In this document: positions 1 to 64,000 of the stretch, piece after piece | How positions within the stretch are numbered: position 1 is the stretch's first letter | How the letters are laid out: every line of letters starts with the position of its first letter | Origin: Thermoanaerobaculia bacterium | GTDB lineage: Bacteria; Acidobacteriota; Thermoanaerobaculia; UBA5066 | Length of the DNA: 64,000 nucleotides | Assembly (NCBI GenBank): GCA_963809425.1 | Contig: CAWEJK010000009.1 | Span: 77,228 to 141,227 of the forward strand | Direction of reading: 5' to 3' | Translations under genes and position numbers: made by a program | The notes under the pieces: model-generated | Told to the model about the DNA's origin: nothing | Seen by the model: the letters and a program-made list of their open reading frames with translations, nothing else | Database searches by the model: none

Positions 1-732
1 CAGGCCGCCGCCCAGAGAAAAGACTGGCCGCTCGTGATCCAGAAGATGAACGACGCGCTGGCCACGGGGCACACGCACGCGAGGCAGCATTTCGGCGCGA
101 GCCGCTACACGGTGGACCTCTACGACCCCTATTACTGGCTCGGCGTCGCGCACATGGAGCTCGGGGAGGTTCTCGAGGCGAAGCGCAACCTCCTCCTCTC
201 CCGGAGCGAGGGAGTCATCGACGGGTTTTCGGAGTCGGCGGATCTCCTCGGCCGGCTCGGGGCGCTCGAGCGCCGCGAGGCACAGCAGTCCGCCGTGCGG
301 GAATTACCCACGCCGGCGCCTCCGGGGGCGACGCCCACGGCGCCGGTCCCGGTGTCGGTGACGGTGCCGATCCCCGTCCCTGCCGCGGCCCCGACTGCCG
401 GCGCCCCGGCCGGTGAGCCCGGAGCCCCGGACGCGCGCGAGGCCGGGGATGCCGGCCCAGAGCGCATCCTGACGCTCTTTTCGGCCGGCGACTTCGCCGG
501 GGCCGAGGCCGGGGTCGAGAGATTCCGGCGTGCCCGCCCGGAGGCCCGGGAGGCGGACCTCCTCGCGTCCCTCGTTCTCGGCACGCGCTACGTCCTCGAG
601 GGAAGGGCCGATCCCGGCCTCCTCGCCCGCGCGAGGAAGGCCCTCGCTTCCTGGCGGAAGAAGGGCGGCGGACGCCGGACGGAGGAGGCGCTTCTCTCCC
701 CGTCGCTCCTCGCGACGCTGAACGGGACCTGA
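1..732 (+). CDS. hypothetical protein, C-terminal part (frame open to window start)
   Basis: Frame 1 is open from nt 1 and the ORF track gives 34..732. TPR-like helical segment (YYWLGVAHMELGEVLEAKRNL), then a Pro/Ala-rich linker. No catalytic motif recognised. Confidence 0.5.
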   Translation, partial: QAAAQRKDWPLVIQKMNDALATGHTHARQHFGASRYTVDLYDPYYWLGVAHMELGEVLEAKRNLLLSRSEGVIDGFSESADLLGRLGALERREAQQSAVRELPTPAPPGATPTAPVPVSVTVPIPVPAAAPTAGAPAGEPGAPDAREAGDAGPERILTLFSAGDFAGAEAGVERFRRARPEAREADLLASLVLGTRYVLEGRADPGLLARARKALASWRKKGGGRRTEEALLSPSLLATLNGT

Positions 733-736
733 CGCC

Positions 737-1966
737 TCAGCGCGCGCGGACGACCCAGGTGCCGGCCGCGAGGTCCTGAAGGGCCCTCTTGTCCTTTTCG
801 AAGAAGGCCAGGATCCACCCGAGGCCCAGCGGCAGTCCCGCGAGCACGAGGACGACCGCGCGGATCAGAGCCGCCTTCCAGCCGATGCCACGTCCCCCGA
901 TCTCCCCGCGTTTGACGACCGTGAGCCCGAGAAGGGACTTTCCGGGCGTGCGCCCGCGCCACGCCCAGCCTCCGACGACGTACAGCGCGTTCGCGAGCGC
1001 GGCAAGAAGGAACGAGAGGATCGTGATGCCTCGAAAGGCCCAGTCCGGAGCCGCGTCGCGCGTCTGGAGCTCCGCGCGGAAGTAGTCGATCAGGAAGACG
1101 GGAGCGAAGAGGAGCAGGTTGATCGCCGTGAGGATGACGGCGTCGACGAGAGCCGCGAGGAGGCGGGCGAACGGGTTCGCGGCGTTTCGCGGGCCCGCGT
1201 TCAACGCCGGCGCGCGCCGCTCGCGGAAGGCCGCCGCGCGTTCGACCGTCGCGATGCGCGGGGGCGCCTGGGACGAGTTCATCTGGATCGAGACGTCCGC
1301 CAGCTCGCGGGCCGCGGGCGCCGGCGGGAACGGCTCCGCGACCGCCGGGACGCCGTCGGATGGCGCGACGGTCGAGATCTCGTCCGGGGGCCGGAGCGCC
1401 GCCGGGAAGGCCTCGCGGAACCCGGAGCTCGGCCTGACCGGCGTGCCTTTCCGATCGACGTCGCGGAAGAGGTCGGAGGCCGACATTTCGTCGGGTGGAA
1501 CGACGACCGGCGGCGGCGGAACCCCCGGAAGCGTGCTGCCCGGAGCGGGCTCGTAGGTGATCGCGGACGGCTGCGGCGGCGCGGACGCCGCCGGCGCAAC
1601 GGGCGGCACCGCCGACCGCGGCGCCAGCGCCTCCGGCCCGAGGAGCGCGGTGCGCTCGGACGGCGCGTTCGGCGCCACGATGCGAAGGTCGATCACGGCC
1701 GCGCCGATCTGGATGCGATCCCCGCTCTGGAGACGCGTCTCGCGGGAAATCCTCTTGCCGCCCACGTAGGTGCCGTTCGAGGAGTTCAGGTCCTTGACGA
1801 TCGCCTCGCCGCTGTTGAGCGTGAGGAGAGCGTGCGAGCGCGAAACGGATTCGTGTTCGAGCCGAACGGTCGACGTCCGGCTGCGACCGAGCGTGGCCTC
1901 TCCATCCGAGAGGTCGATCTCGCGGCCCTCCACCGAGAGCACGTAGCGGTAGACCTCGGTCGTCAC
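737..1966 (-). CDS. FHA domain protein with C-terminal RDD membrane domain
   Basis: N-terminal FHA signature (LGRSRTSTVRLEHESVSRSHALL...SSNGTYVGGKRI). Pro-rich linker. C-terminal RDD-type TM domain (RLLAALVDAVIL...GRTPGKSLLGLTVV). GTG start overlaps the uvrA-like stop as GTGA (1963-1966). Confidence 0.85.
   Translation of the reverse strand: MTTEVYRYVLSVEGREIDLSDGEATLGRSRTSTVRLEHESVSRSHALLTLNSGEAIVKDLNSSNGTYVGGKRISRETRLQSGDRIQIGAAVIDLRIVAPNAPSERTALLGPEALAPRSAVPPVAPAASAPPQPSAITYEPAPGSTLPGVPPPPVVVPPDEMSASDLFRDVDRKGTPVRPSSGFREAFPAALRPPDEISTVAPSDGVPAVAEPFPPAPAARELADVSIQMNSSQAPPRIATVERAAAFRERRAPALNAGPRNAANPFARLLAALVDAVILTAINLLLFAPVFLIDYFRAELQTRDAAPDWAFRGITILSFLLAALANALYVVGGWAWRGRTPGKSLLGLTVVKRGEIGGRGIGWKAALIRAVVLVLAGLPLGLGWILAFFEKDKRALQDLAAGTWVVRAR
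784..809 (-). repeat. single copy of the TTCNNNGAA-core AT-rich repeat family, in frame in the FHA-RDD gene
   Basis: The + strand reads ccctcttgtccttttcgaagaaggc. It encodes AFFEKDKRA on the minus strand and matches the reverse consensus CCCTCTTCACCTTCTAAGAA. Confidence 0.5.
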
Positions 1967-3117
1967 GGTGACGGAAATTGTACCCGCCTCCGCAGCGCCG
2001 CGGCGGTCGGCGTGCCGCCGAGGGCGGCGAGAGCCCCGGGAGTCCCCGAAAACACGAGGCGCCCGCCGGCCGGACCCCCGTCGGGACCCAGTTCCACGAG
2101 GTAATCCGCGCGGGCCAGGAATGCCGTGTTGTGCTCCACGGCGACGATCGAATGGCCGGCCGCGATGAGGCGCCGGAGGACCGCGAGGAGCACGTCCACG
2201 TCGGAAGGCGCCAGCCCGGTCGTCGGCTCGTCGAAGATGAAGAGCGCCGGTTCGTCCGGGCCGCCGCTCCTCAGGAAGGACGCGATCTTCAACCGCTGCG
2301 CTTCACCGCCCGAGAGCGTCCCGGTGGACTGGCCGAGCGTGAGATAGCCGAGACCCGCTTCCGCGAGCGGCGCGAGCCGCTCGGCGATCGCGCGGACGTC
2401 GGCGAAGAGGTCGCGCGCCTCGTCCACCGTCGTGGCGAGAAGCTCGTCCACGTTTCGTCCGCGCAGGCGGACCTCGAGCACGACGGACTTGAATCGCCGC
2501 CCGTCGCAAACGTCGCACACGACCGTCACGTCGGCGAGGAACTGCATGTCCACCGTCACGACGCCGGCGCCCTCGCAACGCTCGCAGCGGCCGCCTTTCG
2601 CATTGAAGCTGAACGCTCCCTTCTCGAGGCGGCGCGCCTTCGCGGCGGGCGTGCGCGCGAGAAGCGTCCTGATCTCGTCCCATGCCTTCGTGTACGTGGC
2701 GGCATTCGAGCGCGAGGAGCGCCCGAGCGGCGACTGGTCCACGAGAATCACGTCCGAGACCCTCTCGAGACCCTCGATCGCGTCGTGCGAGCCGACCTCG
2801 TCCACGCCCGGGAGCACGCCCTTTCCCATCCGCTGCCGCGCGCCCGCGGCGAGGACGTCCACGACGAGCGAGGATTTTCCGGAGCCGGACACACCGGACA
2901 CCGCGACGAGCCTGTGGAGAGGGAAAGAGACGGAAATATTTTGAAGATTATTTGCTCGCGCACCCCGGATCAGGATCGATTCGACGGAGCTCAGTTGCAG
3001 ACTGGAAGAAGATATTTTCTTAGAAGGTGAAGAGGGGTCGGGGCGCGTCCTACCAGCCCGCGCACGACCAGCGACCGCGCCGATGCGCGCCGGCGGTTCG
3101 AGCGCGCTTTCGCTCAC
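1963..3117 (-). CDS. uvrA: UvrA-family ABC ATPase, C-terminal ABC module (separate frame from the N-terminal module)
   Basis: ILIRGARANNLQNISVSFPL, Walker A GVSGSGKSS, zinc motifs CERCEG and CDVCDG, signature LSGGEAQR, Walker B FIFDEPT. First plausible start after the N-module stop is GTG 3117. The frame stays open further upstream. Confidence 0.8.
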   Translation of the reverse strand: MSESALEPPARIGAVAGRARAGRTRPDPSSPSKKISSSSLQLSSVESILIRGARANNLQNISVSFPLHRLVAVSGVSGSGKSSLVVDVLAAGARQRMGKGVLPGVDEVGSHDAIEGLERVSDVILVDQSPLGRSSRSNAATYTKAWDEIRTLLARTPAAKARRLEKGAFSFNAKGGRCERCEGAGVVTVDMQFLADVTVVCDVCDGRRFKSVVLEVRLRGRNVDELLATTVDEARDLFADVRAIAERLAPLAEAGLGYLTLGQSTGTLSGGEAQRLKIASFLRSGGPDEPALFIFDEPTTGLAPSDVDVLLAVLRRLIAAGHSIVAVEHNTAFLARADYLVELGPDGGPAGGRLVFSGTPGALAALGGTPTAAALRRRVQFPSP

Positions 3118-3245
3118 ACCCCCTTCTAAGAAAGCGCCGAAGGCGCCCACCGTTTCGGCAGCCAGTGCGTGATTCGACGCAGTCGGCCCGTAACCGCCTG
3201 AGTCCGAAGCAAAGATCTTCTCTCCCTCTCCCTCTCCCTCTTCAG
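2931..3245. repeat. composite AT-rich repeat island at the uvrA-like module junction (copies at 2931-2955+, 3004-3037+, 3115-3138-, 3206-3245-)
   Basis: Copy A is ggaagaagatattttcttagaaggtgaagagggg. Copy B is cacacccccttctaagaaagcgcc. Copy C is gaagcaaagatcttctctccctctccctctccctcttcag. GC-rich filler lies between them. The TAG that ends the N-module ORF (3126-3128) lies inside copy B. Confidence 0.8.
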
Positions 3246-4997
3246 CGATCTGCCAGTCGCCGTGTCCTGTTCCTCCAGCTCCGCGGGCGAACCTTCGAAG
3301 ACGAGCCGGCCGCCTCTGGCGCCGGCGCCGGGGCCGAGGTCGATGACGTGGTCCGCGGCGCGGATCACGTCCGTGTCGTGCTCGACGGCGACGACCGCGT
3401 TGCCGCCCGCCGCGAGCCGCCGGATGACGCCGAGCAGCCGCTCGGTGTCGCGCGGATGGAGGCCGACGGTCGGCTCGTCGAGGACGTAGAGCGTTCCGGT
3501 GAGCGCGTTGCCGATGGCCGAGCCGAGCTGGATGCGTTGGGCTTCTCCGCCCGAGAGCGTGCGCATCGTGCGTGAGAGCGTGAGATAGGAGAGCCCGATC
3601 TCGACGAGCGTCGACACGCGGCGCCGGAGCTCGTCGACGAGCGACGCCCCCCGCGCGCGCTCTTCCGCGAGGGGAAGTGCGCCCTCGAGAAACACGAGCA
3701 GCTCGTCGAGCGTCAGGGCCGCGACCTCGGCGATCGTCTTTCCGGCCAGCGTGACCGCGAGCGCCTCCGGCTTGAGCCGCGCGCCCGCGCAGGCCGGGCA
3801 CGGCGTGTAGCCGCGATAGCGCGAGAGCAGCACGCGGACGTGCACCTTGTAGCGCTTCTTCTCGAGGTACTTGAAGAGCCCCTCGACGCCGTACCAGTCG
3901 CCCGCGCCTTTCCACACGACCTCGCGCTCGCGCGGGGTCAGCTCGTTCCAGGGCACGTTCCAGCGCACCTTGTTCCGCCGGGAGACCGCCCGCAGGTCGT
4001 CGTACGCGCTCTCGTAGGCGGGCGAATTGAACGGCGCGATCGGCCGCCCCGCGAGCGACTTTCGCGGGTCGGGAACGACGCGGGCCGGATCGATGCCCGC
4101 CACGCGCCCGAAGCCCTGGCAGGTCTCGCACGCGCCCCGCGGCGAGTTGAACGAGAAGAGGGCCGGCACGGGATCCGTGAAGCGCCGCGCGCAGGCGTCG
4201 CAGACGAGGCCGCGAAAAAAGCGGCGGGCGGAGGAAAGACCAGGACCCTCTCCGCTCCTCAATGCGAAGAGCTTCCCGTCACCGGAGTCGAATGCCATTG
4301 AAAGGGAAGAGAGAAGTTCCGGATCCGAAGAAGCGAGCACGTGGCGCCCGACGAGCAGCGGAAAGGCTCCAAGCGGCTCCGCCGCTTCCCTCATCTCTTT
4401 CTCATTCAAAGAAATTTCCAGTACGTGACCCAACGCACTGACATAGCGGAAGAAGCCCTGCCTTCTCCACTCCGCGCTCTCGGCGTCGAACGACTGGACC
4501 CTGCGCGGCGCGATCACGAGGATCCGCGCGCCCTCTCCCCATTCTGAAAGCAGGATTTCCCGTAGTCCTTCGACGGTGTGGCGCGTGACGAGTGTGCCGT
4601 CGTTCGGGCACCGAAGAGTCCCCGCCGCCGCGAACAGGAGCCGCAGGACGTCGTGGATCTCGGTCGCGGTCCCCACGGTGGACCGGGCCGAGCGTCCCGG
4701 CGCCTTCTGCTCGATCGCAAGCGCGGGCAGGACGTGCTCGATGAGGTCCACGTCGGGGCGCTCGAGGCGCTCGAGGTACTGCCGGGCGTACGTGGACATG
4801 GATTCGACGAACCGGCGCTGGCCCTCCGCGTAGAGCGTGTCGAAGGCGAGCGAGGATTTCCCGGAGCCCGAAGGGCCCGTGACGACGGTGAACGCGCCGA
4901 CGGGAAAAGAGCACGTCACGTTCTTCAGGTTGTGCGTACGCGCACGCACGACCGTGATCGAAGCGGCGCCCCGCACGGGCTCGGCCCGCCGCGTCAC
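3126..4997 (-). CDS. uvrA: UvrA-family ABC ATPase, N-terminal ABC module
   Basis: Walker A GPSGSGKSSLAFDTLYAEGQRRFVES, Cys motifs CDACARRF, CETCQGFG and CPACAGARL, signature LSGGEAQR, Walker B YVLDEPT. GTG start at 4997 overlaps the methyltransferase stop as GTGA. The ORF-track extension up to 5840 is a shadow frame over the methyltransferase. Confidence 0.8.
   Translation of the reverse strand: MTRRAEPVRGAASITVVRARTHNLKNVTCSFPVGAFTVVTGPSGSGKSSLAFDTLYAEGQRRFVESMSTYARQYLERLERPDVDLIEHVLPALAIEQKAPGRSARSTVGTATEIHDVLRLLFAAAGTLRCPNDGTLVTRHTVEGLREILLSEWGEGARILVIAPRRVQSFDAESAEWRRQGFFRYVSALGHVLEISLNEKEMREAAEPLGAFPLLVGRHVLASSDPELLSSLSMAFDSGDGKLFALRSGEGPGLSSARRFFRGLVCDACARRFTDPVPALFSFNSPRGACETCQGFGRVAGIDPARVVPDPRKSLAGRPIAPFNSPAYESAYDDLRAVSRRNKVRWNVPWNELTPREREVVWKGAGDWYGVEGLFKYLEKKRYKVHVRVLLSRYRGYTPCPACAGARLKPEALAVTLAGKTIAEVAALTLDELLVFLEGALPLAEERARGASLVDELRRRVSTLVEIGLSYLTLSRTMRTLSGGEAQRIQLGSAIGNALTGTLYVLDEPTVGLHPRDTERLLGVIRRLAAGGNAVVAVEHDTDVIRAADHVIDLGPGAGARGGRLVFEGSPAELEEQDTATGRSLKRERERERRSLLRTQAVTGRLRRITHWLPKRWAPSALS
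4295..4562. repeat. three copies of the AT-rich repeat family inside the uvrA-like N module (4295-4316+, 4385-4421-, 4531-4562-)
   Basis: Sequences are ccattgaaagggaagagagaag, cttccctcatctctttctcattcaaagaaatttccag and ccctctccccattctgaaagcaggatttcccg. All are in frame (SSLSMAF, EISLNEKEMREA, REILLSEWGEG). Confidence 0.6.
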
Positions 4998-5581
4998 CGC
5001 GAGAAGACCGCGAGCTGGTTCATGCCGAAGAGAAAGCGCCGGTACGCGACCGGGGAAAGGCCCGCCGCCCGCCCCGCCGTCTCGAGATCCTTGCGCGAGA
5101 GGAGACCTTCGTGCTCTTCGTGGGCGTGGGACGACAGGAGGCCGAGAGCGGCCCCGATCTCCAGCGCGAACCGTCCGTGCGGGTGCGGCGTCGTCGCAAT
5201 CACCCGGCCTCCCGGGGAAAGGAGAGGAGAAAGGCGGCAGAGAATCGCGGGGGGGTCGGCCGCGTGCTCGAGGACCGCGAGGAGGAGGATTGCCTCGAAT
5301 GGCGCCCTCGCCTGGAGCGCCGCCGGAGCCGCGTCTCGACCGATGTCCCATTCGAAGAAATCCCTGTTCGGGAATCTCTCCCGCTGCGCCCCGAGCACGT
5401 CCGGATTCCGGTCGCAGCCGACGTACGCAGGCAACCGCCCCGGAAGATCCGTCAGACCGCAGCCGACGTCGAGCACGCGCGCGCCAGCGGGCACGTGCGG
5501 CAGCGCGGCGGCGAGGCGGAACGCCCCGACGCGCCTCGTGAGCCGGCCATAAAAGGCCGGCGGCCGGGAATTCAAGGACAC
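4994..5581 (-). CDS. class I SAM-dependent methyltransferase
   Basis: Motif I VLDVGCGLTD, followed by LLAVLEH and LSPGGRVI. 195 aa. Translationally coupled to the uvrA-like gene. Confidence 0.85.
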   Translation of the reverse strand: MSLNSRPPAFYGRLTRRVGAFRLAAALPHVPAGARVLDVGCGLTDLPGRLPAYVGCDRNPDVLGAQRERFPNRDFFEWDIGRDAAPAALQARAPFEAILLLAVLEHAADPPAILCRLSPLLSPGGRVIATTPHPHGRFALEIGAALGLLSSHAHEEHEGLLSRKDLETAGRAAGLSPVAYRRFLFGMNQLAVFSR

Positions 5582-5610
5582 GCGGGGGTTTTACACCCTC
5601 CACCGTAAGA

Positions 5611-6105
5611 TTGGCGCCCATGAGCGAACCCGCGTTCACTCTCCGGGCCGCGCTCCCGGCCGACGTGCCCACGATCGTCTCCCTGATCCGCGATCTCGCG
5701 GAGTACGAAAGACAGCCCGAGGACTGCCATGCCGACGCCCGGCTCCTCGAAGAGCACCTGTTCGGGGCGAAGCGATTTGCCGAAGTCGTCCTCGCGGAAC
5801 TCGCCGGCGAGACCGCCGGTTTCGCGCTCTTTTTCCACAACTACTCGACGTGGCTCACCCGGCCGGGTCTCTACCTCGAGGACCTTTTCGTGAAGCCCGC
5901 GTTCCGGGGGCTCGGAATCGGCGAGGCCCTTCTCAGGCATCTCGCCCGGCTCGCGGTCGCCCGCGGCTGCGGGCGCATGGAGTGGAGCGTCCTCGCGTGG
6001 AACGAATCGGCGATCGGATTTTACAGACGCCTCGGAGCCGTTCCGATGGACGGATGGCAGGTCTACCGTCTCGCCGGTGACGCCCTGAACCGTCTCGGGC
6101 GATAA
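5611..6105 (+). CDS. GNAT family N-acetyltransferase (diamine/spermidine acetyltransferase-like)
   Basis: Acetyl-CoA binding motif LFVKPAFRGLGIGEALL. Also WNESAIGFYRRLGA. Alternative ATG start at 5620. Confidence 0.9.
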   Translation: MAPMSEPAFTLRAALPADVPTIVSLIRDLAEYERQPEDCHADARLLEEHLFGAKRFAEVVLAELAGETAGFALFFHNYSTWLTRPGLYLEDLFVKPAFRGLGIGEALLRHLARLAVARGCGRMEWSVLAWNESAIGFYRRLGAVPMDGWQVYRLAGDALNRLGR

Positions 6106-6133
6106 TCGACCGAGAGTCCGGGGGACACGAGAC

Positions 6134-7903
6134 GTGCAGAAGAGCCGATCGCAGACGGACACGCAGCCCATCCGCATCCGCGAAGCGCGGAAGGGATCCG
6201 GCGTCGTGCGGCGCCCGGTGTCCCTGCTCGTGGATTCGCCGGACCCCACGGCTCTCTTCGACCGCCTGGGCCGCGTCCTGCTCGCGAACGAGGCCGCGCT
6301 TTCCGAAGGTACTCCCGGGCCCGGGACCCTCGACGACGCGCCCGAGAGCGCGCCGCCTTTCTGGCTTTCGCCCTCCGGACGCGACAGGCTGATCGAGGCC
6401 ACGGCCGTGCCCGGTGGCGCGCGAAACCTCGAGGTGCGCATCCCGGCCGGACCCGAGACCGGCGAGCGCATTTTCTGGGTCAGGACGCGCATCGCCGCCG
6501 AGTCCGCGGCCGGAGGCTTTCTCGCGGCGGCCCGGGAGGTGACGGGCGCGGTCGGCGACCTGTCGCGCGCGGAGCCGGGCGAGACCGTGGCCGAGGCCGC
6601 CGACGCGCTCACCGGGTTCGCGAACCGCGAGCAGTTCCACTTCGAGCTCGAGCGCGAGCTCGCGCGCGCGGACCTCTTCGGCCGGCCCCTCGCGCTCCTC
6701 GTCTTCGGGCTCGACAATTTCAAGACCCTGAACGACACGCACGGCCTTCTCGCGGGCGACGATTACCTGCGGACGATGGCCGAGACCCTCCGCGCCACGC
6801 TGATGGGCGGCGAGACCGCGGGGCGCGTCGGCGGCGACGAGATCGCAATGCTGCTTCCCGGCGCGTCCGCTGCGGAAGCCGCGCTGCGCGCCGAGGCGGT
6901 GATCTCTCTCATCCGCCGGCTCGCGCCCGTGTGGGAAGGCAACGCGCTCACGCTGACGGCGAGCGCGGGCGTCGCGATCTTTCCCGAGCACGCGGGCGGC
7001 GCCGCCGATCTCTTTCTCGCGGCCGATCTCGCCATGCACCAGGCGAAGCGCCGCGGCGGCGGCCGCGTGCGCCTCCACGACCCCCTGGATCGCGAGCGCG
7101 ACCGCACGGGCCGGCTGCGCGAACAGTCGAATCGCATTCGCGCGGCCCTCGCCGAGTCCCGATTCGTTCCCTATTTCCAGCCGGTGGCGGAGGTCGGAAG
7201 CGGCCGCATCGTCGCCGTCGAGACGCTCGCGCGGATGCGCGAGCCCGACGGACGCATCGCCCTTCCCGCCGAGTTCCTCGGCGCGGCCGAGCGATTCGGC
7301 ATCGTGACGGCCATCGATCGCGCGATCATCACGGCGGCCTTCGACGCCCTCGCGACGGCCCGCAAGCGGATCAGCCCCGAGCTCGAGATCAGCATCAACC
7401 TGTCGGGCCTCGACTTCGACGACGACACGCTCGTCGCCGACATCTCGCGGATGGCCCGCGCGAAGGGCATCCGCCCCGAGCGCGTCACGTTCGAGATCAC
7501 GGAGACCGCCGCGCTCCGGGATTTCGACCGCGTGCGCGACTTCACGAACGCGCTCACCGGCGAAGGCTTCCACTTCGCGCTCGACGACTTCGGCATGGGC
7601 TTCTCGTCGTTCCGCTACCTCAGGGAGCTGCCCGTCTCGTCGCTGAAGCTGGACATCAGCTACGTTCGGGACCTCCCGAAGGAGAAGGCGAATCGCGTCT
7701 TCGTGCGCGGAATGGCGGGGATCTGCCGCGGCCTCGGTGTGAAGACGGTGGCCGAGGGCGTCGAGTCGGAGGACGTCATGGACATCCTCCCGGAGCTCGG
7801 CGTCGATCGCGCGCAGGGCTGGCACGTGGGCTATCCCTCCCCCGACCTCCCGATCGCCGAGGCCGGCGCGAGTCTCATCCTCCCGCGGAGGCCGCGGCTC
7901 TGA
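6134..7903 (+). CDS. GGDEF/EAL domain c-di-GMP turnover protein with N-terminal sensor region
   Basis: GGDEF-domain motifs FGLDNFKTLNDTHG and RVGGDEIAMLL. EAL-domain motifs VAVETLAR, EITETAAL and DDFGMGFSS. Confidence 0.9.
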   Translation: MQKSRSQTDTQPIRIREARKGSGVVRRPVSLLVDSPDPTALFDRLGRVLLANEAALSEGTPGPGTLDDAPESAPPFWLSPSGRDRLIEATAVPGGARNLEVRIPAGPETGERIFWVRTRIAAESAAGGFLAAAREVTGAVGDLSRAEPGETVAEAADALTGFANREQFHFELERELARADLFGRPLALLVFGLDNFKTLNDTHGLLAGDDYLRTMAETLRATLMGGETAGRVGGDEIAMLLPGASAAEAALRAEAVISLIRRLAPVWEGNALTLTASAGVAIFPEHAGGAADLFLAADLAMHQAKRRGGGRVRLHDPLDRERDRTGRLREQSNRIRAALAESRFVPYFQPVAEVGSGRIVAVETLARMREPDGRIALPAEFLGAAERFGIVTAIDRAIITAAFDALATARKRISPELEISINLSGLDFDDDTLVADISRMARAKGIRPERVTFEITETAALRDFDRVRDFTNALTGEGFHFALDDFGMGFSSFRYLRELPVSSLKLDISYVRDLPKEKANRVFVRGMAGICRGLGVKTVAEGVESEDVMDILPELGVDRAQGWHVGYPSPDLPIAEAGASLILPRRPRL

Positions 7904-9621
7904 TTCAAACGCCCCGGGGCCGAAAGGGCCGTGTATCGGGGCTCGCCGTCGACGTCGCGCTGATCGTCGCGCTCGGTGCGCTCGTCGCCGGAGTCGTCGG
8001 GCTTGCCCAGCGATGGGAGGCGCCGATTCGCCAGGCCGTGGAGATCGATCTCTCGCCCTCGGCACTGCCTCTCTACACCCTGCTTTCGTTGTCGCGCGGC
8101 TTCGCGGCGTACCTGCTGTCGCTCGCCTTCACGCTCACGTACGGGACGATCGCGGCCCACGGCAAGCGCGCCGAGAAAGTGATGCTGCCGCTCCTCGACA
8201 TCGGGCAGGGCATTCCGGTGCTCGGCTTCCTCCCGGGCCTCGTCCTCGGAATGGTCGCGCTCTTCCCGCGCACGAACGTCGGCCTCGAGCTCGCCTGCAT
8301 CGTCATGATCTTCACCGGGCAGGTCTGGAACATGACGTTCTCCTACATCGGCTCCCTGCGGTCGATTCCGGAGGAGCTGCACGAGGTCGCCCGCATCCAT
8401 CGCTTCTCGTTCTGGAAGCGCTTCCGGACCGTGGAGCTGTCGTCCTCCGCCATCGGTCTCGTCTGGAACTCGATGATGTCGATGGCAGGCGGCTGGTTCT
8501 TCCTGACCGTCAACGAGGCGTTCACGCTCGGCGACCGGGATTTCCGGCTTCCCGGCATCGGCTCGTACATGGCCGTCGCCATCGAGAAGGGCGACGGGCG
8601 GGCCATGGCGTGGGCGATCGTCGCGATGGTCGTCATGATCGTGGCCTGCGACCAGCTTCTCTGGCGTCCCCTCGTCGCCTGGTCGCAGCGCTTCCGCAAC
8701 GCGGACGTCGAAGGCGAGGCGGCGCCCGAGTCGTGGGTCCTGAACCTCGTCCGCCGGTCGACGTTCCTCAGAAGGGCTCGCCTCCGCAGGCGCCGCCGCC
8801 GCCGCACCATCCCTCCGTCTCCTGCCCCGGTGCCCGCCGTCGCGCCCGCGCCCGACGCGGGAGGCGATCGCGTCCGCAACGGCGTCCTCGCCGCCGTCGG
8901 CCTCGCGGCGCTCGTCGGCGCGCTGTTCGGAGCGTGGAAGCTCGTGGGGCTCCTCGCGCGGATCCCCGCCGGCGAGTGGGCGGTGCTGGTCGGAGCCCTC
9001 GGGGCGACGTTCCTGCGAACCCTCGCGGCCCTCGCTCTCGCGACGGCGTGGACGCTGCCGATCGGAATCCTCGTGGGCCGCTCCGCCGTCTGGTCGCGGC
9101 GCCTCCAGCCCTTCGTCCAGATAGTGGCGTCGTTCCCGGCCCCCATGCTCTTTCCAATCGTGACCGGTGTCCTCCTCGCATTCCGCGTTCCGTTCGCGGC
9201 GATCGCCGCGGTCCTCATGTTCCTCGGCGCGCAGTGGTACGTCCTCTTCAACGTCCTCGCGGGCGCGAGCGCCATTCCGCACGACCTCGACGAGGCCGCC
9301 GACGTCTACGCCATGAAGGGCGCCGCGCGCTGGCGCACGCTGTTCGTGCCGGCGGTGTTTCCCTTCCTCGTGACCGGCCTCGTGACGGCCGCCGGGGGCG
9401 CATGGAACGCGTCGATCGTCGCCGAGACGCTGACCTGGCGCGGCAGGACGCTCGAGACGTTCGGCCTCGGCTCGCTCATCACGAAGGCCACGCGCGACGC
9501 GAACTTCCCCCTCCTCGCCGCGGGAGTGCTCACGATGTCCCTCGCCCTCGTACTCCTGAACCGCCTCGTCTGGCGCCGCCTCTACCGCCTCGCCGAGACG
9601 AAGTACAGTCTCAACCGATGA
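7900..9621 (+). CDS. ABC transporter permease, duplicated (anion/nitrate-sulfonate-type fused permease)
   Basis: Two BPD-type permease halves joined by an Arg/Pro-rich linker. No ATG/GTG/TTG lies in frame between 7904 and 8037. CTG 7900 overlaps the upstream TGA as CTGA and retains the first TM helix, whereas GTG 8038 would remove it. Confidence 0.8.
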   Translation: MIQTPRGRKGRVSGLAVDVALIVALGALVAGVVGLAQRWEAPIRQAVEIDLSPSALPLYTLLSLSRGFAAYLLSLAFTLTYGTIAAHGKRAEKVMLPLLDIGQGIPVLGFLPGLVLGMVALFPRTNVGLELACIVMIFTGQVWNMTFSYIGSLRSIPEELHEVARIHRFSFWKRFRTVELSSSAIGLVWNSMMSMAGGWFFLTVNEAFTLGDRDFRLPGIGSYMAVAIEKGDGRAMAWAIVAMVVMIVACDQLLWRPLVAWSQRFRNADVEGEAAPESWVLNLVRRSTFLRRARLRRRRRRRTIPPSPAPVPAVAPAPDAGGDRVRNGVLAAVGLAALVGALFGAWKLVGLLARIPAGEWAVLVGALGATFLRTLAALALATAWTLPIGILVGRSAVWSRRLQPFVQIVASFPAPMLFPIVTGVLLAFRVPFAAIAAVLMFLGAQWYVLFNVLAGASAIPHDLDEAADVYAMKGAARWRTLFVPAVFPFLVTGLVTAAGGAWNASIVAETLTWRGRTLETFGLGSLITKATRDANFPLLAAGVLTMSLALVLLNRLVWRRLYRLAETKYSLNR

Positions 9622-10985
9622 GCGCCCGCCCGATCCCCACCGCCGCTCCCCCGATCGCCGCCGCCCGCGGCGTCGACAAGGTCTACGCCGACGAGGCGGG
9701 GCGGAATCGCGTCGTCCTCCAGCACGTCGATTTCGAGGTGAAGGCGAACGAAGTCGTGGCCGTCCTCGGGCCCTCGGGCTGCGGGAAGTCCACCTTGCTC
9801 CGCATTCTCATCGGTTTGATCCCACCGAGCGCGGGAACCGTCGAGCAGCACGGCAAGCCGCTCCTCGGCATCCACCCGGGCGCCGCCGTCGTGTTTCAGA
9901 ATTTCGCCCTCTTTCCGTGGCTGCCGGTCTCGGACAACGTGCGCGTGGGCCTGAACGGCCGCCCTCTGCCCGCTGGCGAGGCGGAGGAGCGCGTGAAGGC
10001 GGTGCTCGCGGCCGTCGGCCTCTCGGGCCACGAGCGCGACTATCCGAAGGAGCTTTCGGGCGGCATGAAGCAGCGCGTCGGGATCGCGCGGGCGCTCGTC
10101 GGGAGACCCGAGCTCCTCTGCATGGACGAGCCGTTCTCGGCCCTCGACGTATTGACCGCGGAGCTGCTCCGCACCGAGGTCTACCGCCTCTTCACGGAAC
10201 GGACGAGCGGGCTCTCGTCGGTCCTCCTCATCACGCACCTCATCGAGGAGGCCGTGTTCCTCGGCGATCGCATCGTGGTCATGGGCGCGAATCCCGGCAC
10301 GGTCCGCCGCACGATCGCGAACACGGTGCCCCACCCGCGCGAGTACCGGAGTCCCGCCTTCCTCGCGATGGTCGAGCTGATTCACGACGTCGTCACGCGG
10401 GTTCACCTCCCCGAAGAGGGAGAGGAAGAGCGCGTCTCCCGCGCCGCCGCGCGAACGACGGCGGCCCCGGGGCGGCGCGTCGCGGGCCCGGTCGCCCCCC
10501 TTCCGGCCGTGCGCATCGCCGAGATCCTCGGGCTTCTCGAGATCCTGGCGGATCACGCCGGCCGGATGAATCTCTTCGACATCGACGCGCTGACGGACTA
10601 CGACTTCGGGCGAACGATCGCGGTCGCGAAAGGCGCCGAGATGCTCGATTTCGTGGACACGCCGAAAAACGACGTCGTGCTCACGGAATCCGGCCGCCGG
10701 ATGGTGAACGCCTCGACCGCCGAGCGGCCCGTGCTCCTGCGCGCCGAGCTCCTCAAGCTCGGTGTCTTCTGCCTCGTCATCCGCGAGCTCGCGAAGGACC
10801 CCGACACGCCTCTCACGGGAGACGCCGTGCGCGATCTGCTCGCCGAACGACTTCCAACCGTGGACGCGTCGGAGCTCTTCGAGACGCTCCTCGGCTGGGG
10901 ACGATCCGGTCAGCTCTTCGAGTTCGACGCGGCGTCCGACGCGCTCGCGCTCTATTCGGGCCGGGAGGAAGGGGCCGGGGACTGA
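9618..10985 (+). CDS. ABC transporter ATP-binding protein with C-terminal accessory domain
   Basis: Walker A GPSGCGKST, signature LSGGMKQR, Walker B LLCMDEPFSALD. ATGA overlap with the permease. About 190 extra C-terminal residues. Confidence 0.9.
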   Translation: MSARPIPTAAPPIAAARGVDKVYADEAGRNRVVLQHVDFEVKANEVVAVLGPSGCGKSTLLRILIGLIPPSAGTVEQHGKPLLGIHPGAAVVFQNFALFPWLPVSDNVRVGLNGRPLPAGEAEERVKAVLAAVGLSGHERDYPKELSGGMKQRVGIARALVGRPELLCMDEPFSALDVLTAELLRTEVYRLFTERTSGLSSVLLITHLIEEAVFLGDRIVVMGANPGTVRRTIANTVPHPREYRSPAFLAMVELIHDVVTRVHLPEEGEEERVSRAAARTTAAPGRRVAGPVAPLPAVRIAEILGLLEILADHAGRMNLFDIDALTDYDFGRTIAVAKGAEMLDFVDTPKNDVVLTESGRRMVNASTAERPVLLRAELLKLGVFCLVIRELAKDPDTPLTGDAVRDLLAERLPTVDASELFETLLGWGRSGQLFEFDAASDALALYSGREEGAGD

Positions 10986-10986
10986 A

Positions 10987-11862
10987 ATGGCTCCGCTCCC
11001 ACGCCTCGTCTCCCGTACCGCCGCGGCGCTCTCGGAGAGGCGCGCGCGCCTCGACGTCCTTCTCGCGCGCCTTTCGGGCCCTCCGTCGGGCGAGGCTCTT
11101 CACGACCTCCGCGTCGCGCTGCGCCGCATCGCCGCTCTCGCGCGCCTGACGGGCGATGCGCCCCGAAAGGGCTCGGGCCGCGCCCTCAGGGTCGCGGCGC
11201 GGGATCTTCGCCGCGCCCTCTCGACGCGCCGCACAGAGGATGTCGCGCGCACGCTTCTCCTCGGCCGTTTCCGGAGGGATCCCCGGCGGCGGCCGGTCGC
11301 CGAGCGCCTCGCCGCGCGGCTCGCGAGAGAGGGAGATCCGGGCCCCTCCCCGGCGCGCACGCGCGACCTTCTCTCCCGGCTGCGACGCGCCTTTACGCGG
11401 CGCGAGGCGGCCCTGGCGCGCCTCCACGACCCCCTCACCGGGACCGCCGACCCCGGCACGGAGAAACGGCTCGCAAAGTGCGTCCGCCGGCGCCTGCGCC
11501 GGGCCGCGAAGCTACTTCGGGCCGCCGGAGTGCCCGGCCCTGCGGGCCTCCATCCGGCGCGCATCCTCGCCCGCGACCTCCGCTACGGCCTCGAATTCAC
11601 CGGCTCGGCGATGCCGGCGCCCGCCGTTCTCGTGCCCCTCCTCATGGATTTCCAGGACACCGCCGGAGCCGCGCACGACCTCTCGGAGCTCATCGTCCAG
11701 GTCCGGCGCCTCGCGGGACGCTCGCGAACGGCGGAGCGGCGCGCCGCGCTGCGCCTGCTGCCGCCGATCTTCGCGGGCGAGGAGCGCGCGCTTGCGCGCG
11801 CCCAGGCGTCCTCGAAGAGGCTTCTCGCGCGCCTCGAGGACATGGAGTTCGAATGGCCCTGA
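10987..11862 (+). CDS. CHAD domain-containing protein
   Basis: Arg-rich helical protein with HDLRVALRRI, ARDLRYGLEF and FQDTAGAAHD, which is typical of CHAD. Confidence 0.75.
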   Translation: MAPLPRLVSRTAAALSERRARLDVLLARLSGPPSGEALHDLRVALRRIAALARLTGDAPRKGSGRALRVAARDLRRALSTRRTEDVARTLLLGRFRRDPRRRPVAERLAARLAREGDPGPSPARTRDLLSRLRRAFTRREAALARLHDPLTGTADPGTEKRLAKCVRRRLRRAAKLLRAAGVPGPAGLHPARILARDLRYGLEFTGSAMPAPAVLVPLLMDFQDTAGAAHDLSELIVQVRRLAGRSRTAERRAALRLLPPIFAGEERALARAQASSKRLLARLEDMEFEWP

Positions 11863-13682
11863 AACGCGCACTCACGCGCCTTCTTGCCGTCTCGGCGATC
11901 GCGGCCGCGTGGTCCGCTTCGGGCGCCGATCCCGTCGCGCCGGCTCCCGGGCGGCGCGTCGTCGTCGTGTCGTTCGACGGCGCGGGCGGCCTCGAATTCG
12001 GGCGCCGCCTCGCGGGCGGCTTCTTCTCTCCGAACGGCTTCGTGCGCGCCTCGAAGGAGGGCGAGGTCGCCACTCGCCTCGCCGTCGTGACCCCCTCCCT
12101 GACGGCGGTCTCGCACGTCGCGCTCGCGACCGGCGCGCCACCCGGAATGACGGGAATCGTCGGGAACACATTCCATCCCGCGGGAACCGCTCTCGGGCAG
12201 CGGCGCCGCGGGTTCGACGTCGAACCCGAGACCGAAACGCTCTGGGAGGCCGCCGCCCGGCAAGGCAAGCGCGTCGCGTCCCTCAGCTTCCCGGGAGCCT
12301 CCCAGCGGACGGCCCGCACGCGCACGGCTCTGGCCCTGAACTTCAACGAGGCATTTCCGAGGGGCGTCTTCTGGAAGGGGTCGGCCGCCTCCACACCTTT
12401 CGCGGACGTCGCGAAGCTGCCGGCGGGTCTCGCCTCGTTCTCCCCGGCGAAGGCGTTCGACGTCGGCGGGGTTCCCTTTCTCCTCGTCGACTCGACGGAC
12501 GACGGCAGGACGAACTACGACATGCTCGCCGTCCCCGCGGCGGACGGAAGCGTTCGCGCGCGGGCCCGCGCGGGCGACTGGTTTCCCCTCGGTGAACGCC
12601 GGGACGACGGCGTCGAAGCGGGAGTTCTCTTCGGCCGCTGGTCGAAGCTCCTCGCGCTCGCCCCGGACCTGTCCTCGGTCGCGCTCTATCTCGGCGACCG
12701 CTATCGCACGTCGGCAGACCCTCCGGAGTTCCGGCGCGCGATCGAAGAAAAGGCCGGCTTCTGGCCGGGTCTGCCCGACGTGGCTTTCCTCCGGCGGAAC
12801 GATCCCGACATTCAGAGCTTCATGGAGCAGGCGCGCCGTTTCACGCGCTTCCTCGTGGACGCGTTCGACGTGGCCGACGAGCGGGGCGATTGGGACCTCC
12901 TGCTCGCTTACATCCCGATCCTCGATGAATGCGGGCACGACCTCCTCGTGACCGACCCGGCCCAGCCCTTCTACACGAAGGACCTCGCCGCGAAGGCGGC
13001 CGCCGCCCTCGACGAGGCCTGGCGCGCGGCCGACGAAGCCGCGGCGCGCTACGTCCGGTTTCGCGAGAAGGGGGACGTCTTCTTCGTGTCCGACCACGGC
13101 ATGCGCGCGGTGACCCGGTCGATCTTCCCGGCCGCGATCCTGGCGCGCGCCGGCCTTCTCGAGACGGCTCCCGGGCCGCGCGGCCGTCCGGAAACGGCGC
13201 CGGATTCGCCGCTCGAATTCATCGCCGCGAGCGGAGGCACGGGCTTCGTGGTCGTGAACCGTGCGAGCCTGCCCGGAGGCGTCGTGCCGGACGACCGGGC
13301 CGAGGCCGTCGTCTCGAGGGCCGCCGCGGTTCTCCGCGAGACACGCGACGAAAAGGGGGCGTCCGTCTTCGCCGTCGTGGCGGCGCGCACCGAGGCCGCT
13401 GCGCTCGGCCTCGGCCACCCGAACGCCGGCGACCTCGTCCTCATCGCGGCGGGCCCGCGCTACCTTCTCGGCGGGTTTCCGGCCGGCGGAGAGCCGGCGC
13501 CGCTCGGCCCGCCCGAGGTCCCCGGCCAGCACGGTTTCGATTCCGATCCGGCTCTCGACGGCCTGTACCTTCACGTGGGCGACGGAGTCGGGCCCGAACG
13601 CCTCGGCGTCGTCCGCGAACTGGACGTCGCCGGTTTCGTCGCCGCGCGTCTCGGCATCGCGCCCCCGGGACGGCGGCCGTGA
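11853..13682 (+). CDS. alkaline phosphatase family / nucleotide pyrophosphatase-phosphodiesterase-like protein, secreted
   Basis: Signal peptide MALKRALTRLLAVSAIAAAWSASG. Motifs VVSFDGAG, TPSLTAVSHVALATG, DECGHD and VSDHGM. Confidence 0.8.
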   Translation: MALKRALTRLLAVSAIAAAWSASGADPVAPAPGRRVVVVSFDGAGGLEFGRRLAGGFFSPNGFVRASKEGEVATRLAVVTPSLTAVSHVALATGAPPGMTGIVGNTFHPAGTALGQRRRGFDVEPETETLWEAAARQGKRVASLSFPGASQRTARTRTALALNFNEAFPRGVFWKGSAASTPFADVAKLPAGLASFSPAKAFDVGGVPFLLVDSTDDGRTNYDMLAVPAADGSVRARARAGDWFPLGERRDDGVEAGVLFGRWSKLLALAPDLSSVALYLGDRYRTSADPPEFRRAIEEKAGFWPGLPDVAFLRRNDPDIQSFMEQARRFTRFLVDAFDVADERGDWDLLLAYIPILDECGHDLLVTDPAQPFYTKDLAAKAAAALDEAWRAADEAAARYVRFREKGDVFFVSDHGMRAVTRSIFPAAILARAGLLETAPGPRGRPETAPDSPLEFIAASGGTGFVVVNRASLPGGVVPDDRAEAVVSRAAAVLRETRDEKGASVFAVVAARTEAAALGLGHPNAGDLVLIAAGPRYLLGGFPAGGEPAPLGPPEVPGQHGFDSDPALDGLYLHVGDGVGPERLGVVRELDVAGFVAARLGIAPPGRRP

Positions 13683-14334
13683 TCGCGCCGGACGTCCCGG
13701 TCGTGCATGTCGCGTGTGTCGTAACGCCAGGGGAAGTCGCGACGCAACCTTCCTGGACGCTTGGCCGGCTGGACGGCGCCCCGGCGGTGAGCATCGAGAC
13801 ACGCGCGCGATTCGCCGCCACGTCGGATCTCTTCGTCGTCCTCTTCGAGTCGACGGCCACGCCGCCGCTCGAGCTCGCGCACGCCGACGGCGAGGATGTT
13901 TTCCGCGACGAATGCGTCGAGCTGTTCCTCTGCGCGCCGCGGGAGCTCTTCGCGTACGACGAGATCGTCGTCAACGCGCGCGGCTCGATCTACGCGGCGC
14001 GCGTCGTGAATCCCGGCGAGAGCCGTGAAACGTGGACCGTCGTCGCCGGAGAGCGGCCGGCGGGAACGACAGTCGGCGTGCGGGGCGATCCGGCGACACT
14101 CGCCGGCGACGGAATGGACGCGATGGAGCTGTCGCCTCGCGATTCCGTGGTCTTCGCTCCTCTCCGGCCGCGCGCCGGCGGCGGGAGAGGAACGCCGGGG
14201 CAACGTCACGCGGATCGCGCGCGGGCGGTCGTACGGAGTTTCTGGCGCTGTCCCCGACGCTCCGCGCGAATCCGCCGGACTTCCACGTGCCGAGCCGCTT
14301 CGCCCGATTCGTCTTCGGAGGCGCCCCGGCCTGA
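13679..14334 (+). pseudogene. carbohydrate-binding family 9-like (DOMON-like) protein, readable only across three frames
   Basis: Piece 1 is VIAPDVPVVH...VRGDPATLAGD. Piece 2 is EWTRWSCRLAIPWSSL...RGNVTRIARG. Piece 3 is RTEFLALSPTLRANPPDFHVPSRFARFVFGGAPA*. GTGA overlap with the upstream stop. Frame changes fall near 14105 and 14225. Confidence 0.6.
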
Positions 14335-14336
14335 CG

Positions 14337-14747
14337 TCAGCGGGGCGGCTCCCCGCGAATTCCCTGCGCGTCGAGCCACACGCGAAGCTCCTCCCTGACG
14401 CGGCGATCCCGGAAGACGAACCACGCGTTCTCGTCGTTCGGCGACGTGAGGAGCACGTCGCGGAAGGCGCCCGGACCGCCGCTCTCCAGAGCCGCGAGGG
14501 CCTGCTCGCGCGCAGCGGCGTCCTCCATCTTCGGTGCGAAGGCACGGCAGCGGGCCGCGTCGACGTCCGAGGTCGACTTCGGGATCCTCAGGTAGCGGCC
14601 CGACCGCTCGTGGAGCAGCGCCTCCCGCAGCTCGGGCGAGCCGTTCAGGTGCGCGTGCACTTCGCCGGTCGCGCGGTCGAGAAAGTGATTCATGAGCATC
14701 GAACGCGCCGCGAAGGCGACCGTGAGCCCCTCCCAGTCGAGATCCAT
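14337..14747 (-). CDS. UPF0158-like hypothetical protein
   Basis: 136-aa ORF with normal composition (FLDRATGEVHAHL...ENAWFVFRDRRVREELRVWLDAQGI). Family assignment is from memory. Confidence 0.6.
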   Translation of the reverse strand: MDLDWEGLTVAFAARSMLMNHFLDRATGEVHAHLNGSPELREALLHERSGRYLRIPKSTSDVDAARCRAFAPKMEDAAAREQALAALESGGPGAFRDVLLTSPNDENAWFVFRDRRVREELRVWLDAQGIRGEPPR

Positions 14748-14766
14748 CGCACGCTATCGTATCCCC

Positions 14767-15861
14767 GTGGAAACGAGCCGCGAATCGGCGCGCGCCATCA
14801 CCCGCCGACTCGCGCGCTGGTACCGCGCGCACGGACGCTCCCTTCCGTGGCGCCGGACGCGCGACCCCTATGCGATCTGGCTCTCGGAGGTCATGGCGCA
14901 GCAGACGGCGATCGAGGTCGTGGTCCCGCGCTGGGAGCGCTTCCTGTCGCGCTTTCCGACCGTCGCGGCGCTCGCGCGCGCACCGGAGCGCGCGGTACTC
15001 GCCGAGTGGAGCGGTCTCGGCTATTACGCGCGCGCGCGGAATCTGCACCGCGCCGCGAAGGCCGTCGCGAGGGCGGGAGCGTTTCCGCGCACGTTCGAGG
15101 GCCTGAGGGCGCTTCCCGGCATCGGGGCGTACACGGCGGCCGCGGTCTCCTCGATCAGCTTCGGGATCCCCGAGCCCGCCGTGGACGGCAACGTCGTGCG
15201 CGTCCTCTGCCGTCTCCACGGCCTTCGCCTCGATCCGAAGACGCCCGCGACGCTCGCGAGAGTGCGCGCGCTCGCGCGGCCGCTCGTGCCCGCGCGGAGG
15301 CCCGGCGACCACAACCAGGCCGTCATGGAGCTCGGCGCCCTCGTGTGCACCCCGCGCGCGCCTCGCTGTGGCGCGTGCCCCCTGCGCGCGCTCTGCCGGG
15401 CCGCGGCGAGCGGGAAGCCGGAAGGCTTCCCGCGAAGGCCGCGCCGCCCGCAGCCGCGCGCGATTCATCTCGTTGCGGGCATCGTCGAAAGAAAGAAGAA
15501 GATTTTGCTCGTAGAAGACAAAGAGCTCGTGCCGGGACACCTCATCGTGCCTCTGTTTCGCACTCCTGCAGGGGAACGGCCTGCAAAGTTTCTTAGAAGG
15601 GGGTGGAAGCGGCTCACCGGCGGCACGGTCACCGCCGTATCGCGGGTAGCGACGCTTCGCCACTCGGTCCTCGATCGCCGCTATGTCGTCTCCCTCTTCA
15701 CCTTCAAAGAAAATCCACCGGCGCCCCTGCTTCCCCGCCCGCACGAAGCGGGCGGGATCCGTCTCCTCTCGTTTCGTCAGATTTCCCGGCAGGCTCACGG
15801 CGGCCTGCTGCTCAAAGTCCTCGCGGCCTGGCGTGCGCACCGCGCGCGCCAGGCCCGCTGA
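14767..15861 (+). CDS. mutY: A/G-specific adenine DNA glycosylase
   Basis: LPWRRTRDPYAIWLSEVMAQQT, helix-hairpin-helix LPGIGAYTAAAV, Fe-S cluster CTPRAPRCGACPLRALC, and a NUDIX-like C-terminal domain. GTG 14767 is preferred over ATG 14692, which overlaps the divergent gene. Confidence 0.85.
   Translation: METSRESARAITRRLARWYRAHGRSLPWRRTRDPYAIWLSEVMAQQTAIEVVVPRWERFLSRFPTVAALARAPERAVLAEWSGLGYYARARNLHRAAKAVARAGAFPRTFEGLRALPGIGAYTAAAVSSISFGIPEPAVDGNVVRVLCRLHGLRLDPKTPATLARVRALARPLVPARRPGDHNQAVMELGALVCTPRAPRCGACPLRALCRAAASGKPEGFPRRPRRPQPRAIHLVAGIVERKKKILLVEDKELVPGHLIVPLFRTPAGERPAKFLRRGWKRLTGGTVTAVSRVATLRHSVLDRRYVVSLFTFKENPPAPLLPRPHEAGGIRLLSFRQISRQAHGGLLLKVLAAWRAHRARQAR
15487..15719. repeat. three copies of the AT-rich repeat family in the mutY C-terminal domain (15487-15525+, 15583-15612+, 15691-15719-)
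   Basis: Sequences are gaaagaaagaagaagattttgctcgtagaagacaaagag, gcaaagtttcttagaagggggtggaagcgg and tccctcttcaccttcaaagaaaatccacc. They encode ERKKKILLVEDKE, AKFLRRGWKR and SLFTFKENPP. Confidence 0.8.
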
Positions 15862-15884
15862 GCCGTCAGCTATCCTCGCCGGGA

Positions 15885-17660
15885 ATGCCGCGCCTCGTCC
15901 GCACGGGAATCCTCGCCGCGCTCGTCCTCCCGTTCCTCGTCTTTTCGGCGGCATCGAGCGACGCACTTCGCGAGTCGAAGGGCCTCGTTCAGGCCCTCGG
16001 CGCTTCGCTCGCGCTCCTCGGCCTCGCGCGCGGCGGTCGCCTGCCCGCGCCCGGCCGGGGCCGGGCCGCTCGCTTCGTCCTTTTCGGCCTGAGCGCGGCT
16101 CTCGCCCTCGCGCTCCTGTCGGCCGCCGCGAACGCGAACGTCGTGGACCCGCTCACGGCGGCCGCCGTTCTCTCTCCGCTCGCGCTCTTTTTCCTCGGAG
16201 CGTCGGCCGCCGGAGCCGGCGTCGCGCCTGCCGCGGTGACGGCGCTGATGGCGGCCGGAGCCTTTACGGGCGCGCTCGCCGCGCTCCAGAGGTGGGCCGG
16301 GCTGTTCCGGATGCCGCTCGACGTCCCGGAACCCCGTTTCCTGGCGGCCGGACTCATCGGAAACGCGGGAGACGTCGGCATGGCGCTCGTCCTGCCAGCG
16401 CTCCTTCTTTTCGCGACGGCGGCGACGCCAGGCGCGGCCCGAACCCGCGCCCTCGCCTCGCTCGGCCTTCTCTGCGCCCTTCTCGGCCTCCTCGCGACGG
16501 AGTCCGTCGGGCCGGCCCTCGCCTTCGGCGCGGGCGCTCTCCTCTATGTCGCGCTCGACTTGCCGAGGCGCCGACTCGCGCTCATGGCGCTCCTCGCGGC
16601 GGGCCTTCTCGCGGGAACGACAGGCGCCGGACAGCGGGCTCTCGTGAAGCTCGACCAGCTGCGCACGGGCGACGTCGCCGCGGCGACGACCCAGCGCGAC
16701 ATCGGCTTTCTCGCGGCACGGGAGATGGTTCGCGCGCGACCGGTACTCGGCGCCGGTCCGGGCGCGTTCTCGAATCGTTTCGTGCCTGCGCGCCTCGCGG
16801 CAGAGGAGCGCACCGGCAGGCGCCTCGTGCATCGGAGCGGCTCGGCCCATTTCGACAACGCCCACTGCGACCCCGTCACGCTCGCCGCCGAGGCCGGCGT
16901 GCCTGCCGCGTGCGCGGCGTGCGTGGCGGTTCTCGCGCTCTTTTCGGGTCTCTTCTCCCGCCGTCGCGAGGAAGCGGGGTCACCTTGCCCTTCGGCCGAC
17001 CTGCTTCTCGCGTCGCTACTCGGCGTCGCGTTCCTGGCCCTCGGCGACTTCCCCCTTCGGATCGCGGTCGCATCCGGACCCGCCGCGTTCCTCGCGGGTC
17101 TCGCGGTCCTGCGCATCGATCCCGGATCGGGATCGCCTCCCTCCCGCGGCACCCGCGCCGCCGTCGGGACGTGCGCGCTGCTCCTCGCCGCGCTCGCGGC
17201 CGTGCGCTCCTTCGCGACGCTCGAGCAGGCCGCCGGCGAGAGCTTCCTCCGTGACGCCGCCTCCGCTCCCCTGGAGGCCGCCCCGGAGCGCGCCGAGCTT
17301 CTCTCGGCGGCCGACGCGCGCCTGGCGCGCGCCGTGACGCTTCGTCCCCGGGCCGCGACCGCCGTCCTCGCGTGGGGCTCGGTGCAGTCTCTCAAGGGCG
17401 AGCGTGAACGCGCCTACGCGCTCTACGCGCGATCCGTGCGTCTCGAGGAGCGCGCCGAGAGCGACCTGAACCTCGGGAGGGCGGCCGCGGCGCTCGGCCG
17501 CGCGGAAGAGGCGCGGGCGCTCTTCGCGCGCTGTGTCTGGATCCAGCCCCGCCTTCTCGATGCCGTGCCCCCCGAGGAGCGGGACGCCGCCGCAGCAGCC
17601 GTCAGCAAGGCCGAGGAAGGCCTGGGGCACGGGGGACGCGTTCCACCCCTGCCGCGTTGA
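15885..17660 (+). CDS. O-antigen ligase (Wzy_C)-like polytopic membrane protein with C-terminal TPR region
   Basis: Many TM segments. GAGPGAFSNRF...HFDNAH matches an O-antigen ligase loop. TPR-like tail. Start is ATG 15885; the upstream part of the track ORF is a shadow frame. Confidence 0.8.
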   Translation: MPRLVRTGILAALVLPFLVFSAASSDALRESKGLVQALGASLALLGLARGGRLPAPGRGRAARFVLFGLSAALALALLSAAANANVVDPLTAAAVLSPLALFFLGASAAGAGVAPAAVTALMAAGAFTGALAALQRWAGLFRMPLDVPEPRFLAAGLIGNAGDVGMALVLPALLLFATAATPGAARTRALASLGLLCALLGLLATESVGPALAFGAGALLYVALDLPRRRLALMALLAAGLLAGTTGAGQRALVKLDQLRTGDVAAATTQRDIGFLAAREMVRARPVLGAGPGAFSNRFVPARLAAEERTGRRLVHRSGSAHFDNAHCDPVTLAAEAGVPAACAACVAVLALFSGLFSRRREEAGSPCPSADLLLASLLGVAFLALGDFPLRIAVASGPAAFLAGLAVLRIDPGSGSPPSRGTRAAVGTCALLLAALAAVRSFATLEQAAGESFLRDAASAPLEAAPERAELLSAADARLARAVTLRPRAATAVLAWGSVQSLKGERERAYALYARSVRLEERAESDLNLGRAAAALGRAEEARALFARCVWIQPRLLDAVPPEERDAAAAAVSKAEEGLGHGGRVPPLPR

Positions 17661-17693
17661 CGCTTTCCCGCGATGTCACGGCCCGCGCCGCGC

Positions 17694-17930
17694 TCACTTC
17701 CGTTTCGGTCCCGGTACTTTGCCGCCAGGCGACCGTCCGAACGAAACGGGAAAAAAGAAACCGCTCCCGCGATTGGATGGCCACGTACGCTCGAGCTCCG
17801 ACTCGACCTCCTCGAACCTCTTCTCCGCCTTCGAGGAGGCGGCCCGCTCCCATCCACATCGGGAGGCCGGCTCGAGATCCTCGAACGGCCGCGGGTCGTG
17901 CGCCGTCGGGGAGCTGAGAATACTTTCCAT
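17694..17930 (-). CDS. small hypothetical protein (78 aa)
   Basis: Internal ATG of track ORF 17694..17993, preceded by GAAGGAGGA 4 nt upstream. No recognisable family and an odd C-terminus. Confidence 0.3.
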   Translation of the reverse strand: MESILSSPTAHDPRPFEDLEPASRCGWERAASSKAEKRFEEVESELERTWPSNRGSGFFFPVSFGRSPGGKVPGPKRK

Positions 17931-18069
17931 CGGATCCTCCTTCGACCCGAGATCGCAACGCGTGTGCCAGCGGTTGGCGCGTTCGGGCGGCACGGAAGTT
18001 GCGCGGGCAGGCCTCCGTGTGGGGCAACGCGAGAAGTTACACGACTCTGGCGCCCTCGGGCGGCGCCTC

Positions 18070-18423
18070 TTGACCCGAGCGGCCAGGCAAGTCCTGATCG
18101 TCGACGACGAAGTCGATCTGCTCGCGACCCTGAGCGATGCGTTTGCGGATGAGGGTTACGTCGTCGAGACCGCGGTGAACGGCAGAGACGCTCTCGACAA
18201 GCTGCCGTCGATGGGTCGGCCCTGCGTCATGATCCTCGACCTTCTCATGCCCGTCATGACGGGCAACGAGCTCTACGCCGAGATGAAGGCGGACCCGCGC
18301 TTTTCGGATATCCCCGTGATCGTGTCGACATCCGATCCTTCCCGCAGTCCTCCGGGCGTTCCCGTCATGAAGAAGCCCGTCAATCTGAATTCGATGTTCG
18401 AGGCCGTCGGCCGCTTCTTCTGA
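18070..18423 (+). CDS. single-domain response regulator (CheY-like receiver)
   Basis: VLIVDDEVDL...ILDLLMPVMTGNELY...MKKP. Start is TTG 18070, with GTG 18019 as an alternative. Confidence 0.8.
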   Translation: MTRAARQVLIVDDEVDLLATLSDAFADEGYVVETAVNGRDALDKLPSMGRPCVMILDLLMPVMTGNELYAEMKADPRFSDIPVIVSTSDPSRSPPGVPVMKKPVNLNSMFEAVGRFF

Positions 18424-18499
18424 ATTGCGGGCCTGCTCGGCGACCCCCGGGTTGCCGTCGCCGCCCGGCGGCCCAGGCGCGGGCGAAAGGCGTTCATGG

Positions 18500-18906
18500 C
18501 CCGGCCTTCCGGCGCCCTGGCGCCCAGATCGCGATCGAAGCCGGGAAGGATCGAACGGAAGAAACCGTTCTCGATGAGCCTGAGCGCGATCTGCCAACCG
18601 CTCGACGCTCGTCGTCAGGCGGTCGATGTGGAGAACCGGGGGTTCGGGGTGTGCCTTCTGCCTCACGACGAGCCCCTCCAGCGCCATCGAAAGGGTGAAG
18701 AGCCGGAAATGCAGCTTCGGCAGGCGCACCTCGTATCCCTCGAGTCGATCGTTCATCCGGCGCTCGATGCTCTGCCGCAGGGGCTCGTCCACGAGGAACG
18801 ACACCACGACCACGAGAAGGACGAGAGCGAGCAGCGCGCCGCCGGCGCGCTGCACGACGCCGAGGGCATGCTTCTTCCTCGAGTCCGTCTTCGTTTCGGT
18901 CGGCAC
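18500..18906 (-). pseudogene. DUF748-like membrane-anchored protein, N-terminal fragment with undefined 3' end
   Basis: MPTETKTDSRKKHALGVVQRAGGALLALVLLVVVVSF...LEGYEVRLPKLHFRLFTLSMALEGLVV...HIDRLTTSVE. Beyond about 18600 the track ORF runs antisense through the response regulator gene. A frame change near 18595 is likely. Confidence 0.45.
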
Positions 18907-18922
18907 TTCCGCACCTGCGCCG

Positions 18923-20065
18923 TCAAGGCGACGGCGCCGGCCTCTCGCCTTTCATGACGGCGTCGACGGCGGCTTCCTGCCCTTCCGTCGTTCCGTCGGT
19001 CGCGGCGCGAAGCGACGCGTGGTCCTCGACCGCGTCGGGATGAAGATATTCGTCGAGCCAGTGTTTCTCCACGACCGGGTACGCCGCGACGAGCGGAAGG
19101 GCGAGGATCGCCCCGATCACGCCGTCCAGCATGCCGCCCGCCACGATCGCGAGCAGGACGGTCAGGGTGGACAGCCGGAGACGGTTGCCGTAGAGACGCG
19201 GGACGAGCACGTACGTCTCGAAGAGATGGTAGACGATGTAGAGGCCGAGGACGATCAGCGCGGTCGCCGGGCTGACGGTGAGAGAGATCAAGGTGGCGGC
19301 GGCCATCGCGATGAAGATCCCCGCCACGGGGACCGCGTCGCAGACGCCGGCGAACAGGGCGAGGCAAAGCGCCGCCGGCACGTGGAACGCCGTCAGGACT
19401 GCAAAGCAGAACACCGTGAACAGCGCGGACGTGACGAGCTGCCCGATCGCGTACGCTTTCACGACGCCGAAAACCTCCGGAATCATGGCCGACATCTTCC
19501 CGCGATGCCGGCGCGGCACGTAGGCGAGCAGCCACGCGACGACCGACCTCCCGTCGAGGATCAGGTAGAGGGCGAGGACGGCGACGAGGAACGAGCCCGC
19601 GACGGCCCCGACGGCCGTCGGTCCCCATCCCATCGGCCGGGAGAGCCAGGCGTCGAACTCCGGGGACCGAGGAAGATCGAGGAGCGGCAGTACCACGCGC
19701 GACGCGAGCCCGCTGCGTTCCATTTCGTGACTGATGTTCTGCCGGAGATGCGGGAAGCTCTTCCACAGAGCCGACAATTCGGTCGAGAGCGGCGGCAGCA
19801 CGAACGCCATGAAGGCGACGAGGACCGCGATCCCGACGACGGCCATCGTCGCGACCGCCCATCCCCGGCCGAGACCGATGGCCTCCATCCAATCCACGGC
19901 CGGACTCAGAGCCATCGCGAAAAGGGCGGCGATGAGGAGGACCTCGACTCCGACCCGGAGGTGAACGAGCGCCCACGCGATGAGGACCGCCGTCAGGATC
20001 TTGAGGAGCGTGACCCAGGCTACGCGGATCTCCGTCACCGCCGGTTCCGACCTGGGCAGGCGCAC
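18923..20065 (-). CDS. AI-2E family transporter (PerM/UPF0118)
   Basis: 380 aa, about 8 TM segments. GVCDAVPVAGIFIAM and LVPRLYGNRLRLSTLTVLLAIVAGG are typical of the family. Confidence 0.9.
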   Translation of the reverse strand: MRLPRSEPAVTEIRVAWVTLLKILTAVLIAWALVHLRVGVEVLLIAALFAMALSPAVDWMEAIGLGRGWAVATMAVVGIAVLVAFMAFVLPPLSTELSALWKSFPHLRQNISHEMERSGLASRVVLPLLDLPRSPEFDAWLSRPMGWGPTAVGAVAGSFLVAVLALYLILDGRSVVAWLLAYVPRRHRGKMSAMIPEVFGVVKAYAIGQLVTSALFTVFCFAVLTAFHVPAALCLALFAGVCDAVPVAGIFIAMAAATLISLTVSPATALIVLGLYIVYHLFETYVLVPRLYGNRLRLSTLTVLLAIVAGGMLDGVIGAILALPLVAAYPVVEKHWLDEYLHPDAVEDHASLRAATDGTTEGQEAAVDAVMKGERPAPSP

Positions 20066-20110
20066 GCGCTGATCGCTCAGGTCATCCGCCGGAAGCGGTA
20101 TTCACGGCGC

Positions 20111-20425
20111 TCACGATTCCCGCGTGACAAGGTGCCCGACGAGCAGCCCGATTCCGAAAGCGGCCACGGCGACGAGGGCCGTGTTGTCGTCCGCGTACGT
20201 CGTGACGCGCTCGGCAGCCTTTCCGACCTTCTTGCGCGCGGACTCCGCATAGTCGCGGGCGCGGTCGGCGACTTTCTGTGTGTCGAATCCGAATCCCTCG
20301 ACGGCCGCTTTGCCGCGCGAAACGGCGTCGTCGAAGTCCTTCTTCACTTCGTTACCGAACTTCTGGGCTTCGCGAGCCGTCTTCCGTGCCTGCTCTTCGA
20401 CGGTCGGGCTGAAAGTGTTCTCCAT
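20111..20425 (-). CDS. DUF883/ElaB-like membrane-anchored stress protein
   Basis: Start at MENTFSP, with GGAGG 7 nt upstream. Charged helical body and a C-terminal TM anchor (ALVAVAAFGIGLLVGHLV). Confidence 0.75.
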   Translation of the reverse strand: MENTFSPTVEEQARKTAREAQKFGNEVKKDFDDAVSRGKAAVEGFGFDTQKVADRARDYAESARKKVGKAAERVTTYADDNTALVAVAAFGIGLLVGHLVTRES

Positions 20426-20538
20426 TTCGAACCTCCGGGTCCAGGCGGTGCAACGGATGTGCCATCTCGTGCTCCGAAAGGCCGGGCGTCGATCTTGCAC
20501 TCCGTTCCGGGCCGGACTCTTCCGGAAGGAGTTTCAAG

Positions 20539-20835
20539 ATGGCGAAGAACGCTTTCAATCAGATCGTTTCCGCTCTCCGGGGCGGAGCCTCGGAATTCGG
20601 CAGCCGAAAAGACGACACCGTGAAGCAGGTCGCAAGCTCCGTCGGCCGCATCCTCGACGAGGCCGGAACCGAAGGCGCGAAGATCAAGAAGACGCTCGTC
20701 CGCAACTGGACCTCGCTGGAACGGCCGCGCCGCAGCCGCACCGTTCCCATCCTCTTCGGCGTGCTCGGTATGGGAATCGCCGCGGCCTACCTGCTCAGCC
20801 GCGGCGCGGCGAGTTCTCCGCCCTCGGGCGGCTGA
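20539..20835 (+). CDS. hypothetical tail-anchored membrane protein
   Basis: GGAAGGAG lies upstream of the ATG. 98 aa with a C-terminal TM segment (VPILFGVLGMGIAAAYLL). Confidence 0.55.
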   Translation: MAKNAFNQIVSALRGGASEFGSRKDDTVKQVASSVGRILDEAGTEGAKIKKTLVRNWTSLERPRRSRTVPILFGVLGMGIAAAYLLSRGAASSPPSGG

Positions 20836-22355
20836 TCCGTTCTGAGACCCCCGGGACGGCCTTCCTTCTCGAACCACGCCGTTGCCCCGAGGAGGTGGAA
20901 CGCCGCTCCGCTCGCACCCACGCCGACGCCGACGGAGAGGCCGCCCTTCCGGATCAGGAGCGCTCCCCATCTGCGGCGACGCGTTTCGCGGTAGTCGCCG
21001 GCCAGGAGGAACGTGCCCGCCTCCAGGTTCGCTTTCGAGATCGTGAGACGGCCCGGCGTGCGAACGACGCGGCCCTCCGCCTCAAGGTCGCGAAGGTCGA
21101 AGAGCCCCGCCAGCCACTTCGGCGGGCCGGGGGGCAGAAGGGCCACGAGCGGACGGCCATCCCGAAGGCGGGCGACGACCCGCGCGTCGAACGATCCGTC
21201 TCGAAGGTGGAGACGCGCGGCTGGCGTCGCGAACGTTCCGTCCCAGGACTCTCCCGCCGCGCCGTCCAGCGAGAAATCCGAGAGCGCGACGTTCGTCCCT
21301 GCGAAGGAAACAGAGCCTTCGTGAAAATCGATCGCGCGCGCCCTCACGGCCGCGCGCCCGGAGCCGCGGAAGGTCCGCCGCCCTGCGCGCGCTGTGAACC
21401 GCCGGGCGTCGGCATCGACACGCGCGCGCCCCCGCCCGCCGTCGAGCACGGCGCCGACCCGGGCGGACCCGACCCCGCCCGCGATGCGCAGGCCGTCGCC
21501 GTCGGCTGACAGGAAGTCGAGGCCCTGGAGGGTGCCGCGCACGGCGGCCATGCCGGACATCAGCTTCCACACTTCGTTGCCCGGGTAGTCCTGCGTCTCG
21601 AAACGCGGCAGCGCGGCGCGCACGGCTCCCCGGGTTTCGCGGGAGATCACCTGCTCGCCGAACCGGAGGATCCCGCCGGCGACGGAGAGTTCGCTGGGAA
21701 GAACCTCGGCCCGACGGCCCGGCAGCAGGTCGAATCCTCCCTCGAGGCGCGCCGATCCCGCCCAGCGCCAGGAGTCGATCCAGATCTCCCTGACGACGCC
21801 GACGGCAAGATCGTTCACGACGACGCGCCACGGGTTTCCCGGGTCCGCGGGAGGCGCCGGCGGGTCCCGGAGCGGCGGTTCGGCGAACCCGGCGATGCCG
21901 GGATATCGCGCGAGCCGGGCGGGTATCGCTTCGGACCGCTCGAGACGTTCCCGAAGGCGGAACGACAGGGCGTTCGCGCGCACGGAGTCCGCCCGGAAAC
22001 GGCGCCTCGGAAGATCGGACAGACGTACGCGCACCGACACTCCCTCGAGCCGTGCCTCCCATTCGATGTTCGAATCCCGGCTGCGGACGAGGAGCGTGTC
22101 GAATCGGAGGCTCCCGGGCACGAGCGATCGCGCGCCCGTGAAGGAGACGAAGAGCGCCGCGGGGTCCGAGTTGATGCGCCCCAGGAGCCAGTCCGACCGC
22201 AGGACGAGATTCGTCGCGCCGACGACGGAAACGAGCACGAAACAAAGGGTCACGAGACCGAGGGCGGCCTGACGCGGACTCGGCCGCCAGGCGCCGAAGC
22301 CCGGAGCGGGCCGCGCCCCGATACCGGCAGTCTTTTCCGGTTTCGCCAGTTTCAT
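20787..22355 (-). CDS. hypothetical membrane-anchored protein with a large extracytoplasmic domain
   Basis: Start at MKLAKPEK. One N-terminal TM segment (LGLVTLCFVLVSVVGATNLVL). About 500 aa with normal composition and no family recognised. Confidence 0.6.
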   Translation of the reverse strand: MKLAKPEKTAGIGARPAPGFGAWRPSPRQAALGLVTLCFVLVSVVGATNLVLRSDWLLGRINSDPAALFVSFTGARSLVPGSLRFDTLLVRSRDSNIEWEARLEGVSVRVRLSDLPRRRFRADSVRANALSFRLRERLERSEAIPARLARYPGIAGFAEPPLRDPPAPPADPGNPWRVVVNDLAVGVVREIWIDSWRWAGSARLEGGFDLLPGRRAEVLPSELSVAGGILRFGEQVISRETRGAVRAALPRFETQDYPGNEVWKLMSGMAAVRGTLQGLDFLSADGDGLRIAGGVGSARVGAVLDGGRGRARVDADARRFTARAGRRTFRGSGRAAVRARAIDFHEGSVSFAGTNVALSDFSLDGAAGESWDGTFATPAARLHLRDGSFDARVVARLRDGRPLVALLPPGPPKWLAGLFDLRDLEAEGRVVRTPGRLTISKANLEAGTFLLAGDYRETRRRRWGALLIRKGGLSVGVGVGASGAAFHLLGATAWFEKEGRPGGLRTDQPPEGGELAAPRLSR

Positions 22356-22358
22356 TGT

Positions 22359-22390
22359 CAGATTTCCAAGAAGACAGATCTCGGGAAGAC
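22359..22390 (+). repeat. probable copy of the AT-rich repeat family just upstream of the 20787..22355 start
   Basis: cagatttccaagaagacagatctcgggaagac. This copy is more degenerate than the others. Confidence 0.35.
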
Positions 22391-22516
22391 GCATGCCGTT
22401 CCATTCCCGGCTTTCTCCCCCGGGGATGACGCACGAAGCGAGCCAGTGCGCGGCACGCCTGTTGCGGAAGGGGTGACGCGGCATGGCAGTTGCTCAGGCC
22501 AGGCCAGGAGGAGAAC

Positions 22517-22666
22517 ATGCTTTGGACCATTTTCCTGATCCTGCTCGTACTCTGGCTTCTGGGAATGGTGACGTCCTACACGATGGGAGGGTTCATTCAC
22601 ATCCTCCTCGTCGTCGCGATCGTCGTCGTTCTCATCCAGGTCATTCAGGGCCGCAGAGTGGTGTGA
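22517..22666 (+). CDS. lmo0937-family small membrane protein (49 aa)
   Basis: Absent from the ORF track. AGGAGGAG lies upstream of the ATG. Translation is MLWTIFLILLVLWLLGMVTSYTMGGFIHILLVVAIVVVLIQVIQGRRVV*. Confidence 0.75.
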   Translation: MLWTIFLILLVLWLLGMVTSYTMGGFIHILLVVAIVVVLIQVIQGRRVV

Positions 22667-22718
22667 TCGAACGACGAGGAACGCCCCACCCCTCTTCGCG
22701 CAGGCGGGGCGTTCCTCG

Positions 22719-23102
22719 TCAGCGGCCGGACGTCGGCCGCGGCACTCGCGTGCAGTGTTTCGCCACGAGCTCGAGCAGCCGGTCGGGGTCGATCGGCTTC
22801 CGCAGCCAGCCGGCCGCGCCGATCGAACGCGCCTTTTCCGCCGCGCGGCCGTCCGCCGTGCACACGACGACCGGGATGGCGGCAAGCGCTCTGTCTTTCA
22901 ATTGCTCTTCCCGGAACTTCCAGCCATCCATCACGGGCATCGCGAAGTCGAGGAGGATGAGACCCGTCTCCCCGCCGTCCCGCAGCTTCTCGAGGGCCGC
23001 CCGTCCGTCCGGGACGGTCACCGCGGCATAGCCCTCGTCCTCCAGCAGGCTCGCGACCGCCTCGGCAATCGCTTCGTCATCCTCGACGATCAGAATTCTC
23101 AA
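22719..23102 (-). CDS. response regulator receiver protein
   Basis: MRILIVEDDEAIAE...ILLDFAMPVMDGW...LRKP. TTG start overlaps the kinase stop as TTGA. Confidence 0.9.
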   Translation of the reverse strand: MRILIVEDDEAIAEAVASLLEDEGYAAVTVPDGRAALEKLRDGGETGLILLDFAMPVMDGWKFREEQLKDRALAAIPVVVCTADGRAAEKARSIGAAGWLRKPIDPDRLLELVAKHCTRVPRPTSGR

Positions 23103-24880
23103 GGTTCCCCCGTGCGCCGCGGCAGCGTCACCTCGAACCGGGCTCCGGCTCCCGGGCGGCTCTCGACGCCGATCTTTCCCCCGTGAGCCTCGACGATCTC
23201 ACGCGTGATCCAGAGCCCGAGCCCCATTCCGGGATACGCCTTTCCCGACACGACGCGTTCGAACCGGTTGAAGATGCGCCTCTGGTCTCCGTCGTGGATT
23301 CCGATTCCATGGTCCGTCACGGTCATGACGGCGTTCTCCGCGCGCGAGGCGACGCTCAGCTCGATGGGCGCGCCGCCGCCGAATTTCATCGCGTTCGCGA
23401 CCAGGTTCGAAAGGACCTGGTCCAGCCGCAGACGGTCCCAGAACCCGATCACGCCGTCCGAGGCGCGAAGGACCAGCGTGCAGCCGGCCCGCCGGGCGCT
23501 TTCCTCGAAGCGCTCGATCACGTCGCGCGCGAGAATCCCGAGATCCACCTCGTCGAGGCTGAGATGGATAGTGCCGGTGGAGAGTCGCGACACGTCCAGG
23601 AGCTCGTCGGCGAGGCGGATGAGGCGCGCCACCTGCCTCTCGCACCGCGCCGCGAGGTCGATGGCTTTCTCGTTTCCGAGCGCGCGCATCTGGCGCGCGA
23701 GCTGATACATCGCGATGTTCAGGGCGGATAGCGGCGTCCGCATCTCGTGTCCCGCGACCGAGAGAAACGCGTCCCGCGCGTTCACGGCATCGCGCGCTTC
23801 CTCGTAGAGCCGGTTTCGTTCCGCCTCGATTCGTTTCAGCTCCGAGAGGTCGACGACGAAGGAAGCGCGAACCGGAGAACCTCCCCCCATGTCCACGTTC
23901 GTCGCGCCGAAGAGGACGGGGACGCGCGTTCCGTCCGCGCGGAGAAGCTCCTTCTGGTACGGGCGGCAGGTGCCGTTCTCCCTGAGCTCCTTCTCGCAGA
24001 TATCGTCCAGTGCCCTGAATTCGGGCGCCGTGAAGCCGAAGAGCTCGTGCTGGCCCGGTTTCCAATCCTCGCGTTCGATTCCGAGCATCGACAGGAAGGC
24101 CCCGTTCGCGTCCGTGACGCGGGCACCCTGGGAGAACAGGACGCCGATCAGGTTCGCGTCGATGAGATGGCGGATGCGCGCCTCGCGCTCGCGGATCGTC
24201 GCCTCGGAGCGGTTTCGCTGCGCAAGGTCCGTCCGGATCAGATGCCAGATGAGGATCAGGAACGCGAAGAGCAGCCCGCAGCCGATCGCGAGCGTCGTGA
24301 GAAGAGAGCGCGCCGTCTGGCCCGAACGCCGGTCACGGGACGCGAGCACGGCGCGTTCCGCGCTCCTCATTTCCGCGACGGTCTGCCGGAGCGCGTCCAT
24401 CGTCTCGCGTCCGGCGCTGTTCCGGATGAACGCGCGGACTTCGTCCTGGCGGCCGATTCGCGCCATCTCGATGGAGCGCGCGAGCTGCGACAGCCGGTCC
24501 TCGGCGAGACTTCGAAGCCGTGCCGCCCGGACGAGCTCCGCCGGGTTGTCCGTGAGCGTGGCGATGCGCGCGAGACGGCGCGGAAGCTCGACGATCGCCG
24601 CCTGGTAGGGTCCGAGGTAGGCCTCGTCTCCGGTCAGGAGAAACCCCCGCTGACCCGTCTCCGCGTCCTTGACCGCGGAGAACGCGCCTTCGATCTCCCC
24701 GATGACATCCTTGCTGTGGTCCACCCACCGCGCGTCGTCTATCAGCTGCTCCGTGTTCAGCCACGTCACCGCGACGAGAACCAGGAGGGCCCCGAACGTC
24801 ACGCCGATGGCGACCGAGAGTCGGGAGCTCATCCCCGGCGGCCGCCATCTCCGAATGCTCCCCGTGATGTCTCGAACCAT
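23099..24880 (-). CDS. CHASE3-PAS sensor histidine kinase
   Basis: CHASE3 segment (VKDAETGQRGFLLTGDEAYLGPY), TM segment, PAS domain, H-box FLSVAGHEMRTPL, and HATPase N/G boxes. Confidence 0.9.
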   Translation of the reverse strand: MVRDITGSIRRWRPPGMSSRLSVAIGVTFGALLVLVAVTWLNTEQLIDDARWVDHSKDVIGEIEGAFSAVKDAETGQRGFLLTGDEAYLGPYQAAIVELPRRLARIATLTDNPAELVRAARLRSLAEDRLSQLARSIEMARIGRQDEVRAFIRNSAGRETMDALRQTVAEMRSAERAVLASRDRRSGQTARSLLTTLAIGCGLLFAFLILIWHLIRTDLAQRNRSEATIREREARIRHLIDANLIGVLFSQGARVTDANGAFLSMLGIEREDWKPGQHELFGFTAPEFRALDDICEKELRENGTCRPYQKELLRADGTRVPVLFGATNVDMGGGSPVRASFVVDLSELKRIEAERNRLYEEARDAVNARDAFLSVAGHEMRTPLSALNIAMYQLARQMRALGNEKAIDLAARCERQVARLIRLADELLDVSRLSTGTIHLSLDEVDLGILARDVIERFEESARRAGCTLVLRASDGVIGFWDRLRLDQVLSNLVANAMKFGGGAPIELSVASRAENAVMTVTDHGIGIHDGDQRRIFNRFERVVSGKAYPGMGLGLWITREIVEAHGGKIGVESRPGAGARFEVTLPRRTGEP

Positions 24881-24943
24881 AACCCTCGTCTGGACGCGGC
24901 CCGCGGGTGCAGGGGCCGTGCCAGCAGTTATTTCAGGCCGGCA

Positions 24944-25963
24944 TCAGGCGGCGACGGGCGCCGCGGCCGGCCTTTGCCCGCGCTCGGCTCGGATCGTCCG
25001 GCTGAAGAGGGAGAGCCGGCGGTCGAAGATGAACTGCAGGAGAAGACGCGTCCACGATCGATGGCAATGCAGGGCCCCGTAAACCTCGGGGACCGACCGG
25101 CGAACCGCGGGAAGCCTGTTCCAGGGCACGGACGGGAAATCGTGGTGCTCGTTGTGATAGCCCACGTTGAGAGCCGGGACGTTGAGCGGCCCGTAGTAAC
25201 TCGACGTCTCCTGGCCTTCGAATACGAGGAAGTGCTCCTGAATCCAGCGCGCGCCGAGCGGGTGGAGACCGACGGAGAAGAAGAATGAAACCGCGAGGAA
25301 CAGGAGCGCCCTGGGGCCCAGAACAGCCCAGACGGCGACGTCGTACGCGAGCTGCACGCCGATGTTCACGAACACCCACGGCGAAAAGAGCGAGATCTCG
25401 CGCAGACGCGGGGGTCGCGTGACCTGAAAGAACGGGAAGAACAGGAGCCACAGGGCCTTGCGCACGGCCGAGTGGCCGACGAGGCGCGCTTCCCAGCGGC
25501 TCGGAATGTCGGCATCCAGCTCGTAGACACCCTGATAGGCGTGGTGCTTCAGGTGGTACGTCTGGAACGAGATCGCGCTCGGCAGGACGTGCGGGAGGTT
25601 CGCGACGATGGCGGCGGTCCGGTTCCAGCTCGCGCTTCGGAACAGGAGGTTGTGGGAGCACTCGTGGATGAGTACCCAGAGGGCGTGATCCAGGAAGGCT
25701 CCGACCGCGAACGCGATGGTGAAGCTCGCCCAGAGCGGCGCGCGCGCGAGGACGGCGGCGAGCGCGGTCTGCGCCAGGACGATTCCGACGACGAGGAGGA
25801 CGCTCCACGGGTTTCGTCCCGCGAGCTCGCGAATTTCCGCGTGACTCCGGAGGATTTCGCGCGCACGGAGCGCGTGCGGCTCACGCTGATCGGAGAAGGC
25901 GAAATCCTCGCTCGTTCGGCCTGTCGACACGGTGCTCGAATCCACAATGCCTCTCGACAGCAA
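24944..25963 (-). CDS. membrane fatty acid desaturase, sphingolipid delta4-desaturase (DES/DEGS)-like
   Basis: Three histidine boxes: HECSHN, HLKHHAYQG and HNEHHDFPSVPW. Confidence 0.85.
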   Translation of the reverse strand: MLSRGIVDSSTVSTGRTSEDFAFSDQREPHALRAREILRSHAEIRELAGRNPWSVLLVVGIVLAQTALAAVLARAPLWASFTIAFAVGAFLDHALWVLIHECSHNLLFRSASWNRTAAIVANLPHVLPSAISFQTYHLKHHAYQGVYELDADIPSRWEARLVGHSAVRKALWLLFFPFFQVTRPPRLREISLFSPWVFVNIGVQLAYDVAVWAVLGPRALLFLAVSFFFSVGLHPLGARWIQEHFLVFEGQETSSYYGPLNVPALNVGYHNEHHDFPSVPWNRLPAVRRSVPEVYGALHCHRSWTRLLLQFIFDRRLSLFSRTIRAERGQRPAAAPVAA

Positions 25964-26033
25964 TCTCCGCGCCAGTATCCCCGATCCTGCGCCCGATTGG
26001 AACGCCTTCCGCCTCCCCGGCGAAACCTCGCGG

Positions 26034-27497
26034 TCAGGACCCGATCCGATACAGCTTGACCTTGTTGTAGACGGTCTTGAGGCTGACCTTGAGAACCTCG
26101 GCGGCCTTTCTCTTGTCGCCGCCGACCGCGAGCAGCGTTCGCTCGAGAACGCGGCGTTCTACCTCTTCGAGGGAATCGCCGACGCGGATCGGCACGCTGA
26201 GAGGATCGTCGGGGGCCGGCTCGCCCGCCGCGGGCGGAGAAGCCGGCTCCGCTCGGCCCTCGAACCCACCGTCCACTGCCGAGACCGTCGGCGCCGGCGG
26301 GCGCACGGCCGCAAATACGCCGCTCGAACGGCCGGCCAGAACGCCTGCCACGACCGTCTCGTCCACGACGTCTCCGTCCGAGAGCACGTAGGCCCGATGC
26401 ACGACGTTGCGAAGCTCGCGGACGTTTCCGGGCCATTCGTGCCCCTGAAGCCGCTCGATGGCCCCCGGCGAAAAGCTGCGACGGCCGCCTTCCTCGCTCT
26501 CGGCGACGCGCTCGAGAAAGTGCCGGGCGAGCACCACCACGTCCTCTTTCCGTTCGCGAAGGGGCAGGATGTGGAGCGGCAGCACGTTGAGCCGGTAGTA
26601 GAGGTCCTCGCGGAGCACCTTTTTCTCGACGGCTTCGCGAAGGTCGCGATTCGAGCTCGAGATGACCCGCACGTCGCTTCCGATCTCTTCGTTGCCCCCG
26701 ACGCGGCGGAAGGAGCGGGTTTCCAGGACGCGCAGGAACTTGACCTGGAGCTCCGGCGGCATCTCGGTCACCTCGTCGAGAAACAGGGTGCCGCCCTGCG
26801 CCAGCTCGAAATACCCGGCGCGCCGCTTGTCCGCGCCCGTGAAAGCTCCCTTCTCGTGCCCGAAGAGCTCGCTCTCGATCAGGCTCGAGGAAACGGCGCC
26901 GCAGTTGATCGCCACGATGGGTTTGTCGCTTCGGCGCGAGAGCATGTGAATCGTCTGCGCCGCCGCTTCCTTGCCGCTGCCGCTCTCGCCCGTGATCGAC
27001 ACCGGTGCGTCGGAGCGGGCGATGCGGGCGATGACCGCGCACATCTCGCGCATGGGCGCCGAGACCCCGATCATGGTGCCGAAGCGCCCCGTCTCGTCCA
27101 GGACCTTCCAGAGACCGGCATCGGCGCTGCCCGAGGTCTGTCCCGGACGCAGGCGCTCGAGCACCGCCTCGAGCTGCGCGGGACGCAGCGGCTTGACGAG
27201 GTAGTCGAAGGCGCCCGCCTTCATCGCTTCGACCGCCGTGTCGAGCGATCCGTGGCCCGTGAGGACGACGACTTCACGCCGCGGATCCGCCGCCCGGGCC
27301 GCCCGGATGAAGTCGATCCCGTCTCCGTCCGGAAGCTGAAGATCCGTCAGACAGACGTCGGGATCAAAACTCGCGAGCGCGGCGCGGGCTTCCGCCAGAG
27401 TACCGGCGACCTCCACCTGAAGGCCGGACTCCTGGAGGAGCTCCTGGAGCCCCTTTCTGGTGTCGGCATCGTCTTCGACGACGAGAATCTTCATCAT
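26034..27497 (-). CDS. sigma54-dependent response regulator (NtrC family)
   Basis: Receiver domain (VVEDDADT...DLQLPDGDG). AAA+ domain with GESGSGKE and ESELFGHEKGAFTGA. C-terminal Fis-type HTH. Confidence 0.9.
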   Translation of the reverse strand: MMKILVVEDDADTRKGLQELLQESGLQVEVAGTLAEARAALASFDPDVCLTDLQLPDGDGIDFIRAARAADPRREVVVLTGHGSLDTAVEAMKAGAFDYLVKPLRPAQLEAVLERLRPGQTSGSADAGLWKVLDETGRFGTMIGVSAPMREMCAVIARIARSDAPVSITGESGSGKEAAAQTIHMLSRRSDKPIVAINCGAVSSSLIESELFGHEKGAFTGADKRRAGYFELAQGGTLFLDEVTEMPPELQVKFLRVLETRSFRRVGGNEEIGSDVRVISSSNRDLREAVEKKVLREDLYYRLNVLPLHILPLRERKEDVVVLARHFLERVAESEEGGRRSFSPGAIERLQGHEWPGNVRELRNVVHRAYVLSDGDVVDETVVAGVLAGRSSGVFAAVRPPAPTVSAVDGGFEGRAEPASPPAAGEPAPDDPLSVPIRVGDSLEEVERRVLERTLLAVGGDKRKAAEVLKVSLKTVYNKVKLYRIGS

Positions 27498-27556
27498 GGA
27501 GCTCCTGCGCAGCCTGAATCGACAGCGCCATTGTAAATCTTACGGAACGACCAGCC

Positions 27557-28876
27557 TCAGATGCCGCTGCCCTTCAGGATCGTGACGACCGTCCGAAGCA
27601 GGATGAATAAGTCCAGCAGCGGCGTCCAGTGGAAGAGATAACCGAGGTCGTAGCGGAGCTTGACGTCGGGCTTCGTCGCGTACGCCCCCATCACCTGCGC
27701 GAGACCCGTCAGGCCGGGTTTGAGGACATGCCGGAGGCGGTAGGCGGGAATCTCTCTCTCGTACTCGGCCACGAATTCGGGGCGTTCGGGCCTCGGTCCG
27801 ATGAGGCTCATCGATCCCTGGAGGACGTGAAGAAGTTGCGGAAGCTCGTCGAGCCGCGTCCGGCGCAGAAGCGCCCCGGTTCGCGTCACGCGCTCGTCGT
27901 CGCGGCCCGACAGGGTGGGACCCGTCCCGGCCTCGGCGTCTGCCCGCATCGTGCGGACCTTCCACAGGAGAAACTCCCGCCCCCCTCGCCCGACCCTGCG
28001 TTGGCGGATCCACGGCGCTCCCGGGCTGCCGAGCGCGACGGCCAGCGTCACCACGACGAGGACCGGGGCGGCGGCGAGGAGCAGGATCGTCCCGAACAGG
28101 ACGTCGAGAGCGCGTCTCCACGCGAATGCGAACAGGCTCGCGCCCCGCGTCGCCACGGGCGTGAGGGGCAGGTCGGCGAGACTCTTCGTCACGGCCCGCG
28201 ACGAGACGATGTCCGCGAGCCCTGGAAGCACCCAGAGCTCGAAGTCGTTTTCGAGGCTTCGTTCGAGTAGCGCCACGAGCTTCGGACGGTCCTCCGGCCG
28301 CTCGGACGCGAAAATCACGTCCTGCGCCCCCTTCAGCTCCTCCACCGAGGCGTCTTCGCTCCAGGCGGCGAGCGCGTGACCCGTGATCTGCCCCGCGCGC
28401 AGCGCTTCTGCGGCGCGACGCGCGTCGACACCCGAACCGAGCACGAGAACCGCGCGCGTGCCGATGGGCGCGAGAATCTCGGCGAACGCACGCCAGCGCC
28501 CGAGCGCGAAGGACAGGAGCGGCACCCAGACGAGGAGCACCGTCCGCGGCACCGCGCGGCCTGCGAAAAAGTACACGGCGAGGAGAAGGCCGCCCGCGAT
28601 GAGCGCCGACACGAGGAGGCCGCCCCGCTCTCTCACCGACGCGAACGGCTCGTCATAGGTGCCCGCCAGCCATAGCGCCGCCAGCGTCGCGAATGCCACG
28701 AGGGCGAGCCACGGAATCTCGAGCGAGAGATTGGAAGCCGGCAGCCTTCCGCCCGTGCCTGGCAGCGGAAGGAGGCGGCGCGCGGCGACGACGAGGGCGA
28801 AAAGCCCGGAAGCCACGCAAGCGTCGCCCGCTGCGAGGAGCAGGCCGCGGCCTCTCCGCCGGCCTCGAGGCCTCAC
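27557..28876 (-). CDS. exopolysaccharide polyprenyl glycosylphosphotransferase (bacterial sugar transferase)
   Basis: N-terminal TM segments plus the conserved C-terminal domain KVRTM, DELPQLLHVLQGSMSLIGPRP and PGLTGLAQV. Confidence 0.9.
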   Translation of the reverse strand: MRPRGRRRGRGLLLAAGDACVASGLFALVVAARRLLPLPGTGGRLPASNLSLEIPWLALVAFATLAALWLAGTYDEPFASVRERGGLLVSALIAGGLLLAVYFFAGRAVPRTVLLVWVPLLSFALGRWRAFAEILAPIGTRAVLVLGSGVDARRAAEALRAGQITGHALAAWSEDASVEELKGAQDVIFASERPEDRPKLVALLERSLENDFELWVLPGLADIVSSRAVTKSLADLPLTPVATRGASLFAFAWRRALDVLFGTILLLAAAPVLVVVTLAVALGSPGAPWIRQRRVGRGGREFLLWKVRTMRADAEAGTGPTLSGRDDERVTRTGALLRRTRLDELPQLLHVLQGSMSLIGPRPERPEFVAEYEREIPAYRLRHVLKPGLTGLAQVMGAYATKPDVKLRYDLGYLFHWTPLLDLFILLRTVVTILKGSGI

Positions 28877-30024
28877 GAGCTCCCCCTTGCCGCCCGGTAC
28901 GCCGCCATGAAGCCGTCCACCGAAGCCCGGCGGTCTGCGTGCGCCTCGACGAACGCGCGACCCTTCGCGCCGTCCCGTGCCGCGCGCTCGGGGTCGCCTA
29001 GATAGTCCACGATGGCGCTCGCGAACTGTTCGTCCGTGTCCGCCGTCCGGGCGGGCGGCAGATCGCCGGACGACGCGGCGCGCGAGGCGGCGCCGGGCGA
29101 TGCCACGACCGCGGCGCCGGCCTCGAAAGCTTCGAAGATCTTGTTCGGTGTTCCCGTCCCGAGGTCCACCGGCGCCACGACCACGCGCGCGGTCCGCAGG
29201 AAGGCCGCCATGTCGGGCACCGGGCTCACGACCTCCACGCCGTCGCGACCCCCCGCCGCGCGGATCTCGTCCGGCGCGTCGGCCCCGCCGAGCAGGAGGC
29301 GCGCGTCCGGCGCCGCGCGCTTCACGCGCGGCCAGATGTCGTCGAGAAGGCGTCGCGCAGCCAAGCGATTCGGACGGTACATGAGACGCCCGGTGAAGGC
29401 CACGACGGGCCCGCGCGGGGATTGGCCGGCCGGAAGCAGCACGACGCCGTTCGCCACGGCCCGCGTCCCCGCCGGGAGCCGCGCGGCGTCGGCCGGCGTC
29501 GTCGCGAGAAGGACGGCCGCGCCCCGAGCCGCCCGCTCCTCGGCGCGTGCGAGGCGCGGCGCCTCGACGGCCCAGTACGCGCGGCGCCAGAGCGCGGGCT
29601 CGTGGCGGGCGGCCTGTCGCGCCGCTTCGGCGAGCGCATCCACGAAGTCCACGACGAGCGGGGCCCCGGGCAAGGCTCCCGCGACGTGCGCGAGAAGGCG
29701 CGGCAGGAGCAGCGCGACGACGAGGTCGGCGCCGCCTGCCTCATGCAGCGCCGCGCGGAAATTCCCCGCGAAGAGAGCCGACTGCAGAGGCTCTCCGGAG
29801 AGAAGCGCCCGCGCCACGGCGAACGGGACGCGCGCGGGAGCGAGGGAAACGGGCAGGACGCGCGCCGCGAGCGGCACCCGCGGTTTCTCCCGCGGCCCCG
29901 CGCCTCCGACGATCGTCGTCTCGAACCCGGCGCCGTGGAGCGCCTGGAGGTGGATCTCCGCCCTGAGGCGATCGCCCGTGAAGCCGGTCCCGGGCAGGCG
30001 GGGAACGAGCAGGATCGCCTTCAT
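28873..30024 (-). CDS. glycosyltransferase family 4 (GT-B)
   Basis: Start at MKAILLV, with ATGA overlap to the GT2 stop. C-terminal GTPNKIFEAFEAGAAVVAS. The track ORF upstream of 30024 is a shadow frame. Confidence 0.85.
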   Translation of the reverse strand: MKAILLVPRLPGTGFTGDRLRAEIHLQALHGAGFETTIVGGAGPREKPRVPLAARVLPVSLAPARVPFAVARALLSGEPLQSALFAGNFRAALHEAGGADLVVALLLPRLLAHVAGALPGAPLVVDFVDALAEAARQAARHEPALWRRAYWAVEAPRLARAEERAARGAAVLLATTPADAARLPAGTRAVANGVVLLPAGQSPRGPVVAFTGRLMYRPNRLAARRLLDDIWPRVKRAAPDARLLLGGADAPDEIRAAGGRDGVEVVSPVPDMAAFLRTARVVVAPVDLGTGTPNKIFEAFEAGAAVVASPGAASRAASSGDLPPARTADTDEQFASAIVDYLGDPERAARDGAKGRAFVEAHADRRASVDGFMAAYRAARGSS

Positions 30025-31310
30025 CGGGGAGGGCGCGCCCGGTGCCAGCGAGAGGGCGCGGCCGCGCCGCCCAGAACGGCGCCGATCCACATCGCGAGCG
30101 ACGCCATGACGTCCGAGGAAGATACGGGCGGGGTTTCCGAGGGATAGCCGAGCCGGCGGCGAAGTGCGGCGAGTGAAAGCCACTCGAGGACCAGGGCCGC
30201 TTTCGCCTCGAACGAGAGGAGCAGAAGGAAAACCAGAAGCGCGATGGGTCGCGTCTGCGCGCCGCTCACGGCCGCGGCACCGCCGCCGACCCGGGCCACG
30301 CCGGACCACGTGCCATTCGAAGAAAACAACAACATGACCGCGTCCGAGACGGCCGCGAGAATCGCGAGGGCGAACAGCACGAGCAACCGCGGCCGAAGCC
30401 AGAGATCGCAGGCGAGGACGAACGCGCCCTTCGGGCTCTTCGCCGCGATTTGGAGGAGATCGCCGAAGCCCGTCGCGAGGAGCTTCAGATGGCCGCCGAA
30501 CCACCGCGCCCGCGACCGCGCCATCGCGCCGGATTCCGCGGAGGGCTCGTCGAAGCCGGTCGGGCCTTCGAGGGCGCGGATGCGCGTCCCGGCCGCGAGG
30601 AGAAGCAGCGTCGCCTCGGAATCCTCGACGGTCGTGCGCGTGGCCGCCGCCGGCCCGGCGCGAAACGCCCGCGGCGAAAACCCCATCGCCTTGCCGCGCA
30701 GGCGAACCGGCAGGCCTTCGGCGTCGCGCGCGAGATCGTCCTCGGCGGCCTGGGCGAGAGAAAGCGCCTCGACGCGCGGCGCGCCGGGCCCCGGAACGCC
30801 CGCGGGACGAACGGGCAGCTGAAAGACCTCGGCGCCCGCCGGAACCCTCAGGTCGCGGAAAAAACCCTCGGGCAGCCGCATGTCGGCGTCGAAGACGAGA
30901 ATGAACGAGTAATCGTCCAGCCGCGCGCCGAGTTCTTCGGCGAGGAACGCCAACGCGTGCCCTTTCGCGGGGCCGGGGGATTTCTTAGAAAGGTAATGGA
31001 CGCCGTCGCGCGCGAGGCGTGCTTCGGCATCGGGGTCGGGGCCGTCCAAGATGACGAGGACGTCGACGCCGGAAATCTTCTCTTCGCTCTTCTCCGATTC
31101 TCTCTTCAAATCCGCTGCGAGGTCCCCCACGCGCGCGCCCTCGGCTCGCGCCGGGATCACGGCCAGGATCTTCCCGGGCGCGCGAACGCCGAAGGTGTCC
31201 CGCGCGCCCCTCCGCGGCGCCGCGAGGCGCCGCAGCCTCAGCGCCGCATCGAGCGCGGGCAGCGCCGCCGCAAGGGCCAGCAGGCCGCAGAGGACGGTCG
31301 TCGTGTCCAC
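30021..31310 (-). CDS. glycosyltransferase family 2, membrane-integrated
   Basis: ILAVIPARAE, VLVILDG, LVFDADMRLP, followed by C-terminal TM segments. Confidence 0.8.
   Translation of the reverse strand: MDTTTVLCGLLALAAALPALDAALRLRRLAAPRRGARDTFGVRAPGKILAVIPARAEGARVGDLAADLKRESEKSEEKISGVDVLVILDGPDPDAEARLARDGVHYLSKKSPGPAKGHALAFLAEELGARLDDYSFILVFDADMRLPEGFFRDLRVPAGAEVFQLPVRPAGVPGPGAPRVEALSLAQAAEDDLARDAEGLPVRLRGKAMGFSPRAFRAGPAAATRTTVEDSEATLLLLAAGTRIRALEGPTGFDEPSAESGAMARSRARWFGGHLKLLATGFGDLLQIAAKSPKGAFVLACDLWLRPRLLVLFALAILAAVSDAVMLLFSSNGTWSGVARVGGGAAAVSGAQTRPIALLVFLLLLSFEAKAALVLEWLSLAALRRRLGYPSETPPVSSSDVMASLAMWIGAVLGGAAAPSRWHRARPPR
30975..31114. repeat. convergent pair of the AT-rich repeat family inside the GT2 gene (30975-30999+, 31071-31114-)
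   Basis: Sequences are gggggatttcttagaaaggtaatgg and ggaaatcttctcttcgctcttctccgattctctcttcaaatccg. They encode VHYLSKKSPG and LKRESEKSEEKISG. Confidence 0.7.
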
Positions 31311-31335
31311 GCGGCCCGCATCGTAGCGCCGAAGG

Positions 31336-33594
<2,259 letters not shown>

Positions 33595-33621
33595 GCTGTT
33601 CCTTTCGTCGGTCCCGCGGCG

Positions 33622-33631
33622 ATTCTAGAAT
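33622..33631. promoter_or_regulatory. perfect 10-bp palindrome ATTCTAGAAT in the maeB upstream region (candidate operator, or a -10-like TAGAAT)
   Basis: The sequence gcgattctagaatggc lies about 30 nt upstream of the maeB GTG (33594). Function is not demonstrated. Confidence 0.3.
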
Positions 33632-33663
33632 GGCGCCCGGCCTCCCGTCCTGATGCGGACGCA

Positions 33664-34500
33664 CTAACGAAGACGAGCCACGAGCGCGGGGAGCACGATC
33701 CCGAGACGAAAGAGAGGGAACGCGCGCGTCAGCGCCGCGCGCGCGTCCTCTTCGGTTCCCGACTCGAGAGCGCGTCGCACCAGGCGCTCGGCCGCGTCGA
33801 GATACCGGAGCTGGTCTTCGACGCCCTCACGCCCGCCCGCCGGACCATGCCCCGGCACGAGCGCCCGAAACGGGCGAAGACGCAGACTCTCGAGCGCGAG
33901 GCGCCACCCGGCGACGTCCGCGTCCTCGAGGTTCGGGTGATAGCCCGTCGAGACGAGATCTCCCGACACGAGAACTCCGAGATCGGGGGCGTCCACGCAG
34001 AGGTCGCCGGGCGTGTGGGCGTGACCGGGATGGAAGACGTCCAGCCGGAGGCCTCCCGCCTCGAGAAGAAACGCGCCGGAGACGATCCGCGAGGGGGCGT
34101 ACGGCGCCGCCGGCTCGAACAGGTGCGCGACTTCGGGGTTTCTCCGGCGCTCGGCGACGAGCCCGGGATGCTCTTTCGCCATTCGCGCCGCGGCTTCTTC
34201 GTGCGCCACGACGTCGGCGCCCTTCGCGGCGAAGTATCCCGCGCCGAGCGCGTGATCCGTGTGGTGGTGCGTGAGGACCACGTGCGTCACGGGAGACGTG
34301 CCGCGCGCGCGGAGGAGCGCGTCGAGCTCGGCCGCCTGCACCGGCGACACGAACGGGTCGACGAGAACGGTCGCGCCCGCGCCGAAAAACGCGACGGCGT
34401 TCGCGCCGTAGCTCGTCGCGAGCGTCTCGCCGCCGTACGTGAAGACCGAGACGGCCCCGGAGAGGCGATTCTCGGCGAGGGGAGAGGCGACGGCCGTCAC
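33664..34500 (-). CDS. MBL-fold metallo-hydrolase
   Basis: HHHTDH motif, with downstream HPGHAHTPGD and PGHG. Confidence 0.85.
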   Translation of the reverse strand: MTAVASPLAENRLSGAVSVFTYGGETLATSYGANAVAFFGAGATVLVDPFVSPVQAAELDALLRARGTSPVTHVVLTHHHTDHALGAGYFAAKGADVVAHEEAAARMAKEHPGLVAERRRNPEVAHLFEPAAPYAPSRIVSGAFLLEAGGLRLDVFHPGHAHTPGDLCVDAPDLGVLVSGDLVSTGYHPNLEDADVAGWRLALESLRLRPFRALVPGHGPAGGREGVEDQLRYLDAAERLVRRALESGTEEDARAALTRAFPLFRLGIVLPALVARLR

Positions 34501-34910
34501 GGTTCCCTCAGCAAGCGCAGATTCGAGATCGCCGCAATGCGATCGAAGTCCCGGTCGAGCGTGAAGAGGTGGGCGTCGGCGCGAATGGCCTGAGCCGTGA
34601 TGAGACAGTCGATCGCGGCCGCCGCAATGCCGCTCCGGCGGCAGTCGTCACGGATCGAGGCGGCCAGCCGATGATCTTCGACGGATGCGGTCCGCACTTC
34701 GAATCCTTCGAGGATCTCTTCCAGGCGGCGGCGCTGTGCAGCCGAGCGTGTTCCCGACAGGAGCTCCTGCAGGACGATCCCCGGGACGAACATCGGCTCG
34801 TCTGACTCCACGAGGCGCCGAAAGAACGCGGCTTCCCTCGGCTCCGGCTCCCTCGACGACCTCCGCCGGCGGAAGACCGACGAAAGCAGCGATGTGTCGA
34901 GCGCAATCAC
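34497..34910 (-). CDS. vapC: type II toxin, PIN domain (VapC)
   Basis: VIALDTSLL... is a PIN N-terminus, followed by a conserved acidic D in LTLDRDF. GTGA overlap with the vapB stop. Confidence 0.85.
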   Translation of the reverse strand: MIALDTSLLSSVFRRRRSSREPEPREAAFFRRLVESDEPMFVPGIVLQELLSGTRSAAQRRRLEEILEGFEVRTASVEDHRLAASIRDDCRRSGIAAAAIDCLITAQAIRADAHLFTLDRDFDRIAAISNLRLLREP

Positions 34911-35107
34911 CGGCGCCGGCGATCCGCCTTGTAGTTCCAACGCGGAGCGAACTGAATCGTTCCGAGATGCTTCAGAGCGCTCCGCCGCTTCCGGGAGCGG
35001 ATGAAATCTTCGAGCGCCCGATTGACCGTCTCTCTCTTCGTCTTGAGGCCGCCGAGCTTCAGCGCCTCAGCGAGGAGGCCGTCGTCGATCGCGAGGTTCG
35101 TCGGCAC
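34907..35107 (-). CDS. vapB: type II antitoxin (VapB, DUF2191-like)
   Basis: MPTNLAIDDGLLAEALKLGGLKTKRETVNRALEDFI. 66 aa, immediately upstream of the PIN gene. Confidence 0.8.
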   Translation of the reverse strand: MPTNLAIDDGLLAEALKLGGLKTKRETVNRALEDFIRSRKRRSALKHLGTIQFAPRWNYKADRRRR

Positions 35108-35183
35108 GGTTTCCCTCCATGCCTACACATGATCTCACACAATCAAACCGCCAGCGTCTTCGCTCCCGCCGCGAGCGACCTCT

Positions 35184-36923
35184 TCACGACGTCGACGACG
35201 CGGTCCGGGGCGATTTCGGACGCCTTCTTTCGCGGCGCGTCGAGACCTCCACGACGCCCTTCGCGAGGCCCTTGCCGCCCACGACGACCCGAAGCGGGAA
35301 GCCGATGAGGTCGATGTCCTTGAACTTCACGCCGGGGCGCTCGTCGCGGTCGTCGTAGAAGACCTCGACGCCGGCGGCCCTGAGATCCTCGTAGAGCCTG
35401 TCCGCCGCCTCGAGGACGTGCGCGTCGCGCTGCAGGACGGCGACCACGCAGGCGAAGGGCGCGAGCGGCACGGGCCAGACGATCCCGACGTCGTCGTGGT
35501 TCTGCTCGATGGCGGCCGCGACCGTGCGTCCGAGGCCGAGCCCGTAGCAGCCCATCGCGAGCGGCACCATCTTCTGGCTCTGGTCGGCGACCTCGCACTT
35601 CATCGCCTCGGAGTACTTCGTCCCGAGCTTGAAAATGTGGCCGACCTCGATGCCGCGCTTGATCCGGAGGAGGCCGCCCTTCGGGGCGGGCGACGGATCG
35701 CCGTCGCGGGCGGTCGCGACCTCCACGACTCCCTTGAACGCGGGAATGCCCATCACGTCGCGCGGGATGGAGACGTTCGAGTGATGAAGATCGTCCTTGT
35801 TCGCCCCGCACCAGACGTTGCGGCCGTGCTCGAGAGAGCGGTCGACGAAGACGAAGACGGGATTTTCTGCGAAAGGAAGAAGAGCGAGCGGCCCGACGAA
35901 GCCGGGGCGCGTCCCCGTTACCTTTCGAAGAATCTCCTCCGAAGCCAGCTTCACATGGAGCGCGCCGATCGCCTTCGGGAGCTTGACCTCGTTGATCGCG
36001 AGATCCCCGCGGATCAGGACGGCCGCAAGCCACGCCTTGCCGTCCGCGCCGACTGCCTCGTAGATCATCGTGTTGACGATGCGGTCCGGCGTCGTTCCGA
36101 GGTGCTGCGCCTGGCCCTCCGTCGTCGTGATGCCCGGTGTCGGCGCGTTCGCCTCTCCGAACGGCTTCTCGGCCTCCCCCGCCCACGGCTCGGGCAGCGG
36201 GCCCGTGACCGCCTTCTCGACGTTCGCGCCATAGTCGCCGGCATCGGCGAAGACGAGCGCGTCCTCGCCCGTCTCGGCCACGACCATGAACTCCTGCGAA
36301 GCCGAGCCGCCGATGGCGCCCGAATCGGCGTCCACGAGCGCGTACTCCAGCCCGCATCGCTCGAAGATGCGCCGGTACGCGGCGTCCATCTTCTTGTAGT
36401 GGAGGTCCAGCCCCTTCTGGTCGACGTCGAACGAGTACGCGTCCTTCATCAGGAACTCGCGGCCGCGCAGGAGCCCGAAGCGGGGGCGGATCTCGTCGCG
36501 GAACTTCGTCCGGATCTGGTAGAGGTTGAACGGCAGCTGCCGCCACGACGTGACCGAGCGCCGCACCATGTCCGTGACGGCTTCCTCGGCGGTCGGCGCG
36601 AGCGCGAACCTCCCGCCCTTGCGGTCCTCGAGGTGGAAGAGGATGCCGTCGGCCACGTAGCGGTCCCAGCGGCCCGACTCCACCCACAGCTCCTTCGGCT
36701 GGAGGATGGGCAGGTCGACCTCCATCGCGCCGGTCGCGTCCATCTCCTCGCGCACGATCTCGATCATCTTCCTGAGCGCGCGAAAACCGAACGGCGTGAA
36801 CGAATAGATGCCCGCGGCGAGCTTCTGGATCATCCCCGCCCGGTAGAGAAGCTGATGCGAGACGACCTCGGCGTCGCCGGGCACCTCGCGGAGGGTCACG
36901 AGAAACGACTGCGACCAGCGCAT
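35184..36923 (-). CDS. proS: proline--tRNA ligase (bacterial type with editing domain)
   Basis: RFGLLRGREFLMKDAYSF, IKRGIEVGHIFKLGTKYS, MGCYGLGLGRTVAAAIEQ, and an anticodon-binding tail. Confidence 0.95.
   Translation of the reverse strand: MRWSQSFLVTLREVPGDAEVVSHQLLYRAGMIQKLAAGIYSFTPFGFRALRKMIEIVREEMDATGAMEVDLPILQPKELWVESGRWDRYVADGILFHLEDRKGGRFALAPTAEEAVTDMVRRSVTSWRQLPFNLYQIRTKFRDEIRPRFGLLRGREFLMKDAYSFDVDQKGLDLHYKKMDAAYRRIFERCGLEYALVDADSGAIGGSASQEFMVVAETGEDALVFADAGDYGANVEKAVTGPLPEPWAGEAEKPFGEANAPTPGITTTEGQAQHLGTTPDRIVNTMIYEAVGADGKAWLAAVLIRGDLAINEVKLPKAIGALHVKLASEEILRKVTGTRPGFVGPLALLPFAENPVFVFVDRSLEHGRNVWCGANKDDLHHSNVSIPRDVMGIPAFKGVVEVATARDGDPSPAPKGGLLRIKRGIEVGHIFKLGTKYSEAMKCEVADQSQKMVPLAMGCYGLGLGRTVAAAIEQNHDDVGIVWPVPLAPFACVVAVLQRDAHVLEAADRLYEDLRAAGVEVFYDDRDERPGVKFKDIDLIGFPLRVVVGGKGLAKGVVEVSTRRERRRPKSPRTASSTS
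35856..35944. repeat. convergent pair of the AT-rich repeat family inside proS (35856-35886+, 35915-35944-)
   Basis: Sequences are gacgggattttctgcgaaaggaagaagagcg and ccgttacctttcgaagaatctcctccgaag. They encode LLPFAENPV and ASEEILRKVTG. Confidence 0.65.
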
Positions 36924-37013
36924 AGGCCGCGGAGATTAGCAAACGCGGACGTCGCCCCGGCGCGAGGACCGACCCGCCTCGAAGGCCGCGGGAAGAGTAA
37001 TAGACTCGCCGCC

Positions 37014-38333
37014 ATGGATGTGACGGCTTTCTTCCAGTCGCCCGAAGCGAGCGACGCCGGCCTTTCGACCCTCGCGCGCGGCGTCGTCGGTTCGGAGATC
37101 CTGCGCATCGCCGGCGAGATCCGCGCGATGCAGGCGAAGGGTCAGCCCGTATGCAACCTCACGATCGGCGACTTCGATCCGGCGTATTTCCCGATCCCGA
37201 AGGAGCTCCTCGACGGCACCCGCGCGGCTCTCGAGGCCGGGCAGACGAATTACCCGCCCGCGGAAGGCATCCTGCCGCTTCGCGAAGCCGTCGTGCGGCT
37301 GTACGAGCGGGACCTCGGACTGAAGTATCCCGTGAGCTCCGTCGTGGTCGCGGCGGGAGCCCGCCCGCTTCTGTACGGCGCCTATCGCACGCTCGTGGAC
37401 CCCGGTGACGCGGCGATCTATCCCGTCCCGACCTGGAACAACAACCACTACGCCTTCCTGTCGGGCGCCCGCGGCATTCCGGTGCCCGTCACGGCGTCTT
37501 CGAACTTCTTTCCGACGCCCGACCAGCTGCGTCCCCACCTCTCCTCGGCGCGCCTCCTCATCCTCAACTCGCCGCTCAACCCGACCGGTACCGTCATTTC
37601 CAGGGACGCCCTCACCGCGATCACGGAGCTGGTCGTGGAGGAGAACCGGCGGCGCGAACGAGCGGGCGGCAGGCCGCTCTACTTCGTATACGACCAGGTC
37701 TACTGGACGCTCACGTTCGGCAGGGCCGAGCACCACACGCCCGTGGAGGTCGTGCGGGAAAGCGCGCCGTACGTGATCTTCCTCGACGCGATCTCGAAGG
37801 CATTCTGCGCGACCGGAATGCGCGTGGGCTGGGGGGTCATGCCGCCCGCGATCCGCAAGCGCATGTCCGACATCCTCGGGCACATCGGCGCCTGGGCGCC
37901 GAAGGCGGAGCAGGTCGGCGTCGCGGCCCTGCTCGACGATCCGGCCGCCGTCGGCGCCTATCGCGCGACCGTGCGGCGGAAGCTCGCCGAGCGCCTCGAG
38001 GCCCTTTTCAACGGCGTGATGGCGATGAAGAGGGACGGTTTCCCCGTCGACGCGATCGAGCCGCAGGGCGCGATCTACCTTTCGGCGAAGTTCGACCTCT
38101 TCGGGCGCACCGTGAACGGCGTCTCCGTGAAGACGAACGAAGACGTGCGGCGCCTCCTCCTCGGGGCGGGACTGGGAGTCGTGCCTTTCCAGGCTTTCGG
38201 CCTCGCGGGCGATACGGGCTGGTTCCGCCTCTCGGCGGGCGCGGTTTCGATGGAGGAGATCGCCGACGCGTTCCCGCGGCTGAGGGCCTTTCTCTCCCAG
38301 GCTCCAGCGGTCCGGGCATCCGTCGCGCGCTGA
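37014..38333 (+). CDS. pyridoxal phosphate-dependent aminotransferase (class I/II)
   Basis: Start at MDVTAFF. Motifs NYPPAEG, LILNSPLNPTG and SKAFCATGMRVGW (PLP lysine). Confidence 0.9.
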   Translation: MDVTAFFQSPEASDAGLSTLARGVVGSEILRIAGEIRAMQAKGQPVCNLTIGDFDPAYFPIPKELLDGTRAALEAGQTNYPPAEGILPLREAVVRLYERDLGLKYPVSSVVVAAGARPLLYGAYRTLVDPGDAAIYPVPTWNNNHYAFLSGARGIPVPVTASSNFFPTPDQLRPHLSSARLLILNSPLNPTGTVISRDALTAITELVVEENRRRERAGGRPLYFVYDQVYWTLTFGRAEHHTPVEVVRESAPYVIFLDAISKAFCATGMRVGWGVMPPAIRKRMSDILGHIGAWAPKAEQVGVAALLDDPAAVGAYRATVRRKLAERLEALFNGVMAMKRDGFPVDAIEPQGAIYLSAKFDLFGRTVNGVSVKTNEDVRRLLLGAGLGVVPFQAFGLAGDTGWFRLSAGAVSMEEIADAFPRLRAFLSQAPAVRASVAR

Positions 38334-38356
38334 CCGGCGGCGCTACACTCCCCGAG

Positions 38357-39022
38357 GTGGAACAGGACAAGAGATCGGAGCGGAGCCGGACGGCCATTCT
38401 CGAGGCATCGCTGGAGCTGTTCTCGAGCCAGGGCTACCGCGGCACGAGCATCCGGGAGATCGCCGAGGCGGCAGGCGTCTCCACGGGGAACGTCTATCAC
38501 CACTTCCCCGACAAGGAGACGATCTTCCAGACGGTCCTCGGCCAGTACTGGAACGCGATCGAGAGCCCGGACTTCCCGTTCAACAAGGCCCTCGCCTCGG
38601 GGACGTTCCCGGACAACCTCGAGGAGCTCGCCGTCGCCGCGCGCGAGAGCGTCCGCCTGTGGCGGCGCCACGTCGCCCTCATCTACGTCGACGTCGTCGA
38701 GCTCTCGGGCAACCACATCCGGAAGTTCTACTCGGAGATGGCCTCGCGCTTCGAGAGGTTCCTCGTCACGCACGGCGAGTCGCTCTCGGGCGAGATCCGC
38801 CCCGGCGTGCCCGTCACGACCGCCGTCATGCTCGCGAGCCGCGTTTTCCTCCAGTACTACGCGGTCGAGATCCTCTTCGGCGTCCCGGACCAGTTCGGAA
38901 AGGACAGCGACCGCGTCGTGGGCGAGATCGCCGAGATCCTCCGACACGGGATGCTGAAGGAGAGCCGGCTCGCGTCGGCCGCGCCGCCATCGCTCGCCCG
39001 GGCCCGGCGGAAGGCCTCCTAG
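38357..39022 (+). CDS. TetR/AcrR family transcriptional regulator
   Basis: N-terminal HTH region ILEASLELFSSQGYRGTSIREIAEAAGVSTGNVYHHF. Confidence 0.9.
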   Translation: MEQDKRSERSRTAILEASLELFSSQGYRGTSIREIAEAAGVSTGNVYHHFPDKETIFQTVLGQYWNAIESPDFPFNKALASGTFPDNLEELAVAARESVRLWRRHVALIYVDVVELSGNHIRKFYSEMASRFERFLVTHGESLSGEIRPGVPVTTAVMLASRVFLQYYAVEILFGVPDQFGKDSDRVVGEIAEILRHGMLKESRLASAAPPSLARARRKAS

Positions 39023-39885
39023 GAGCGCCTCTCCGCTTCGAGAAAACGCCTCAGCCGCGGCCAGAAGACCCCGGGCTTCTCGAGGTAGACGACGTGGCCC
39101 GCCCCCGCGATCTCCTCGTACGCGGCGTGCGGGATCGCCGAGCAGATCTTGCGTTGCTGGGACGGCGGGATGGCGCGGTCCTCGGCGCCCGCGAGAACGA
39201 GGACGGGGCACGGGATCGCGGCGAAGCTCGCCGCGTTTCTCTCGAGAGCCGCGAAGAACGGGTCCTGCGCCTCGGTCAGCCTCACGAGCGCCTCGATGCG
39301 GCCCGCGTACCGGTCGTGGAAGCTCCTGCGCATCGTCTCGAGCTTCTCGCCCGCGCGCGCGACGAACTCCTCGCCGAAGATCTTCTCGTAGAGGTATCGC
39401 GTGTACAGGTCGAAGAGCGTCGGGCCGCCCGCGTAGAAGCGCAGCGAGATGTCCTGGTACATCGAGAAGAGCGTCTCATTCGTGAGGAGGATTCCCGAGA
39501 GCGTCAGAGTGCGGACGCGCGCCGGGTGGCGGCGGGCGAACTCGGCCGCGACGAATCCGCCGTACGAGACGCCGACCGCGTGCACGTTCGCGATCCCGGC
39601 CGCGTCGAGGATCGCCGAGAGAGCGTCGCCGAACGCCGAGATCGGGGCCCCGGGCGGCGCCGCGTCGTCCGAGGCGCCCTGTCCGAGGTAATCGTAGAGA
39701 AGGACGTCGCGGTCCCCCGTCAGCTCGGGGAGAAAGGAGAGCCAGCTCTTCGTCGACATCGCGAGGCCGTTGAAGAGGCACACGGTTTCGCGGCCGCCGG
39801 TCCCGTGGAGCTCCCAGTGGTAGCCGTGTCCGCCGTGGACGAGCCGCCCTTCGCGAAGAGGCACGGCGGCCGGCGGGGCGCTCAC
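39019..39885 (-). CDS. alpha/beta hydrolase
   Basis: GTG start in a GTGA overlap with the upstream stop. Nucleophile elbow GVSYGG. C-terminal GAGHVVYLEKP. Confidence 0.85.
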   Translation of the reverse strand: MSAPPAAVPLREGRLVHGGHGYHWELHGTGGRETVCLFNGLAMSTKSWLSFLPELTGDRDVLLYDYLGQGASDDAAPPGAPISAFGDALSAILDAAGIANVHAVGVSYGGFVAAEFARRHPARVRTLTLSGILLTNETLFSMYQDISLRFYAGGPTLFDLYTRYLYEKIFGEEFVARAGEKLETMRRSFHDRYAGRIEALVRLTEAQDPFFAALERNAASFAAIPCPVLVLAGAEDRAIPPSQQRKICSAIPHAAYEEIAGAGHVVYLEKPGVFWPRLRRFLEAERRS

Positions 39886-40703
39886 GCGGCCGCCGCGGCG
39901 CGCCGCACGCGCTCGAGAAAGCGCTCGGTGAGGAGGACGAACTCGTCCTCCCTCTCGACGATCAGCGCGTGACCCGAGCCCGGCACGACGACGAAGCTCG
40001 CGCCGGGAATCGCGGCCGCCACCGCCTCGGTCCGCTCGAGAGGCATCGCCGCGTCCCGGCCCGCGGCGACGACGAGGACCGGGCAGGCGATCTTCGGGAG
40101 GACGGGCCGGAGGTCGACCGTCGCGAGCGCCCCGAGGAGGCCCTCGAGCCCCAGGAACCACGCGTCCGGCAGGAGCCCGACCTGCGCGCGGCGGGCCGCG
40201 ATCTCCTCCGCGCGAGCGGCCTGCCATTCGGACGTGTACGCGAGGTGGACGATCGCGTCGTAGACCTCGGTGCGCTCCCCGCCGCGCGCCGCGGCCCGCA
40301 CGGCCTTCCCGAGTCTCGCGCCGGGCTCGCCGAGCCCTTCGTCCGCGACGTCCGTGACCGTCGCCGCGACGAGGGACGTGACGCGCTCCGGGTGGCGGGC
40401 CGCGAAAAGAAGGCCGACGTACGCGCCGAAGGACGCGGCGACGAGGTCGACCCGTCTCTCTCCGAGGGCGTCGAGGAGCGCCGCGACGTCGTCCGCGTGC
40501 TCCTCCATGGAGGCGCGCGGCTCGCCGGGCGAGAGAAGCTGGCCGCGGAAATCGCAGCGGATGACGCGGTGCCGCGCCGCAAGGCGCCGGGCGATCGGCT
40601 CCCACGCGGCGATCGACATCATTCCGCCGTTGAGGAGCAGCAGCGGGGGGCCTTCCCCGTCGACACGGTGGGTCAGGACGCCCGAAATAGGCGTCGTGCT
40701 CAC
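39882..40703 (-). CDS. alpha/beta hydrolase
   Basis: LLLLNGG, nucleophile elbow ASFGA, C-terminal GSGHALIVE. GTGA overlap with the acyl-CoA ligase stop. Confidence 0.85.
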   Translation of the reverse strand: MSTTPISGVLTHRVDGEGPPLLLLNGGMMSIAAWEPIARRLAARHRVIRCDFRGQLLSPGEPRASMEEHADDVAALLDALGERRVDLVAASFGAYVGLLFAARHPERVTSLVAATVTDVADEGLGEPGARLGKAVRAAARGGERTEVYDAIVHLAYTSEWQAARAEEIAARRAQVGLLPDAWFLGLEGLLGALATVDLRPVLPKIACPVLVVAAGRDAAMPLERTEAVAAAIPGASFVVVPGSGHALIVEREDEFVLLTERFLERVRRAAAAA

Positions 40704-41830
40704 TTCGGATCGTCCGAGGAAGAAGAAGAGGAAGATTTCCTAGAAAGGTAAGAGAGCCGGAGATCTCCCTTCACCACTTTTCCGTATGGGGTGCGCGGGA
40801 GCGAGTCCACGAAGACGAAATCGCGGGGGACCTTGTAGCGCGCGAGCCGCCCCTCGACGAACGCCGCCAGTTCGGCCTTCTCTCCCTCTCTCTCTCTTAC
40901 TTTCAAAGAAATCTTCTCTTCTCCCCTCTTTTCCTCTCGGCGAACCACGAAAGCCACGCCGACCTCGCCCCACTTCTCGTCCGGCACCCCGACGACCGCG
41001 ACGTCCTTCACTCCCGGGTGCTGGAAGAGGACCCCCTCGATCTCGGCCGGGTAGACGTTGACGCCTCCCGAAATGAGCATGTCTTTCTTGCGCCCGGCGA
41101 TCGTGAAGAAACCGTCCGCGTCCTTCTTCGCGAGGTCGCCCGTGTGGAACCAGCCCCCGGCGTCGAGCGAGGCCGCCGTGGCCTCCGGGTTCCGGTAGTA
41201 GCCCTTGCAGACGTGGGGCCCCTTGAGGAGGAGCTCGCCGACCTCGCCGACCGGCACCTCGCGCCCGTCCTCTCCCGTCAGCTTCGCCTCGGTGAACATC
41301 ATCGGCCGGCCGATCGAGCCGGCCTTCCGCACCGAGTCCGCGAGGCTCATCGCGAAACAGTTCACGCCGACCTCCGTGAGGCCGTAGCCCTGCTTGAACG
41401 CCGCGCCGCGCTTCTGCCAGGTCTCGATGATGTCGAGCGGCAGCGGCGCGCCTCCGCTGATGAAGTAGCGGACGCTCGAGAAGTCGGCCGACGCCCACGC
41501 GGGGTCCTCCTGGAGCATGCGGAAGATCGTCGGCACGCCGAGGATCACCGTGCAGCGCTCCTTGCCGATCGTCGCGAGGATCTCGGCCGGGTCGAAGCCC
41601 GCGAAGAGGACGATCGTCCCGCCCACGGCGAAGATCGGCGTCAGGAACGCGCCCAGCCCGCCCGCGTGGTAGAGCGGCGTGTAGACGGGCGACACGTCGT
41701 CCTCGCGAAGCTGCCACGAGACGACCGTGTTCACGGCGTTCCACGCGACCATCCGGTGCGGCACCATCACGCCCTTCGGCTTGCCGGTCGTGCCCGACGT
41801 GTACAGCAGGCAGTAGAGGTCTTCGGGACC
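40700..41830 (-). CDS. AMP-dependent acyl-CoA synthetase/ligase, C-terminal fragment (frame c)
   Basis: PEDLYCLLYTSGTTGKPKGVMVPH, YHAGGL, GYGLTE, WFHTGDL, and YKVPRDFVFVDSLPRTPYGKV. The first M in the track ORF is at 41770, but the frame is open to about 41830. Confidence 0.8.
   Translation of the reverse strand, partial: GPEDLYCLLYTSGTTGKPKGVMVPHRMVAWNAVNTVVSWQLREDDVSPVYTPLYHAGGLGAFLTPIFAVGGTIVLFAGFDPAEILATIGKERCTVILGVPTIFRMLQEDPAWASADFSSVRYFISGGAPLPLDIIETWQKRGAAFKQGYGLTEVGVNCFAMSLADSVRKAGSIGRPMMFTEAKLTGEDGREVPVGEVGELLLKGPHVCKGYYRNPEATAASLDAGGWFHTGDLAKKDADGFFTIAGRKKDMLISGGVNVYPAEIEGVLFQHPGVKDVAVVGVPDEKWGEVGVAFVVRREEKRGEEKISLKVREREGEKAELAAFVEGRLARYKVPRDFVFVDSLPRTPYGKVVKGDLRLSYLSRKSSSSSSSDDPK
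40716..40938. repeat. convergent pair of the AT-rich repeat family flanking the last conserved acyl-CoA ligase motif (40716-40758+, 40877-40938-)
   Basis: aagatttcctagaaaggtaagagag (40732-40756) matches the reverse complement of 40892-40915 (aagatttctttgaaagtaagagag). The copies encode the tail LSYLSRKSSSSSSSDDPK* and REEKRGEEKISLKVREREGEK. Confidence 0.8.
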
Positions 41831-42101
41831 AGGAGAAGAGGAGATTTCTGCAGCGGCGGCCGTACGGCGCCGCTGGAAGAGGAGAGAAAGAGAAGAGAAG
41901 ATTTCTGAGAAGGGGAAGAGGGCCCGCGCGCGCCTTCGGGCGGTCGCGGTTGGCGCGGCCGGCGAGCTCGCGGGCTTCGCCTTTCCGCTCTCCGACCCCT
42001 TCTAAGCACGTCCTCTTCGGACCTTCCAGATGGCGCCGAAGGAGCCTGTCGAGCGGCACGCCCTGACAGTTCCTTTCCCCTCTTAAGCAGATATTTCGCG
42101 G
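41831..42101. repeat. composite AT-rich repeat island disrupting the acyl-CoA ligase (copies at 41831-41853+, 41875-41924+, 41988-42020-, 42067-42101-)
   Basis: Direct repeats gagaagaggagatttctg and gagaagagaagatttctg flank the hairpin cagcggcggccgtacggcgccgctg (41851-41875). The inverted partners are ccccttctaagcacg and cccctcttaagcagatatttc. The gene changes frame twice in this interval. Confidence 0.75.
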
Positions 42102-42441
42102 TCTCTTCGAACCCTGCCCCATAGATCAGAGCCTTCGGCTCGGCGTCCGAAACAACACCTTCCAGCTCCCCCGCCGTCTGCCGCGTATTCAACGGGACGA
42201 GGACGACGCCCGTCTTGCCGCACGCGAAGAAGACGTCGAGGAATTCGACGCGGTTGCGGGCGAGGAGGGCCAGGCGGTCGCCCTTCTTGAGGCCGAGGCC
42301 CTCGACGAGAGCGCGGGCCGCGGCCCGCGCGCGCGCGTCCAGCTCGGCGTACGTGAAACGGCGGCCGGTCGCGACCTCGACGAGCGCCGTCTTCTCCGGC
42401 GAGAGGCGCGCGCGTTCGCCGAGGACGTCGCCCGAGATCAC
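42100..42441 (-). CDS. AMP-dependent acyl-CoA synthetase/ligase, N-terminal fragment (frame a)
   Basis: ISGDVLGERARLSPEKTALVE...TYAELDARARAAARALVEGLGLKKGDRLALLARNRVEFLDVFFACGKTGVVLVPLNTR...ALIYGAGFEET. Downstream of about 42100 the track ORF 41767..42441 is Arg/Pro-rich noise. Confidence 0.75.
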
Positions 42442-43417
42442 GGTTTCGGTACCGCGATGGGAGCGGGCGCGGGCGGGGCGATCGGAGGCGCCGACACCGT
42501 CGGCGCCGGCAGCGGGTCCTCGAGGATCCTTCAGGAGCGCCTCCGTGAACCGATCCGGCGCACTCGACTTGTGGTGCGTGGCCGCACCGCTCGATCGTCG
42601 TGAGGCGCGCGGCGGGGAGCTGCGCCGCGAGGCGTTTCGCGTAGTCGACGGAGAGGAGCATGTCCGACGCGCCCCAGAGGAGGTCCACGGGCACGTCGAA
42701 ACCCGAGAGCTTCCCGTCGAGGAGGTATGCGGGCATGCCCTTCGCCTCCGCGGCGATGCGGGCGATCGGACCCGTCGCGGCCGCGCGGATGATGTCGTCG
42801 ACGACGAAGTCCGGGATCATCGGCGCCGACGGGTCGCGGAGAGCCGCGAGCGTCCTGTCCGCCTCGGCGCGGTCCTTCGGCTGGAGCGTGAGGTCCGGCC
42901 GGTCTCCGAGGAGCGGCCCCCCGTTCACGAGAACGAGGTGTCCGACGCGATCGGCGTGCTCCTTCGCCCACACGGTCGCGATCCACGCGCCGAGCGAGTT
43001 GCCGACGAGCGTGACCTTCCCCCGCGGGATCTCCTGCATCGCGCCGTCGAATCCCGCGAGGAGCGTCGCGAAGGGGATCGGGCCGGAGGCCGGAGCGCTT
43101 TCGCCGTGCCCGGCGAGATCGACGGCGACGACGGTGAAGCTCTTTGCGAGGCGCGGCGCGACCTTCGCCCAGCCGCCGGCCTGGTCGCCCGCGCCGTGCA
43201 GAAGAACCACCGGCGCGCCGGCGCCGCCGGAGAATACGCGCTGCGGCCCCGCCGCGGAGGGCTGGAAGCGTTTCCCGAAGCCGGACGAGGCGAGCCGCCG
43301 GCGGCCGAGCCACGCGAGCGTCGCGAGCGGCCGTTTCCAGAACGTCAATCCCGCCGCCACCCCGAGGAGAAGGAGCGCGGCGGCGAGGGCGAGGACGATC
43401 CTTGCGGCGCGAGACAC
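42442..43417 (-). CDS. alpha/beta hydrolase with N-terminal membrane anchor; 3' end uncertain
   Basis: VVLLHGAGD, nucleophile elbow GNSLGA, CGHAPQVEC. The expected tail (P)DRFTEALLKD is in the next frame from about 42560. The track ORF continues to 42083 as a shadow frame. Confidence 0.7.
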
Positions 43418-43429
43418 GGTCCGCGAAGC

Positions 43430-44425
43430 CTAGACCATCCGGAAGGCGGCGCCCGCCATGTTGTACCCGACGCCGGACGCGACGAAGACGACGAGGTCTC
43501 CGGTCTTGATCTTCCCGACGGCGCGCGCGTCGTCCAGCGCCATCGCGACGCTCGCCGAGCCGGTGTACCCCCACTTGTCCATCACCATGTGCGTCTTCTC
43601 CATCGGCAGTCCGAGATCCTTCATGACGATCTCGATCGTCGGACGGCGCACCTGTGTCAGGAGGAGCATGTCGACGTCGGCGACCGCAAACCCGCCGTCC
43701 GCCGCCATCTGGCGCACGAGCTTCGGCCAGCCCTCGTTGTTGAGCTCGGGCGGATAGCGCTCGACGAGCTTGACGGACGTGCGTCCCGCCTTGACGGACT
43801 CGACCGAAGCCGGCTCGTCCGTGCCGCCGGAGAGGATCGCCCAGTTGCGGTTGTACGACCCGTCGGCCCGGAAGCCGGACGCGACGAAGCCGGGCGTGTC
43901 GGAGGGCTCGAGCACGGCCGCGCCCGCGCCGTCCCCGAAGAAGAAGATCATCGGGTCGTTCGGGTCCGTGAGCTTGTGCATCATGTACGCCCCGATCGCG
44001 ACCACCGTCTTCAGGCCCTTGTTCGTCGCGATGAGGCCCGCGGCCGTCGCGAGGCAGGTCGGGAACGACGCGCACGCGCAGCCGACGTCGAACGTCCCCG
44101 CGTTTTTCGCGCCGAGCTTGTGCTGGACGACGACGGACGTCGCCGGCGTGACGAAGTCCGGCGAGTCCGTGCCGAGAAGAATGAGGTCGACGTCGAGAGG
44201 CGTCTTCCCCGCCGCGTCGAGCGCCTTTCGGGCCGCGCGGACGGCGAGGTCGGACGTCGCCCAGTCGGGCGGCGCGTACCAGCGGGTCTTGATGCCGCTG
44301 CCCGCCTCCATCTTGTCGACGAACTCCGGCACCGTCGCGTCGAAGCGCGCCCTCAGGGCGTCGTTCGACACCTCGATCTCCGGCACGTACGAGCCGGTGG
44401 AGACGATCCGGGACGACCGGCTCAC
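43430..44425 (-). CDS. fabH: 3-oxoacyl-ACP synthase III (FabH-like KAS III)
   Basis: IVSTGSYVPE, active-site Cys in DVGCACASF, FGDGAGAAVL, SGVGYNMAGAAF. GTGA overlap with the fabG stop. Confidence 0.85.
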   Translation of the reverse strand: MSRSSRIVSTGSYVPEIEVSNDALRARFDATVPEFVDKMEAGSGIKTRWYAPPDWATSDLAVRAARKALDAAGKTPLDVDLILLGTDSPDFVTPATSVVVQHKLGAKNAGTFDVGCACASFPTCLATAAGLIATNKGLKTVVAIGAYMMHKLTDPNDPMIFFFGDGAGAAVLEPSDTPGFVASGFRADGSYNRNWAILSGGTDEPASVESVKAGRTSVKLVERYPPELNNEGWPKLVRQMAADGGFAVADVDMLLLTQVRRPTIEIVMKDLGLPMEKTHMVMDKWGYTGSASVAMALDDARAVGKIKTGDLVVFVASGVGYNMAGAAFRMV

Positions 44426-45186
44426 GTTCCGAGCACCAGGCCGCCGTCGACGGAAAGCGTCGCGCCGTGCACGAACGAGGCGGCGTCGGACGCGAGCCAG
44501 AAGTACGCCTCCGCGATGTCCTCGGGCCTGCCCATCCGGCCGACGGGGGTCTTCGCGACCATCCCCGCGATGACCTTCTCCGGCATCGCCTTGATGATGT
44601 CCGTCGCGACGAACCCGGGCGCGACCGCGTTCACGCGGATGCCGAACTTCCCGAGCTCGCGGGCCCAGGTCCGGGTGAACGAGATGACGCCCGCCTTCGT
44701 CGCGGCGTAGTTCGTCTGGCCGAAGTTGCCGTAGAGGCCGACGACGGAGGACGCGTTCAGGATGACGCCGCTCCCCTGCCTGATCATGTGCGGAGCCGCG
44801 GCGCGCGCGCAGTGGAACACTCCCCTGAGGTTGACCGCGATGACCTTGTCGAAGTCGGCGTCCGCCATCGTCGACGCGACGGTGCCGTCCTTCCACTTGA
44901 CGAGCTGGGAGTCGCGCACGATTCCCGCGTTGTTCACGAGGACGTCGACGCGGCCGAAGCGGGCGACGACGTCCGCGACGGCCTTTTCGACCGCCGCGGA
45001 GTCGGTGACGTCCACCTTCCGTCCCTCGGCGTCGGGCGCGCCGGCCGCTTTGAGCTCGGGGGCGAGCGCGGCGGCACCCGCCTCGTCCACGTCCCACACG
45101 GACACGGCGTCGCCGCCCCGGGCGAACCGGAGCGCCGTGGCGCGGCCGATGCCGGCCGCGCCTCCCGTCACGATGGCGACGCGCAT
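44422..45186 (-). CDS. fabG: 3-oxoacyl-ACP reductase (SDR family)
   Basis: TGGAAGIGRA, NNAG, and YAATKAG, which carries the catalytic YxxxK. Confidence 0.9.
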   Translation of the reverse strand: MRVAIVTGGAAGIGRATALRFARGGDAVSVWDVDEAGAAALAPELKAAGAPDAEGRKVDVTDSAAVEKAVADVVARFGRVDVLVNNAGIVRDSQLVKWKDGTVASTMADADFDKVIAVNLRGVFHCARAAAPHMIRQGSGVILNASSVVGLYGNFGQTNYAATKAGVISFTRTWARELGKFGIRVNAVAPGFVATDIIKAMPEKVIAGMVAKTPVGRMGRPEDIAEAYFWLASDAASFVHGATLSVDGGLVLGT

Positions 45187-45188
45187 GG

Positions 45189-47978
45189 TCAGAACGTGAG
45201 CCTGAGACCGAGCTGGACTTCTCGCGGAGCGAGCGTCGCGCTCGCCTTCCCGTAGTTCGGGTTCGGACGCAGGACCGTCGTGGGACTCGTGATCGTCGGG
45301 CCGCCCAGGTTCTGCGCGCCGTCGATCGTCGACACGTCGTAGTTCACGGTGTTGAAGAGGTTGAAGGCCTCGGCGATCACCTCGACGCCCAGGCCGCCGA
45401 AGCCGAACGTCTTCGTGAGCCGGAGGTTGACGTTGCTGTAGCGCGGGCCGTCCTGCCCGAAGCGGTCGACTCCGGCGGCGCGGTCGCCCGTCTTGCCGTC
45501 GCCGTTGAAGTCGTAGCCGATGCGCTGGGTCCAGGGCTGTCCGGCGCCGTACTCGAAGACGGGGGCCACCGAGAGCTCGTACGGGAGGCGGAAGACACCG
45601 GAGAGGACGACACGATAGCGCTCGGCCGAGCGCCCGCGGCCGTAGTCGCCCTCGAGGTTCGCGGGGTCGCTCGGATAGCCGGTCGGAAACTCCGGGCTGA
45701 AGTCGTCGGCGATGTTCTTCTTGCTCGCGAACGTGACGGACGCCGTCACGACGTGGCCGCCCTTGATGGCGCCGTTCAGGCTCAGGACGAGGGCCTTGTA
45801 CTCGGAATGCCCGTCGTTCGTGTACACGTTGACCTGGTCGTACGCGGTGATCGGGCGCAGGTGCGTCGCGTTGCCGCTCCAGTTGATGTCCCGAATGACG
45901 ATCTCGTCGCGGCCCTTGTTGTAGATCCCCTCGACGTCTGCATAGAGGCCCGTCTGGCCGAGCCGCGCCGTGAAGCCGAGCGTCGCCTGCGTGGACTGCG
46001 GGGCCTTCAGGTCCGGCCCGAGAAGCGTGATCGCGGGCTTCGAGGGGATTCCGGTCGTCGTCGGATGCGCCGGATCGAGCGCGAGAGACGGAATGCCGAA
46101 CAGCGCCCCGTTGAGCCGCGTGAACGTGACGCGGCCGCCGACTTCGCCGTTCTGCTGGAGCTCGGTGAACAGCGGTACGAGGAGATAGCGGCCCGTGAAG
46201 ATCCCGACGCCGCCGCGCGCGACGTACTGGCCGGCGCCCGTGAGGTCGTACGAGAAGCCGAGGCGCGGCTGGTAGTTCGTCGTGTCGACCTTGCGGCCGT
46301 TCGGGACGAGGGAGTGGTGGAAGTCCGGATTGTTCGCGTTCAGGTCGACGTCGTAGCGAAGGCCGACCGTGACGGAGAGACGCGACGTCGGCTTCCATTC
46401 GTCCTGGAGGAAGCCCGCGACGCGCGTCGTGTTCGCCGTGACGTCCGCGGAGCCGACCCCATACGCGTACGCGAGCGGAAGCGTCTTGTTGTCGAACACC
46501 CACAGGAACAGGCCGTTCTGGTACGTGTCGATCCGCGAGCGATCCACGACGCGCTGGACGCCCGCGCCGATCTTGACGTCGTGCGTGCCGGTCTTCCCGC
46601 CGAAGTGGAGGTTGAGCGTGTCGCGCAGCTCCCACTGGTTCCCGTCGCCGAGCAGGTCTCCGAGGATGTTCGGACCGGTCTGAAGAGTGTTTCCGCTCGA
46701 GTACCAGTCCGCCGGCACGCCCGTCGAGTTCGTGGGCTCGAAGTACTTGCGGCTGCCGTACTGTCCGCGCAGCTCGTTCACCGCCGTCGGCGCGAGAGTC
46801 GCCGTGTCGCCGAGCGTCACGTTCCAGTTGTCGCGGTTGAGCTCCTGCCCGTACGAGATGTCCGCGACGCCGCCGACGCGGAAGTTGTTCTCACGGTACC
46901 GGTCGTACTCGATCTTCGCCGTGAGCTGGTTCGCGCTCGAGAACGCGTGGTCGACGCTGCCGAAAGCGAGCGTCTGGTGAAACGGGTGCGAGACGTCGGT
47001 CGCCTGGGACACGAAGGCTCCCTGCGGCCGGAAGAGAATCGGCGTCGTGGAGTTGATCTGCTCGATCGACGCGAAGAAATGCGTCTGGTCCTTGACGATC
47101 GGCCCGCCGAGCGTGAATCCGAACTGGTTCCGCTGGTAGTCGATCGTCGTGTCCTGCTCGAGCGCGCCCTTCGCGCGGAGGCCCGCGCCCCGGTAGAACC
47201 CGAAGGCGGAGCCGGCGAGCGTGTTCGTTCCGGTCTTCGTCACGACGTTGATCGCGCCGCCCGCGGAGCCGCCCACCTCGGCGTCGAAGCGGTTCGAGAT
47301 CACGCGGAACTCGCCGATGGCGTCCTGCGAAAACTTCGCTTTCGCGAGACCGAGCGCGGGATCCGTGAAGTCCACGCCGTCCACGAGGATCGTCGACTGG
47401 CTCGCGTTTCCGCCGCCGCCGACGACGGGCCCTCCCGTGATGAAGCGGAAGGCTCCGCGCTCGCGCTCGACGCCGGGCGCGATGAACGCGAGGTTCTGGA
47501 AGTCGCGGTCGGGCGTCGGCAGGTCGCGGATCTGCTCAGGCGAGATGTTCGTCGAGGCGTCCGTCTTGTAGACGTCGACGAGAGGGATCGTCGCGACGAC
47601 GCTCACGGACTCGGTCTTCTGGCCCTGCAGAGTCGCGCTCACCTTGGCGCTCTGGCCGACGAGGAGGACGACCCCCTTCCGCTCGACCGCGACGAAACCG
47701 GAGAGCTTCACGGTCACGTCGTACGTTCCCGGAGGGAGGGCGGGGAAGGACGCCATACCGCCGTTTCCGGTGACGCCCGTCCGGGATAACCCGGTGTCCG
47801 GACGCTTCACTTCGACGGTGGCCCCGGGCATCGGTCCGCCCGAACCGTCCACGGCCACGACGTCGAGCGAGGCCGTCGCGGTCTGCGCGGCGGCGGGGAA
47901 CGACGCGAGCGCCAGAGCCAGCACGCCGGCGAGCGCGAGCCATCCGTGCGCTTTCGCGAACCTCAAGCGATTCACCAT
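45189..47978 (-). CDS. TonB-dependent receptor with N-terminal carboxypeptidase-regulatory-like domain
   Basis: Start at MVNRLRF, with AGGAGGA upstream. Signal peptide, CarboxypepD_reg-like fold, plug domain, beta-barrel ending ...VQLGLRLTF. Confidence 0.9.
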   Translation of the reverse strand: MVNRLRFAKAHGWLALAGVLALALASFPAAAQTATASLDVVAVDGSGGPMPGATVEVKRPDTGLSRTGVTGNGGMASFPALPPGTYDVTVKLSGFVAVERKGVVLLVGQSAKVSATLQGQKTESVSVVATIPLVDVYKTDASTNISPEQIRDLPTPDRDFQNLAFIAPGVERERGAFRFITGGPVVGGGGNASQSTILVDGVDFTDPALGLAKAKFSQDAIGEFRVISNRFDAEVGGSAGGAINVVTKTGTNTLAGSAFGFYRGAGLRAKGALEQDTTIDYQRNQFGFTLGGPIVKDQTHFFASIEQINSTTPILFRPQGAFVSQATDVSHPFHQTLAFGSVDHAFSSANQLTAKIEYDRYRENNFRVGGVADISYGQELNRDNWNVTLGDTATLAPTAVNELRGQYGSRKYFEPTNSTGVPADWYSSGNTLQTGPNILGDLLGDGNQWELRDTLNLHFGGKTGTHDVKIGAGVQRVVDRSRIDTYQNGLFLWVFDNKTLPLAYAYGVGSADVTANTTRVAGFLQDEWKPTSRLSVTVGLRYDVDLNANNPDFHHSLVPNGRKVDTTNYQPRLGFSYDLTGAGQYVARGGVGIFTGRYLLVPLFTELQQNGEVGGRVTFTRLNGALFGIPSLALDPAHPTTTGIPSKPAITLLGPDLKAPQSTQATLGFTARLGQTGLYADVEGIYNKGRDEIVIRDINWSGNATHLRPITAYDQVNVYTNDGHSEYKALVLSLNGAIKGGHVVTASVTFASKKNIADDFSPEFPTGYPSDPANLEGDYGRGRSAERYRVVLSGVFRLPYELSVAPVFEYGAGQPWTQRIGYDFNGDGKTGDRAAGVDRFGQDGPRYSNVNLRLTKTFGFGGLGVEVIAEAFNLFNTVNYDVSTIDGAQNLGGPTITSPTTVLRPNPNYGKASATLAPREVQLGLRLTF

Positions 47979-48033
47979 CTCGTCCTCCTGATGCCGCACA
48001 CGCGGCCAAATCCCGAACACTCGGTATGTTTTG

Positions 48034-48063
48034 ACGATACGAGCGAAGAAAGCGGGCTGTCAA
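48034..48063 (-). promoter_or_regulatory. candidate sigma70-type promoter for the TonB-dependent receptor gene
   Basis: On the minus strand, TTGACA (48063-48058), an 18-nt spacer, then TATCGT (48039-34). This lies about 55 nt upstream of ATG 47978. Confidence 0.45.
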
Positions 48064-48064
48064 G

Positions 48065-48091
48065 CAAAAACTCCCGGCGTTGGCGCCCGGG
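48065..48091 (-). terminator. candidate intrinsic terminator after the TPR gene
   Basis: The minus-strand RNA reads CCCGGGCG-CCAA-CGCCGGG-AG-UUUUU, 12 nt after the TAG at 48103-48105. Confidence 0.5.
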
Positions 48092-48102
48092 TTCGGGGAG
48101 GC

Positions 48103-49965
48103 CTAACGGCGCTCCCGGGACCGCGACCGGCCCCTGTTCGCGAGCTTCTCGGTGAGCTGCAGGTTCCGCCGGATCTGCTCGAGCATCTTGGCCTCGAGGC
48201 CGCGGCCCGCGGACACGCGCGTGTCCCGCCTCTTGGCGCGGCCGAACGCCTGTCGCGCGGCGCGCGCGTCGCCGAGCGCGAGGTACGCGAGGCCGAGATG
48301 CGTGAGACCGGTCGGCGTCTCGCCCAGGTCCGTGGCGCGGCGCAGACACTCGACCGCGCGATCGTATTCGCGACGTTTGTAGTGGACCCACCCCTTGGCC
48401 GCGAGAGGGAACTGGCGCATCTCCTTCGGCGACAGCTTGAGCGAGAGGTCGGCGAGCTCGAGTGCCGCGTCGAGGTCCTCCCCCATCTCCGCGAGCGTGG
48501 AGGCTCGCTGGAAATACGCGATCGAGCGCGCGTAATTGGACTTCACGACGCCGAGCATCTCCTCGGCGACGCGGCTGCCTTCGCGAAATTTTCCCTCGGC
48601 CTTCAGCGCCTCGAGGAGCGTCGTGTACGCCGCGGCCGCGACCATCTCGCCCGGCGCGCGGGAGAGGACCCGGCGCGTCGTGGCGACCGCTTCCGACGTC
48701 CGGCCGACGGCCGAGCACAGGAGCGCGTACGCGATGAGGAGCGTCGGGTTCTCCGGGTCGAGCTTCAGCGCGCGCCGGTACAGCGCCATCGCCTTCTGCG
48801 GGTCGCGCGCCGCGGCCGCCTCCGCCTTGCGCGCGAGCACGGCCGCCTCCCCCGAGACCTTCGGCAGCGCCCGCGCGCCCGAGGGCGCGAGAAGCTTCGA
48901 CGCTTCCTGGTACTCGATGCGGTTCGGATTCAGCTCGAGCGCCGACTGGAACCGCTCGGCCGCCTTCTGCGTCCATCCGCGGTCGAGATAGCAGAGTCCG
49001 AGCTGATAGAGCGCGTCCTCGTCGTCGGGATCGAGCCGCGCGGCCTTCTGAAAAGCCTCGGTCGCCTCCGTGAGGCGGCCGCGCTCGTAGGCGATCGTGC
49101 CGAGGAGCGAGTACGCCTGCGCGTTCTCGTCGATCGTGACGGCTTTCTTCAGGAACGTCTCCGCCCGGGCGAGCTGACCCTTGAGGGCGAAGAGCGCGCC
49201 GAGCGTGAAGTACGGCAGGAACGCGTCCGGCTTGACCGCGACCGCCTCCTTGAGGACTTCGAGCGCGTGGTCGGTTCGACCCGCCTCGTTCTCGAGGACA
49301 CCCGTGTACACGAGCGCGTCGAAGTGCTTCGGCTCCTTCGCGAGCACCGCCCGCAGCATCGACGCGGCGCGATCCGTCTCGCCCTCGTTGAAATACGTCT
49401 CGCCGAGGAAGAACGCGAGATCGGCGTTCCCTTTGTCGAGCCGGTAGGCCTCCTCGAGCACCTTGACCGCCTTGTCCGGGTCGAGCGCGTAGAACGCGAA
49501 CTCCGCATCGGAAAGCAGCCCCTTGAAGCGCTCCCGCCGGTCGCCCGAAAAGCCGCCCAGCATCCTCTCCTTGCGCTCGAGGAAACGCTCGCGCTTCTCC
49601 ATCGCGGTCATGTGATGGTCGACGCGCGTCTCCCAGAGGTCGAGCAGCTCTTCCTCGACGAGGAGGCCCTTCCGCTCGAGCAGGTCCTTCAGGGCGAGAA
49701 GTCCCGTCTGCGCGACGAAGCCGTTCTTCTCCTGTCGATTCAGGGCGTCGAGGAGCATCTTGAGCGTCTCGGCGCTCCGCTTGACGATCTCCTCGAGGAC
49801 GCTCACGCGTTCGAGAAGGTGCTCGTCCATCGAGACGCCCTCTTCCTGCTGCATCCCCTCTTCGTACGCCTCGGACGCTCCCGACACCACGAGGAGCTTG
49901 CTCTGGCACTTCACGCAGTACTCGCGCTCGAGCTCGTTCGAGGCCCCGCAGACCTGGCAGATCAC
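48103..49965 (-). CDS. zinc-ribbon + coiled-coil + multi-TPR repeat protein
   Basis: GTG start in a GTGA overlap with the hbd stop. N-terminal [19 protein letters not shown], then many TPR units. Confidence 0.8.
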
Positions 49966-50837
49966 GTGAGCCTCTCGCCTCCCGGGCCGCCGTAGCGGTA
50001 GAAGCCGCGCCCCGTCTTCCGGCCGTGCCAGCCCGCGTCGACCATCTGCACGAGGAGCGGGCAGGGGCGGTACTTGTCGTCGCCGAGCCCCGCGTGGAGG
50101 ACCCGCAGGATCGCGAGGCACGTGTCGAGGCCGATGAAGTCGGCGAGCGTCAGCGGGCCCATCGGGTGGTTCATGCCGAGCTTCATGATGCCGTCGACCG
50201 CTTCGGGTGTCGCGACCCCCTCGTGGACCGCGAAGAACGCCTCGTTCAGCATCGGCATCAGGATGCGATTCGCGACGAACCCGGGAAAGTCGCGGCACAG
50301 GAGCGGGGTCTTTCCGAGCTCTTTCGCGAGCGCGAGCACGGCCTCCGTCGTCTCGTCCGAGGTCGCGATCCCCCGAATCACCTCGACGAGCGCCATGACG
50401 GGCACGGGATTCATGAAGTGCATGCCGATGAAACGGTCCGGCCTCTTCGTGCCCGCGGCGAGACGCGTGATCGAAATGGACGACGTGTTCGACGCGAGGA
50501 TCGTGAGGGGCGGAACGATGGAATCGAGCCGCGCGAGGAGATCCCGCTTGACGCCTTCGTTCTCGACGATCGCCTCGACGACGAGGCCGGCCTCGGCGAG
50601 CCGCGAAAGGTCGGCCGTCGCGACGATGCGTTGGAGCGCCGCGTCCCGGTCGGAAGCCGGGACTTTGCCCTTCTCGACCTGTCGCGAGAGGTTCTTCTCG
50701 ATTCCCCGGAGCCCTTTTCCGGCGAGGTCGGGCGTCACGTCGACGAGCACGACCTTCTTCCCCGCGAGAGCCGCCACGTGCGCGATGCCCGCTCCCATCT
50801 GTCCGGCGCCCACGACGCCGATCGTTGCCTGTGTCAT
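49962..50837 (-). CDS. hbd: 3-hydroxybutyryl-CoA dehydrogenase
   Basis: [35 protein letters not shown]. Confidence 0.9.
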
Positions 50838-50887
50838 CGGACAGCTTCTCCTTCGTGGCCCTTCGCGAGGGCCTCGGCCCGAGCCTA

Positions 50888-51880
50888 TCAGGAGGTGGCG
50901 AGCACGAGGCGTCTCTCGCGGGATGCCGCGGCGGCGAGCGCCACGCCGATCCCCGCGAGCGACGCGAGACCCCAGACGAGAGGTCCCGCGTAAGGGACGA
51001 GAGAGGCAAGGCCGAGGAGCAGGAGGCCGGCCGCGAGCGCCGCCGGATCGCCGAAGAGAAGGTCGCCGCGCGTCGCGCCGCGCGTGACGCGGCGGCCCAG
51101 CGCGACGAAGAGCGCCGCGAGACCGAACACCTTTGCCGCGGCGAGCGCGCCGAGCAGCGCGACGCCGAGGACGAGCGCGAATCGGGCCGGCAGAACGGAC
51201 AGCGCGAACGCCGCGAGGAAGACCGCGGTCAGAACCGCGGTCGCTCCGAGCGCGGCGAGGAACGCGAAGCGGCCCCGCAAGCCGTCCGCGGCCCGGAGGA
51301 GGAGGCGGGGCGCGAGGAAGAGCAGACAAAAAGAGACGACGAGCCACGCGAAGAGGAGAAAGAGCCGGAACGAAAGGACGAGAGGCGAGGTCCTGCCGGA
51401 GGTCAGCGGCGAGGTTTCGAGCTCGGAAAGGACCGCCGCCTCGAGCGCCGAGATCGTCCGGACGCGTCCGCCGACCTGCGGATGGCTTCGCGCGGACGCG
51501 GGGATCGAAGAGGTCGAGGAAGAGGAAGAGGAACCGGAGGGATTTTCTGAGAAGGTCAGAGAACCGCCGACCGAGAGGACATCGCCATCGATGATTGCGC
51601 CCCGCTCGATCGTCGCGCTCGCGCCGAGAAGGATGAGATCGCGGTGAATGCGGCCCGACACGACCGCCGAGCCTCCTCCAACGAGGACCGCGCTCCCTCC
51701 CAATTCACCCTCTAAGAGAATCCCCCTTCCGAGAACCACGACATCCCCGGCTCGAATCGTCCCTTTCGGAATGGAAATCGATTCTTCGGCCTCGGCGTTC
51801 GCGCGGAGCGCGAACGCGCCTCCGAGCAGAAAAAGAAAGAGGGGAATCGCCCGCCTGGCTCTCGCGGTCGCGCCGCTCAC
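50888..51880 (-). CDS. membrane protein with bactofilin-like beta-helical (polymer-forming) periplasmic domain
   Basis: Signal/anchor segment, repetitive G-x-V/I-x-G strands ([40 protein letters not shown]...), a poly-Ser linker, and about 5 TM segments. Confidence 0.65.
51506..51733. repeat. convergent pair of the AT-rich repeat family in the bactofilin-like gene (51506-51564+, 51693-51733-)
   Basis: Sequences are cgaagaggtcgaggaagaggaagaggaaccggagggattttctgagaaggtcagagaacc and ctccctcccaattcaccctctaagagaatcccccttccgag. They encode [19 protein letters not shown] and [13 protein letters not shown]. Confidence 0.7.
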
Positions 51881-51889
51881 GCTCGCCCT

Positions 51890-52417
51890 TCAGCCGCGCG
51901 GCGTGCCGGCGAACGCACGCGGGAGCCGCGACGGACGCCGGGAAAGCCGCTGCGCGAGCGCCGCAAACGCGGCGCCCGAGGCGAGGAGGGCTCCCGCGAG
52001 CGCCGGTCGCGTGCCCTGCGTGGCGGACAGCACCGCCGCGAGGGCGTCGGCGAGGTTGGGTATTGCGGCCAGCAGCGCCGGCAGGCCTGCCGTCGTGCCA
52101 GCGGCCATCACCCGCGCCCACATCTCGAGAGCCGTCTGGGGCCCGAGCGACCAGAGAGGGGCTAGAAAAACGGCCAGGCTGGCCGCCAGGAGCCCTGCGG
52201 CCGCCAGGGAGGGCACCCGCCAGGCCCGAGCGCGTCGGACCTCCCAGGGGGCAAAGGGACGCGCAGCCATCACCCGGGCGGTCAGGGAGGCCTCCCAGGA
52301 AGGCGCCGGCGAGCCCATAACACATTCATCCAGAATGAGTTCCAGGCGGCGATCCGCCTCCAGCTCCTCCTTCGAAGGGGGCCGTGCGTCCCGGGCGGGG
52401 GTCGCGCTCTCGTCCAT
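51890..52417 (-). CDS. putative anti-sigma factor (membrane-spanning)
   Basis: Start at MDESATP, 10 nt after the ECF sigma stop. One central TM segment. The call rests on position only. Confidence 0.55.
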   Translation of the reverse strand: MDESATPARDARPPSKEELEADRRLELILDECVMGSPAPSWEASLTARVMAARPFAPWEVRRARAWRVPSLAAAGLLAASLAVFLAPLWSLGPQTALEMWARVMAAGTTAGLPALLAAIPNLADALAAVLSATQGTRPALAGALLASGAAFAALAQRLSRRPSRLPRAFAGTPRG

Positions 52418-52427
52418 CCTGATCCCT

Positions 52428-53009
52428 CTATACGATGTCCCTTGGCAAAAGATCTCGTAACGCCTGCCGCGCCCGGAACAGCTTGTTCTTGACCGTGCCA
52501 AGGGGCATCCCTTTGAGCTCCGCGATCTCCTCGTAGGGCATCTCGCCGTAGTGGCGGAGGCTGATGAGCTCGCGGTAGTCGTCGGGAAGCCGGTCGATCG
52601 CCTCGGCGAGGGCGGCGCGAAGCCGTTGGCGGGTCAGCTCTTCGTGGGGATTCGGGCGGGTTTCGGCGGGGTCCACGGAACGCGCCTCTCCATCCTCGCC
52701 CGGCGGCCGCTCGAGCGGCAGCGTGCGCACCCGGCGCCGCCTGAGATGATCGATTGCGGCGTTGCCGGCGATTCGAAACAGCCATGTCGAGAACTTGAAA
52801 TGCGGATCGAACGAATCGAGGGCGCCGTACACTTTGATGAAGACGTCCTGGGTGACGTCGCGTGCATCCTCGACGTCGTACGTGAAGCGCTCCACGTAAC
52901 GCGACAGGCGGGTCCGGTAGCGGTCCACGAGGACGGCGAACAGCTCGGTCTCGCCCTCGAGAACCAGCCTCACGAGCTCCGCGTCATCCCTGGTTTCCAA
53001 AGATGCCAT
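52428..53009 (-). CDS. RNA polymerase ECF-type sigma factor
   Basis: Region 2 (DVTQDVFIKVY...FSTWLFRIAGNAAIDHLRRR) and region 4 (YEEIAELKGMPLGTVKNKLFRARQAL). Confidence 0.9.
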   Translation of the reverse strand: MASLETRDDAELVRLVLEGETELFAVLVDRYRTRLSRYVERFTYDVEDARDVTQDVFIKVYGALDSFDPHFKFSTWLFRIAGNAAIDHLRRRRVRTLPLERPPGEDGEARSVDPAETRPNPHEELTRQRLRAALAEAIDRLPDDYRELISLRHYGEMPYEEIAELKGMPLGTVKNKLFRARQALRDLLPRDIV

Positions 53010-53089
53010 GATGAGATCGTGTCATATGAACCCGCTTGGGAATGCCTAGAATACCCAGTTGGCCAATGGTTCCCATGAAGGAGGATTCC

Positions 53090-54394
<1,305 letters not shown>

Positions 54395-54403
54395 GATCCG
54401 CAT

Positions 54404-55135
54404 GTGATCCGGTTCGAGAGGGCCGTCAAGCGCTACGGCGACAAGACGGCCCTCGCGGACTTCTCCCTCGAGATCCCGGCCGGCGCGCTCTTCGCGCTCG
54501 TCGGGCCGAACGGCGCCGGCAAGACGACGGCGATCGGCCTCCTCACCGGCCTTCTCTCCCCGACGTCCGGCCGGACCTTTCTCGCGGGAATCGACGTGGC
54601 GCGCGACGCCGTGGCCGCGAAGGGAAAACTGGGATTCGTGCCGGACCGTCCCTACCTCTGGCCGAAGTGGACGCCGCGCGAGACCCTGCGTTTCGTGGGA
54701 GCCGTGTTCGCGCGGCGCGGGCCGGAGCTGGAGGACAGGATCGACGCGGAGCTCGCCGCGTTCGATCTCACGGAGTTTTCGAACCAGCGAAACGAGACGC
54801 TTTCCCACGGGACGCGGCAGCGCGTGGCCCTCGCGCAGGCGTTTCTGCACGACCCGGAGGTTTTCGTCCTCGACGAGCCGATGGTCGGTCTCGATCCGCT
54901 CGCCCAGCGCGGCCTGACGGAACGCCTCGGGGCCCGTGCGGCGGCGGGCGCGACCGTCCTCCTCACGACGCATCAGCTCCAGCTCGCCGAAGAGATCGCA
55001 ACCGTCGCCGGCCTCCTCGTCGACGGGCGACTCGTCGCATGCGGGCCGCCGCGGCGCCTCGTGACGGCGGCCGGCCGCGCGGGCACGCTGTCGGAGATTT
55101 TCTTCGACCTCGCGGGCGGGACGCCGCATCCGTGA
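54404..55135 (+). CDS. ABC transporter ATP-binding protein
   Basis: Walker A GPNGAGKTT, signature LSHGTRQR, Walker B FVLDEPMVGLD. Confidence 0.9.
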   Translation: MIRFERAVKRYGDKTALADFSLEIPAGALFALVGPNGAGKTTAIGLLTGLLSPTSGRTFLAGIDVARDAVAAKGKLGFVPDRPYLWPKWTPRETLRFVGAVFARRGPELEDRIDAELAAFDLTEFSNQRNETLSHGTRQRVALAQAFLHDPEVFVLDEPMVGLDPLAQRGLTERLGARAAAGATVLLTTHQLQLAEEIATVAGLLVDGRLVACGPPRRLVTAAGRAGTLSEIFFDLAGGTPHP

Positions 55136-56784
55136 ACGGCGTTTTCCGCGCGAACGCCCTTCGCGCCTCCGGAAGGGCTCTCCTCGCGGGCGATGCCCGC
55201 GGTCGCCTCGTCGCAATGGCCGGGCTCTTCGCGCTCCTCGTTTTCGCGGTCCTCGAGACGGCCGGGCTCGAAGGCGCCCTCCGGGCCTCGCGCGCCGCTC
55301 TCGGCGAGCTGCCCGAGATCCGGCCGGCGTTCCTCGTCGAGCGCCTCCTCGCCGGAGCCTTCGCGGCCGCCCTCGTCCTCGGATTCCTCGGCTCGCTCAC
55401 GACGGCCATCAGCACGCTCTTCCTCTCCGAGGAGCTCGCGGCGCTCGCCACGCTCCCGTTCCCGCACCGCCGCCTCGTGCTCCGGCAGGCCCTCGTGACG
55501 CTCGCTCTCGCCTCCGCGCCGACGCTCCTTCTCGCGGCGCCCGCGCTCGTCGTCGCGGCCGGAGCGGGAGGACGGCCCCTGCTCGCGCTCCTCGCCGGTG
55601 CGCTTCCGCTCGCGGGCGTGATGCTCCTCGCGGGCGCGGCAGGGATCGCCGCGGCGCTGCTCTTCGTGCGCGCGGTGCCTCCGAGGCGCGCGCGCCTGCT
55701 CGCGGCCTTTCTCTCGGCGACGGGTCTTGCGGTCGCGCTTCTCGGCTTTCGCGCCGCCAGGCCGGAACGCCTTCTCGATCCCCTCGAGGCGCTCTCCGTC
55801 GTGACCGGGCTCGGGACTGCGCCTCTTTCCCCGCCCGGCGTCAACCCCGCGGCGTGGGCCGCTCGCGCCGCGACCCTCGGGCTCTTCGGAGACGCCGGAG
55901 GACTCCTGCCCGGCGCCGCGCTCTTCCTCGCCGGCCTCGTCGCGTTCCTTCTCGTGCCGGCGACGCTCTGGCGATTGCACCTCCACGTGTTCCGCGAGGC
56001 GCGGACGGGAGTCGTGCGAGCGGCAGGAGGTGAGAACCGGGGCCCCGAAGCCCGCTCGCTCGCCGGCGTGCTCCTCCGCGCGGAAGCGGCGAGCCTTCTC
56101 CGCGACGCCTCCACGCCCGCGCAGCTCGGCTCGCTGGCCGCCGTGTTTCTGCTCGACCTGATGAACGTGCGGCTCCTGCCGGGCGCGGATCTCTCGGCCC
56201 GCGACCTCGTGGCCGGGCTCCAGACGGGGCTGTCCTTGTTTCTCGTCTCGGCCCTCTCGCTCCGCTTCGCGTACCCCTCCGTCTCGTCGGACGGCCGCGC
56301 CGCGCTGATTCTCCGGACGCTCCCCCTGGATCCGCGGCCGCAGCTGCTCGCGCGCTGGGCCGTCCGCGCCCTTCCCGCCACGGGGATCGCCCTCGCCCTG
56401 ACCGGAGCGAGCCTCCTCGTCCTCCGGCCCGCGGGTGCGACGTCCGCCGTTGCGCTGCTCGCCGCTCTCGCGGGAGGCCTCGCGATCCCGGCCCTTCACC
56501 TCGGGCTCGGCGCCGTATTCCCGCGCTACGACGCGCCGAATGCCGTGAGCGTCGCGTTGTCGTCGGGAGGGCTCTTCGCGCTCGTCTTCTCGACGGGCCT
56601 CTCCCTCTTCTCGACGCTCGTCGTGTCGGAAGAGCTCCGTCTGCTGCTCGGTTCGCTCGTCGGGATGCGGTTGTCGCCCTGGGCGCTTTTCCTGTCGTTC
56701 CTCTCGTCAGCGGCCGCGGCGGCTTTCGCGCCGATGGCACTGGCGGCAAGATCCCTCGCGAGAAGTGACATCTCGATCGGGTGA
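55132..56784 (+). CDS. putative ABC exporter permease (polytopic membrane protein)
   Basis: GTG start in a GTGA overlap with the ATPase stop. About 550 aa and Ala/Leu-rich with many TM segments. The track ORF upstream of 55132 is a shadow frame. Confidence 0.7.
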   Translation: MNGVFRANALRASGRALLAGDARGRLVAMAGLFALLVFAVLETAGLEGALRASRAALGELPEIRPAFLVERLLAGAFAAALVLGFLGSLTTAISTLFLSEELAALATLPFPHRRLVLRQALVTLALASAPTLLLAAPALVVAAGAGGRPLLALLAGALPLAGVMLLAGAAGIAAALLFVRAVPPRRARLLAAFLSATGLAVALLGFRAARPERLLDPLEALSVVTGLGTAPLSPPGVNPAAWAARAATLGLFGDAGGLLPGAALFLAGLVAFLLVPATLWRLHLHVFREARTGVVRAAGGENRGPEARSLAGVLLRAEAASLLRDASTPAQLGSLAAVFLLDLMNVRLLPGADLSARDLVAGLQTGLSLFLVSALSLRFAYPSVSSDGRAALILRTLPLDPRPQLLARWAVRALPATGIALALTGASLLVLRPAGATSAVALLAALAGGLAIPALHLGLGAVFPRYDAPNAVSVALSSGGLFALVFSTGLSLFSTLVVSEELRLLLGSLVGMRLSPWALFLSFLSSAAAAAFAPMALAARSLARSDISIG

Positions 56785-56890
56785 CCTTTCTAAGAAGATT
56801 TTCCTTGAAGGGCGAATGAGCGACGCGCTCGCGAGCGATGCTTCGGCGCGCTCTGCCGCTCTTCTCTTCACCTTCTAAGCAGAATTCGTC
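56783..56890. repeat. intergenic inverted pair of the AT-rich repeat family between convergent genes
   Basis: Arm gattttccttgaagggcgaatgagcg (56798-56823) pairs with the reverse complement of 56858-56890 (gacgaattctgcttagaaggtgaagagaagagc). A GC-rich spacer lies between the arms. An extra overlapping reverse core cctttctaagaag lies at 56786-56798. Confidence 0.75.
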
Positions 56891-56940
56891 TCGTTCGGAC
56901 GTTACGAATTGCCCGGAGCGCACACGCGATGCCCGGGCGT

Positions 56941-57852
56941 TCAGGAAACGGCGTGCAGCGGCGGCTCGCCGCGCGCGAAGCGCGCGATCTCCTCGCACGC
57001 GAGGCGCGCCATCGCGAGGCGCGTCTCGTGCGTCGCGGAGCCGAGGTGCGGGAGCAGGACGACGTTCGGCAGCGCGACAAGTCCGGGGTGGATCGCGGGC
57101 TCCTTCTCGAAGACGTCGAGTCCCGCGCCGAAGAGATGCTTCGAAGCGAGAGCTGCCGCGAGAGCGGCTTCGTCGACGATGGGACCCCGCGCGGTGTTGA
57201 CGAGGATGGCTCCCTCTTTCATTCTCAGAAACTCTTCTTCTCCGAACCTCCCGCGCGTTTCGTCGGTCAGCGGCGCGTGGATCGACAGCACGTCGACTTT
57301 CGAAAGAAATTCCCCGAATTCCTCTTCTCTCCGGTTCTTGTCGAAAGCCAGCACCTTCATCCCGAACGCCTCGCCGCGGCGCGCGACGGCGCGGCCGATG
57401 CGGCCCATGCCGTAAATCCCGAGCGTCTTCCCCTGAAGCGACACGCCGAGGAGCTCCTGCGGCTTCCAGCCGTCCCACGTCCCGGAGCGGGCAAGCGCAT
57501 CGCCTTCGTGCAGCCGCCGCGACACCCCGAGAATCAGGGCCCACGCGAGGTCCGCCGTCGCGTCCGTCAGAACGTCCGGCGTGTTCGTCACGAGGATCCC
57601 GCGGGCACGGCACGCGGCGAGGTCGATGTGGTCGACGCCCACCGAGTGGCTCGCCACGAGCCCGAGGCCGGGCGCGGCCGCGAGAACGTCCTCGGTGACG
57701 CGTTCGCGCGGCGTGGGAAGAAGAGCCCGCACGGTCGCGAGGCGCGGCCACTCGGGGGCCGGCAACCCCCCGGCGCCGACGGTGACGTCGTGTCCGGAGA
57801 GGATCTCCGTCGTGGAGGGCTCGACGAGGGGTCTCCCGACGAAGATCCTCAC
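56941..57852 (-). CDS. D-isomer-specific 2-hydroxyacid dehydrogenase (glyoxylate/hydroxypyruvate reductase-like)
   Basis: GIYGMGRIGRAVARR, MKEGAILVNTARG, LPHLGSAT. GTG 57852 is in a GTGA overlap with the small upstream ORF. Confidence 0.9.
   Translation of the reverse strand: MRIFVGRPLVEPSTTEILSGHDVTVGAGGLPAPEWPRLATVRALLPTPRERVTEDVLAAAPGLGLVASHSVGVDHIDLAACRARGILVTNTPDVLTDATADLAWALILGVSRRLHEGDALARSGTWDGWKPQELLGVSLQGKTLGIYGMGRIGRAVARRGEAFGMKVLAFDKNRREEEFGEFLSKVDVLSIHAPLTDETRGRFGEEEFLRMKEGAILVNTARGPIVDEAALAAALASKHLFGAGLDVFEKEPAIHPGLVALPNVVLLPHLGSATHETRLAMARLACEEIARFARGEPPLHAVS
57209..57334. repeat. two copies of the AT-rich repeat family in the 2-hydroxyacid dehydrogenase gene (57209-57248-, 57295-57334-)
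   Basis: Sequences are gctccctctttcattctcagaaactcttcttctccgaacc and gactttcgaaagaaattccccgaattcctcttctctccgg. They encode FGEEEFLRMKEGA and NRREEEFGEFLSKV. Confidence 0.6.
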
Positions 57853-58022
57853 GGCGCCTTGAACGGGCGCACGAGAGCCCAGCCGGCGAAGAAGACGCCG
57901 CCCCCCGCGAAGAACATGCGCTCCTCGTAGCGGAGGTCGTTTCTCAGAAGTCCGATGGCGAGACCCAGACCCACGAGCACGAGGCCGATGAGCTGAAGAC
58001 CTCGCCCGAACGCGAACCTCAC
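57849..58022 (-). CDS. small two-TM membrane protein (57 aa), translationally coupled on both sides
   Basis: Absent from the ORF track. Starts at GTG and reads (M)RFAFGRGLQLIGLVLVGLGLAIGLLRNDLRYEERMFFAGGGVFFAGWALVRPFKAP*. GTGA overlaps occur at both ends (58019-58022 and 57849-57852). Confidence 0.5.
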   Translation of the reverse strand: MRFAFGRGLQLIGLVLVGLGLAIGLLRNDLRYEERMFFAGGGVFFAGWALVRPFKAP

Positions 58023-60112
58023 GGCACCGCTCCGGCAGGCCTCGCTTCACGCGGGCGGGACGTCACGCGCACGGACACGAGACGGTCGTTCTGCTCGATG
58101 CGGTCGAGGACCTCGACCCCTTCGAGGACGCGTCCGAAAACCGTGTACCCGCCGTCGAGATGCCGCTGCGGCGAGAGAGCGATGAACCACTGCGACCCGC
58201 CCGTGTCCGGCCCCGACAGCGCCATCCCCACGCTTCCCCGGGCGTAACGCACCGCGTTGATTTCGTCGGGAATCGCGTGACCCGGCCCCCCGTTACCATC
58301 CCCGCGCGGATCGCCGGTCTGCACGACGAAGTCGGGCACGACGCGATGGATCAGGAGTCCGTCGAAGAAACGCCTTGCGGCGAGCGCGCGAAAACTCTCG
58401 ACTGTCATCGGGGCTTCCTCGGCGAGAAGCTCCATGCGAATCGCACCCCTGGACGTCACGATCTCCGCCTCGAAGACCGACTCGTTCGCCGCGCGCGCGA
58501 GCCGGTCGTAGTCGACCCGCGAGAGCCGTGTCGCGGCCGGAATCGGCCGGAACGAATCCGGTGCGACGCCGTACTTCTCCACGAGCAGCCGCCTGGCTTT
58601 CTCCCGCGCCACGTCATTCGCGTCGTTCCCGTGAGAGGAGACGAGGGCGCGGCCGGCCTCGCCCCGCGCGGCCGCGGCGTCGAGCGCGCCGACCGAGAAG
58701 TCCGGCTCGCCGGACTCGAACGCGCGGTCGAACGCCGCCGTCCAGGCGCGCCTCAGCTCCGCACCTCCCTGCTCCAGGAGCGGCGCGGCCGCTTCGAGCG
58801 CCACGTCCCGCACGGCCGGGTCGTGGTCCACCAGGCCGGCCAGCAGATACGCCGAACGCTTCGGAGAGTCCCGCTTGGAAAGGGAAGAGAGGGCCGCGGC
58901 GCGAATTCGCGCGGCCGGGTCGGAATGAAGCGCCTTCGCCGCTTGCTCCTTCGCGGGGCTCTCCTCTTCCAGAAATTCCAGCGCTTCCGAAGCGCCCAGC
59001 CTCAGCTCGAGCGAATCGCTCGCGGATGCCGCATCGAGCCGCGCCGCCGCGGCTTCCGGCGACCGCGCCGCGTCGAGGCGCGTCAGGCTCACGATGGCCG
59101 TCTGCCCTCGCCACCCCTTTCGAAGCAGGTTCTCTTCGAGCACCGAACGCGACTCCGGCGAGTCGGGCAATACCCCGAGCAGACGGAGAGCGGCGATCGC
59201 CACCCCGGGAAGGGGATCGTTTGCTCGGAGAAGAGCGACGTCCCTCGCGCTTCGGGCGACGTCGTCGTTTCGGGAAAGGGCGCCTTTCTTAGAAAGTGAA
59301 TCGAGCGCGGTCAGGGCCTGCACGGAAACCGAGATGTCTCGGCTCGCGGCGAGGCGGATGAGATCCGGAGCGCTCTCTTCGTCCCCGAGCAACCCCGCCG
59401 CGCGGGCCGCCCACGAAACGACGACCTCTTCGTCGATTCCCCTTCTAAGCACGGCGCGAAGCGCCGAAACGGCCGCGGGATCCGGTTTCCGTGACAGGGA
59501 ATAGACGATCGCTCTCCTGAGCTCCGGAGCAGAAGAATCTTCTCCGAACGCGGCGAGCAGAGCCTCCACGGTCCGCGCCTCCGGCTTGCGGAACAGAGCG
59601 AGCGCGCTCGCGGCGCGCGTCGACCCGGCTGTCTCGCGCCTCGCGAGCGACGCGAGGAGCGCGTCCGTCGCGTCCTTCCCGCCGATCTTCCCGAGAGCTT
59701 CGGCCGCGTTCGCCGCCGTTTCCATGTCGGGATCGCCGAGGGCGACGGCGAGGAACCGAACGAGGCGCGCGTCGCCGGAGACCCCCGCCCCGAACGCGGC
59801 CGCGCGCCTGACGCCCGCGTCCGGATCCTTGAGGAGGACCGGCAGGTAGAGCGCGGCGTCGGGATCCCGGAGCCTTCCCGCGGCGAGCGCCGTCTTCGCG
59901 CGCAGCCAGGGATCGGGCGAGACCGCCGCGCGCCCCGTGAGGAGCGGGTCGTAGGCACGGCGATCCTCCATGCGGAGGAGTCCGGCGTATCCGCCGAGGC
60001 GTTCGCGATAGGTGCCCTTCGGGGAGCCCTTTTCCGGGCCGAACGAGATACAGCCGGAGAGGGAGAGGGCGGCGAGGACGGCGGCGAACGCGCGACGGTC
60101 GCGGTGCGACAT
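58019..60112 (-). CDS. lipoprotein with HEAT-repeat region fused to a cyclophilin-type peptidyl-prolyl isomerase
   Basis: Lipobox LSLSGC. Repeated DP(D/A)..VR..A units. C-terminal cyclophilin domain FHRVVPDFVVQTGDP...GSVGMA...SQWFI...GYTVFGRV. Confidence 0.85.
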   Translation of the reverse strand: MSHRDRRAFAAVLAALSLSGCISFGPEKGSPKGTYRERLGGYAGLLRMEDRRAYDPLLTGRAAVSPDPWLRAKTALAAGRLRDPDAALYLPVLLKDPDAGVRRAAAFGAGVSGDARLVRFLAVALGDPDMETAANAAEALGKIGGKDATDALLASLARRETAGSTRAASALALFRKPEARTVEALLAAFGEDSSAPELRRAIVYSLSRKPDPAAVSALRAVLRRGIDEEVVVSWAARAAGLLGDEESAPDLIRLAASRDISVSVQALTALDSLSKKGALSRNDDVARSARDVALLRANDPLPGVAIAALRLLGVLPDSPESRSVLEENLLRKGWRGQTAIVSLTRLDAARSPEAAAARLDAASASDSLELRLGASEALEFLEEESPAKEQAAKALHSDPAARIRAAALSSLSKRDSPKRSAYLLAGLVDHDPAVRDVALEAAAPLLEQGGAELRRAWTAAFDRAFESGEPDFSVGALDAAAARGEAGRALVSSHGNDANDVAREKARRLLVEKYGVAPDSFRPIPAATRLSRVDYDRLARAANESVFEAEIVTSRGAIRMELLAEEAPMTVESFRALAARRFFDGLLIHRVVPDFVVQTGDPRGDGNGGPGHAIPDEINAVRYARGSVGMALSGPDTGGSQWFIALSPQRHLDGGYTVFGRVLEGVEVLDRIEQNDRLVSVRVTSRPREARPAGAVP
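58870..59550. repeat. seven copies of the AT-rich repeat family in the HEAT-repeat region (58870-58895+, 58957-58988-, 59102-59141-, 59217-59242+, 59272-59305+, 59425-59457-, 59527-59550-)
   Basis: Examples are cgcctttcttagaaagtgaatc, attccccttctaagcacggcgc and ccacccctttcgaagcaggttctcttcgag. Encoded peptides are SLSKKGA, VLRRGIDEE, ENLLRKGWRG, SLSKRDS and EFLEEES. Confidence 0.7.
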
Positions 60113-60129
60113 CGAACGCCCGCCGGAGC

Positions 60130-60888
60130 TCAGAGTCCGACGACGAGCCGGTCGCCCAGCACGGCCGGCAGCCCCGCGCGCTGGATCTTGCGGCGCGCGG
60201 CGCCGACGTCGTACGGCACGCGGTCGAAGTGGACGACGCGGGCGCTCGCGTCGTAAATGGCGTACGCGGCGCGGGGATTCCGGTCCCGCGGCTGGCCCAC
60301 GGAACCGGGATTCACGAGATAGCGCTTCCCGGGCTCGAGCCTCAGCTTGTAGCGCGCCTCGCGCACCGCCTCGACGCGGATCCCTCCGGGCTCCAGCGTG
60401 AAGATCGAAGGAATGTGGCTGTGGCCGAAGAAGCACAGGTCGATGCCCTCGGCGAAACGGTGGAGCTGCACGAAATTCAGCGAGGCGTCGAAGTCCGAGA
60501 AGATGTACGCGTCCTCGTCGAGGGGCGAGCCGTGGCACACGACGAAGAGCCCGTCCACGACCTCCGGTCCGAGCGGAAGCTTCTTCAGGAAGTCCATGTT
60601 CTGCTTCGAGAGCCGGTCCATCGTCCAGCGCGCCGCCTCGAGCGCCGGCGGATTGAACAGAGCTCCCTCCTCGACGCCGGAGACGACCTTGTCGTGGTTT
60701 CCGCGCACCGAGATCGTCGTCTTCCGGAGCTTCCGAAAGCGGTCCAGCACCTTGTTCGGGTCGGCGGCGTAACCCACGAAGTCGCCCAGGCAGACCACAC
60801 GCTCGAAGGCCTTCCGCTTCACCCGGCGCAGCACGGCGGTCAGGGCCTCGTCGTTCGCGTGCAGGTCGGACAGAATGAGGTAGCGCAC
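60130..60888 (-). CDS. metallophosphoesterase family protein
   Basis: LILSDLHAN, CLGDFVGY, GNHD, VCHGSP, GHSH. Confidence 0.85.
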   Translation of the reverse strand: MRYLILSDLHANDEALTAVLRRVKRKAFERVVCLGDFVGYAADPNKVLDRFRKLRKTTISVRGNHDKVVSGVEEGALFNPPALEAARWTMDRLSKQNMDFLKKLPLGPEVVDGLFVVCHGSPLDEDAYIFSDFDASLNFVQLHRFAEGIDLCFFGHSHIPSIFTLEPGGIRVEAVREARYKLRLEPGKRYLVNPGSVGQPRDRNPRAAYAIYDASARVVHFDRVPYDVGAARRKIQRAGLPAVLGDRLVVGL

Positions 60889-60889
60889 G

Positions 60890-61444
60890 TCAACTCGCCC
60901 CGTCGATGTGCGGGTCGAGCAGGAGCGCCAGCCTGCCGGCTACATCGCCGGGAGTCGAGTCCTGATCCACGTCCAGTGTCCGGTCCGCCATTTTATAGAA
61001 CGCGCGCCGGCCTTCCCACAGCAATCGGGCCGATTCCAGCGAACCGAAGAGAGGGCGATCCGCCGCTTTTGAGGCCAGGCGCGCCGCGAGAACCTCGAAC
61101 GGCGGGTCCAGGAAGACCGAGACGCCGTGCTCCTTCACGAACCGGACGTTGTCTGGAAACGTGAACGTTCCCCCTCCGAGGGCGATCACGGCGTCCGCGA
61201 GCTTCGCCGTGCCGCGCAGGAGCTCGACCTCCCTCTCGCGGAAATAGGGCTCCCCGTGGGTCTCGAAGGTCTCGCGGATCGTCTTTCCGGACATCGACTC
61301 GAAGGCCAGGTCCAGGTCCACGAACGGCACTCCCCAGCGGCGTGCCAGGAGGCGTCCGCTCGTCGTCTTGCCGCTTCCCATGAACCCGACGAGGTAGACG
61401 CGGCCCCGCTTTCCGGGCGCGGCTCCCCCGGACCGATCCGTCAG
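60890..61444 (-). CDS. aroK: shikimate kinase
   Basis: P-loop GFMGSGKTT, then DLD...SGKTIRETF...GE..FR..E and GGG. The only in-frame start upstream of the P-loop is CTG 61444, which overlaps the accC TGA as CTGA. ATG 61387 would truncate the P-loop. Confidence 0.75.
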
Positions 61445-62811
61445 CGGGGCGGGGCGTTCTTCAGCCACCGCTCGAGCCACTTCGTGGAGACGCGGCCGCG
61501 GCGCACGTCCGGGTCGTCGAGAAGCCTCCGGTGGAGCGGGATCGTCGTCTTGATTCCCTCCACGATGAAGAGCTCCAGCGCGCGCCGGCCGCGGCTGAGG
61601 GCCTCCTCGCGGTCGCGGCCGTGCACGATGAGCTTCGCGATGAGCGAGTCGTAATACGGAGGGATCTTCCAGCCGGAGTACGCCGCCGTGTCCACGCGCA
61701 CCCCCGGTCCCCCCGGCAGGTGAAGAGTCGTGATCGTCCCCGGAGAAGCCGCGAACGTGACCGGATCCTCGGCGTTGATCCGGAACTCGATCGCGTGTCC
61801 CCGCGGCCGCCACCCCAGCCCGTCGCCGGGAGGCGTCGGCCCGAACGAAAGCGGCTCCCCCGCCGCGACGCGGATCTGCTCCTTCACGAGGTCGAGGCCG
61901 GTCACCATCTCCGTCACCGGGTGCTCCACCTGGATCCGGGTGTTCATTTCCATGAAGTAGAAGGACCCGTCGTCGTCCAGCAGGAACTCCACCGTCCCGG
62001 CCCCGACGTAGTCCACGGATTTCGCGACGGCGATCGCGGCGGCCCCCATCTTCGCGCGAAGGGCGTCGGTGAGAGCCGGCGAAGGCGATTCCTCGAGGAT
62101 CTTCTGGTGCCGCCGCTGGAGAGAACACTCGCGCTCGCCGAGATGCACGATGCGGCCGGCCCCGTCGCCGAAGACCTGGAACTCGATGTGCCGCGGCTCC
62201 GCGAGGTACTTCTCGAGGTAGACGCTTCCATTTCCGAAGGCGCGCTCGGCCTCCGAGGTCGCGAGCTCGAAGGCGGCCGCGAGCTCCTTGTCGGACCTCG
62301 CGACGCGCATGCCGCGGCCTCCGCCCCCCGCCACGGCCTTCAGGAGGACCGGGTAACCGACGCCCTCCGCGAGGTTCATCGCGTCCTCGATCGAGTCGAG
62401 AGGCCCCGGGCTGCCGGGGACGGTCGGCACCCCCACTTTCTTGACGGTTGCCCTCGCGACGGCCTTGTCGCCCATCCGCCGAATCGCGTCCGGCGATGGA
62501 CCGATCCACTTCAGTCCGACTTCCTCGAGGATCTCCGCGAAGTGGGCGTTCTCCGCGAGGAAACCGTAGCCGGGATGCACGGCATCGGCGCCCGTGATCT
62601 CCGCGGCGGCGACGAGCGACGTGATGTTGAGATACGAGCCCGACGGCGCCGCGGGACCGATGCACACCGATTCGTCCGCGGCGCGCACGTGAAGCGAGTC
62701 GCGGTCCGCTTCCGAGTGGACCGCCACGGTGGCGATCGACAGCTCTTTGCACGCCGCGATGACGCGTAGCGCGATCTCCCCACGGTTGGCGACGAGGACT
62801 TTCTGGAACAC
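61441..62811 (-). CDS. accC: acetyl-CoA carboxylase, biotin carboxylase subunit
   Basis: [40 protein letters not shown]. 456 aa. Confidence 0.95.
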
Positions 62812-62820
62812 GTGTTTCCG

Positions 62821-63312
62821 TCAGCGCGGCTGGATCGCGAAGAGCTTCTCCCCGAACTCCACGGGCTGGGCGTTCTGCGGGAAGATGGAGACCACCGTCC
62901 CCGAGATGTCCGCCTCGATCTCGTTCATGAGCTTCATCGCCTCGACGATGCAGAGGGTCTTGCCTTTCTCCACGACGTCCCCGACCTTGACGAACGGTTC
63001 GGCATCGGGACTCGCGGCGCGGTAGAACGTGCCGACGATCGGCGCGGTGATGACGTGGAAGCCCTCGTGCTCTCCGGAGCCCGGCGGTCCGGGAGGCACG
63101 TGCGGGACGACTTTCGCGGCCGACCCGGCCGGGGGAAGCGCGGGCGCCTCGGCGGCGACGGACTCGGCCACGGCATGCGAAAAGACGGGCGCGCCGCGGT
63201 GCGCGGGGGCTCCCTCGATGCGGAGGCGGAAGCCTGCCCGCTCGATCTCGAGGCCGGCGAGGCCCCGGCGCGACACCAGTTCGACGAGTTCCTTGATTTC
63301 CTTGACGTTCAT
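62821..63312 (-). CDS. accB: acetyl-CoA carboxylase, biotin carboxyl carrier protein
   Basis: Start at MNVKEIKELV. Biotinylation motif CIVEAMKLMNEIEA. Confidence 0.9.
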   Translation of the reverse strand: MNVKEIKELVELVSRRGLAGLEIERAGFRLRIEGAPAHRGAPVFSHAVAESVAAEAPALPPAGSAAKVVPHVPPGPPGSGEHEGFHVITAPIVGTFYRAASPDAEPFVKVGDVVEKGKTLCIVEAMKLMNEIEADISGTVVSIFPQNAQPVEFGEKLFAIQPR

Positions 63313-63352
63313 CGTGCCCTTTCGATTCCTTTCGAGCGCCCGTTCGTGCCGT

Positions 63353-64000
63353 TCAGCGGACCGCCGGACGGAGCGCGCGCGCCGTGCGCGCCGCCTCCCA
63401 GCGAATCTCGCCGAGCGCCGCATCGGGATCGACCTGCAGGATGAGAGAGTAGTCGGCGTTCACGCGGGAGACGACGGCCCCGCCGTGCGGGCCGGCGACC
63501 GCGAACGACTCGAGCTCGCCCGCGCCGGTCTCGGCCGCCGTCCGCCGGACGTTCTTCTGGAATGCGCTGAGCTCCGCGACGAGGGTCTCCATCGCGGCGT
63601 CGCGCGACGAGGCCCCGGCCATCACCACGGGAAGCCCCTCGAGATCCGTGAGCGTCGCGGCGCGGATGCCCTCCGTTCCCTCGACGAGACTCGAGATGAG
63701 CCCGTGCAAGTCGTCCACGGTGACCTCCATCCGTTTCGGAAACTGCCGCGCGAGTCGCCGGAGGCGCGGATGGTCGGTTCTCTCGCCCCGCGGGAGCGCG
63801 GCCGCCTTCTCGCGCAGCGCGCGCGCTCTCTCCTCGTCGGCGGCCGCCTCCGCGAGAGTCCGGTACGTCTCGCGCGCGTCCGCCATGTGGCCCTGCGCGC
63901 GATACAGGTCCCCGAGGGTCTCCGTGACGAGCGGCTCGGCCGGGGCGGGAGGAACGGGAGGAGCGGCAAGTCCCGCCGGAGGCGATTCGGAAGGTGCTTC
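63353..64000 (-). CDS. Roadblock/LC7 (MglB-like) domain protein, possibly with an N-terminal TPR-like extension; 5' end outside the window or at an internal ATG
   Basis: Roadblock-like body MEVTVDDLHGLISSLVEGTEGIRAATLTDLEGLPVV...ADYSLILQV. The same frame is open upstream to nt 64000 (…LGDLYRAQGHMADARETY…). Confidence 0.6.
   Translation of the reverse strand, partial: EAPSESPPAGLAAPPVPPAPAEPLVTETLGDLYRAQGHMADARETYRTLAEAAADEERARALREKAAALPRGERTDHPRLRRLARQFPKRMEVTVDDLHGLISSLVEGTEGIRAATLTDLEGLPVVMAGASSRDAAMETLVAELSAFQKNVRRTAAETGAGELESFAVAGPHGGAVVSRVNADYSLILQVDPDAALGEIRWEAARTARALRPAVR

Follow-up and report, generated by a model that had tools for sequence, protein, structure and literature searches.

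A clade-specific family of paired, inverted AT-rich motifs inside the genes of a high-GC Thermoanaerobaculia lineage

The window, a stretch of 64,000 nucleotides of Thermoanaerobaculia DNA, carries a dispersed family of short AT-rich islands which are arranged in inverted pairs and lie mostly inside genes. The family is clade-specific and belongs to one high-GC soil lineage within the class Thermoanaerobaculia (Acidobacteria). It arose at the base of this lineage and has been passed on vertically since then, its orthologous positions remaining fixed. What is kept, by purifying selection or some equivalent continuing drive, is the nucleotide sequence rather than the peptide. The arms were mostly written where they now stand, through substitutions at codons that permit them or through the growth of expandable linkers, and were not transposed as units. 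The reading that we tentatively favor is that the islands constitute a selection-maintained two-arm cis-signal of REPIN-like architecture, which is intragenic, vertically inherited and not transposed. The three main results, namely the restriction to one clade, the nucleotide-level conservation of orthologous sites and the strict orientation rule, were out of reach of the first-pass annotation of the window.

Each arm has an AT-rich core of about 14 nt, GATTTCTNAGAAGG, with a TTC-N3-GAA quasi-palindrome at the centre and purine-rich flanks; the arm consensus in the window is (GA-rich)-GATTTCTNAGAAGG-(GA-rich). With up to 2 mismatches, TTTCTTAGAAGG occurs 26 times in the window against 1.09 expected, and the maximum in 100 shuffles is 6. 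The excess of the motif and the existence of a genuine, directional, dispersed family, both proposed in the first-pass annotation, are thus far above chance. Its count of 36 copies was too high. A profile built from 18 copies yields 18 matches in the window at a threshold of at least 10 bits and 23 at a threshold of at least 6 bits, and the number rises to about 29 when weak or degenerate copies read by eye are included, which places the total at about 23-29. The units occur at a density of about one per 5-6 kb. Two exact shared strings were recovered as described: TTTCTTAGAAGGGGGTG at 15589-15605 (+) and 3117-3133 (-), and CTTAGAAGGTGAAGAG at 3019-3034 (+) and 56864-56879 (-), from which 15694-15709 (-) differs by one mismatch. 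The '24-25-mer' common to 40732-40756 and 40892-40915 is only an approximate match (22 identities, 2 mismatches and 1 gap, with a longest exact run of 9 nt). The elements are also found in Illumina and long-read assemblies of relatives, made independently, which excludes an assembly artefact.

The arms of the window (Table 1) form pairs, a forward (F) arm being followed by a reverse (R) arm at a separation of 59-175 nt. The convergent arrangement of the eleven pairs listed earlier is correct, and nine of them are robust; 4303/4414 and 58878/58975 are only weak. The orientation rule is close to absolute: neighbouring copies are arranged F->R in 38 cases and R->F in none, and at a slightly lower threshold in 44 and none, respectively, with no F->R pairs 260-3500 nt apart in this latter scan. 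As the two arms face each other across host sequence, the purine-rich arm comes first whichever strand is read. The spacers show no sequence similarity between units, strong units included. Among orthologues, spacer length differs in 3-nt steps, so that helical phase is not kept, and this speaks against a rigid loop of duplex DNA mediated by protein.

Table 1. Arms of the repeat family in the window, with core positions of the pairs
Feature	Position	Strand	Pair (F/R)	Score and remarks
F arm, UvrA inter-domain linker	3003..3046	+	robust, 3016/3133	21.9 bits (nhmmer); exact core TTTCTTAGAAGG at 3016-3027
R arm, partner of 3003-3046	3105..3145	-		17.7 bits; its TAG is where, in this assembly, the upstream uvrA frame ends
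Degenerate extra arm GAGAAGATCTTTGCTTCGGAC, preceded by (GAGAGG)3	3195..3240	-		Read from sequence
Weak F arm CATTGAAAGGGAAGAGAG, UvrA N-terminal half	4291..4318	+	weak, 4303/4414	Gene strand LLSSLSMAF
R arm, partner of 4291-4318	4386..4427	-		14.7 bits; encodes LEISLNEKEM
Lone weak copy, methyltransferase gene	5344..5373	-		11.6 bits; NRDFFEWD; may be chance
F arm, MutY C-terminal domain	15578..15618	+	robust, 15589/15712	17.2 bits
R arm, partner of 15578-15618	15685..15723	-		21.0 bits
F arm, GT2 glycosyltransferase	30971..31008	+	robust, 30981/~31100	19.9 bits; orthologue alignment
Weak R arm KRESEKSEEKISG, hypervariable GT2 linker	31072..31116	-
F arm, proS	35850..35894	+	robust, 35864/35935	17.2 bits; gene strand LLPFAENP; conserved in 27/27 relatives
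R arm, proS	35905..35937	-		8.9 bits; EEILRKV via ATT CTT CGA/AGA AAG GTA; AT3 outlier
F arm, acyl-CoA ligase C-terminal tail	40725..40764	+	robust, 40736/40911	16.1 bits
R arm, acyl-CoA ligase	40886..40925	-		Within 13-aa insertion relative to PDB 8weu
F arm, acyl-CoA ligase N-terminal region	41895..41931	+	robust, 41902/42009	18.4 bits
R arm, acyl-CoA ligase	41989..42025	-		In ~100-nt tandem duplication that is not in L001
Degenerate older arm GCTTAAGAGGGG	42074..42102	-		Orthologue of L001 236-272 arm
F arm, first-pass 'bactofilin-like' gene	51536..51572	+	robust, 51544/51719	18.0 bits; no Pfam family found for this gene (51536-51736 arms)
R arm, partner of 51536-51572	51690..51736	-		17.0 bits
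Intergenic F arm	56785..56828	+	robust, 56800/56882	17.8 bits; overlapping second core 56786-56798; directly 3' of ABC_tran_2 stop codon
Intergenic R arm, unit between convergent genes	56854..56895	-		16.5 bits
Possible degenerate partner arm, reverse complement GAAGAGATGCTTCGAAGCGAG	57133..57155	+		Weak; read from sequence
Arm, 2-hydroxyacid dehydrogenase	57202..57243	-		11.8 bits; EEEFLRMKEG; arose in place, no indel (PDB 2cuk alignment)
Second 2-hydroxyacid dehydrogenase arm, orientation as 57202..57243	57290..57326	-		GEFLSKVD; arose in place
Weak F arm, HEAT-repeat/cyclophilin gene	58868..58895	+	weak, 58878/58975	6.5 bits
Weak R arm, partner of 58868-58895	58957..58985	-
F arm, HEAT-repeat/cyclophilin gene	59268..59314	+	robust, 59285/59452	23.8 bits; perfect 13-nt palindrome CTTTCTTAGAAAG
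R arm, partner of 59268-59314	59424..59466	-		15.4 bits

Genes are neither preferred nor avoided by the motif copies: 107 of 124 hits are within called genes, and the coding fraction is 0.916. Ten of the 11 window units are inside genes, in agreement with the earlier statement that almost all copies lie in open reading frames; the exception is the intergenic pair 56790-56895, which has convergent neighbours. All three codon phases are used, in sense and antisense alike, and the motif is therefore not a peptide signal. Genuine host motifs had been noticed between paired arms, and in ProRS and the acyl-CoA ligase this is borne out. With only 11 units, the seeming clustering in repair genes is evidence of nothing. 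As had been remarked, there is no transposase, recombinase or reverse transcriptase among the 40 called genes of the window; a RAYT or other transposase is also absent from the annotated loci L001-L003, L084 and L085.

Loci from relatives with ProRS at least 80% identical (n=28, 464 kb) contain 2.22 hits per 10 kb, those at 76-79% identity (n=6) contain 0.12 per 10 kb, and 47 Thermoanaerobaculia loci below 60% identity (796 kb, equal GC) contain none. Identical orthologous sites are occupied across about 25 species; most sites are ancient and recent gains are few. In the proS codon alignment of 25 species the mean AT3 is 0.105; the arms rank first and second among the outliers (0.80 and 0.65), with ATT in 24 of 25 species and CTT in 20-23 of 25. 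AT-ending codons have long been retained in the arms of about 25 species despite a genome-wide GC3 near 0.9. One proS arm alone is conserved in loci L022-L024. That the arms stay intact across species, silent codon positions included, indicates that something reads a DNA or RNA signal.

Under the favored reading of a two-arm cis-signal, a unit consists of two arms that face one another, with 50-200 nt of normal host sequence in between. From the convergence of all arms on one consensus in any frame, and from the conservation of single arms, we infer a putative trans-acting, sequence-specific reader which would recognize each arm. The two-fold symmetry of the unit and the strict purine-first polarity suggest that it acts identically from either direction; the target of the action might be duplex DNA or single strands of either polarity. 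A simple protein-binding model leaves unexplained that the purine-rich arm always comes first.

Palindromic cores, inverted arms and variable spacers are properties of REP doublets (REPINs/BIMEs), and we read the units as an intragenic REPIN-like system. REP doublets are inverted in orientation and have highly variable spacers (PMC3337134). The RAYT-linked REPINs and BIMEs likewise consist of short arms in which an imperfect palindrome forms the core, paired in inverted orientation around spacers that vary in length and sequence between copies; they are lineage-specific, vertically inherited and long-lived (PMC3337134), and hundreds of copies per genome would be expected. REPs, however, are extragenic GC-rich hairpins, associated with RAYT and spread by transposition, whereas the present family is about 90% intragenic, has AT-rich cores and includes many arms written in place without an indel. 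Its spacers encode conserved host protein, no RAYT gene is seen in the window or in L001-L003, L084 and L085, and hairpin formation, which is central to REPINs, finds no support here from covariation.

The units could instead act as RNA or single-stranded DNA structures, in which the purine-rich arm upstream base-pairs with the pyrimidine-rich one downstream, and this is the strongest of the alternatives, although an unlikely one. Whichever way a unit is transcribed, such a hairpin would serve to attenuate or process RNA that is antisense or not translated, to shield the C/U-rich arm from Rho, or to keep R-loops in check; on the sense strand it would be melted by translating ribosomes. The exclusive purine-then-pyrimidine order (44 vs 0), which is that of bidirectional terminators, is hard to explain by duplex binding, and the length and phase of the spacer are free, both as expected of a structure. 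For 6 of 8 units the minimum-free-energy fold has the arms paired, any F arm pairs with any R arm at about -28 kcal/mol, and 6 of 9 single changes in the proS core retain pairing through G-U. The fold z-scores, however, are only -0.2 to -2.5, complementarity of the arms is only about 68% over 33 nt, and RNAalifold gives -2.77 kcal/mol with no compensatory pairs. Of the cells, 86.8% are paired against 86.2% in shuffled controls; one pair is lost in 15 of 27 sequences, where no compensating change occurs. The long-loop hairpin of the first-pass annotation is hence physically possible, but covariation is absent and complementarity is no greater within a pair than between arms drawn from different pairs. 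Sense-strand-specific RNA structure is not supported, as G-U and A-C counts show no strand bias (91 vs 89). Bidirectional intrinsic terminators and terminator-like repeats share the strand-symmetric succession of purine-rich tract, GC-rich segment and pyrimidine-rich tract, and one window unit does lie between convergent genes, with a small GC hairpin just 5' of its pyrimidine arm. Yet the units have no U-tract and no compact GC stem adjoining one, terminator-like sites are at chance level (11 found vs 11.0), and 10 of the 11 window units are inside genes that need read-through. A structure also leaves unexplained the one sequence common to all arms and the conserved single arms.

A role of the motif as a 'self' signal, akin to DNA uptake sequences or Chi and accumulated by point mutation and biased uptake or repair (molecular drive), is improbable. 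An uptake or recombination machine would recognize the motif, and the pairs would present both orientations at each locus. The family is indeed lineage-specific, strongly over-represented and indifferent to coding; it arises, whatever the frame, through substitution where codons permit; copies at orthologous sites are conserved, single arms included, and the window has about one unit per 5-6 kb. Intragenic uptake sequences are known (PMC2346458). Against a 'self' signal, nearly all copies are partnered, and in one of the two possible inverted arrangements, whereas known uptake and Chi sites are mostly single; a motif of 14 nt plus flanks is far longer than Chi; there is no evidence of competence in the clade; and mostly ancient sites with few recent gains are unlike continuing drive. 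Neisseria DUS and Pasteurellaceae USS are similarly lineage-specific, over-represented short motifs, which build up in place within coding sequence, irrespective of frame, and are kept at orthologous positions, but they are mostly single and in either orientation, unlike the fixed pairs seen here (44 vs 0). Cyanobacterial HIP1 is also lineage-specific, over-represented, intragenic in any frame and persistent at orthologous positions, mostly as single copies.

Equally doubtful is an origin as decayed in-frame MITE- or RPE-like elements, in which arm-spacer-arm units would have entered permissive loops back in the stem lineage, their interiors diverging afterwards. Whole units do come and go in uvrA: an in-frame F-spacer-R unit of 111 nt is present in L084 and missing in the window and L085, and UvrA varies from 948 to 1056 aa, with units nested within two linkers. 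Arms of UvrA, GT2 and the acyl-CoA ligase are in expandable linkers that gain and lose entire units, those of GT2 and the ligase being in insertions, and in-frame MITE insertions are known in Rickettsia (PMC10969869). However, the proS arms show no indel relative to 120 homologues or outgroup DNA, nor do the 2-hydroxyacid dehydrogenase arms relative to PDB 2cuk, and one GT2 arm (30971..31008) arose in place, likewise without an indel, the window reading HYLSKKSPGP and the outgroups FLVKRPAGP. In proS, at the ligase C-terminus and in the 2-hydroxyacid dehydrogenase, the spacers code for conserved host protein, and the N-terminal 'insertion' of the ligase consists of host sequence duplicated in tandem, together with an arm. 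No target-site duplication is visible, and there is no autonomous partner and no long F->R pair. With no spacer similarity even among strong units, and no indel at the proS and 2-hydroxyacid dehydrogenase arms, the earlier rejection of an arm-cargo-arm MITE holds. The comparison with Rickettsia RPEs fails. These are about 150 bp long and homologous end to end; they insert as units, and the peptide they encode is conserved (PMC10969869). The likeness is that palindromic repeats are tolerated in frame at permissive positions of unrelated housekeeping proteins, and that some units are present or absent among orthologues; here, however, the units have nothing but their arms in common, copies occur in each of the three frames and on either strand, no conserved element-encoded peptide is found, and several pairs flank ancestral host sequence without insertion.

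Still less probable is a functionless by-product of mutation, through GA-rich slippage combined with template switching, or with ectopic gene conversion between the roughly one thousand short repeats; similar sequences would thereby acquire the motif, and inverted partners would be produced. Patch-like replacement is seen at the proS 5' arm, where L023 and the ingroup differ at 13 of 18 nt between identical flanks; identical strings between arms of different units (16-17 nt) are longer than those within one unit, and the flanks are GA microsatellite-like and accompanied by tandem duplications. However, arms of the same unit are no closer to each other than to those of other units, which argues against templating within units, and neither the long retention of AT-ending codons at the same sites nor the strict polarity follows from a by-product. 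Intragenic invertons, in which a master invertase would flip the segment between the arms to recode or silence genes, are the least credible alternative: a common inverted-repeat consensus surrounds segments of 60-190 nt at many loci, but simulated flipping puts stop codons into 5 of 8 units and, in the essential ProRS, would do away with the conserved GTRPGFVGP segment, the window has no invertase gene, and all 27 orthologous proS units, from independent assemblies, share one orientation.

The frame shift of uvrA is located within 3195..3240, and uvrA orthologues are intact; in the ligase R arm at 41989..42025, an additional G 3' of the core shifts the frame.

The repeated element is an arm with a directional consensus, (GA-rich) GATTTCTNAGAAGG (T/G)GAAGAG (GA-rich), with a TTC-N3-GAA quasi-palindrome at its centre. 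The palindromic core is imperfect, and perfect palindromes occur in some copies. The GC content of the window is about 70% throughout, and a large share of its AT-rich islands, listed as all 20-nt windows with a GC content of 40% or less, carry this consensus. The 12-mer TTTCTTAGAAGG, with two mismatches or fewer allowed, has 26 matches against 1.09 expected from dinucleotide-preserving shuffles of the window (maximum 6), which bears out the excess over chance reported in the first-pass annotation. A profile built from 18 clear copies gives 18 matches in the window at >=10 bits and 23 at >=6 bits. A generic repeat finder applied to the whole window was drowned in GC-rich chance matches and missed the family. 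The first-pass annotation had counted about 36 copies, of which about 29 at most are found, degenerate copies recognized by eye being counted in. Its exact 16- and 17-mers are correct; its "24-25-mer" matches only approximately (22 identities, 2 mismatches, 1 gap). Of its eleven pairs, in which a forward copy is followed by a reverse copy, nine are robust and two are weak. The core-to-core distances in the window range from 59 to 175 nt.

The genes that host the arms were assigned with a codon-model gene map, Pfam and PDB. They encode UvrA, MutY, a GT2 glycosyltransferase, ProRS, an acyl-CoA ligase, a 2-hydroxyacid dehydrogenase, a HEAT/cyclophilin protein and one product without a Pfam match. 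A label of "bactofilin-like" had been attached to a gene for which Pfam returns no match at E up to 1e-5, and a second ORF is equally devoid of matches at that limit. Transposases, recombinases and reverse transcriptases are absent from the 40 window genes scanned, as had been stated. A single unit of the window is intergenic. With a coding fraction of 0.916, 107 of 124 arm matches lie in called genes, and genes missed by the crude caller hold most of the others; the frequency of arms in coding sequence is about what coding density predicts. The arms use codon phases 0, 1 and 2, in sense and antisense, and the encoded peptides are unrelated. The repeated object is therefore nucleic acid and not protein. 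Rare-codon pause clusters and a protein-level repeat are ruled out by the presence of the motif in all three phases and on both strands.

The order of the arms within a unit is strict. In 528 kb of DNA from the clade, the lineage whose ProRS is at least 80% identical to that of the window, 38 neighbours within 400 nt are forward-to-reverse, none are reverse-to-forward and two are forward-forward, many of these pairs being orthologous copies and so not independent of one another; the 9-11 pairs of the window, by contrast, are independent. At a slightly lower threshold the corresponding numbers within 260 nt are 44, 0 and 2. Pair spacings across the clade are 47-201 nt. A search of 0.57 Mb of clade DNA gave no forward-to-reverse pair separated by 260-3500 nt, and hence nothing that points to a full-length element. 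Since only the forward-to-reverse order occurs, the unit has two-fold symmetry, and on either strand it is the purine-rich arm that comes first. This strict purine-first polarity is the least explained feature of the family.

The family is real, clade-specific and vertically inherited. By its ProRS homologues the window belongs to uncultured Acidobacteriota of the class Thermoanaerobaculia. The proS loci compared were taken from 80 species-representative genomes and two metagenome contigs, and their GC content is the same in all three groups of ProRS identity (see the table). Such relatives of equal GC content are a stronger control than shuffling, and the family is the signature of one lineage: a strongly over-represented, lineage-specific motif that was built up in place, coding DNA included. 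Illumina assemblies (JGI, megahit) and long-read assemblies both contain it, which excludes an artefact. A search of metagenomes with the 17-mer gave 64 matches, of which about 9 come from the clade and most are chance matches of low GC content; in metagenomes outside the clade the 17-mer is rare. The literature searchable for the motif strings and for Thermoanaerobaculia repeats holds no mention of the motif and nothing relevant. A sharp border, at a ProRS identity of between about 79% and 80%, separates motif-positive from motif-negative sister lineages; phylogenetic profiling could therefore be applied directly, and the putative reader of the motif can in principle be found.

Table. Arm density in groups of proS loci, and positions of individual features (window coordinates unless a locus is named)
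Feature or group	Position or extent	Content
Loci with ProRS identity >=80% (28 loci)	464 kb	103 matches at >=10 bits (2.22 per 10 kb)
Loci with ProRS identity 76-79% (6 loci)	86 kb	1 match at >=10 bits (0.12 per 10 kb)
Loci with ProRS identity under 60% (47 loci)	796 kb	0 matches at >=10 bits
Perfect palindrome in an arm	59283-59295	CTTTCTTAGAAAG
Intergenic unit	56785-56895	between convergent genes
Gene labelled "bactofilin-like"	50888-51880	330 aa
Second ORF without Pfam match	20787-22355	522 aa
uvrA frame change (- strand)	3190-3245	in (GAGAGG)3 run just upstream of degenerate arm
uvrA stop codon	3126-3128	TAG of arm core, ends upstream frame
Ligase N-terminal region (- strand)	41870-42105	
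uvrA in locus L084	L084 10500-10730	UvrA length variation
GA-rich outer runs	40717-40735, 41877-41900, 51506-51535, 3222-3240	length differs among orthologues
Palindrome in spacer of weak HEAT-gene unit	58899-58912	GCGCGAATTCGCGC, perfect, 14 nt, GC-rich, EcoRI site inside
Two arms one way, then one opposite	57133-57326; 2990-3240; 41895-42102	forward-forward-reverse on gene strand
Units with two arm subtypes	3016/3133 and 15589/15712	
IS110-family transposase in locus L085	L085 21317-22222	DEDD_Tnp_IS110/Transposase_20

Orthologous copies recur across species at the same few sites, namely GT2 residues ~72-120, ProRS 336/348 and ligase 288/336, and lineage-specific gains of arms are few. The proS gene provides the clearest record. 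In a codon alignment of 25 species the mean frequency of A/T at third positions is 0.105, and nowhere in the gene is the deviation stronger than at the two arms, with 0.80 and 0.65. The arm codons are held (ATT in 24/25 species, CTT in 20-23/25, and also AGA, GAA and AAT) while neighbouring codons are synonymously free, which shows a constraint at the nucleotide level. What both arms encode is ordinary for ProRS and conserved (SEEILRKVTG ... LLPFAENP); there is no indel relative to 120 homologues or to outgroup DNA, in which the codons at the same positions are GC-rich. Two loci, L023 and L024, carry the 3' arm of proS alone, which shows that an arm can occur singly and be conserved. The two arms of the 2-hydroxyacid dehydrogenase lie over conserved motifs with no indel relative to PDB 2cuk, and one GT2 arm is an in-place substitution, FLVKRPAGP to YLSKKSPGP, again with no indel.

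Other arms came with changes in length. One GT2 arm and one ligase arm lie within insertions, and a tandem duplication of ~100 nt adds an arm to the N-terminal region of the ligase. UvrA orthologues of the clade (P0121-P0200) vary from 948 to 1056 aa. The variation comes from entire units, at times nested, that some orthologues have and others lack in two linkers, one after "VLEI" in the N-terminal half and one between the two ABC halves. In these linkers arm peptide traces such as EEKISSKVK, SFEENP and HSPSKKI recur. The uvrA locus L084 has a 111-nt in-frame unit that is missing from the window and from a second uvrA locus, L085. About 8 kb downstream of uvrA, L085 also encodes an IS110-family transposase, which is not in the window and is associated with no arm.

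The family is made up of motifs with two arms and two-fold symmetry that lie inside genes. They are constrained at the nucleotide level; for the most part they were written where they now stand, and transposition does not move them as units. The closest architecture is that of the REP doublet or REPIN, of which the defining extragenic location is lacking here and the RAYT is unseen in the window and the annotated loci. REP doublets have palindromic-core arms in inverted orientation, with spacers that differ in length and sequence among copies (PMC3337134). The present family likewise has inverted arms with an imperfect palindromic core and a variable spacer. It differs in that its arms are mostly inside genes, and spread by transposition, as in REP/REPIN, is contradicted for several units. 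No RAYT (Y1 HUH transposase) is present among the 40 window genes or in the annotated loci L001-L003, L084 and L085. The family is best filed as an intragenic variant of REP/REPIN-like paired repeats with a putative reader. If this holds, a REPIN-like dispersed repeat family lives almost wholly inside the genes of a 70%-GC genome, has arisen largely by codon rewriting and not by insertion, and keeps its nucleotide-level constraint while orthologous proteins diverge by 10-20%. Such a constraint within genes would then amount to a second code overlapping the protein code in essential genes, e.g., proS and uvrA.

The observation is genuine and unusual. We infer a sequence-specific trans-acting reader, for which the unit would act symmetrically from both directions. 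It is conceivable, and on the whole rather unlikely, that the family is a distinct host-maintained, genome-wide cis-signal and not a mobile element, two-fold symmetric and independent of direction, at ~1000 sites per genome. The host would then write a punctuation mark into its coding DNA and keep the mark by selection, and a clade-specific factor would read the units, for example to stop or process untranslated or antisense transcription, confine R-loops or organise the nucleoid. If true, synonymous sites in the essential genes of an entire bacterial lineage would be under constraint from the signal.

A role of the units as hairpins was examined from several sides. The first-pass annotation had proposed that each pair could fold as a long-loop hairpin; pairing of the arms is possible, but covariation was not found in the proS units. 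In most units the minimum-free-energy fold brings the two arms together as a pair, with modest z-scores of -0.2 to -2.5, and the complementarity of the arms is ~68% over 33 nt (54 units). The pairing energy is -29.1 kcal/mol for arms of the same pair versus -28.1 kcal/mol for arms of different pairs; an arm matches its own partner no better than it matches an arm of another pair. Identical strings are longer between arms of different units than within one unit. RNAalifold of 27 proS units gives -2.77 kcal/mol with no compensatory pair, and one arm base pair is broken in 15 of the 27 sequences with no compensating change. Over the 14-bp arm pairing, 86.8% of positions are paired versus 86.2 ± 0.4% in shuffled sequences, 67 of 500 shuffles being as high. 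G-U and A-C mismatches number 91 versus 89, with no bias toward the sense strand. Both tests aimed at selection for a hairpin, the one on G-U asymmetry and the comparison of arms of the same pair with arms of different pairs, are negative. Conservation toward the consensus thus applies to each arm by itself. The arms can base-pair, but pairing is not demonstrably what selection maintains, and a function specific to sense mRNA is unlikely. Among orthologues the spacer lengths differ by multiples of 3 nt. Helical phase is therefore not kept, which speaks against a bridging protein that would loop duplex DNA rigidly.

The purine-first order is the polarity of bidirectional terminators, and it would let the purine arm mask the C/U-rich arm once the latter is transcribed. 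These two points keep a transcript-level role alive despite the lack of covariation. A promoter or terminator consensus is ruled out by chance-level matches. Terminator-like sites (a GC-rich stem-loop with a U-tract) number 11 versus 11.0 expected in 40-60 kb, only one of them touching a unit, and the promoter scan is at chance level.

Uptake sequences of the DUS/USS type share accumulation in place with the family. The two differ in that pairing is obligatory here: the copies are almost all in forward-to-reverse pairs, and single copies in independently scattered orientations are not the pattern seen. Insertion of the classical MITE or RPE kind is not a fitting description of the family, since the spacers of the 11 window units lack mutual similarity; in an all-against-all blastn-short comparison of these units only the arms match, over up to 23 nt. 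Insertion of each copy does not apply to the proS pair, the dehydrogenase arms or one GT2 arm. The exclusion of a classical MITE by the first-pass annotation therefore stands. Linker units do expand and contract, and indel variation like that of MITEs and RPEs is seen in the UvrA and GT2 units. RPEs combine tolerated in-frame insertion with whole-element homology and a conserved peptide (PMC10969869). Of the parallel that had been drawn with RPEs, in-frame tolerance is common to both; whole-element homology is not, nor is a conserved in-frame peptide, which is absent from arms lying in all phases, sense and antisense. The units are not intragenic invertons, as simulated inversion creates stop codons in 5 of 8 units and would destroy the essential ProRS, and all 27 of 27 orthologous proS units have one orientation. 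Known RNA families and tRNA-like elements are ruled out by empty scans (Rfam at gathering score, 0 matches in the whole window; Rfam at E up to 5, chance-level matches only in 40.6-42.2 kb; tRNA scan, empty), and a phage origin by two viral scans that gave nothing relevant, single low-GC chance matches only.

The uvrA and acyl-CoA ligase genes each change frame beside an arm, and a -1 shift is needed in each. More than 55 UvrA orthologues, spanning the full range of lengths, are intact and read through the arms, as does the ligase orthologue of L001, an Illumina contig, in a single ORF. In the ligase, the interval from GAGFEE to YTSGTTG is 338 nt (mod 3 = 2) in the window and in the long-read MAG L034 and 231 nt in L001, the added ~100 nt being the tandem duplication. 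The shift is due to an extra G in AGAAGGGGT in the window and to a different homopolymer, AAAAGGGG, in L034. Programmed frameshifting or translational bypass at the TAG/TGA-bearing cores is ruled out by the intact orthologues and by the position of the shifts in a (GAGAGG)n run and a G-run, at a different homopolymer in L034. Split genes with re-initiation are ruled out, as no start codon follows the TAG. Taken together, the intact orthologues, the repeat and G-run sites and L034 indicate that the frame changes are probably assembly errors or recent lesions and not recoding. The only genes of the window with a shifted frame are found where purine-rich arms with homopolymers lie, and arms inflate protein length variation, as in UvrA; both effects bear on MAG annotation and pseudogene calls.

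GA-rich, microsatellite-like runs (GAAGAAGAAGAGGAAGA, GAGAGAAAGAGAAGAGAAGA, (GAGAGG)3) flank many arms on the outer side, and their variation in length suggests slippage. At three loci two arms of one direction are followed by one of the opposite direction; these may represent partners that are nested or alternative, or they may be left over from duplication. In the units of uvrA and mutY with two subtypes, the arm that comes first in the mRNA is of the "GGGGGTG" subtype and the second is of the "GGTGAAGAG" subtype, each arm being closer to its counterpart in the other gene than to its own partner. This may hint at an asymmetry of left and right arms relative to transcription in two units only, one that is not clear in the others. 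At one syntenic locus the density of arms varies several-fold among clade members, from 0.5 to 3.7 per 10 kb, these members including L022, L023 and L024 (ProRS 80-83% identical), L016 and L033. On the deepest branches the oldest sites alone are occupied: the proS 3' arm, the GT2 pair and the N-terminal pair of the ligase. This suggests stepwise accumulation early in the lineage.

Follow-up and report, generated by a model that had tools for sequence, protein, structure and literature searches.

Rickettsia palindromic elements (RPEs) are presented, in a review account (PMC10969869) of the work of Ogata et al. (2000), as selfish palindromic repeats residing in frame within protein-coding genes. 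REPINs are REP doublets that form hairpins and are mobilised by RAYT transposases; in SBW25 these doublets are spaced by 71 and 110 bp and are extragenic, with just 14 out of 1067 16-mers overlapping genes (PMC3116915). DNA uptake signal sequences (USS/DUS) occur in coding regions (PMC2817400). They are short motifs of biased DNA uptake by a competence system, and their copies act singly. One more relevant class comprises genes split by a frameshift, whether in draft or long-read assemblies of metagenomes or as fresh pseudogenes; in these, a one-base indel in a low-complexity tract turns a conserved gene into two ORFs.

The window, that is, the whole 64,000-nt stretch of Thermoanaerobaculia DNA analyzed here, contains one class I uvrA gene whose halves are out of frame as assembled. 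In our reading this is a single gene with a repeat-expanded linker, split by one missing base that is probably a consensus error.

The repeats are based on the core TTTCTTAGAAGG. Allowing for up to two mismatches, the 12-mer occurs 26 times in the window, compared to 1.06 expected, and a position weight matrix yields 19 matches, compared to at most one in shuffled sequences. Sixteen of the 19 belong to inward-facing pairs, and two of the three apparent single copies (30981 and 35864) have a degenerate partner, judged by eye. Where two adjacent motifs lie no more than 250 nt apart, they face inward in 24 of 24 cases, and no other arrangement occurs; the spacings are 52–177 nt, with a cluster at 106–112 nt. 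Across the clade the motif density is 1.25–1.5 per 10 kb (at most one mismatch), compared to 0.08 in controls. Nine of the ten pairs in the window are inside coding sequence, where the copies are kept in rare AT-ending codons, the host being ~70% GC. Outside uvrA, the pairs and islands are:

15589..15712, unstranded: pair in mutY (FLRRGW...SLFTFKEN), with an orthologous pair in L093
30981..31085, unstranded: forward copy and degenerate partner in a glycosyltransferase gene
35864..35936, unstranded: pair in proS (EEILRKV...LLPFAENP)
40736..40911, unstranded: pair in acyl-CoA synthetase, on either side of its native C-terminal 40 aa
41902..42090, unstranded: acyl-CoA synthetase repeat island with copies at 41902, 41998 and 42079, where the gene is frame-broken
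51544..51719, unstranded: pair in the gene of a protein without a Pfam match
56800..56882, unstranded: the only intergenic pair, between convergent genes
59285..59452, unstranded: HEAT-cyclophilin gene with a pair in its HEAT-repeat region

The protein without a Pfam match resembles, as read from its translation, a repetitive beta-helix followed by hydrophobic segments. Open frames run through the copies in uvrA, mutY, proS, the glycosyltransferase, acyl-CoA synthetase and HEAT-cyclophilin genes, the exceptions being the two broken islands, in uvrA and acyl-CoA synthetase. The first-pass annotation, which had the copies in frame in every other host gene, was therefore not quite right. A contiguous inserted palindrome is present at the inner uvrA pair (copies A and B, below) and at the N-terminal site of acyl-CoA synthetase, the latter having an empty allele (L100) as well as filled ones; in mutY, proS, the acyl-CoA synthetase C-terminus and the HEAT gene the interior is native, not inserted. 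As regards MITEs, which combine terminal inverted repeats with a target-site duplication, the arms are TIR-like; no direct duplication is visible at the filled and empty junctions of uvrA or acyl-CoA synthetase. In mutY, in proS and at copy D of uvrA the motif apparently arose in place.

This family resembles both REPINs and RPEs and fits neither fully. As in RPEs, the units are ~100–150 nt long with hairpin potential, reside in unrelated housekeeping genes, in frame, stop-free and at permissive sites (here, a disordered linker), and are present or absent among orthologues. In contrast to RPEs, the host is a free-living Acidobacteriota lineage with 70% GC, only the ~20-nt arms are conserved rather than a whole element or peptide, the arms occur in every usable reading frame, and native coding sequence of the host lies inside many of the pairs. 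With REPINs the family shares two conserved short inverted units around a poorly conserved spacer, hairpin formation with a compensatory change in the stem, half elements as decay products, and long vertical persistence. It differs from them in being intragenic in nine of ten pairs, in having AT-rich polypurine arms instead of GC-rich palindromes with a GTAG/CGTC tag, and in native interiors, incompatible with moving as a unit; no RAYT gene, in REPIN systems a single-copy gene flanked by the repeats, is seen in the 64-kb window, which is one part of the genome. Like USS/DUS, the motif is short, dense and clade-wide, occupies permissive protein positions in several frames with stop-avoiding variants, and has its nucleotides held against mutational bias, whereas its copies form obligatory inward-facing pairs 50–180 nt apart and some are clear insertions with a hairpin interior.

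Apparently, such a family of paired AT-rich motifs in Thermoanaerobaculia coding sequence has not been described so far. It is of more interest than the split gene itself and unites, in an Acidobacteriota class, the doublet hairpin of REPINs, the in-frame intragenic lifestyle of RPEs and the codon-level persistence in place of uptake sequences. We consider it rather unlikely that the pairs form a system selected at the nucleotide level in hundreds of Thermoanaerobaculia housekeeping genes, as opposed to decaying selfish DNA; the constant inward facing, the frequent bracketing of native segments and the use of codons otherwise almost never used do support it. The pairs could serve as protein-binding sites or as long-range stems in mRNA or single-stranded DNA. 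Were this so, the family would offer a tractable example of a coding sequence of a 70% GC genome that carries a second, non-coding signal, and would be a source of lineage-specific disordered linkers and local indel instability, its hairpin and polypurine arms making the hosts, including the repair genes uvrA and mutY, indel-prone at these places.

The uvrA gene is on the minus strand (4997->1963), and there is an overlap between its GTG start and the stop codon of a methyltransferase gene upstream. Its modules reside in ORFs 3126..5840 and 1963..4131/4278 (both minus strand):

3126..4997, minus strand: N-terminal ABC module as assembled, frame –3, GTG start at 4997, ending at TAG 3126–3128
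1963..3228, minus strand: linker from the break onward and C-terminal ABC module, frame –2, stop TGA at 1963–1965

The different frames of the two modules had been recognized in the first-pass annotation, and the ORFs, the TIGR00630 profile and tblastn agree on them. Residues 1–588 of UvrA from the relative P0004 correspond to window positions 4997–3228 in frame –3, and residues 586–988, to 3228–1966 in frame –2. The N part matches positions 2–597 of TIGR00630 (NCBIfam equivalog, UvrA class I), and the C part, positions 609–923, with 483.8 and 390.0 bits, respectively, each under the curated cut-off of 729.8 bits, while adding one base yields a single 1011-aa ORF scoring 868.4 bits. Of the features of UvrA, whose two ABC ATPase modules are each interrupted by zinc-module insertions, both Walker A motifs (GPSGSGKSS and GVSGSGKSS) and the Cys clusters are found, and Thermotoga maritima UvrA (3pih) aligns continuously, with residues 4–575 and the second module. 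One polypeptide with both modules is the rule in ~100 relatives (single ORFs of 925–1056 aa) and not in the assembled window, where the frame switches at ~3228; the GC3 phase shifts over 2900–3300, codon periodicity there not being clear. The linkers of relatives match the N frame of the window as far as KRERE and its C frame from IFASD on, the frame –2 part being homologous to them. The alignments give directly the position of the break, the anatomy of the gene and the homology of its linker; the cause of the missing base is most likely an artefact rather than a real allele.

The inter-module linker is 89 aa long in the window, compared to ~18 aa in T. maritima UvrA and ~11 TIGR00630 profile positions. 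The canonical linker is short, as given in the first-pass annotation; the estimate made there of the present gap, ~235 nt, was too low: from the end of TGRSL (3243) to GARANNL (2964) there are 278 nt, and to SILIRGA, 263 nt. The claim that the island is an addition to a compact linker stands, the extra length being repeat-derived. In about 20 Thermoanaerobaculia relatives (protein and DNA alignments) uvrA is a single ORF that runs in frame through the same long linker, and their linkers keep the repeat motifs (FLEG...PSKK), so that the insertion reading survives a comparison in which long linkers lacking such motifs would have counted against it. In the AlphaFold2 model of the relative P0016 the ABC modules are folded with confidence, while the linker between them has pLDDT below 50 over its full length (residues 593–664). 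The island consists of the following parts:

2916..2957, plus strand: copy D, polypyrimidine and AT-rich, on conserved codons ANNLQNISVSFPL (inverted repeats I1, I3, I5; complementary to copy C)
2983..3003, minus strand: right flank accompanying copy A (LQLSSVE), missing from empty and left-only alleles
3004..3035, plus strand: copy A, reverse motif relative to the gene, core 3016–3027, read SSPSKKISSSS (motif search, alignments)
3036..3107, unstranded: interior of the A/B hairpin, GC-rich and internally palindromic (fold)
3108..3136, minus strand: copy B, forward motif, core 3122–3133, FLEGGV in the true frame, its TAG being the apparent N-module stop
3141..3204, minus strand: conserved part of the linker specific to the clade (SDSGGYGPTASNHALAAETVGAFGA), which every close relative has in frame
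3205..3245, minus strand: copy C, old degenerate forward motif, polypurine run plus AAGATCTTTGCTTCGG (inverted repeats I1, I4)
3216..3243, minus strand: polypurine tract holding the frame break, 28 nt, (GGGAGA)x3 on the mRNA strand (DNA alignments)

These are nested inverted pairs. Copies A(+) and B(–) form a perfect 12/12 inverted pair (inverted repeat I6), and copy C(–), encoding KRERE..IFAS, is the outer arm and pairs with copy D in the predicted fold. Copies A, B and C had been listed before and all three are real, C being degenerate; the fourth, likewise degenerate copy D was overlooked. Copy C is present in all relatives and is more motif-like (FFEGE/FSFEGE) in the distant P0065 and P0073. 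Copy D uses nine rare AT-ending codons and is the second-highest AT3 patch along seven orthologous uvrA genes. Relatives differ at the A/B site, their alleles being empty (L002, L006), left-only, right-only or full, with the interior absent in L002/L006, shortened in L001, and of another length in L097–L099. In the favoured explanation the linker has grown from ~18 aa to 40–110 aa across the class via nested in-frame hairpin-forming repeats, the outer pair C/D and the inner pair A/B with its GC-rich palindromic interior, and its translation product is a disordered tether. An old island, found throughout the clade and translated as a rule, it did not cause the break by its arrival.

The break itself maps to the polypurine tract. 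Compared to the in-frame long ("+9") allele of L006, L089, L092, L093 and L097 the window lacks one nucleotide, and compared to the short allele of L001, L002, L003, L087, L088 and L090 it has eight extra (DNA alignments); as assembled, CTG (3245–3243) and ATC (3216–3214) stand 26 nt apart. Thus a one-nucleotide indel adjoining a GATC, one of two readings offered in the first-pass annotation, is borne out by the DNA alignments and tblastn, with the first GATC at 3214–3217 rather than 3213–3216. The annotated N-frame stop, TAG 3126–3128, does fall in copy B, within 3122–3133, which reads CCTTCTAAGAAA. Loss of one base from the copy C tract would shift the frame so that this TAG, normally read within TTC TTA GAA, would turn into a stop. 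Simple-sequence-repeat phase variation, which takes a tandem unit whose length is no multiple of three, so that gain or loss of a unit shifts the frame, was rejected as a candidate: the tract is (GGGAGA)x3, and length differences of 9 nt leave the relatives in frame.

The other reading, excision or skipping of 3004–3245 or of the A/B element, which would restore the frame, has next to no chance of being correct. Its arithmetic is right: the segment is 242 nt long (3n+2), its removal joins TGRS to SLQLSSVES..., and the A/B element is indeed polymorphic for presence. Yet it is contradicted by the region 3141–3245 (copy C and ...FASDSGGYGPTASNHALAAETVGAFGA), which every close relative conserves as translated, in-frame linker. 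The element-less natural alleles (L002, L006) are bounded differently, lacking only ~2984–3133, which makes the 242-bp frame restoration a one-in-three coincidence, and dropping ~2984–3133 fails to restore the frame of the window because the break is upstream, at ~3228. The absence of a target-site duplication also argues against it.

It is highly improbable that UvrA functions here as two polypeptides or is recoded, by a –1 shift in the purine tract or by termination at the copy-B TAG and restart at a GTG. ABC modules of other proteins can function as separate chains, and a C-frame GTG does lie 9–12 nt past the TAG, preceded by the purine-rich, Shine–Dalgarno-like GAAGGGGG. However, the N frame contains no X XXY YYZ slippery heptamer over 3100–3400, the frame arrangement of the window is found in no relative, all of them being in frame, and the GAAGGGGGTGTG string is simply copy B, read in frame as FLEGGV by all relatives. 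No promoter-like site was found within the uvrA island.

A comparably slim chance is left to the inverted pairs being invertase recombination sites and the uvrA island, a scrambled or OFF state. Within genes the pairs always face inward and enclose 45–150 nt, matching the published architecture of intragenic invertons (bioRxiv 10.1101/2023.03.11.532203). Against this, the interior in the window agrees with that of L097–L099 in orientation and frame (GGV..ALEP...), an inverted interior occurs in no uvrA or acyl-CoA synthetase orthologue (a weak test, covering assemblies), one base fully explains the break, and the hosts of pairs include essential genes (proS), in which an inverted segment would be lethal.

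The remaining choice is between a consensus error and a real deletion. We observe no relaxation of selection 3' of the break: dN/dS is 0.13–0.16 in both the N and the C module, at dS of 0.3–0.5, and hence the break is either an assembly error, which we favour, or very recent. Except for uvrA and acyl-CoA synthetase, no evident frame break is present in the window, and two genes broken only at repeat islands are a pattern typical of locally poor consensus. Relatives with broken uvrA or acyl-CoA synthetase (P0104, P0105, P0154) are all on long records named "contig_N", which, by these names, look like Flye long-read output; in P0105 the break falls within the conserved ...DEPTVGLH.RDT... segment of an ABC module, which suggests that such assemblies carry indel errors. 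On the other hand, three other long-contig assemblies (L097–L099) have the island in frame throughout, meaning that it can be assembled correctly, and hairpins and polypurine tracts are genuine indel hot spots in vivo too.

A real deletion, via polypurine or hairpin slippage, either as a very recent inactivating mutation or as the majority allele of the sampled population, is possible if somewhat unlikely; in that case uvrA would have become a pseudogene only lately, or a truncated N module would be its product. The tract does vary in length among relatives (9-nt differences, ERER-type expansions), two genes of the window are broken at such islands, and the same islands are broken elsewhere, in P0104 (uvrA N-site) and P0154 (acyl-CoA synthetase N-site). 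Still, the C module is as constrained as the N module, there is no further decay, the ~100 listed relatives are intact save for a few truncated ones, the broken ones come from seemingly error-prone assemblies, and uvrA loss is seldom fixed in free-living bacteria. The split does not differ essentially from other frameshift-split genes or fresh pseudogenes, its downstream part showing no decay. According to the favoured error reading, a base-calling or assembly error would have removed one base from a low-complexity tract whose length differs between related lineages, and the organism would make a single 1011-aa UvrA. Annotators would do best to enter uvrA as one gene, neither split nor interrupted by a mobile element, in which a single-base error is probable, and to be equally cautious with acyl-CoA synthetase and with calls of this sort in metagenome-assembled genomes of related bacteria.

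Several small indels break the acyl-CoA synthetase gene (42441->40700) within its repeat island, among them +1 and +2 indels 30 nt apart that compensate each other; this looks more like evolution than random error and counts against the consensus-error reading.

Finally, uvrA has one more motif pair, inside the N module, missed by the first-pass annotation:

4293..4414, unstranded: second uvrA pair, forward motif at 4293 and reverse at 4403, surrounding the native N-module sequence VLEISLNEKEM...SDPELLSSLSMA

At this site, relatives carry other in-frame repeats.

Protein matches assign the window (GC content 69.5%) to the class Thermoanaerobaculia (Acidobacteriota), on a contig of 419 kb. The uvrA gene of the window belongs to class I and opens at the minus-strand GTG 4997, overlapping the stop of the upstream methyltransferase gene. 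Its N-terminal ABC module, together with the zinc and UvrB-binding insertions, gives an unbroken alignment to T. maritima UvrA (3pih, residues 4-575), and the N- and C-terminal modules match positions 2-597 and 609-923 of the TIGR00630 profile, respectively. The first-pass annotation placed the two modules in different frames, and both ORF coordinates and the third-position GC phase agree with this: ORF 3126..5840 stops at TAG 3126-3128, the C module sits in ORF 1963..4131/4278 in the other frame, and the phase switches across 2900-3300, where codon periodicity is lost and GC is lower. As also proposed there, the terminating TAG lies inside a repeat, namely the motif copy 3122-3133.

A search with the N-module ORF yielded about 100 relatives that are full-length (925-1056 aa); their linkers are exemplified by protein P0004, TGRSLRKEREILFASDAEGYGPTASSHAIAAETVGAFGAFLEGDKGGGRTRSGAYSPSKKIQPDALLRMQHDAIRVMGARANNL. 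Across the linker, the N frame of the window gives TGRSLKRERERERRSLL..., and the C frame, ...EGEGEKIFASDSGGYGPTASNHALAAETVGAFGAFLEGGVSES...SSPSKKISSSSLQLSSVESILIRGARANNL. As the C frame is homologous to the relatives over nearly the whole linker, the frame switch must fall in the KRERE purine run; in a tblastn comparison of P0004 with the window, position 3228 marks the change from frame -3 to frame -2. When 12 related loci are aligned at the DNA level, two in-frame alleles of this tract are seen, 9 nt apart, the window tract being +8 compared to the short allele and -1 compared to the long one. One base added at 3217/3218 joins the two frames into one ORF of 1011 aa, which has a linker of 89 aa and scores 868 bits on TIGR00630 (cut-off 729.8 bits). 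The tblastn switch, the allele lengths and the repaired ORF all fit the earlier suggestion of a 1-nt indel in one continuous ORF.

The linker carries four motif copies, A (3004-3035), B (3108-3136), C (3205-3245) and D (2916-2957), arranged as nested inverted pairs, with the mRNA order C (forward), B (forward), A (reverse), D (reverse). Copies A and B pair perfectly (12/12, TTTCTTAGAAGG / CCTTCTAAGAAA) and, with their GC-rich palindromic interior, form a long predicted hairpin (-66.5 kcal/mol, z = -1.9), around which an outer stem is closed by the C/D arms in the fold prediction; one compensatory change is seen in the stem beside the core (TATG/CATA in locus L097, TGTG/CACA in L098). The full inner A/B element is present in the window and loci L097-L099, and, with a short interior, in L001; only its left half is retained in L003 and L087/88/90, only the right half in L089/92/93, and it is absent from L002 and L006. 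The full element is also found in more distant relatives (P0048, P0054, P0055). The simplest history is that the insertion is old and that internal deletions then occurred repeatedly. The linker of P0016 (residues 593-664) is predicted by AlphaFold2 to be wholly disordered (pLDDT 24-39) between well-folded modules, which explains the tolerance of insertions at this site. Alignment of orthologs bears out the contrast with a compact canonical linker, 89 aa after frame repair versus approximately 18 aa in T. maritima UvrA, and the most remote members of the clade, P0098 and P0075, have 20-24 aa. The island represents a linker expansion that is old, translated and shared across the lineage. No Rfam family matches it at a permissive E-value, and nothing in the whole window reaches a gathering score. 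Comparison of sense and antisense fold stability as a sign of RNA function was dropped, as the outcome was mixed and any G richness of the sense strand is expected to confound it. Two small GC hairpins, CCG-AAA-CGG and GCGCC-UUC-GGCGC, directly precede copy B at 3141-3165 (mRNA ...GCCGAAACGGTGGGCGCCTTCGGCGC...); they encode AAETVGAFGA, and their nucleotides are conserved even in relatives without the A/B element.

The other reading offered initially, excision of 3004-3245 (242 bp), does restore the uvrA frame arithmetically, but 3141-3245 is translated linker conserved in every close relative, and the naturally occurring alleles that lack the inner element (L002, ...AFGALESIVIRGA; L006, ...AFGASIRVVGA) have other boundaries, missing only ~2984-3133. 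Deletion of the latter stretch would leave the window frame broken, because the break is upstream of it. Hence we abandon the excision in favor of the indel. The uvrA split comes down to one base missing from a polypurine tract of repeat origin, in a gene that is otherwise intact and constrained; as a gene split, the observation is real but ordinary.

Compared to three relatives (dS 0.3-0.5), dN/dS is 0.13-0.16 in the N module and 0.13-0.16 in the C module, so that the part downstream of the break has no relaxation of constraint. Programmed recoding is unlikely, as we found neither a slippery heptamer at the break, nor an internal promoter-like site above chance in a promoter scan of the island, nor a relative with the same frame arrangement. 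This evidence, which also counts a second gene broken at its own repeat island (see below) and the lack of other evident breaks in the window, favors the uvrA break being very recent or unreal. In relatives where uvrA or the acyl-CoA synthetase gene is broken, the assembly records carry “contig_N” names that resemble the long-read output of Flye, and the break of P0105, inside the ...DEPTVGLH.RDT... stretch conserved in the ABC module, suggests that assemblies of this type carry indel errors. We therefore regard a consensus error at a low-complexity site, length-variable among related lineages, as the rather more probable source of the missing base. A genuine recent frameshift is less likely, even though hairpin and polypurine tracts are real mutational hot spots too, and in three assemblies with long contigs this island stays in frame. 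The repeat island is not the cause of the break.

The acyl-CoA synthetase gene (42441->40700, minus strand) is also frame-broken inside its own repeat island, 41840-42150. With P0126 as the tblastn query, the frame -2 alignment (residues 1-164) extends to 41947, and that in frame -1 (residues 152-577) starts from 41989; compared to in-frame relatives, the gene has a self-compensating +1/+2 pair approximately 30 nt apart, plus another +1 near 41866. No other frame breaks are evident in the window by a crude coding-potential and start-codon check. In a membrane-protein-like gene (plus strand), the coding signal starts from ~7942, with no in-frame ATG, GTG or TTG between 6931 and ~7970, which may reflect an unusual start or another small indel.

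Of moderate interest is the repeat family uncovered via the uvrA island. A repeat search with an 11-nt seed found no long family in the whole window, and this one was detected only by 12-mer and position weight matrix searches: the 12-mer with at most two mismatches occurs 26 times (1.06 expected), and the 24-nt matrix has 19 matches, compared to at most one in shuffles. With no more than one mismatch allowed, the window and 113 kb of related loci have 1.25-1.5 copies per 10 kb, as opposed to 0.08 per 10 kb for unrelated UvrA loci totaling 367 kb. The latter, almost only distant UvrAs (Bacteroidota and others), came from a P0004-based genome search with too general back-translated patterns, of which only L006 was useful as a relative. 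The conserved unit of about 20 nt consists of a core with (G/T)GAAGAG on the inner side and often a polypurine run on the outer side. Neighboring copies within 250 nt face inward in all cases (8/8 in the window, 24/24 with relatives included), with spacing within pairs of 52-177 nt. The hosts are uvrA and the acyl-CoA synthetase gene (two sites each), mutY, proS, and genes of a glycosyltransferase, a HEAT-cyclophilin protein and a protein with no Pfam match. The motif is read as FLEG, FLRR or ISLKV one way, and as PSKK, LSKK, TFKEN or TFSEN the other way, and its central TAG/TAA is mutated wherever in frame; therefore the conserved entity is the nucleotide sequence, not the peptide. Resemblance to GAAGAGCG raised the possibility of an Illumina-adapter artefact, which is refuted because many independent assemblies have the motifs in frame at orthologous sites. 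No target-site duplications were seen at two filled/empty comparisons, and in the literature searched we found no description of such repeats in Thermoanaerobaculia or Acidobacteria. One motif pair is intergenic:

56800-56882, the only intergenic motif pair, between the convergent ABC_tran_2 gene (plus strand, ends 56784) and 2-hydroxyacid dehydrogenase gene (minus strand, ends 56941)

This pair could be a bidirectional terminator hairpin, but neither here nor in the island did simple scans for terminators and promoters score above chance. A weaker copy, TTTCTTCGAATG, lies in the methyltransferase gene upstream of uvrA (5349-5360, minus strand, read as DFFEWD), and several relatives have a copy at the corresponding distance (e.g., L001 at 958, L097 and L098 at 138).

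The interior between arms is native orthologous coding sequence in mutY (15589-15712), proS (35864-35936), the acyl-CoA synthetase C-terminus (40736-40911), the HEAT-cyclophilin gene (59285-59452) and the uvrA N-site (4293-4414), and some arms coincide with native residues, the length being altered little or not at all. Native interiors are at odds with a simple mobile element, and neither the MITE/REPIN nor the uptake-sequence model explains them. Arm covariation at the acyl-CoA synthetase C-terminus gave a clear signal neither way. In copy D, the conserved UvrA segment ANNLQNISVSFPL is spelled by nine rare codons ending in A or T (GCA AAT AAT CTT CAA AAT ATT .. TCT .. CCT), genome GC3 being 0.909 and the usage within codon families 0.1% for TTA, 1.5% for CAA and 2% for GCA; most relatives, excluding L006 and L099, keep this codon choice. 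In seven orthologous uvrA genes, the six 12-codon windows over motif arms all rank among the seven richest in AT3 (0.39-0.72 versus the gene mean of 0.147), the seventh being the 3' end of the gene, and this enrichment persists at synonymous divergence of 0.3-0.5. Such codon-level persistence points to some force (selection, conversion or drive) acting on the motif-arm nucleotides. REPINs are the nearest known system in architecture, RPEs, in the intragenic in-frame habit, and uptake sequences, in in-place persistence, but in each case one or more of the defining features do not fit.

In relatives (proteins P0034, P0104, P0014, P0021 and P0105; L095 and other loci), the same two permissive sites of uvrA hold two further in-frame repeat types, “SRMTDVKGPGPLRGARSAPLTSAIREE” and “YFPNDRCQGSxTAARRAxRALDIGHSGRR”, both absent from the window. 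Several in-frame element families seem to exist in the class Thermoanaerobaculia.

Follow-up and report, generated by a model that had tools for sequence, protein, structure and literature searches.

Frame breaks in a repeat island of an acyl-CoA ligase gene from a Thermoanaerobaculia contig, and their probable origin as consensus errors

Rickettsia palindromic elements (RPEs) are short palindromic repeats that are inserted in frame into protein-coding genes. REP sequences are imperfect palindromes of 20-40 nt with a conserved GTAG/CGTC head; they are extragenic, have an associated RAYT, and their doublets, the REPINs, are mobilised by RAYT transposases. DNA uptake sequences have a highly conserved core of 9-12 nt, which occurs about once per kb in both orientations. 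The repeat described here was encountered in a ligase gene within the window, by which we mean the whole 64-kb stretch of DNA that was analysed. Like the RPEs, it is short, specific to one lineage and present in many copies, and its inverted arms are able to form a hairpin; it lies inside housekeeping genes (here those of the ligase, UvrA and MutY), where it is read through in various frames, and it falls in loops for which the structure model shows no order. To judge from the reading frames, copies within genes appear to keep the frame and to add residues. In contrast to the RPEs, to which it has no sequence relation, its conserved unit is a 34-nt arm and not a full-length element of about 100-150 bp, the spacer between arms is unconserved and may be native coding sequence, and its host, a soil bacterium, is unlike Rickettsia free-living and has a 70% GC genome.

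Other known systems show further likenesses. As in MITEs and REPINs, the arms form inverted pairs, 40-250 nt apart and in one fixed relative orientation (38 against 1), and the arms constitute terminal inverted repeats; the copy number, by extrapolation, is also similar at hundreds to about a thousand per genome. The repeat differs from these elements in having no conserved interior that could be seen and no clear target-site duplication, and in that many copies are intragenic; the arm, a polypyrimidine tract around TTCTAAGAAA, is without the GTAG/CGTC head of REP sequences. With the uptake sequences (the DUS of Neisseria and the USS of Pasteurellaceae) it shares a short conserved core with weaker flanks, the use of both orientations, frequent occurrence in coding regions in all permissible frames with stops avoided, enrichment in poorly constrained protein segments, and the presence of some inverted pairs between convergent genes (56786-56894). 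Compared with them, the core is more degenerate, the density is lower, and there is strong clustering in islands and a bias in the orientation of pairs.

The ligase gene and its N-domain island

The gene is on the minus strand (42441..40700). It is read in frame 0 down to ~42067, where the translation closes with ...ALIYGAGFEETAKYLLKRGKEL, and again in frame 2 from 41827, where it opens with PEDLYCLLYTSGTTGKPKG; the ~240 nt between consist of low-GC repeats and a GC hairpin (Table 1). The domains PF00501 (AMP-binding N-domain) and PF13193 (AMP-binding C-domain) are both found in P0046, which is the window's own C-terminal ligase fragment, and in every orthologue. The P-loop motif (Y)TSGTTGxPKG, here YTSGTTGKPKG, and the C-terminal catalytic-lysine motif PRTxxGKxxK, here PRTPYGKVVKG, are in frame 2 of the window and are invariant across an alignment of 59 sequences. 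The nearest solved relatives are 8weu/8wev (E = 1e-114), followed by FadD13 (3r44). By its domains and by both motifs, the gene is classed as an ordinary fatty-acyl-CoA ligase of the ANL superfamily. Its core part is 87.6% identical to residues 172-577 of L001 and has no frame break.

Table 1. Parts of the ligase gene, of its N-domain island and of the repeat arms nearer its C-terminus, in window coordinates.
Feature	Position	Strand	Remarks
Ligase N-terminal part, frame 0, to ...ALIYGAGFEETAKYLLKRGKE	42070..42441	-	GTG start at 42441; 80% identity to L001 residues 1-145
Native helix (G)FEETAKYLLKRGKE; the DNA holds a degenerate purine-type repeat core, GAAATATCTGCTTAAGAGGGG	42067..42108	-	AT-rich codons in all orthologues
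Stretch NCQGVPLD	42039..42069	-	Readable in frame 1 only; flanked by window-specific extra bases at 42069 and 42043/42039
Degenerate purine-type arm, SEEDVLRRG, frame 0	41987..42026	-	Homologous to SEEDLLRxEN of P0003/P0005/P0013/P0044
GC-rich spacer between two arms	41924..41986	-	Diverged from all relatives; carries a net non-3n length difference
Strong pyrimidine-type arm GCCCTCTTCCCCTTCTCAGAAATCTTCTCTTCTC of the dispersed repeat, (P)FSEIFSS, frame 2	41890..41923	-	PWM 46 bits, top score in the window
GC hairpin CAGCGGCGCC-GTAC-GGC(C)GCCGCTG, encoding LPAAPxGAAAE	41851..41875	.	Extra base/mismatch in the window alone
Partial pyrimidine-type arm CAGAAATCTCCTCTTCTCC, encoding EISSSPG	41831..41850	-	Direct repeat of part of 41890-41907
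Ligase core and C-terminal domain, frame 2, PEDLYCLLYTSGTTGKPKG to ...DDPK	40703..41827	-	Stop codon 40700-40702
Second repeat arm, in frame in a C-terminal domain loop (EEKISLKV)	40890..40923	+	PWM 45.6 bits
Third repeat arm, the C-terminal tail LSYLSRKSSSSSSS	40724..40757	-	PWM 39.7 bits

The ligase had been described as split over three frames, and this is so, but the two frame changes that were envisaged do not suffice: at least five switches are needed, from frame 0 to 1 at ~42069, 1 to 0 at ~42043-42039, 0 to 2 between 42000 and 41915, 2 to 1 at ~41880 and 1 to 2 at ~41861. The original prediction was right that no one clean insertion is involved, that native sequence takes part and that small indels account for the frames. 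Its direct copies also stand: 41833-41850 and 41890-41907 are 94% identical, and the 18-mer is found four times in the window against 0.04 expected. So does the GC hairpin at 41851-41875. Matters are less simple for the rest of the four-copy repeat, in which only 41890-41923 is a strong copy by the family position weight matrix (46 bits), the other three being partial or degenerate. Inverted cores do exist, at 41905-41915 and 41996-42006, and the first of the two reverse copies corresponds to the degenerate purine-type arm at 41987-42026, but the supposed reverse copy at 42067-42101 is a native coding helix, EETAKYLLKRGK, shared by all of the orthologues, the island-free L008 among them.

About 10 distinct short-read orthologues, together with full-length protein matches, carry the same island in a single frame at a length of 16 to ~75 residues. 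Full-length in-frame orthologues have 500-586 aa, and one of them, P0003, recurs unchanged in independent JGI/ENA short-read assemblies, on 12 contigs in all. The island of an intact relative has a purine-type arm (SEEDLLR) and a pyrimidine-type arm (TFKEIFSS), separated by a GC-rich spacer, together with a conserved 10-bp GC hairpin and a partial arm; an example of an island peptide is TFKEIFSSLPAAP. At the position of NCQGVPLD the orthologues have (K/R)xCxGVxLD, and at that of (P)FSEIFSS they have TFKEIFSS. Alignment to orthologues was proposed as a way of deciding whether the interval is simply conserved native sequence; a single frame is indeed recovered by correcting simple single-base indels, but most of the residues are repeat-derived extras, which are missing from P0019/L008 and from more distant orthologues. 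In an AF2 model of P0003 the island residues have pLDDT 33-50 and their flanks ~90 (the native helix, 112-121, is also at ~90). The island is probably a variable, disordered surface loop, and it would be translated and tolerated.

The 10-bp stem of the hairpin is found in eight orthologous sequences, in which 98.8% of cells are paired, the single unpaired cell being that of the window. It is perfect in the seven other sequences, with compensatory changes at two pairs, and the partial pyrimidine-type arm comes after it in every hairpin-bearing orthologue. The defect, confined to the window, coincides with a frame switch.

A dispersed repeat family

The arms belong to a repeat with consensus CCCCTCTTCACCTTCTAAGAAATCTTCTCTTC around the core, which is present at ~0.2-0.3 copies per kb in Thermoanaerobaculia. 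Its position weight matrix gives 14 matches in the 64-kb window, none in controls and 167 in 540 kb of related loci. Enrichment of k-mers supports the family, and in a scan of a genome collection Thermoanaerobaculia/Acidobacteriota MAGs dominate the matches; these sequence comparisons point to a dispersed multi-copy family specific to one lineage. The core has 1.4-2 bits per position, among instances that were themselves selected on the core, and it occurs in both orientations. The sequence CCCCTTCTAAG occurs eight times at up to one mismatch, against 0.39 expected. The ligase and uvrA islands had been thought akin beyond the core, and the uvrA island at 3120 does show extra upstream similarity. 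The repeat is read in several frames; an assignment of frames to the copies from GC3 periodicity in the flanking sequence proved overly strict and left 107 of 140 undecided. The family was not found described in the literature, either under its motif string or among acidobacterial intragenic MITEs.

Among neighbours within 300 nt, inverted pairs are purine-arm-first in 38 cases and the reverse in one (the former make up 38 of 48 neighbouring '-+' pairs), and in 30 of 31 folds one arm is paired to the other. The 34-nt arms alone are conserved; the 31 pair spacers are unrelated, some being native coding sequence. The suggestion that the whole composite of arms and hairpin might recur in the genome is thus not borne out: the spacers, of three window composites as of the 31 pairs, are non-homologous, and the hairpin was not found outside ligase orthologues. 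The intergenic pair at 56786-56894 was considered as a bidirectional terminator and rejected, as it folds no better than shuffles (z = -0.2) and gives one weak terminator-like match.

Within the ligase, short-read orthologues read all three repeat sites in frame with variable numbers of extra residues. The second arm is missing in L127, its loop being variably expanded among orthologues, and the tail LSYLSRKSSSSSSS is common to the close clade and missing in distant orthologues. Three tolerant sites of the clade's ligase would have been colonised, namely the loop before the P-loop motif, the C-terminal domain loop and the C-terminus.

The mode by which the arms spread is one that we infer. A possible reading, which we hold tentatively, is that mutation and biased fixation create the motif in situ, whether it is DNA-uptake-like or binds a protein, and that islands grow by local duplication. 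Consistent with this, the core occupies native sites whose AT-rich codons are kept among the orthologues, for example in the helix EETAEDLLRRV, in the MutY C-terminal domain (15488-15724) and in a HEAT protein (59273-59306). The TAA/TAG that the core has in one frame is mutated precisely at the sites that are read in that frame (TFKEIFSS, EEKISLK), pair spacers are unique and in part native coding sequence, and the second arm of P0013 resembles a tandem duplicate of a native segment. Neither a target-site duplication nor a sharp insertion boundary was seen; where filled sites (window, L010, L001) were set against the empty ones of L127/L008, the boundaries were blurred and GA-rich with no clear duplication. 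However, independent origin does not predict the 38:1 purine-arm-first bias within 300 nt. Copies also cluster in islands, modules show presence/absence polymorphism among close orthologues, and both the degeneracy of the core and the low density (~0.2-0.3 per kb) set it apart from known uptake sequences.

Origin of the frame breaks

We think it likely that the frame breaks are consensus errors of long-read assembly and that the island itself is genuine. The original prediction called for verification at read level but did not weigh consensus error as a cause. The island in the window carries about six single-base insertions or deletions, scattering it over three frames, and these would be consensus errors of a Nanopore-type metagenome assembly, the long-read technology of the window being deduced only from the 419-kb contig and the error pattern. 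The closest relative, X1, is ~97-98% identical and spans the island in one frame. Relative to the window it has -1 at 41861, +G at 41880, and -1 at 42039, 42043 and 42069, which are exactly the switch sites; the X1 contig without the three extra bases (42069, 42043, 42039) gives the single-frame KGCQGVPLDRPSARDGRSEEDVLRR. The frame-shifted segments of the window each encode the X1 peptide almost unchanged, a pattern that errors, or else very recent events, would leave. Among public runs, none covered 41840-42077 at >=96% identity; only relatives were found, the best being X1.

An alternative is that the frameshifts are real, either in a recent ligase pseudogene or in a slippage-prone hypermutable tract that serves as an off-switch, as in phase variation. 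We consider this unlikely. The length of the island is hypervariable across strains and species, the indels are in short purine/pyrimidine runs in which slippage is plausible, the short-read assemblies L125 and L126 stop or gap at the island, and one X1 contig seems, with weak support, to omit 96 nt at 41804-41899. Some of the window's island is also truly divergent. The segment 41914-41996 has 83 nt against 81 unlike nt in X1, alignment of the spacer to L001/L007 requires several non-3n gaps, and at 42029-42043 there are four substitutions relative to the relatives beside two indels; the 83-nt middle and 42029-42043 are genuine divergence, beyond simple error. Against real mutation, the other ~1,500 nt of the ligase have neither stop nor frameshift and retain 80-88% protein identity to intact orthologues, and translation of the shifted segments still yields the peptides of the orthologues. 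For five or six independent indels to have arisen here and nowhere else, the local rate would have had to be extreme after the first inactivating hit, and the runs concerned are just 2-4 nt, too short for classical phase variation. Two candidate variants of the locus were set aside: an inversion of the GC-rich segment that the inverted arms enclose, since this segment aligns better as it stands on the gene strand than when inverted, and further frame breaks in the truncated P0056 and P0065, which end at a contig end and a scaffold gap, respectively.

Lesions elsewhere on the same contig favour errors over decay, as they affect the essential ProRS and uvrA. In ProRS an A/T run at 35227-35230 is short by one base, which is present in both X1 and L001, and uvrA is likewise frame-broken within its repeat island. 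Two insertions of a single base, each at a GATC, lie in the hydrolase upstream of the ligase, at 42527 and 42556. The ligase interval had been described as free of GATC; there is one at 42124-42127, though it is away from any frame switch. In L010, a Nanopore-only Microflora Danica MAG, the same ligase is broken twice, once at GATC. The Microflora Danica assemblies are Nanopore-only with one Medaka round (PMC12313526), and Nanopore consensus errors cluster in methylation motifs and homopolymers (PMC6591954). The window resembles the 'pseudogenes' produced by such errors in its isolated single-base coding indels at a short homopolymer and at GATC, in its very long metagenomic contig, and in that the same gene is broken in a Nanopore-only MAG while short-read relatives are intact. 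It is unlike typical cases in the island's indel density, far over background, and in some real divergence from relatives. Taken with the single-base differences from short-read relatives and the similar lesions elsewhere in the contig, the locus has the features of a long-read artefact, and from these comparisons we infer that the indels would be errors rather than mutations.

Six indels in ~210 nt, ~100 times the rate elsewhere in the contig, is unusually dense for a polished consensus and counts against the error reading. Errors might cluster here on three grounds: the purine/pyrimidine sequence of the island is of low complexity, its structure varies among co-existing strains, and the motif GAAGG within it may be modified. 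Five of nine indel sites are linked to GAAGG/CCTTC (p ~3e-4, in a post hoc test).

There is also the idea, to which we attach very little probability, that the frame is truly broken and is restored at expression, by programmed frameshifting or bypass, by excision of the island from the RNA, or by a 3n+2 excision of the DNA. The conserved hairpin with its compensatory changes could be taken in its favour. The proposed folding of the island RNA gave a structure somewhat more stable than shuffled sequence (z = -2.3), and deletion of 41831-42099, 269 nt, does restore the frame arithmetically as had been claimed. Excision itself is unsupported, as orthologues translate the island in one frame, X1 (~97-98%) included, and it would delete the native GVPLD that is conserved in all of them. 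Five switches in both directions would be needed. The only slippery-type heptamer, G GGA AAG (~42076), was rejected as a programmed -1 site, as it shifts into a stop-containing frame. Rfam gave no intron or ribozyme match, either for the whole window at the gathering threshold or in a local E-value search. Since every orthologue reads the island in one frame, neither the frame change nor a recoding signal is conserved. Consensus error remains the reading that we prefer.

Meaning for the family and for long-read genomes

It should be noted that a broken reading frame in a long-read MAG from this lineage is no sufficient ground, without read support, for annotating a pseudogene or a recoding candidate, and that caution should be greatest where low-GC repeat islands break up high-GC coding sequence. 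If GAAGG is modified and misleading, repeat islands would be systematically frame-broken in such MAGs.

A broader proposal, which may hold but which we put forward tentatively, is that Thermoanaerobaculia have an apparently undescribed repeat family whose 34-nt polypyrimidine arms, built around TTCTAAGAAA, occur about once per 3-5 kb. Nearly all arms would be arranged as purine-arm-first inverted pairs that enclose unique or even native coding DNA, and they would colonise housekeeping genes in several frames, making hypervariable translated loops, one of them with a nucleic-acid hairpin that is maintained by compensation. This would be a counterpart of the RPEs in high-GC, free-living bacteria, with a core that may hold a modified GAAGG misleading the Nanopore consensus. 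In-frame repeats that give rise to protein length polymorphism are a pattern mostly known from Rickettsia. Here, a short dispersed repeat would be carried in frame and at variable dosage in essential and housekeeping enzymes of a free-living high-GC bacterium, and the island would yield protein length polymorphism at the level of strains. The 38:1 orientation rule and the compensated hairpin would provide handles on how the repeat spreads and on whether it acts at the level of DNA or of RNA.

The ligase gene and its orthologues

The disrupted gene encodes an ANL-family acyl-CoA ligase (Pfam domains PF00501 and PF13193) on the minus strand of the window, which has a GC content of 69.5%. Its best matches in a protein search come from Thermoanaerobaculia and Acidobacteriota MAGs, and its closest solved structures are 8weu/8wev and FadD13. 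The original prediction of a ligase readable only across three frames, with direct copies, a GC hairpin and inverted cores between its two readable parts, was borne out subject to four corrections. Two frame switches had been implied by the frames of the N-terminal part and the core; at least five are needed, and orthologue peptides are spread over three frames, in the order LLKRGKE (f0), NCQGVPLD (f1), GRSEEDVLRRG (f0), FSEIFSSLS (f2), LPAAPYG (f1) and AAAAEISSSPGPEDL (f2). The interval had also been described as free of GATC, which is present at 42124-42127. An alpha/beta hydrolase and the ligase are annotated as one fusion of ~800 aa in P0012, P0026, P0035, P0043 and P0083, and in L001, a DNA locus of a relative, the two genes overlap by 4 nt; gene calling or indels may account for the fusions.

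Features of the window discussed here (modules in gene-strand order)
Feature	Position	Strand	Remarks
Ligase, N-terminal 124 residues	GTG at 42441 to ...ALIYGAGFEETAKYLLKRGKEL at ~42067	minus	frame 0
Ligase remainder	41827 to stop 40700-40702	minus	frame 2; PEDLYCLLYTSGTTGKPKG onward
Direct copies	41833-41850, 41890-41907		between the ligase parts
Inverted cores	41905-41915, 41996-42006		between the ligase parts
Module 1	42067-42108		native helix, DNA already with degenerate purine-type core
Module 2	41987-42026		degenerate purine arm
Module 3	between modules 2 and 4		GC-rich spacer
Module 4	41890-41923		strong pyrimidine arm
Module 5	41851-41875		GC hairpin, ligase-specific; between the ligase parts
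Module 6	41831-41850		partial arm
ProRS lesion	35227-35230		A/T run one base short; last 28 residues shifted; extra base in X1 and L001
Hydrolase (upstream of ligase) lesions	42527, 42556		single-base insertions against L001/X1, both at GATC; last ~36 residues shifted
uvrA lesion	2990-3340	minus	split over two frames within repeat island; arm pair 3004-3037 and 3110-3130
Best four weight-matrix copies	3004-3037; 41890-41923, 40890-40923, 40724-40757		uvrA (first); ligase (other three)
MutY-like gene	15577-15724	plus	in-frame arm pair around 80 nt coding (AKFLRRGW ... SLFTFKENPP)
HEAT/cyclophilin gene	59273-59306		in-frame repeat arm

The protein search gave thousands of homologues; roughly the nearest hundred are complete proteins of 500-586 aa. 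Close-clade orthologues carry a variable insert, in a single frame, exactly between ...GVPLD and PEDLYCLL. It consists of 16 repeat-free residues in P0019 and of SSLPAAPTGAAAESSRSLPG in P0018; P0001 additionally has GRGRSLTFKEIF, P0003 and P0005 additionally have SEEDLLRxEN and a Gly/Ala-rich stretch, and the insert of P0044 reaches ~75 residues. Island modules come and go independently across orthologues, and at 66% identity or less the site holds an ordinary short linker. Identical coding of P0003 recurs on 12 contigs drawn from independent short-read assemblies (JGI and ENA), and a single-frame island is confirmed in the DNA of L001, L007, L008, L009, L027, L125 and L127. In an AlphaFold2 model of P0003, pLDDT is 33-50 for island residues 132-192 and ~90 for the flanks and native helix, a prediction that fits a tolerated surface loop. 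Short-read assemblies tend to stop at the island (N-run at 2360-2460 of L126, contig end at 1-20 of L125), and one contig of X1, the sequencing run with the closest public relative, seems to skip 96 nt (32 codons; joint 41803>41900, with 23 nt on one side); these observations hint at coexisting island length variants.

Origin of the frame switches

X1 has 53% of 31-mers in common with the window over 10 kb and is ~97-98% identical. One of its contigs spans the island; relative to the window it is one base short at each of 41861, 42039, 42043 and 42069, has an extra G after 41880, and carries 81 unlike nt in place of 41914-41996 (83 nt). When put into the window, these differences yield ...KYLLKRGKGCQGVPLDRPSARDGRSEEDVLRR-[27 codons]-FSEIFSSLSLPLPAAASAAAAEISSSPGPEDL..., one frame throughout, and the frame switches therefore coincide with single-base differences. 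The window segments between switches still code the peptide of X1. A further piece of evidence is the hairpin, the 10-bp stem of which is perfect in seven other versions (CAGCGGCG[G/C]C-N4-G[C/G]CGCCGCTG), with both partners altered at two positions; of 80 cells, only that of the window is unpaired, and it is located at the f1>f2 switch. The hairpin serves as an internal control for reading the switches as errors.

Microflora Danica assemblies are Nanopore-only, with one Medaka round (PMC12313526). In L010, which derives from a Microflora Danica MAG, the same ligase carries two breaks, one of them at the GATC of ALIYG; the short-read versions are without exception intact, or do no more than end or gap at the island. 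The ligase break follows the sequencing technology. Nanopore consensus errors are known to cluster in methylation motifs and homopolymers (PMC6591954). GAAGG/CCTTC lies within 6 nt of five of nine suspect indels (41917, 42039, 42043, 35228 and 42527) against a background of 8% (post hoc, p ~3e-4), which suggests, as a lead only, that this motif in the repeat core is a sequence-specific, possibly modification-linked, source of error. Over 22 kb of the window, the proteins of L001, a syntenic locus, map in a single frame; outside the island, three genes depart from this, namely ProRS, the upstream hydrolase and uvrA. In the uvrA island the X1 contig differs from the window by -1, -7 and +1 at 3214-3228; another low-GC island of uvrA (4256-4471) is read in frame. 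Since essential genes carry lesions, errors are favoured over decay.

Indels number ~6 in ~210 nt of the island against roughly 3 in 21 kb elsewhere. An orthologue alignment, named originally as a possible refutation, gave a mixed answer: single-base corrections restore one frame as in the orthologues, but most residues of the stretch are repeat-derived extras. The middle of the island and 42029-42043 are genuinely divergent. Real mutation in a hypermutable island is an unlikely explanation. Programmed recoding or excision is very improbable: the shift is conserved in no orthologue, five switches would be necessary, and the sole slippery heptamer leads to a stop, while the 3n+2 excision of 41831-42099 once considered as a way to restore the frame would remove conserved native residues. 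Most likely, the three-frame ligase is an assembly artefact, its switches arising as assembly errors, superimposed on a feature that is genuine and somewhat out of the ordinary.

A dispersed repeat family

Both repeat words of the island are far over-represented in the window (4 against 0.04 expected; 8 against 0.39), where the most over-represented words are TTCTAAGAA(A) and CCCCTTCTAAG. When 185,579 species genomes were scanned for CYTTCWMAGAAATCTTCTY, at least 115 stretches matched; among the matches listed, 62 of 115 were high-GC, and the titles listed for high-GC matches were Thermoanaerobaculia or Acidobacteriota MAGs. The consensus from high-GC loci is CCCCTCTTCACCTTCTAAGAAATCTTCTCTTC. 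A weight matrix found 14 copies in the window and none in Markov controls; in 540 kb there are 167 copies, or ~0.2-0.3 per kb allowing for seeded matches. Four copies had been proposed for the ligase island, of which one is a strong family member; that at 42067-42101 is native sequence.

The 34-nt arms are pyrimidine- or purine-type according to strand. The pyrimidine arm TCACCTTCTAAG (e.g. 3004-3037) recalls the 16S rRNA 3' end (TCACCTCCTTTCTAAG), and the purine arm includes the Shine-Dalgarno-like AGAAGGTGA. Among neighbouring copies at most 300 nt apart, in 62 Thermoanaerobaculia/Acidobacteriota loci (L010-L124) and the window, inverted pairs with the purine arm first number 38 against one in the opposite arrangement, and arm pairs with arm in 30 of 31 folds. 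The spacers (38-250 nt) are unique and not conserved; some are native coding DNA, as with the spacer from 40757 to 40890, which codes for the ligase C-terminus. One arm pair (56786-56894) occupies the gap between two convergent genes (ends 56784 and 56941); it folds no better than shuffled sequence, with just one weak terminator-like match.

The family shares some traits with RPEs, others with MITEs/REPINs and others again with uptake sequences, but lacks one or more of the features that define each, and literature searches on the motif and on acidobacterial intragenic MITEs found no description of it. Filled and empty sites that can be compared show neither a target duplication nor a sharp boundary. 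In the working model, the arms would have spread through insertion or duplication; a strong competing model is in-place motif drive. The reading frame of the arm varies from gene to gene (TFKEIFSS; SPSKKISSSS / LSKKSSSS; on the opposite strand EEKISLKV, EEDLLRRV, EDFLEGEE), and the core's TAA or TAG is substituted exactly where its frame is in use. This pattern points to a unit whose propagation or selection acts on the nucleic acid. The feature beneath the probable artefact is a hypervariable, in-frame loop built from this dispersed Thermoanaerobaculia repeat family.
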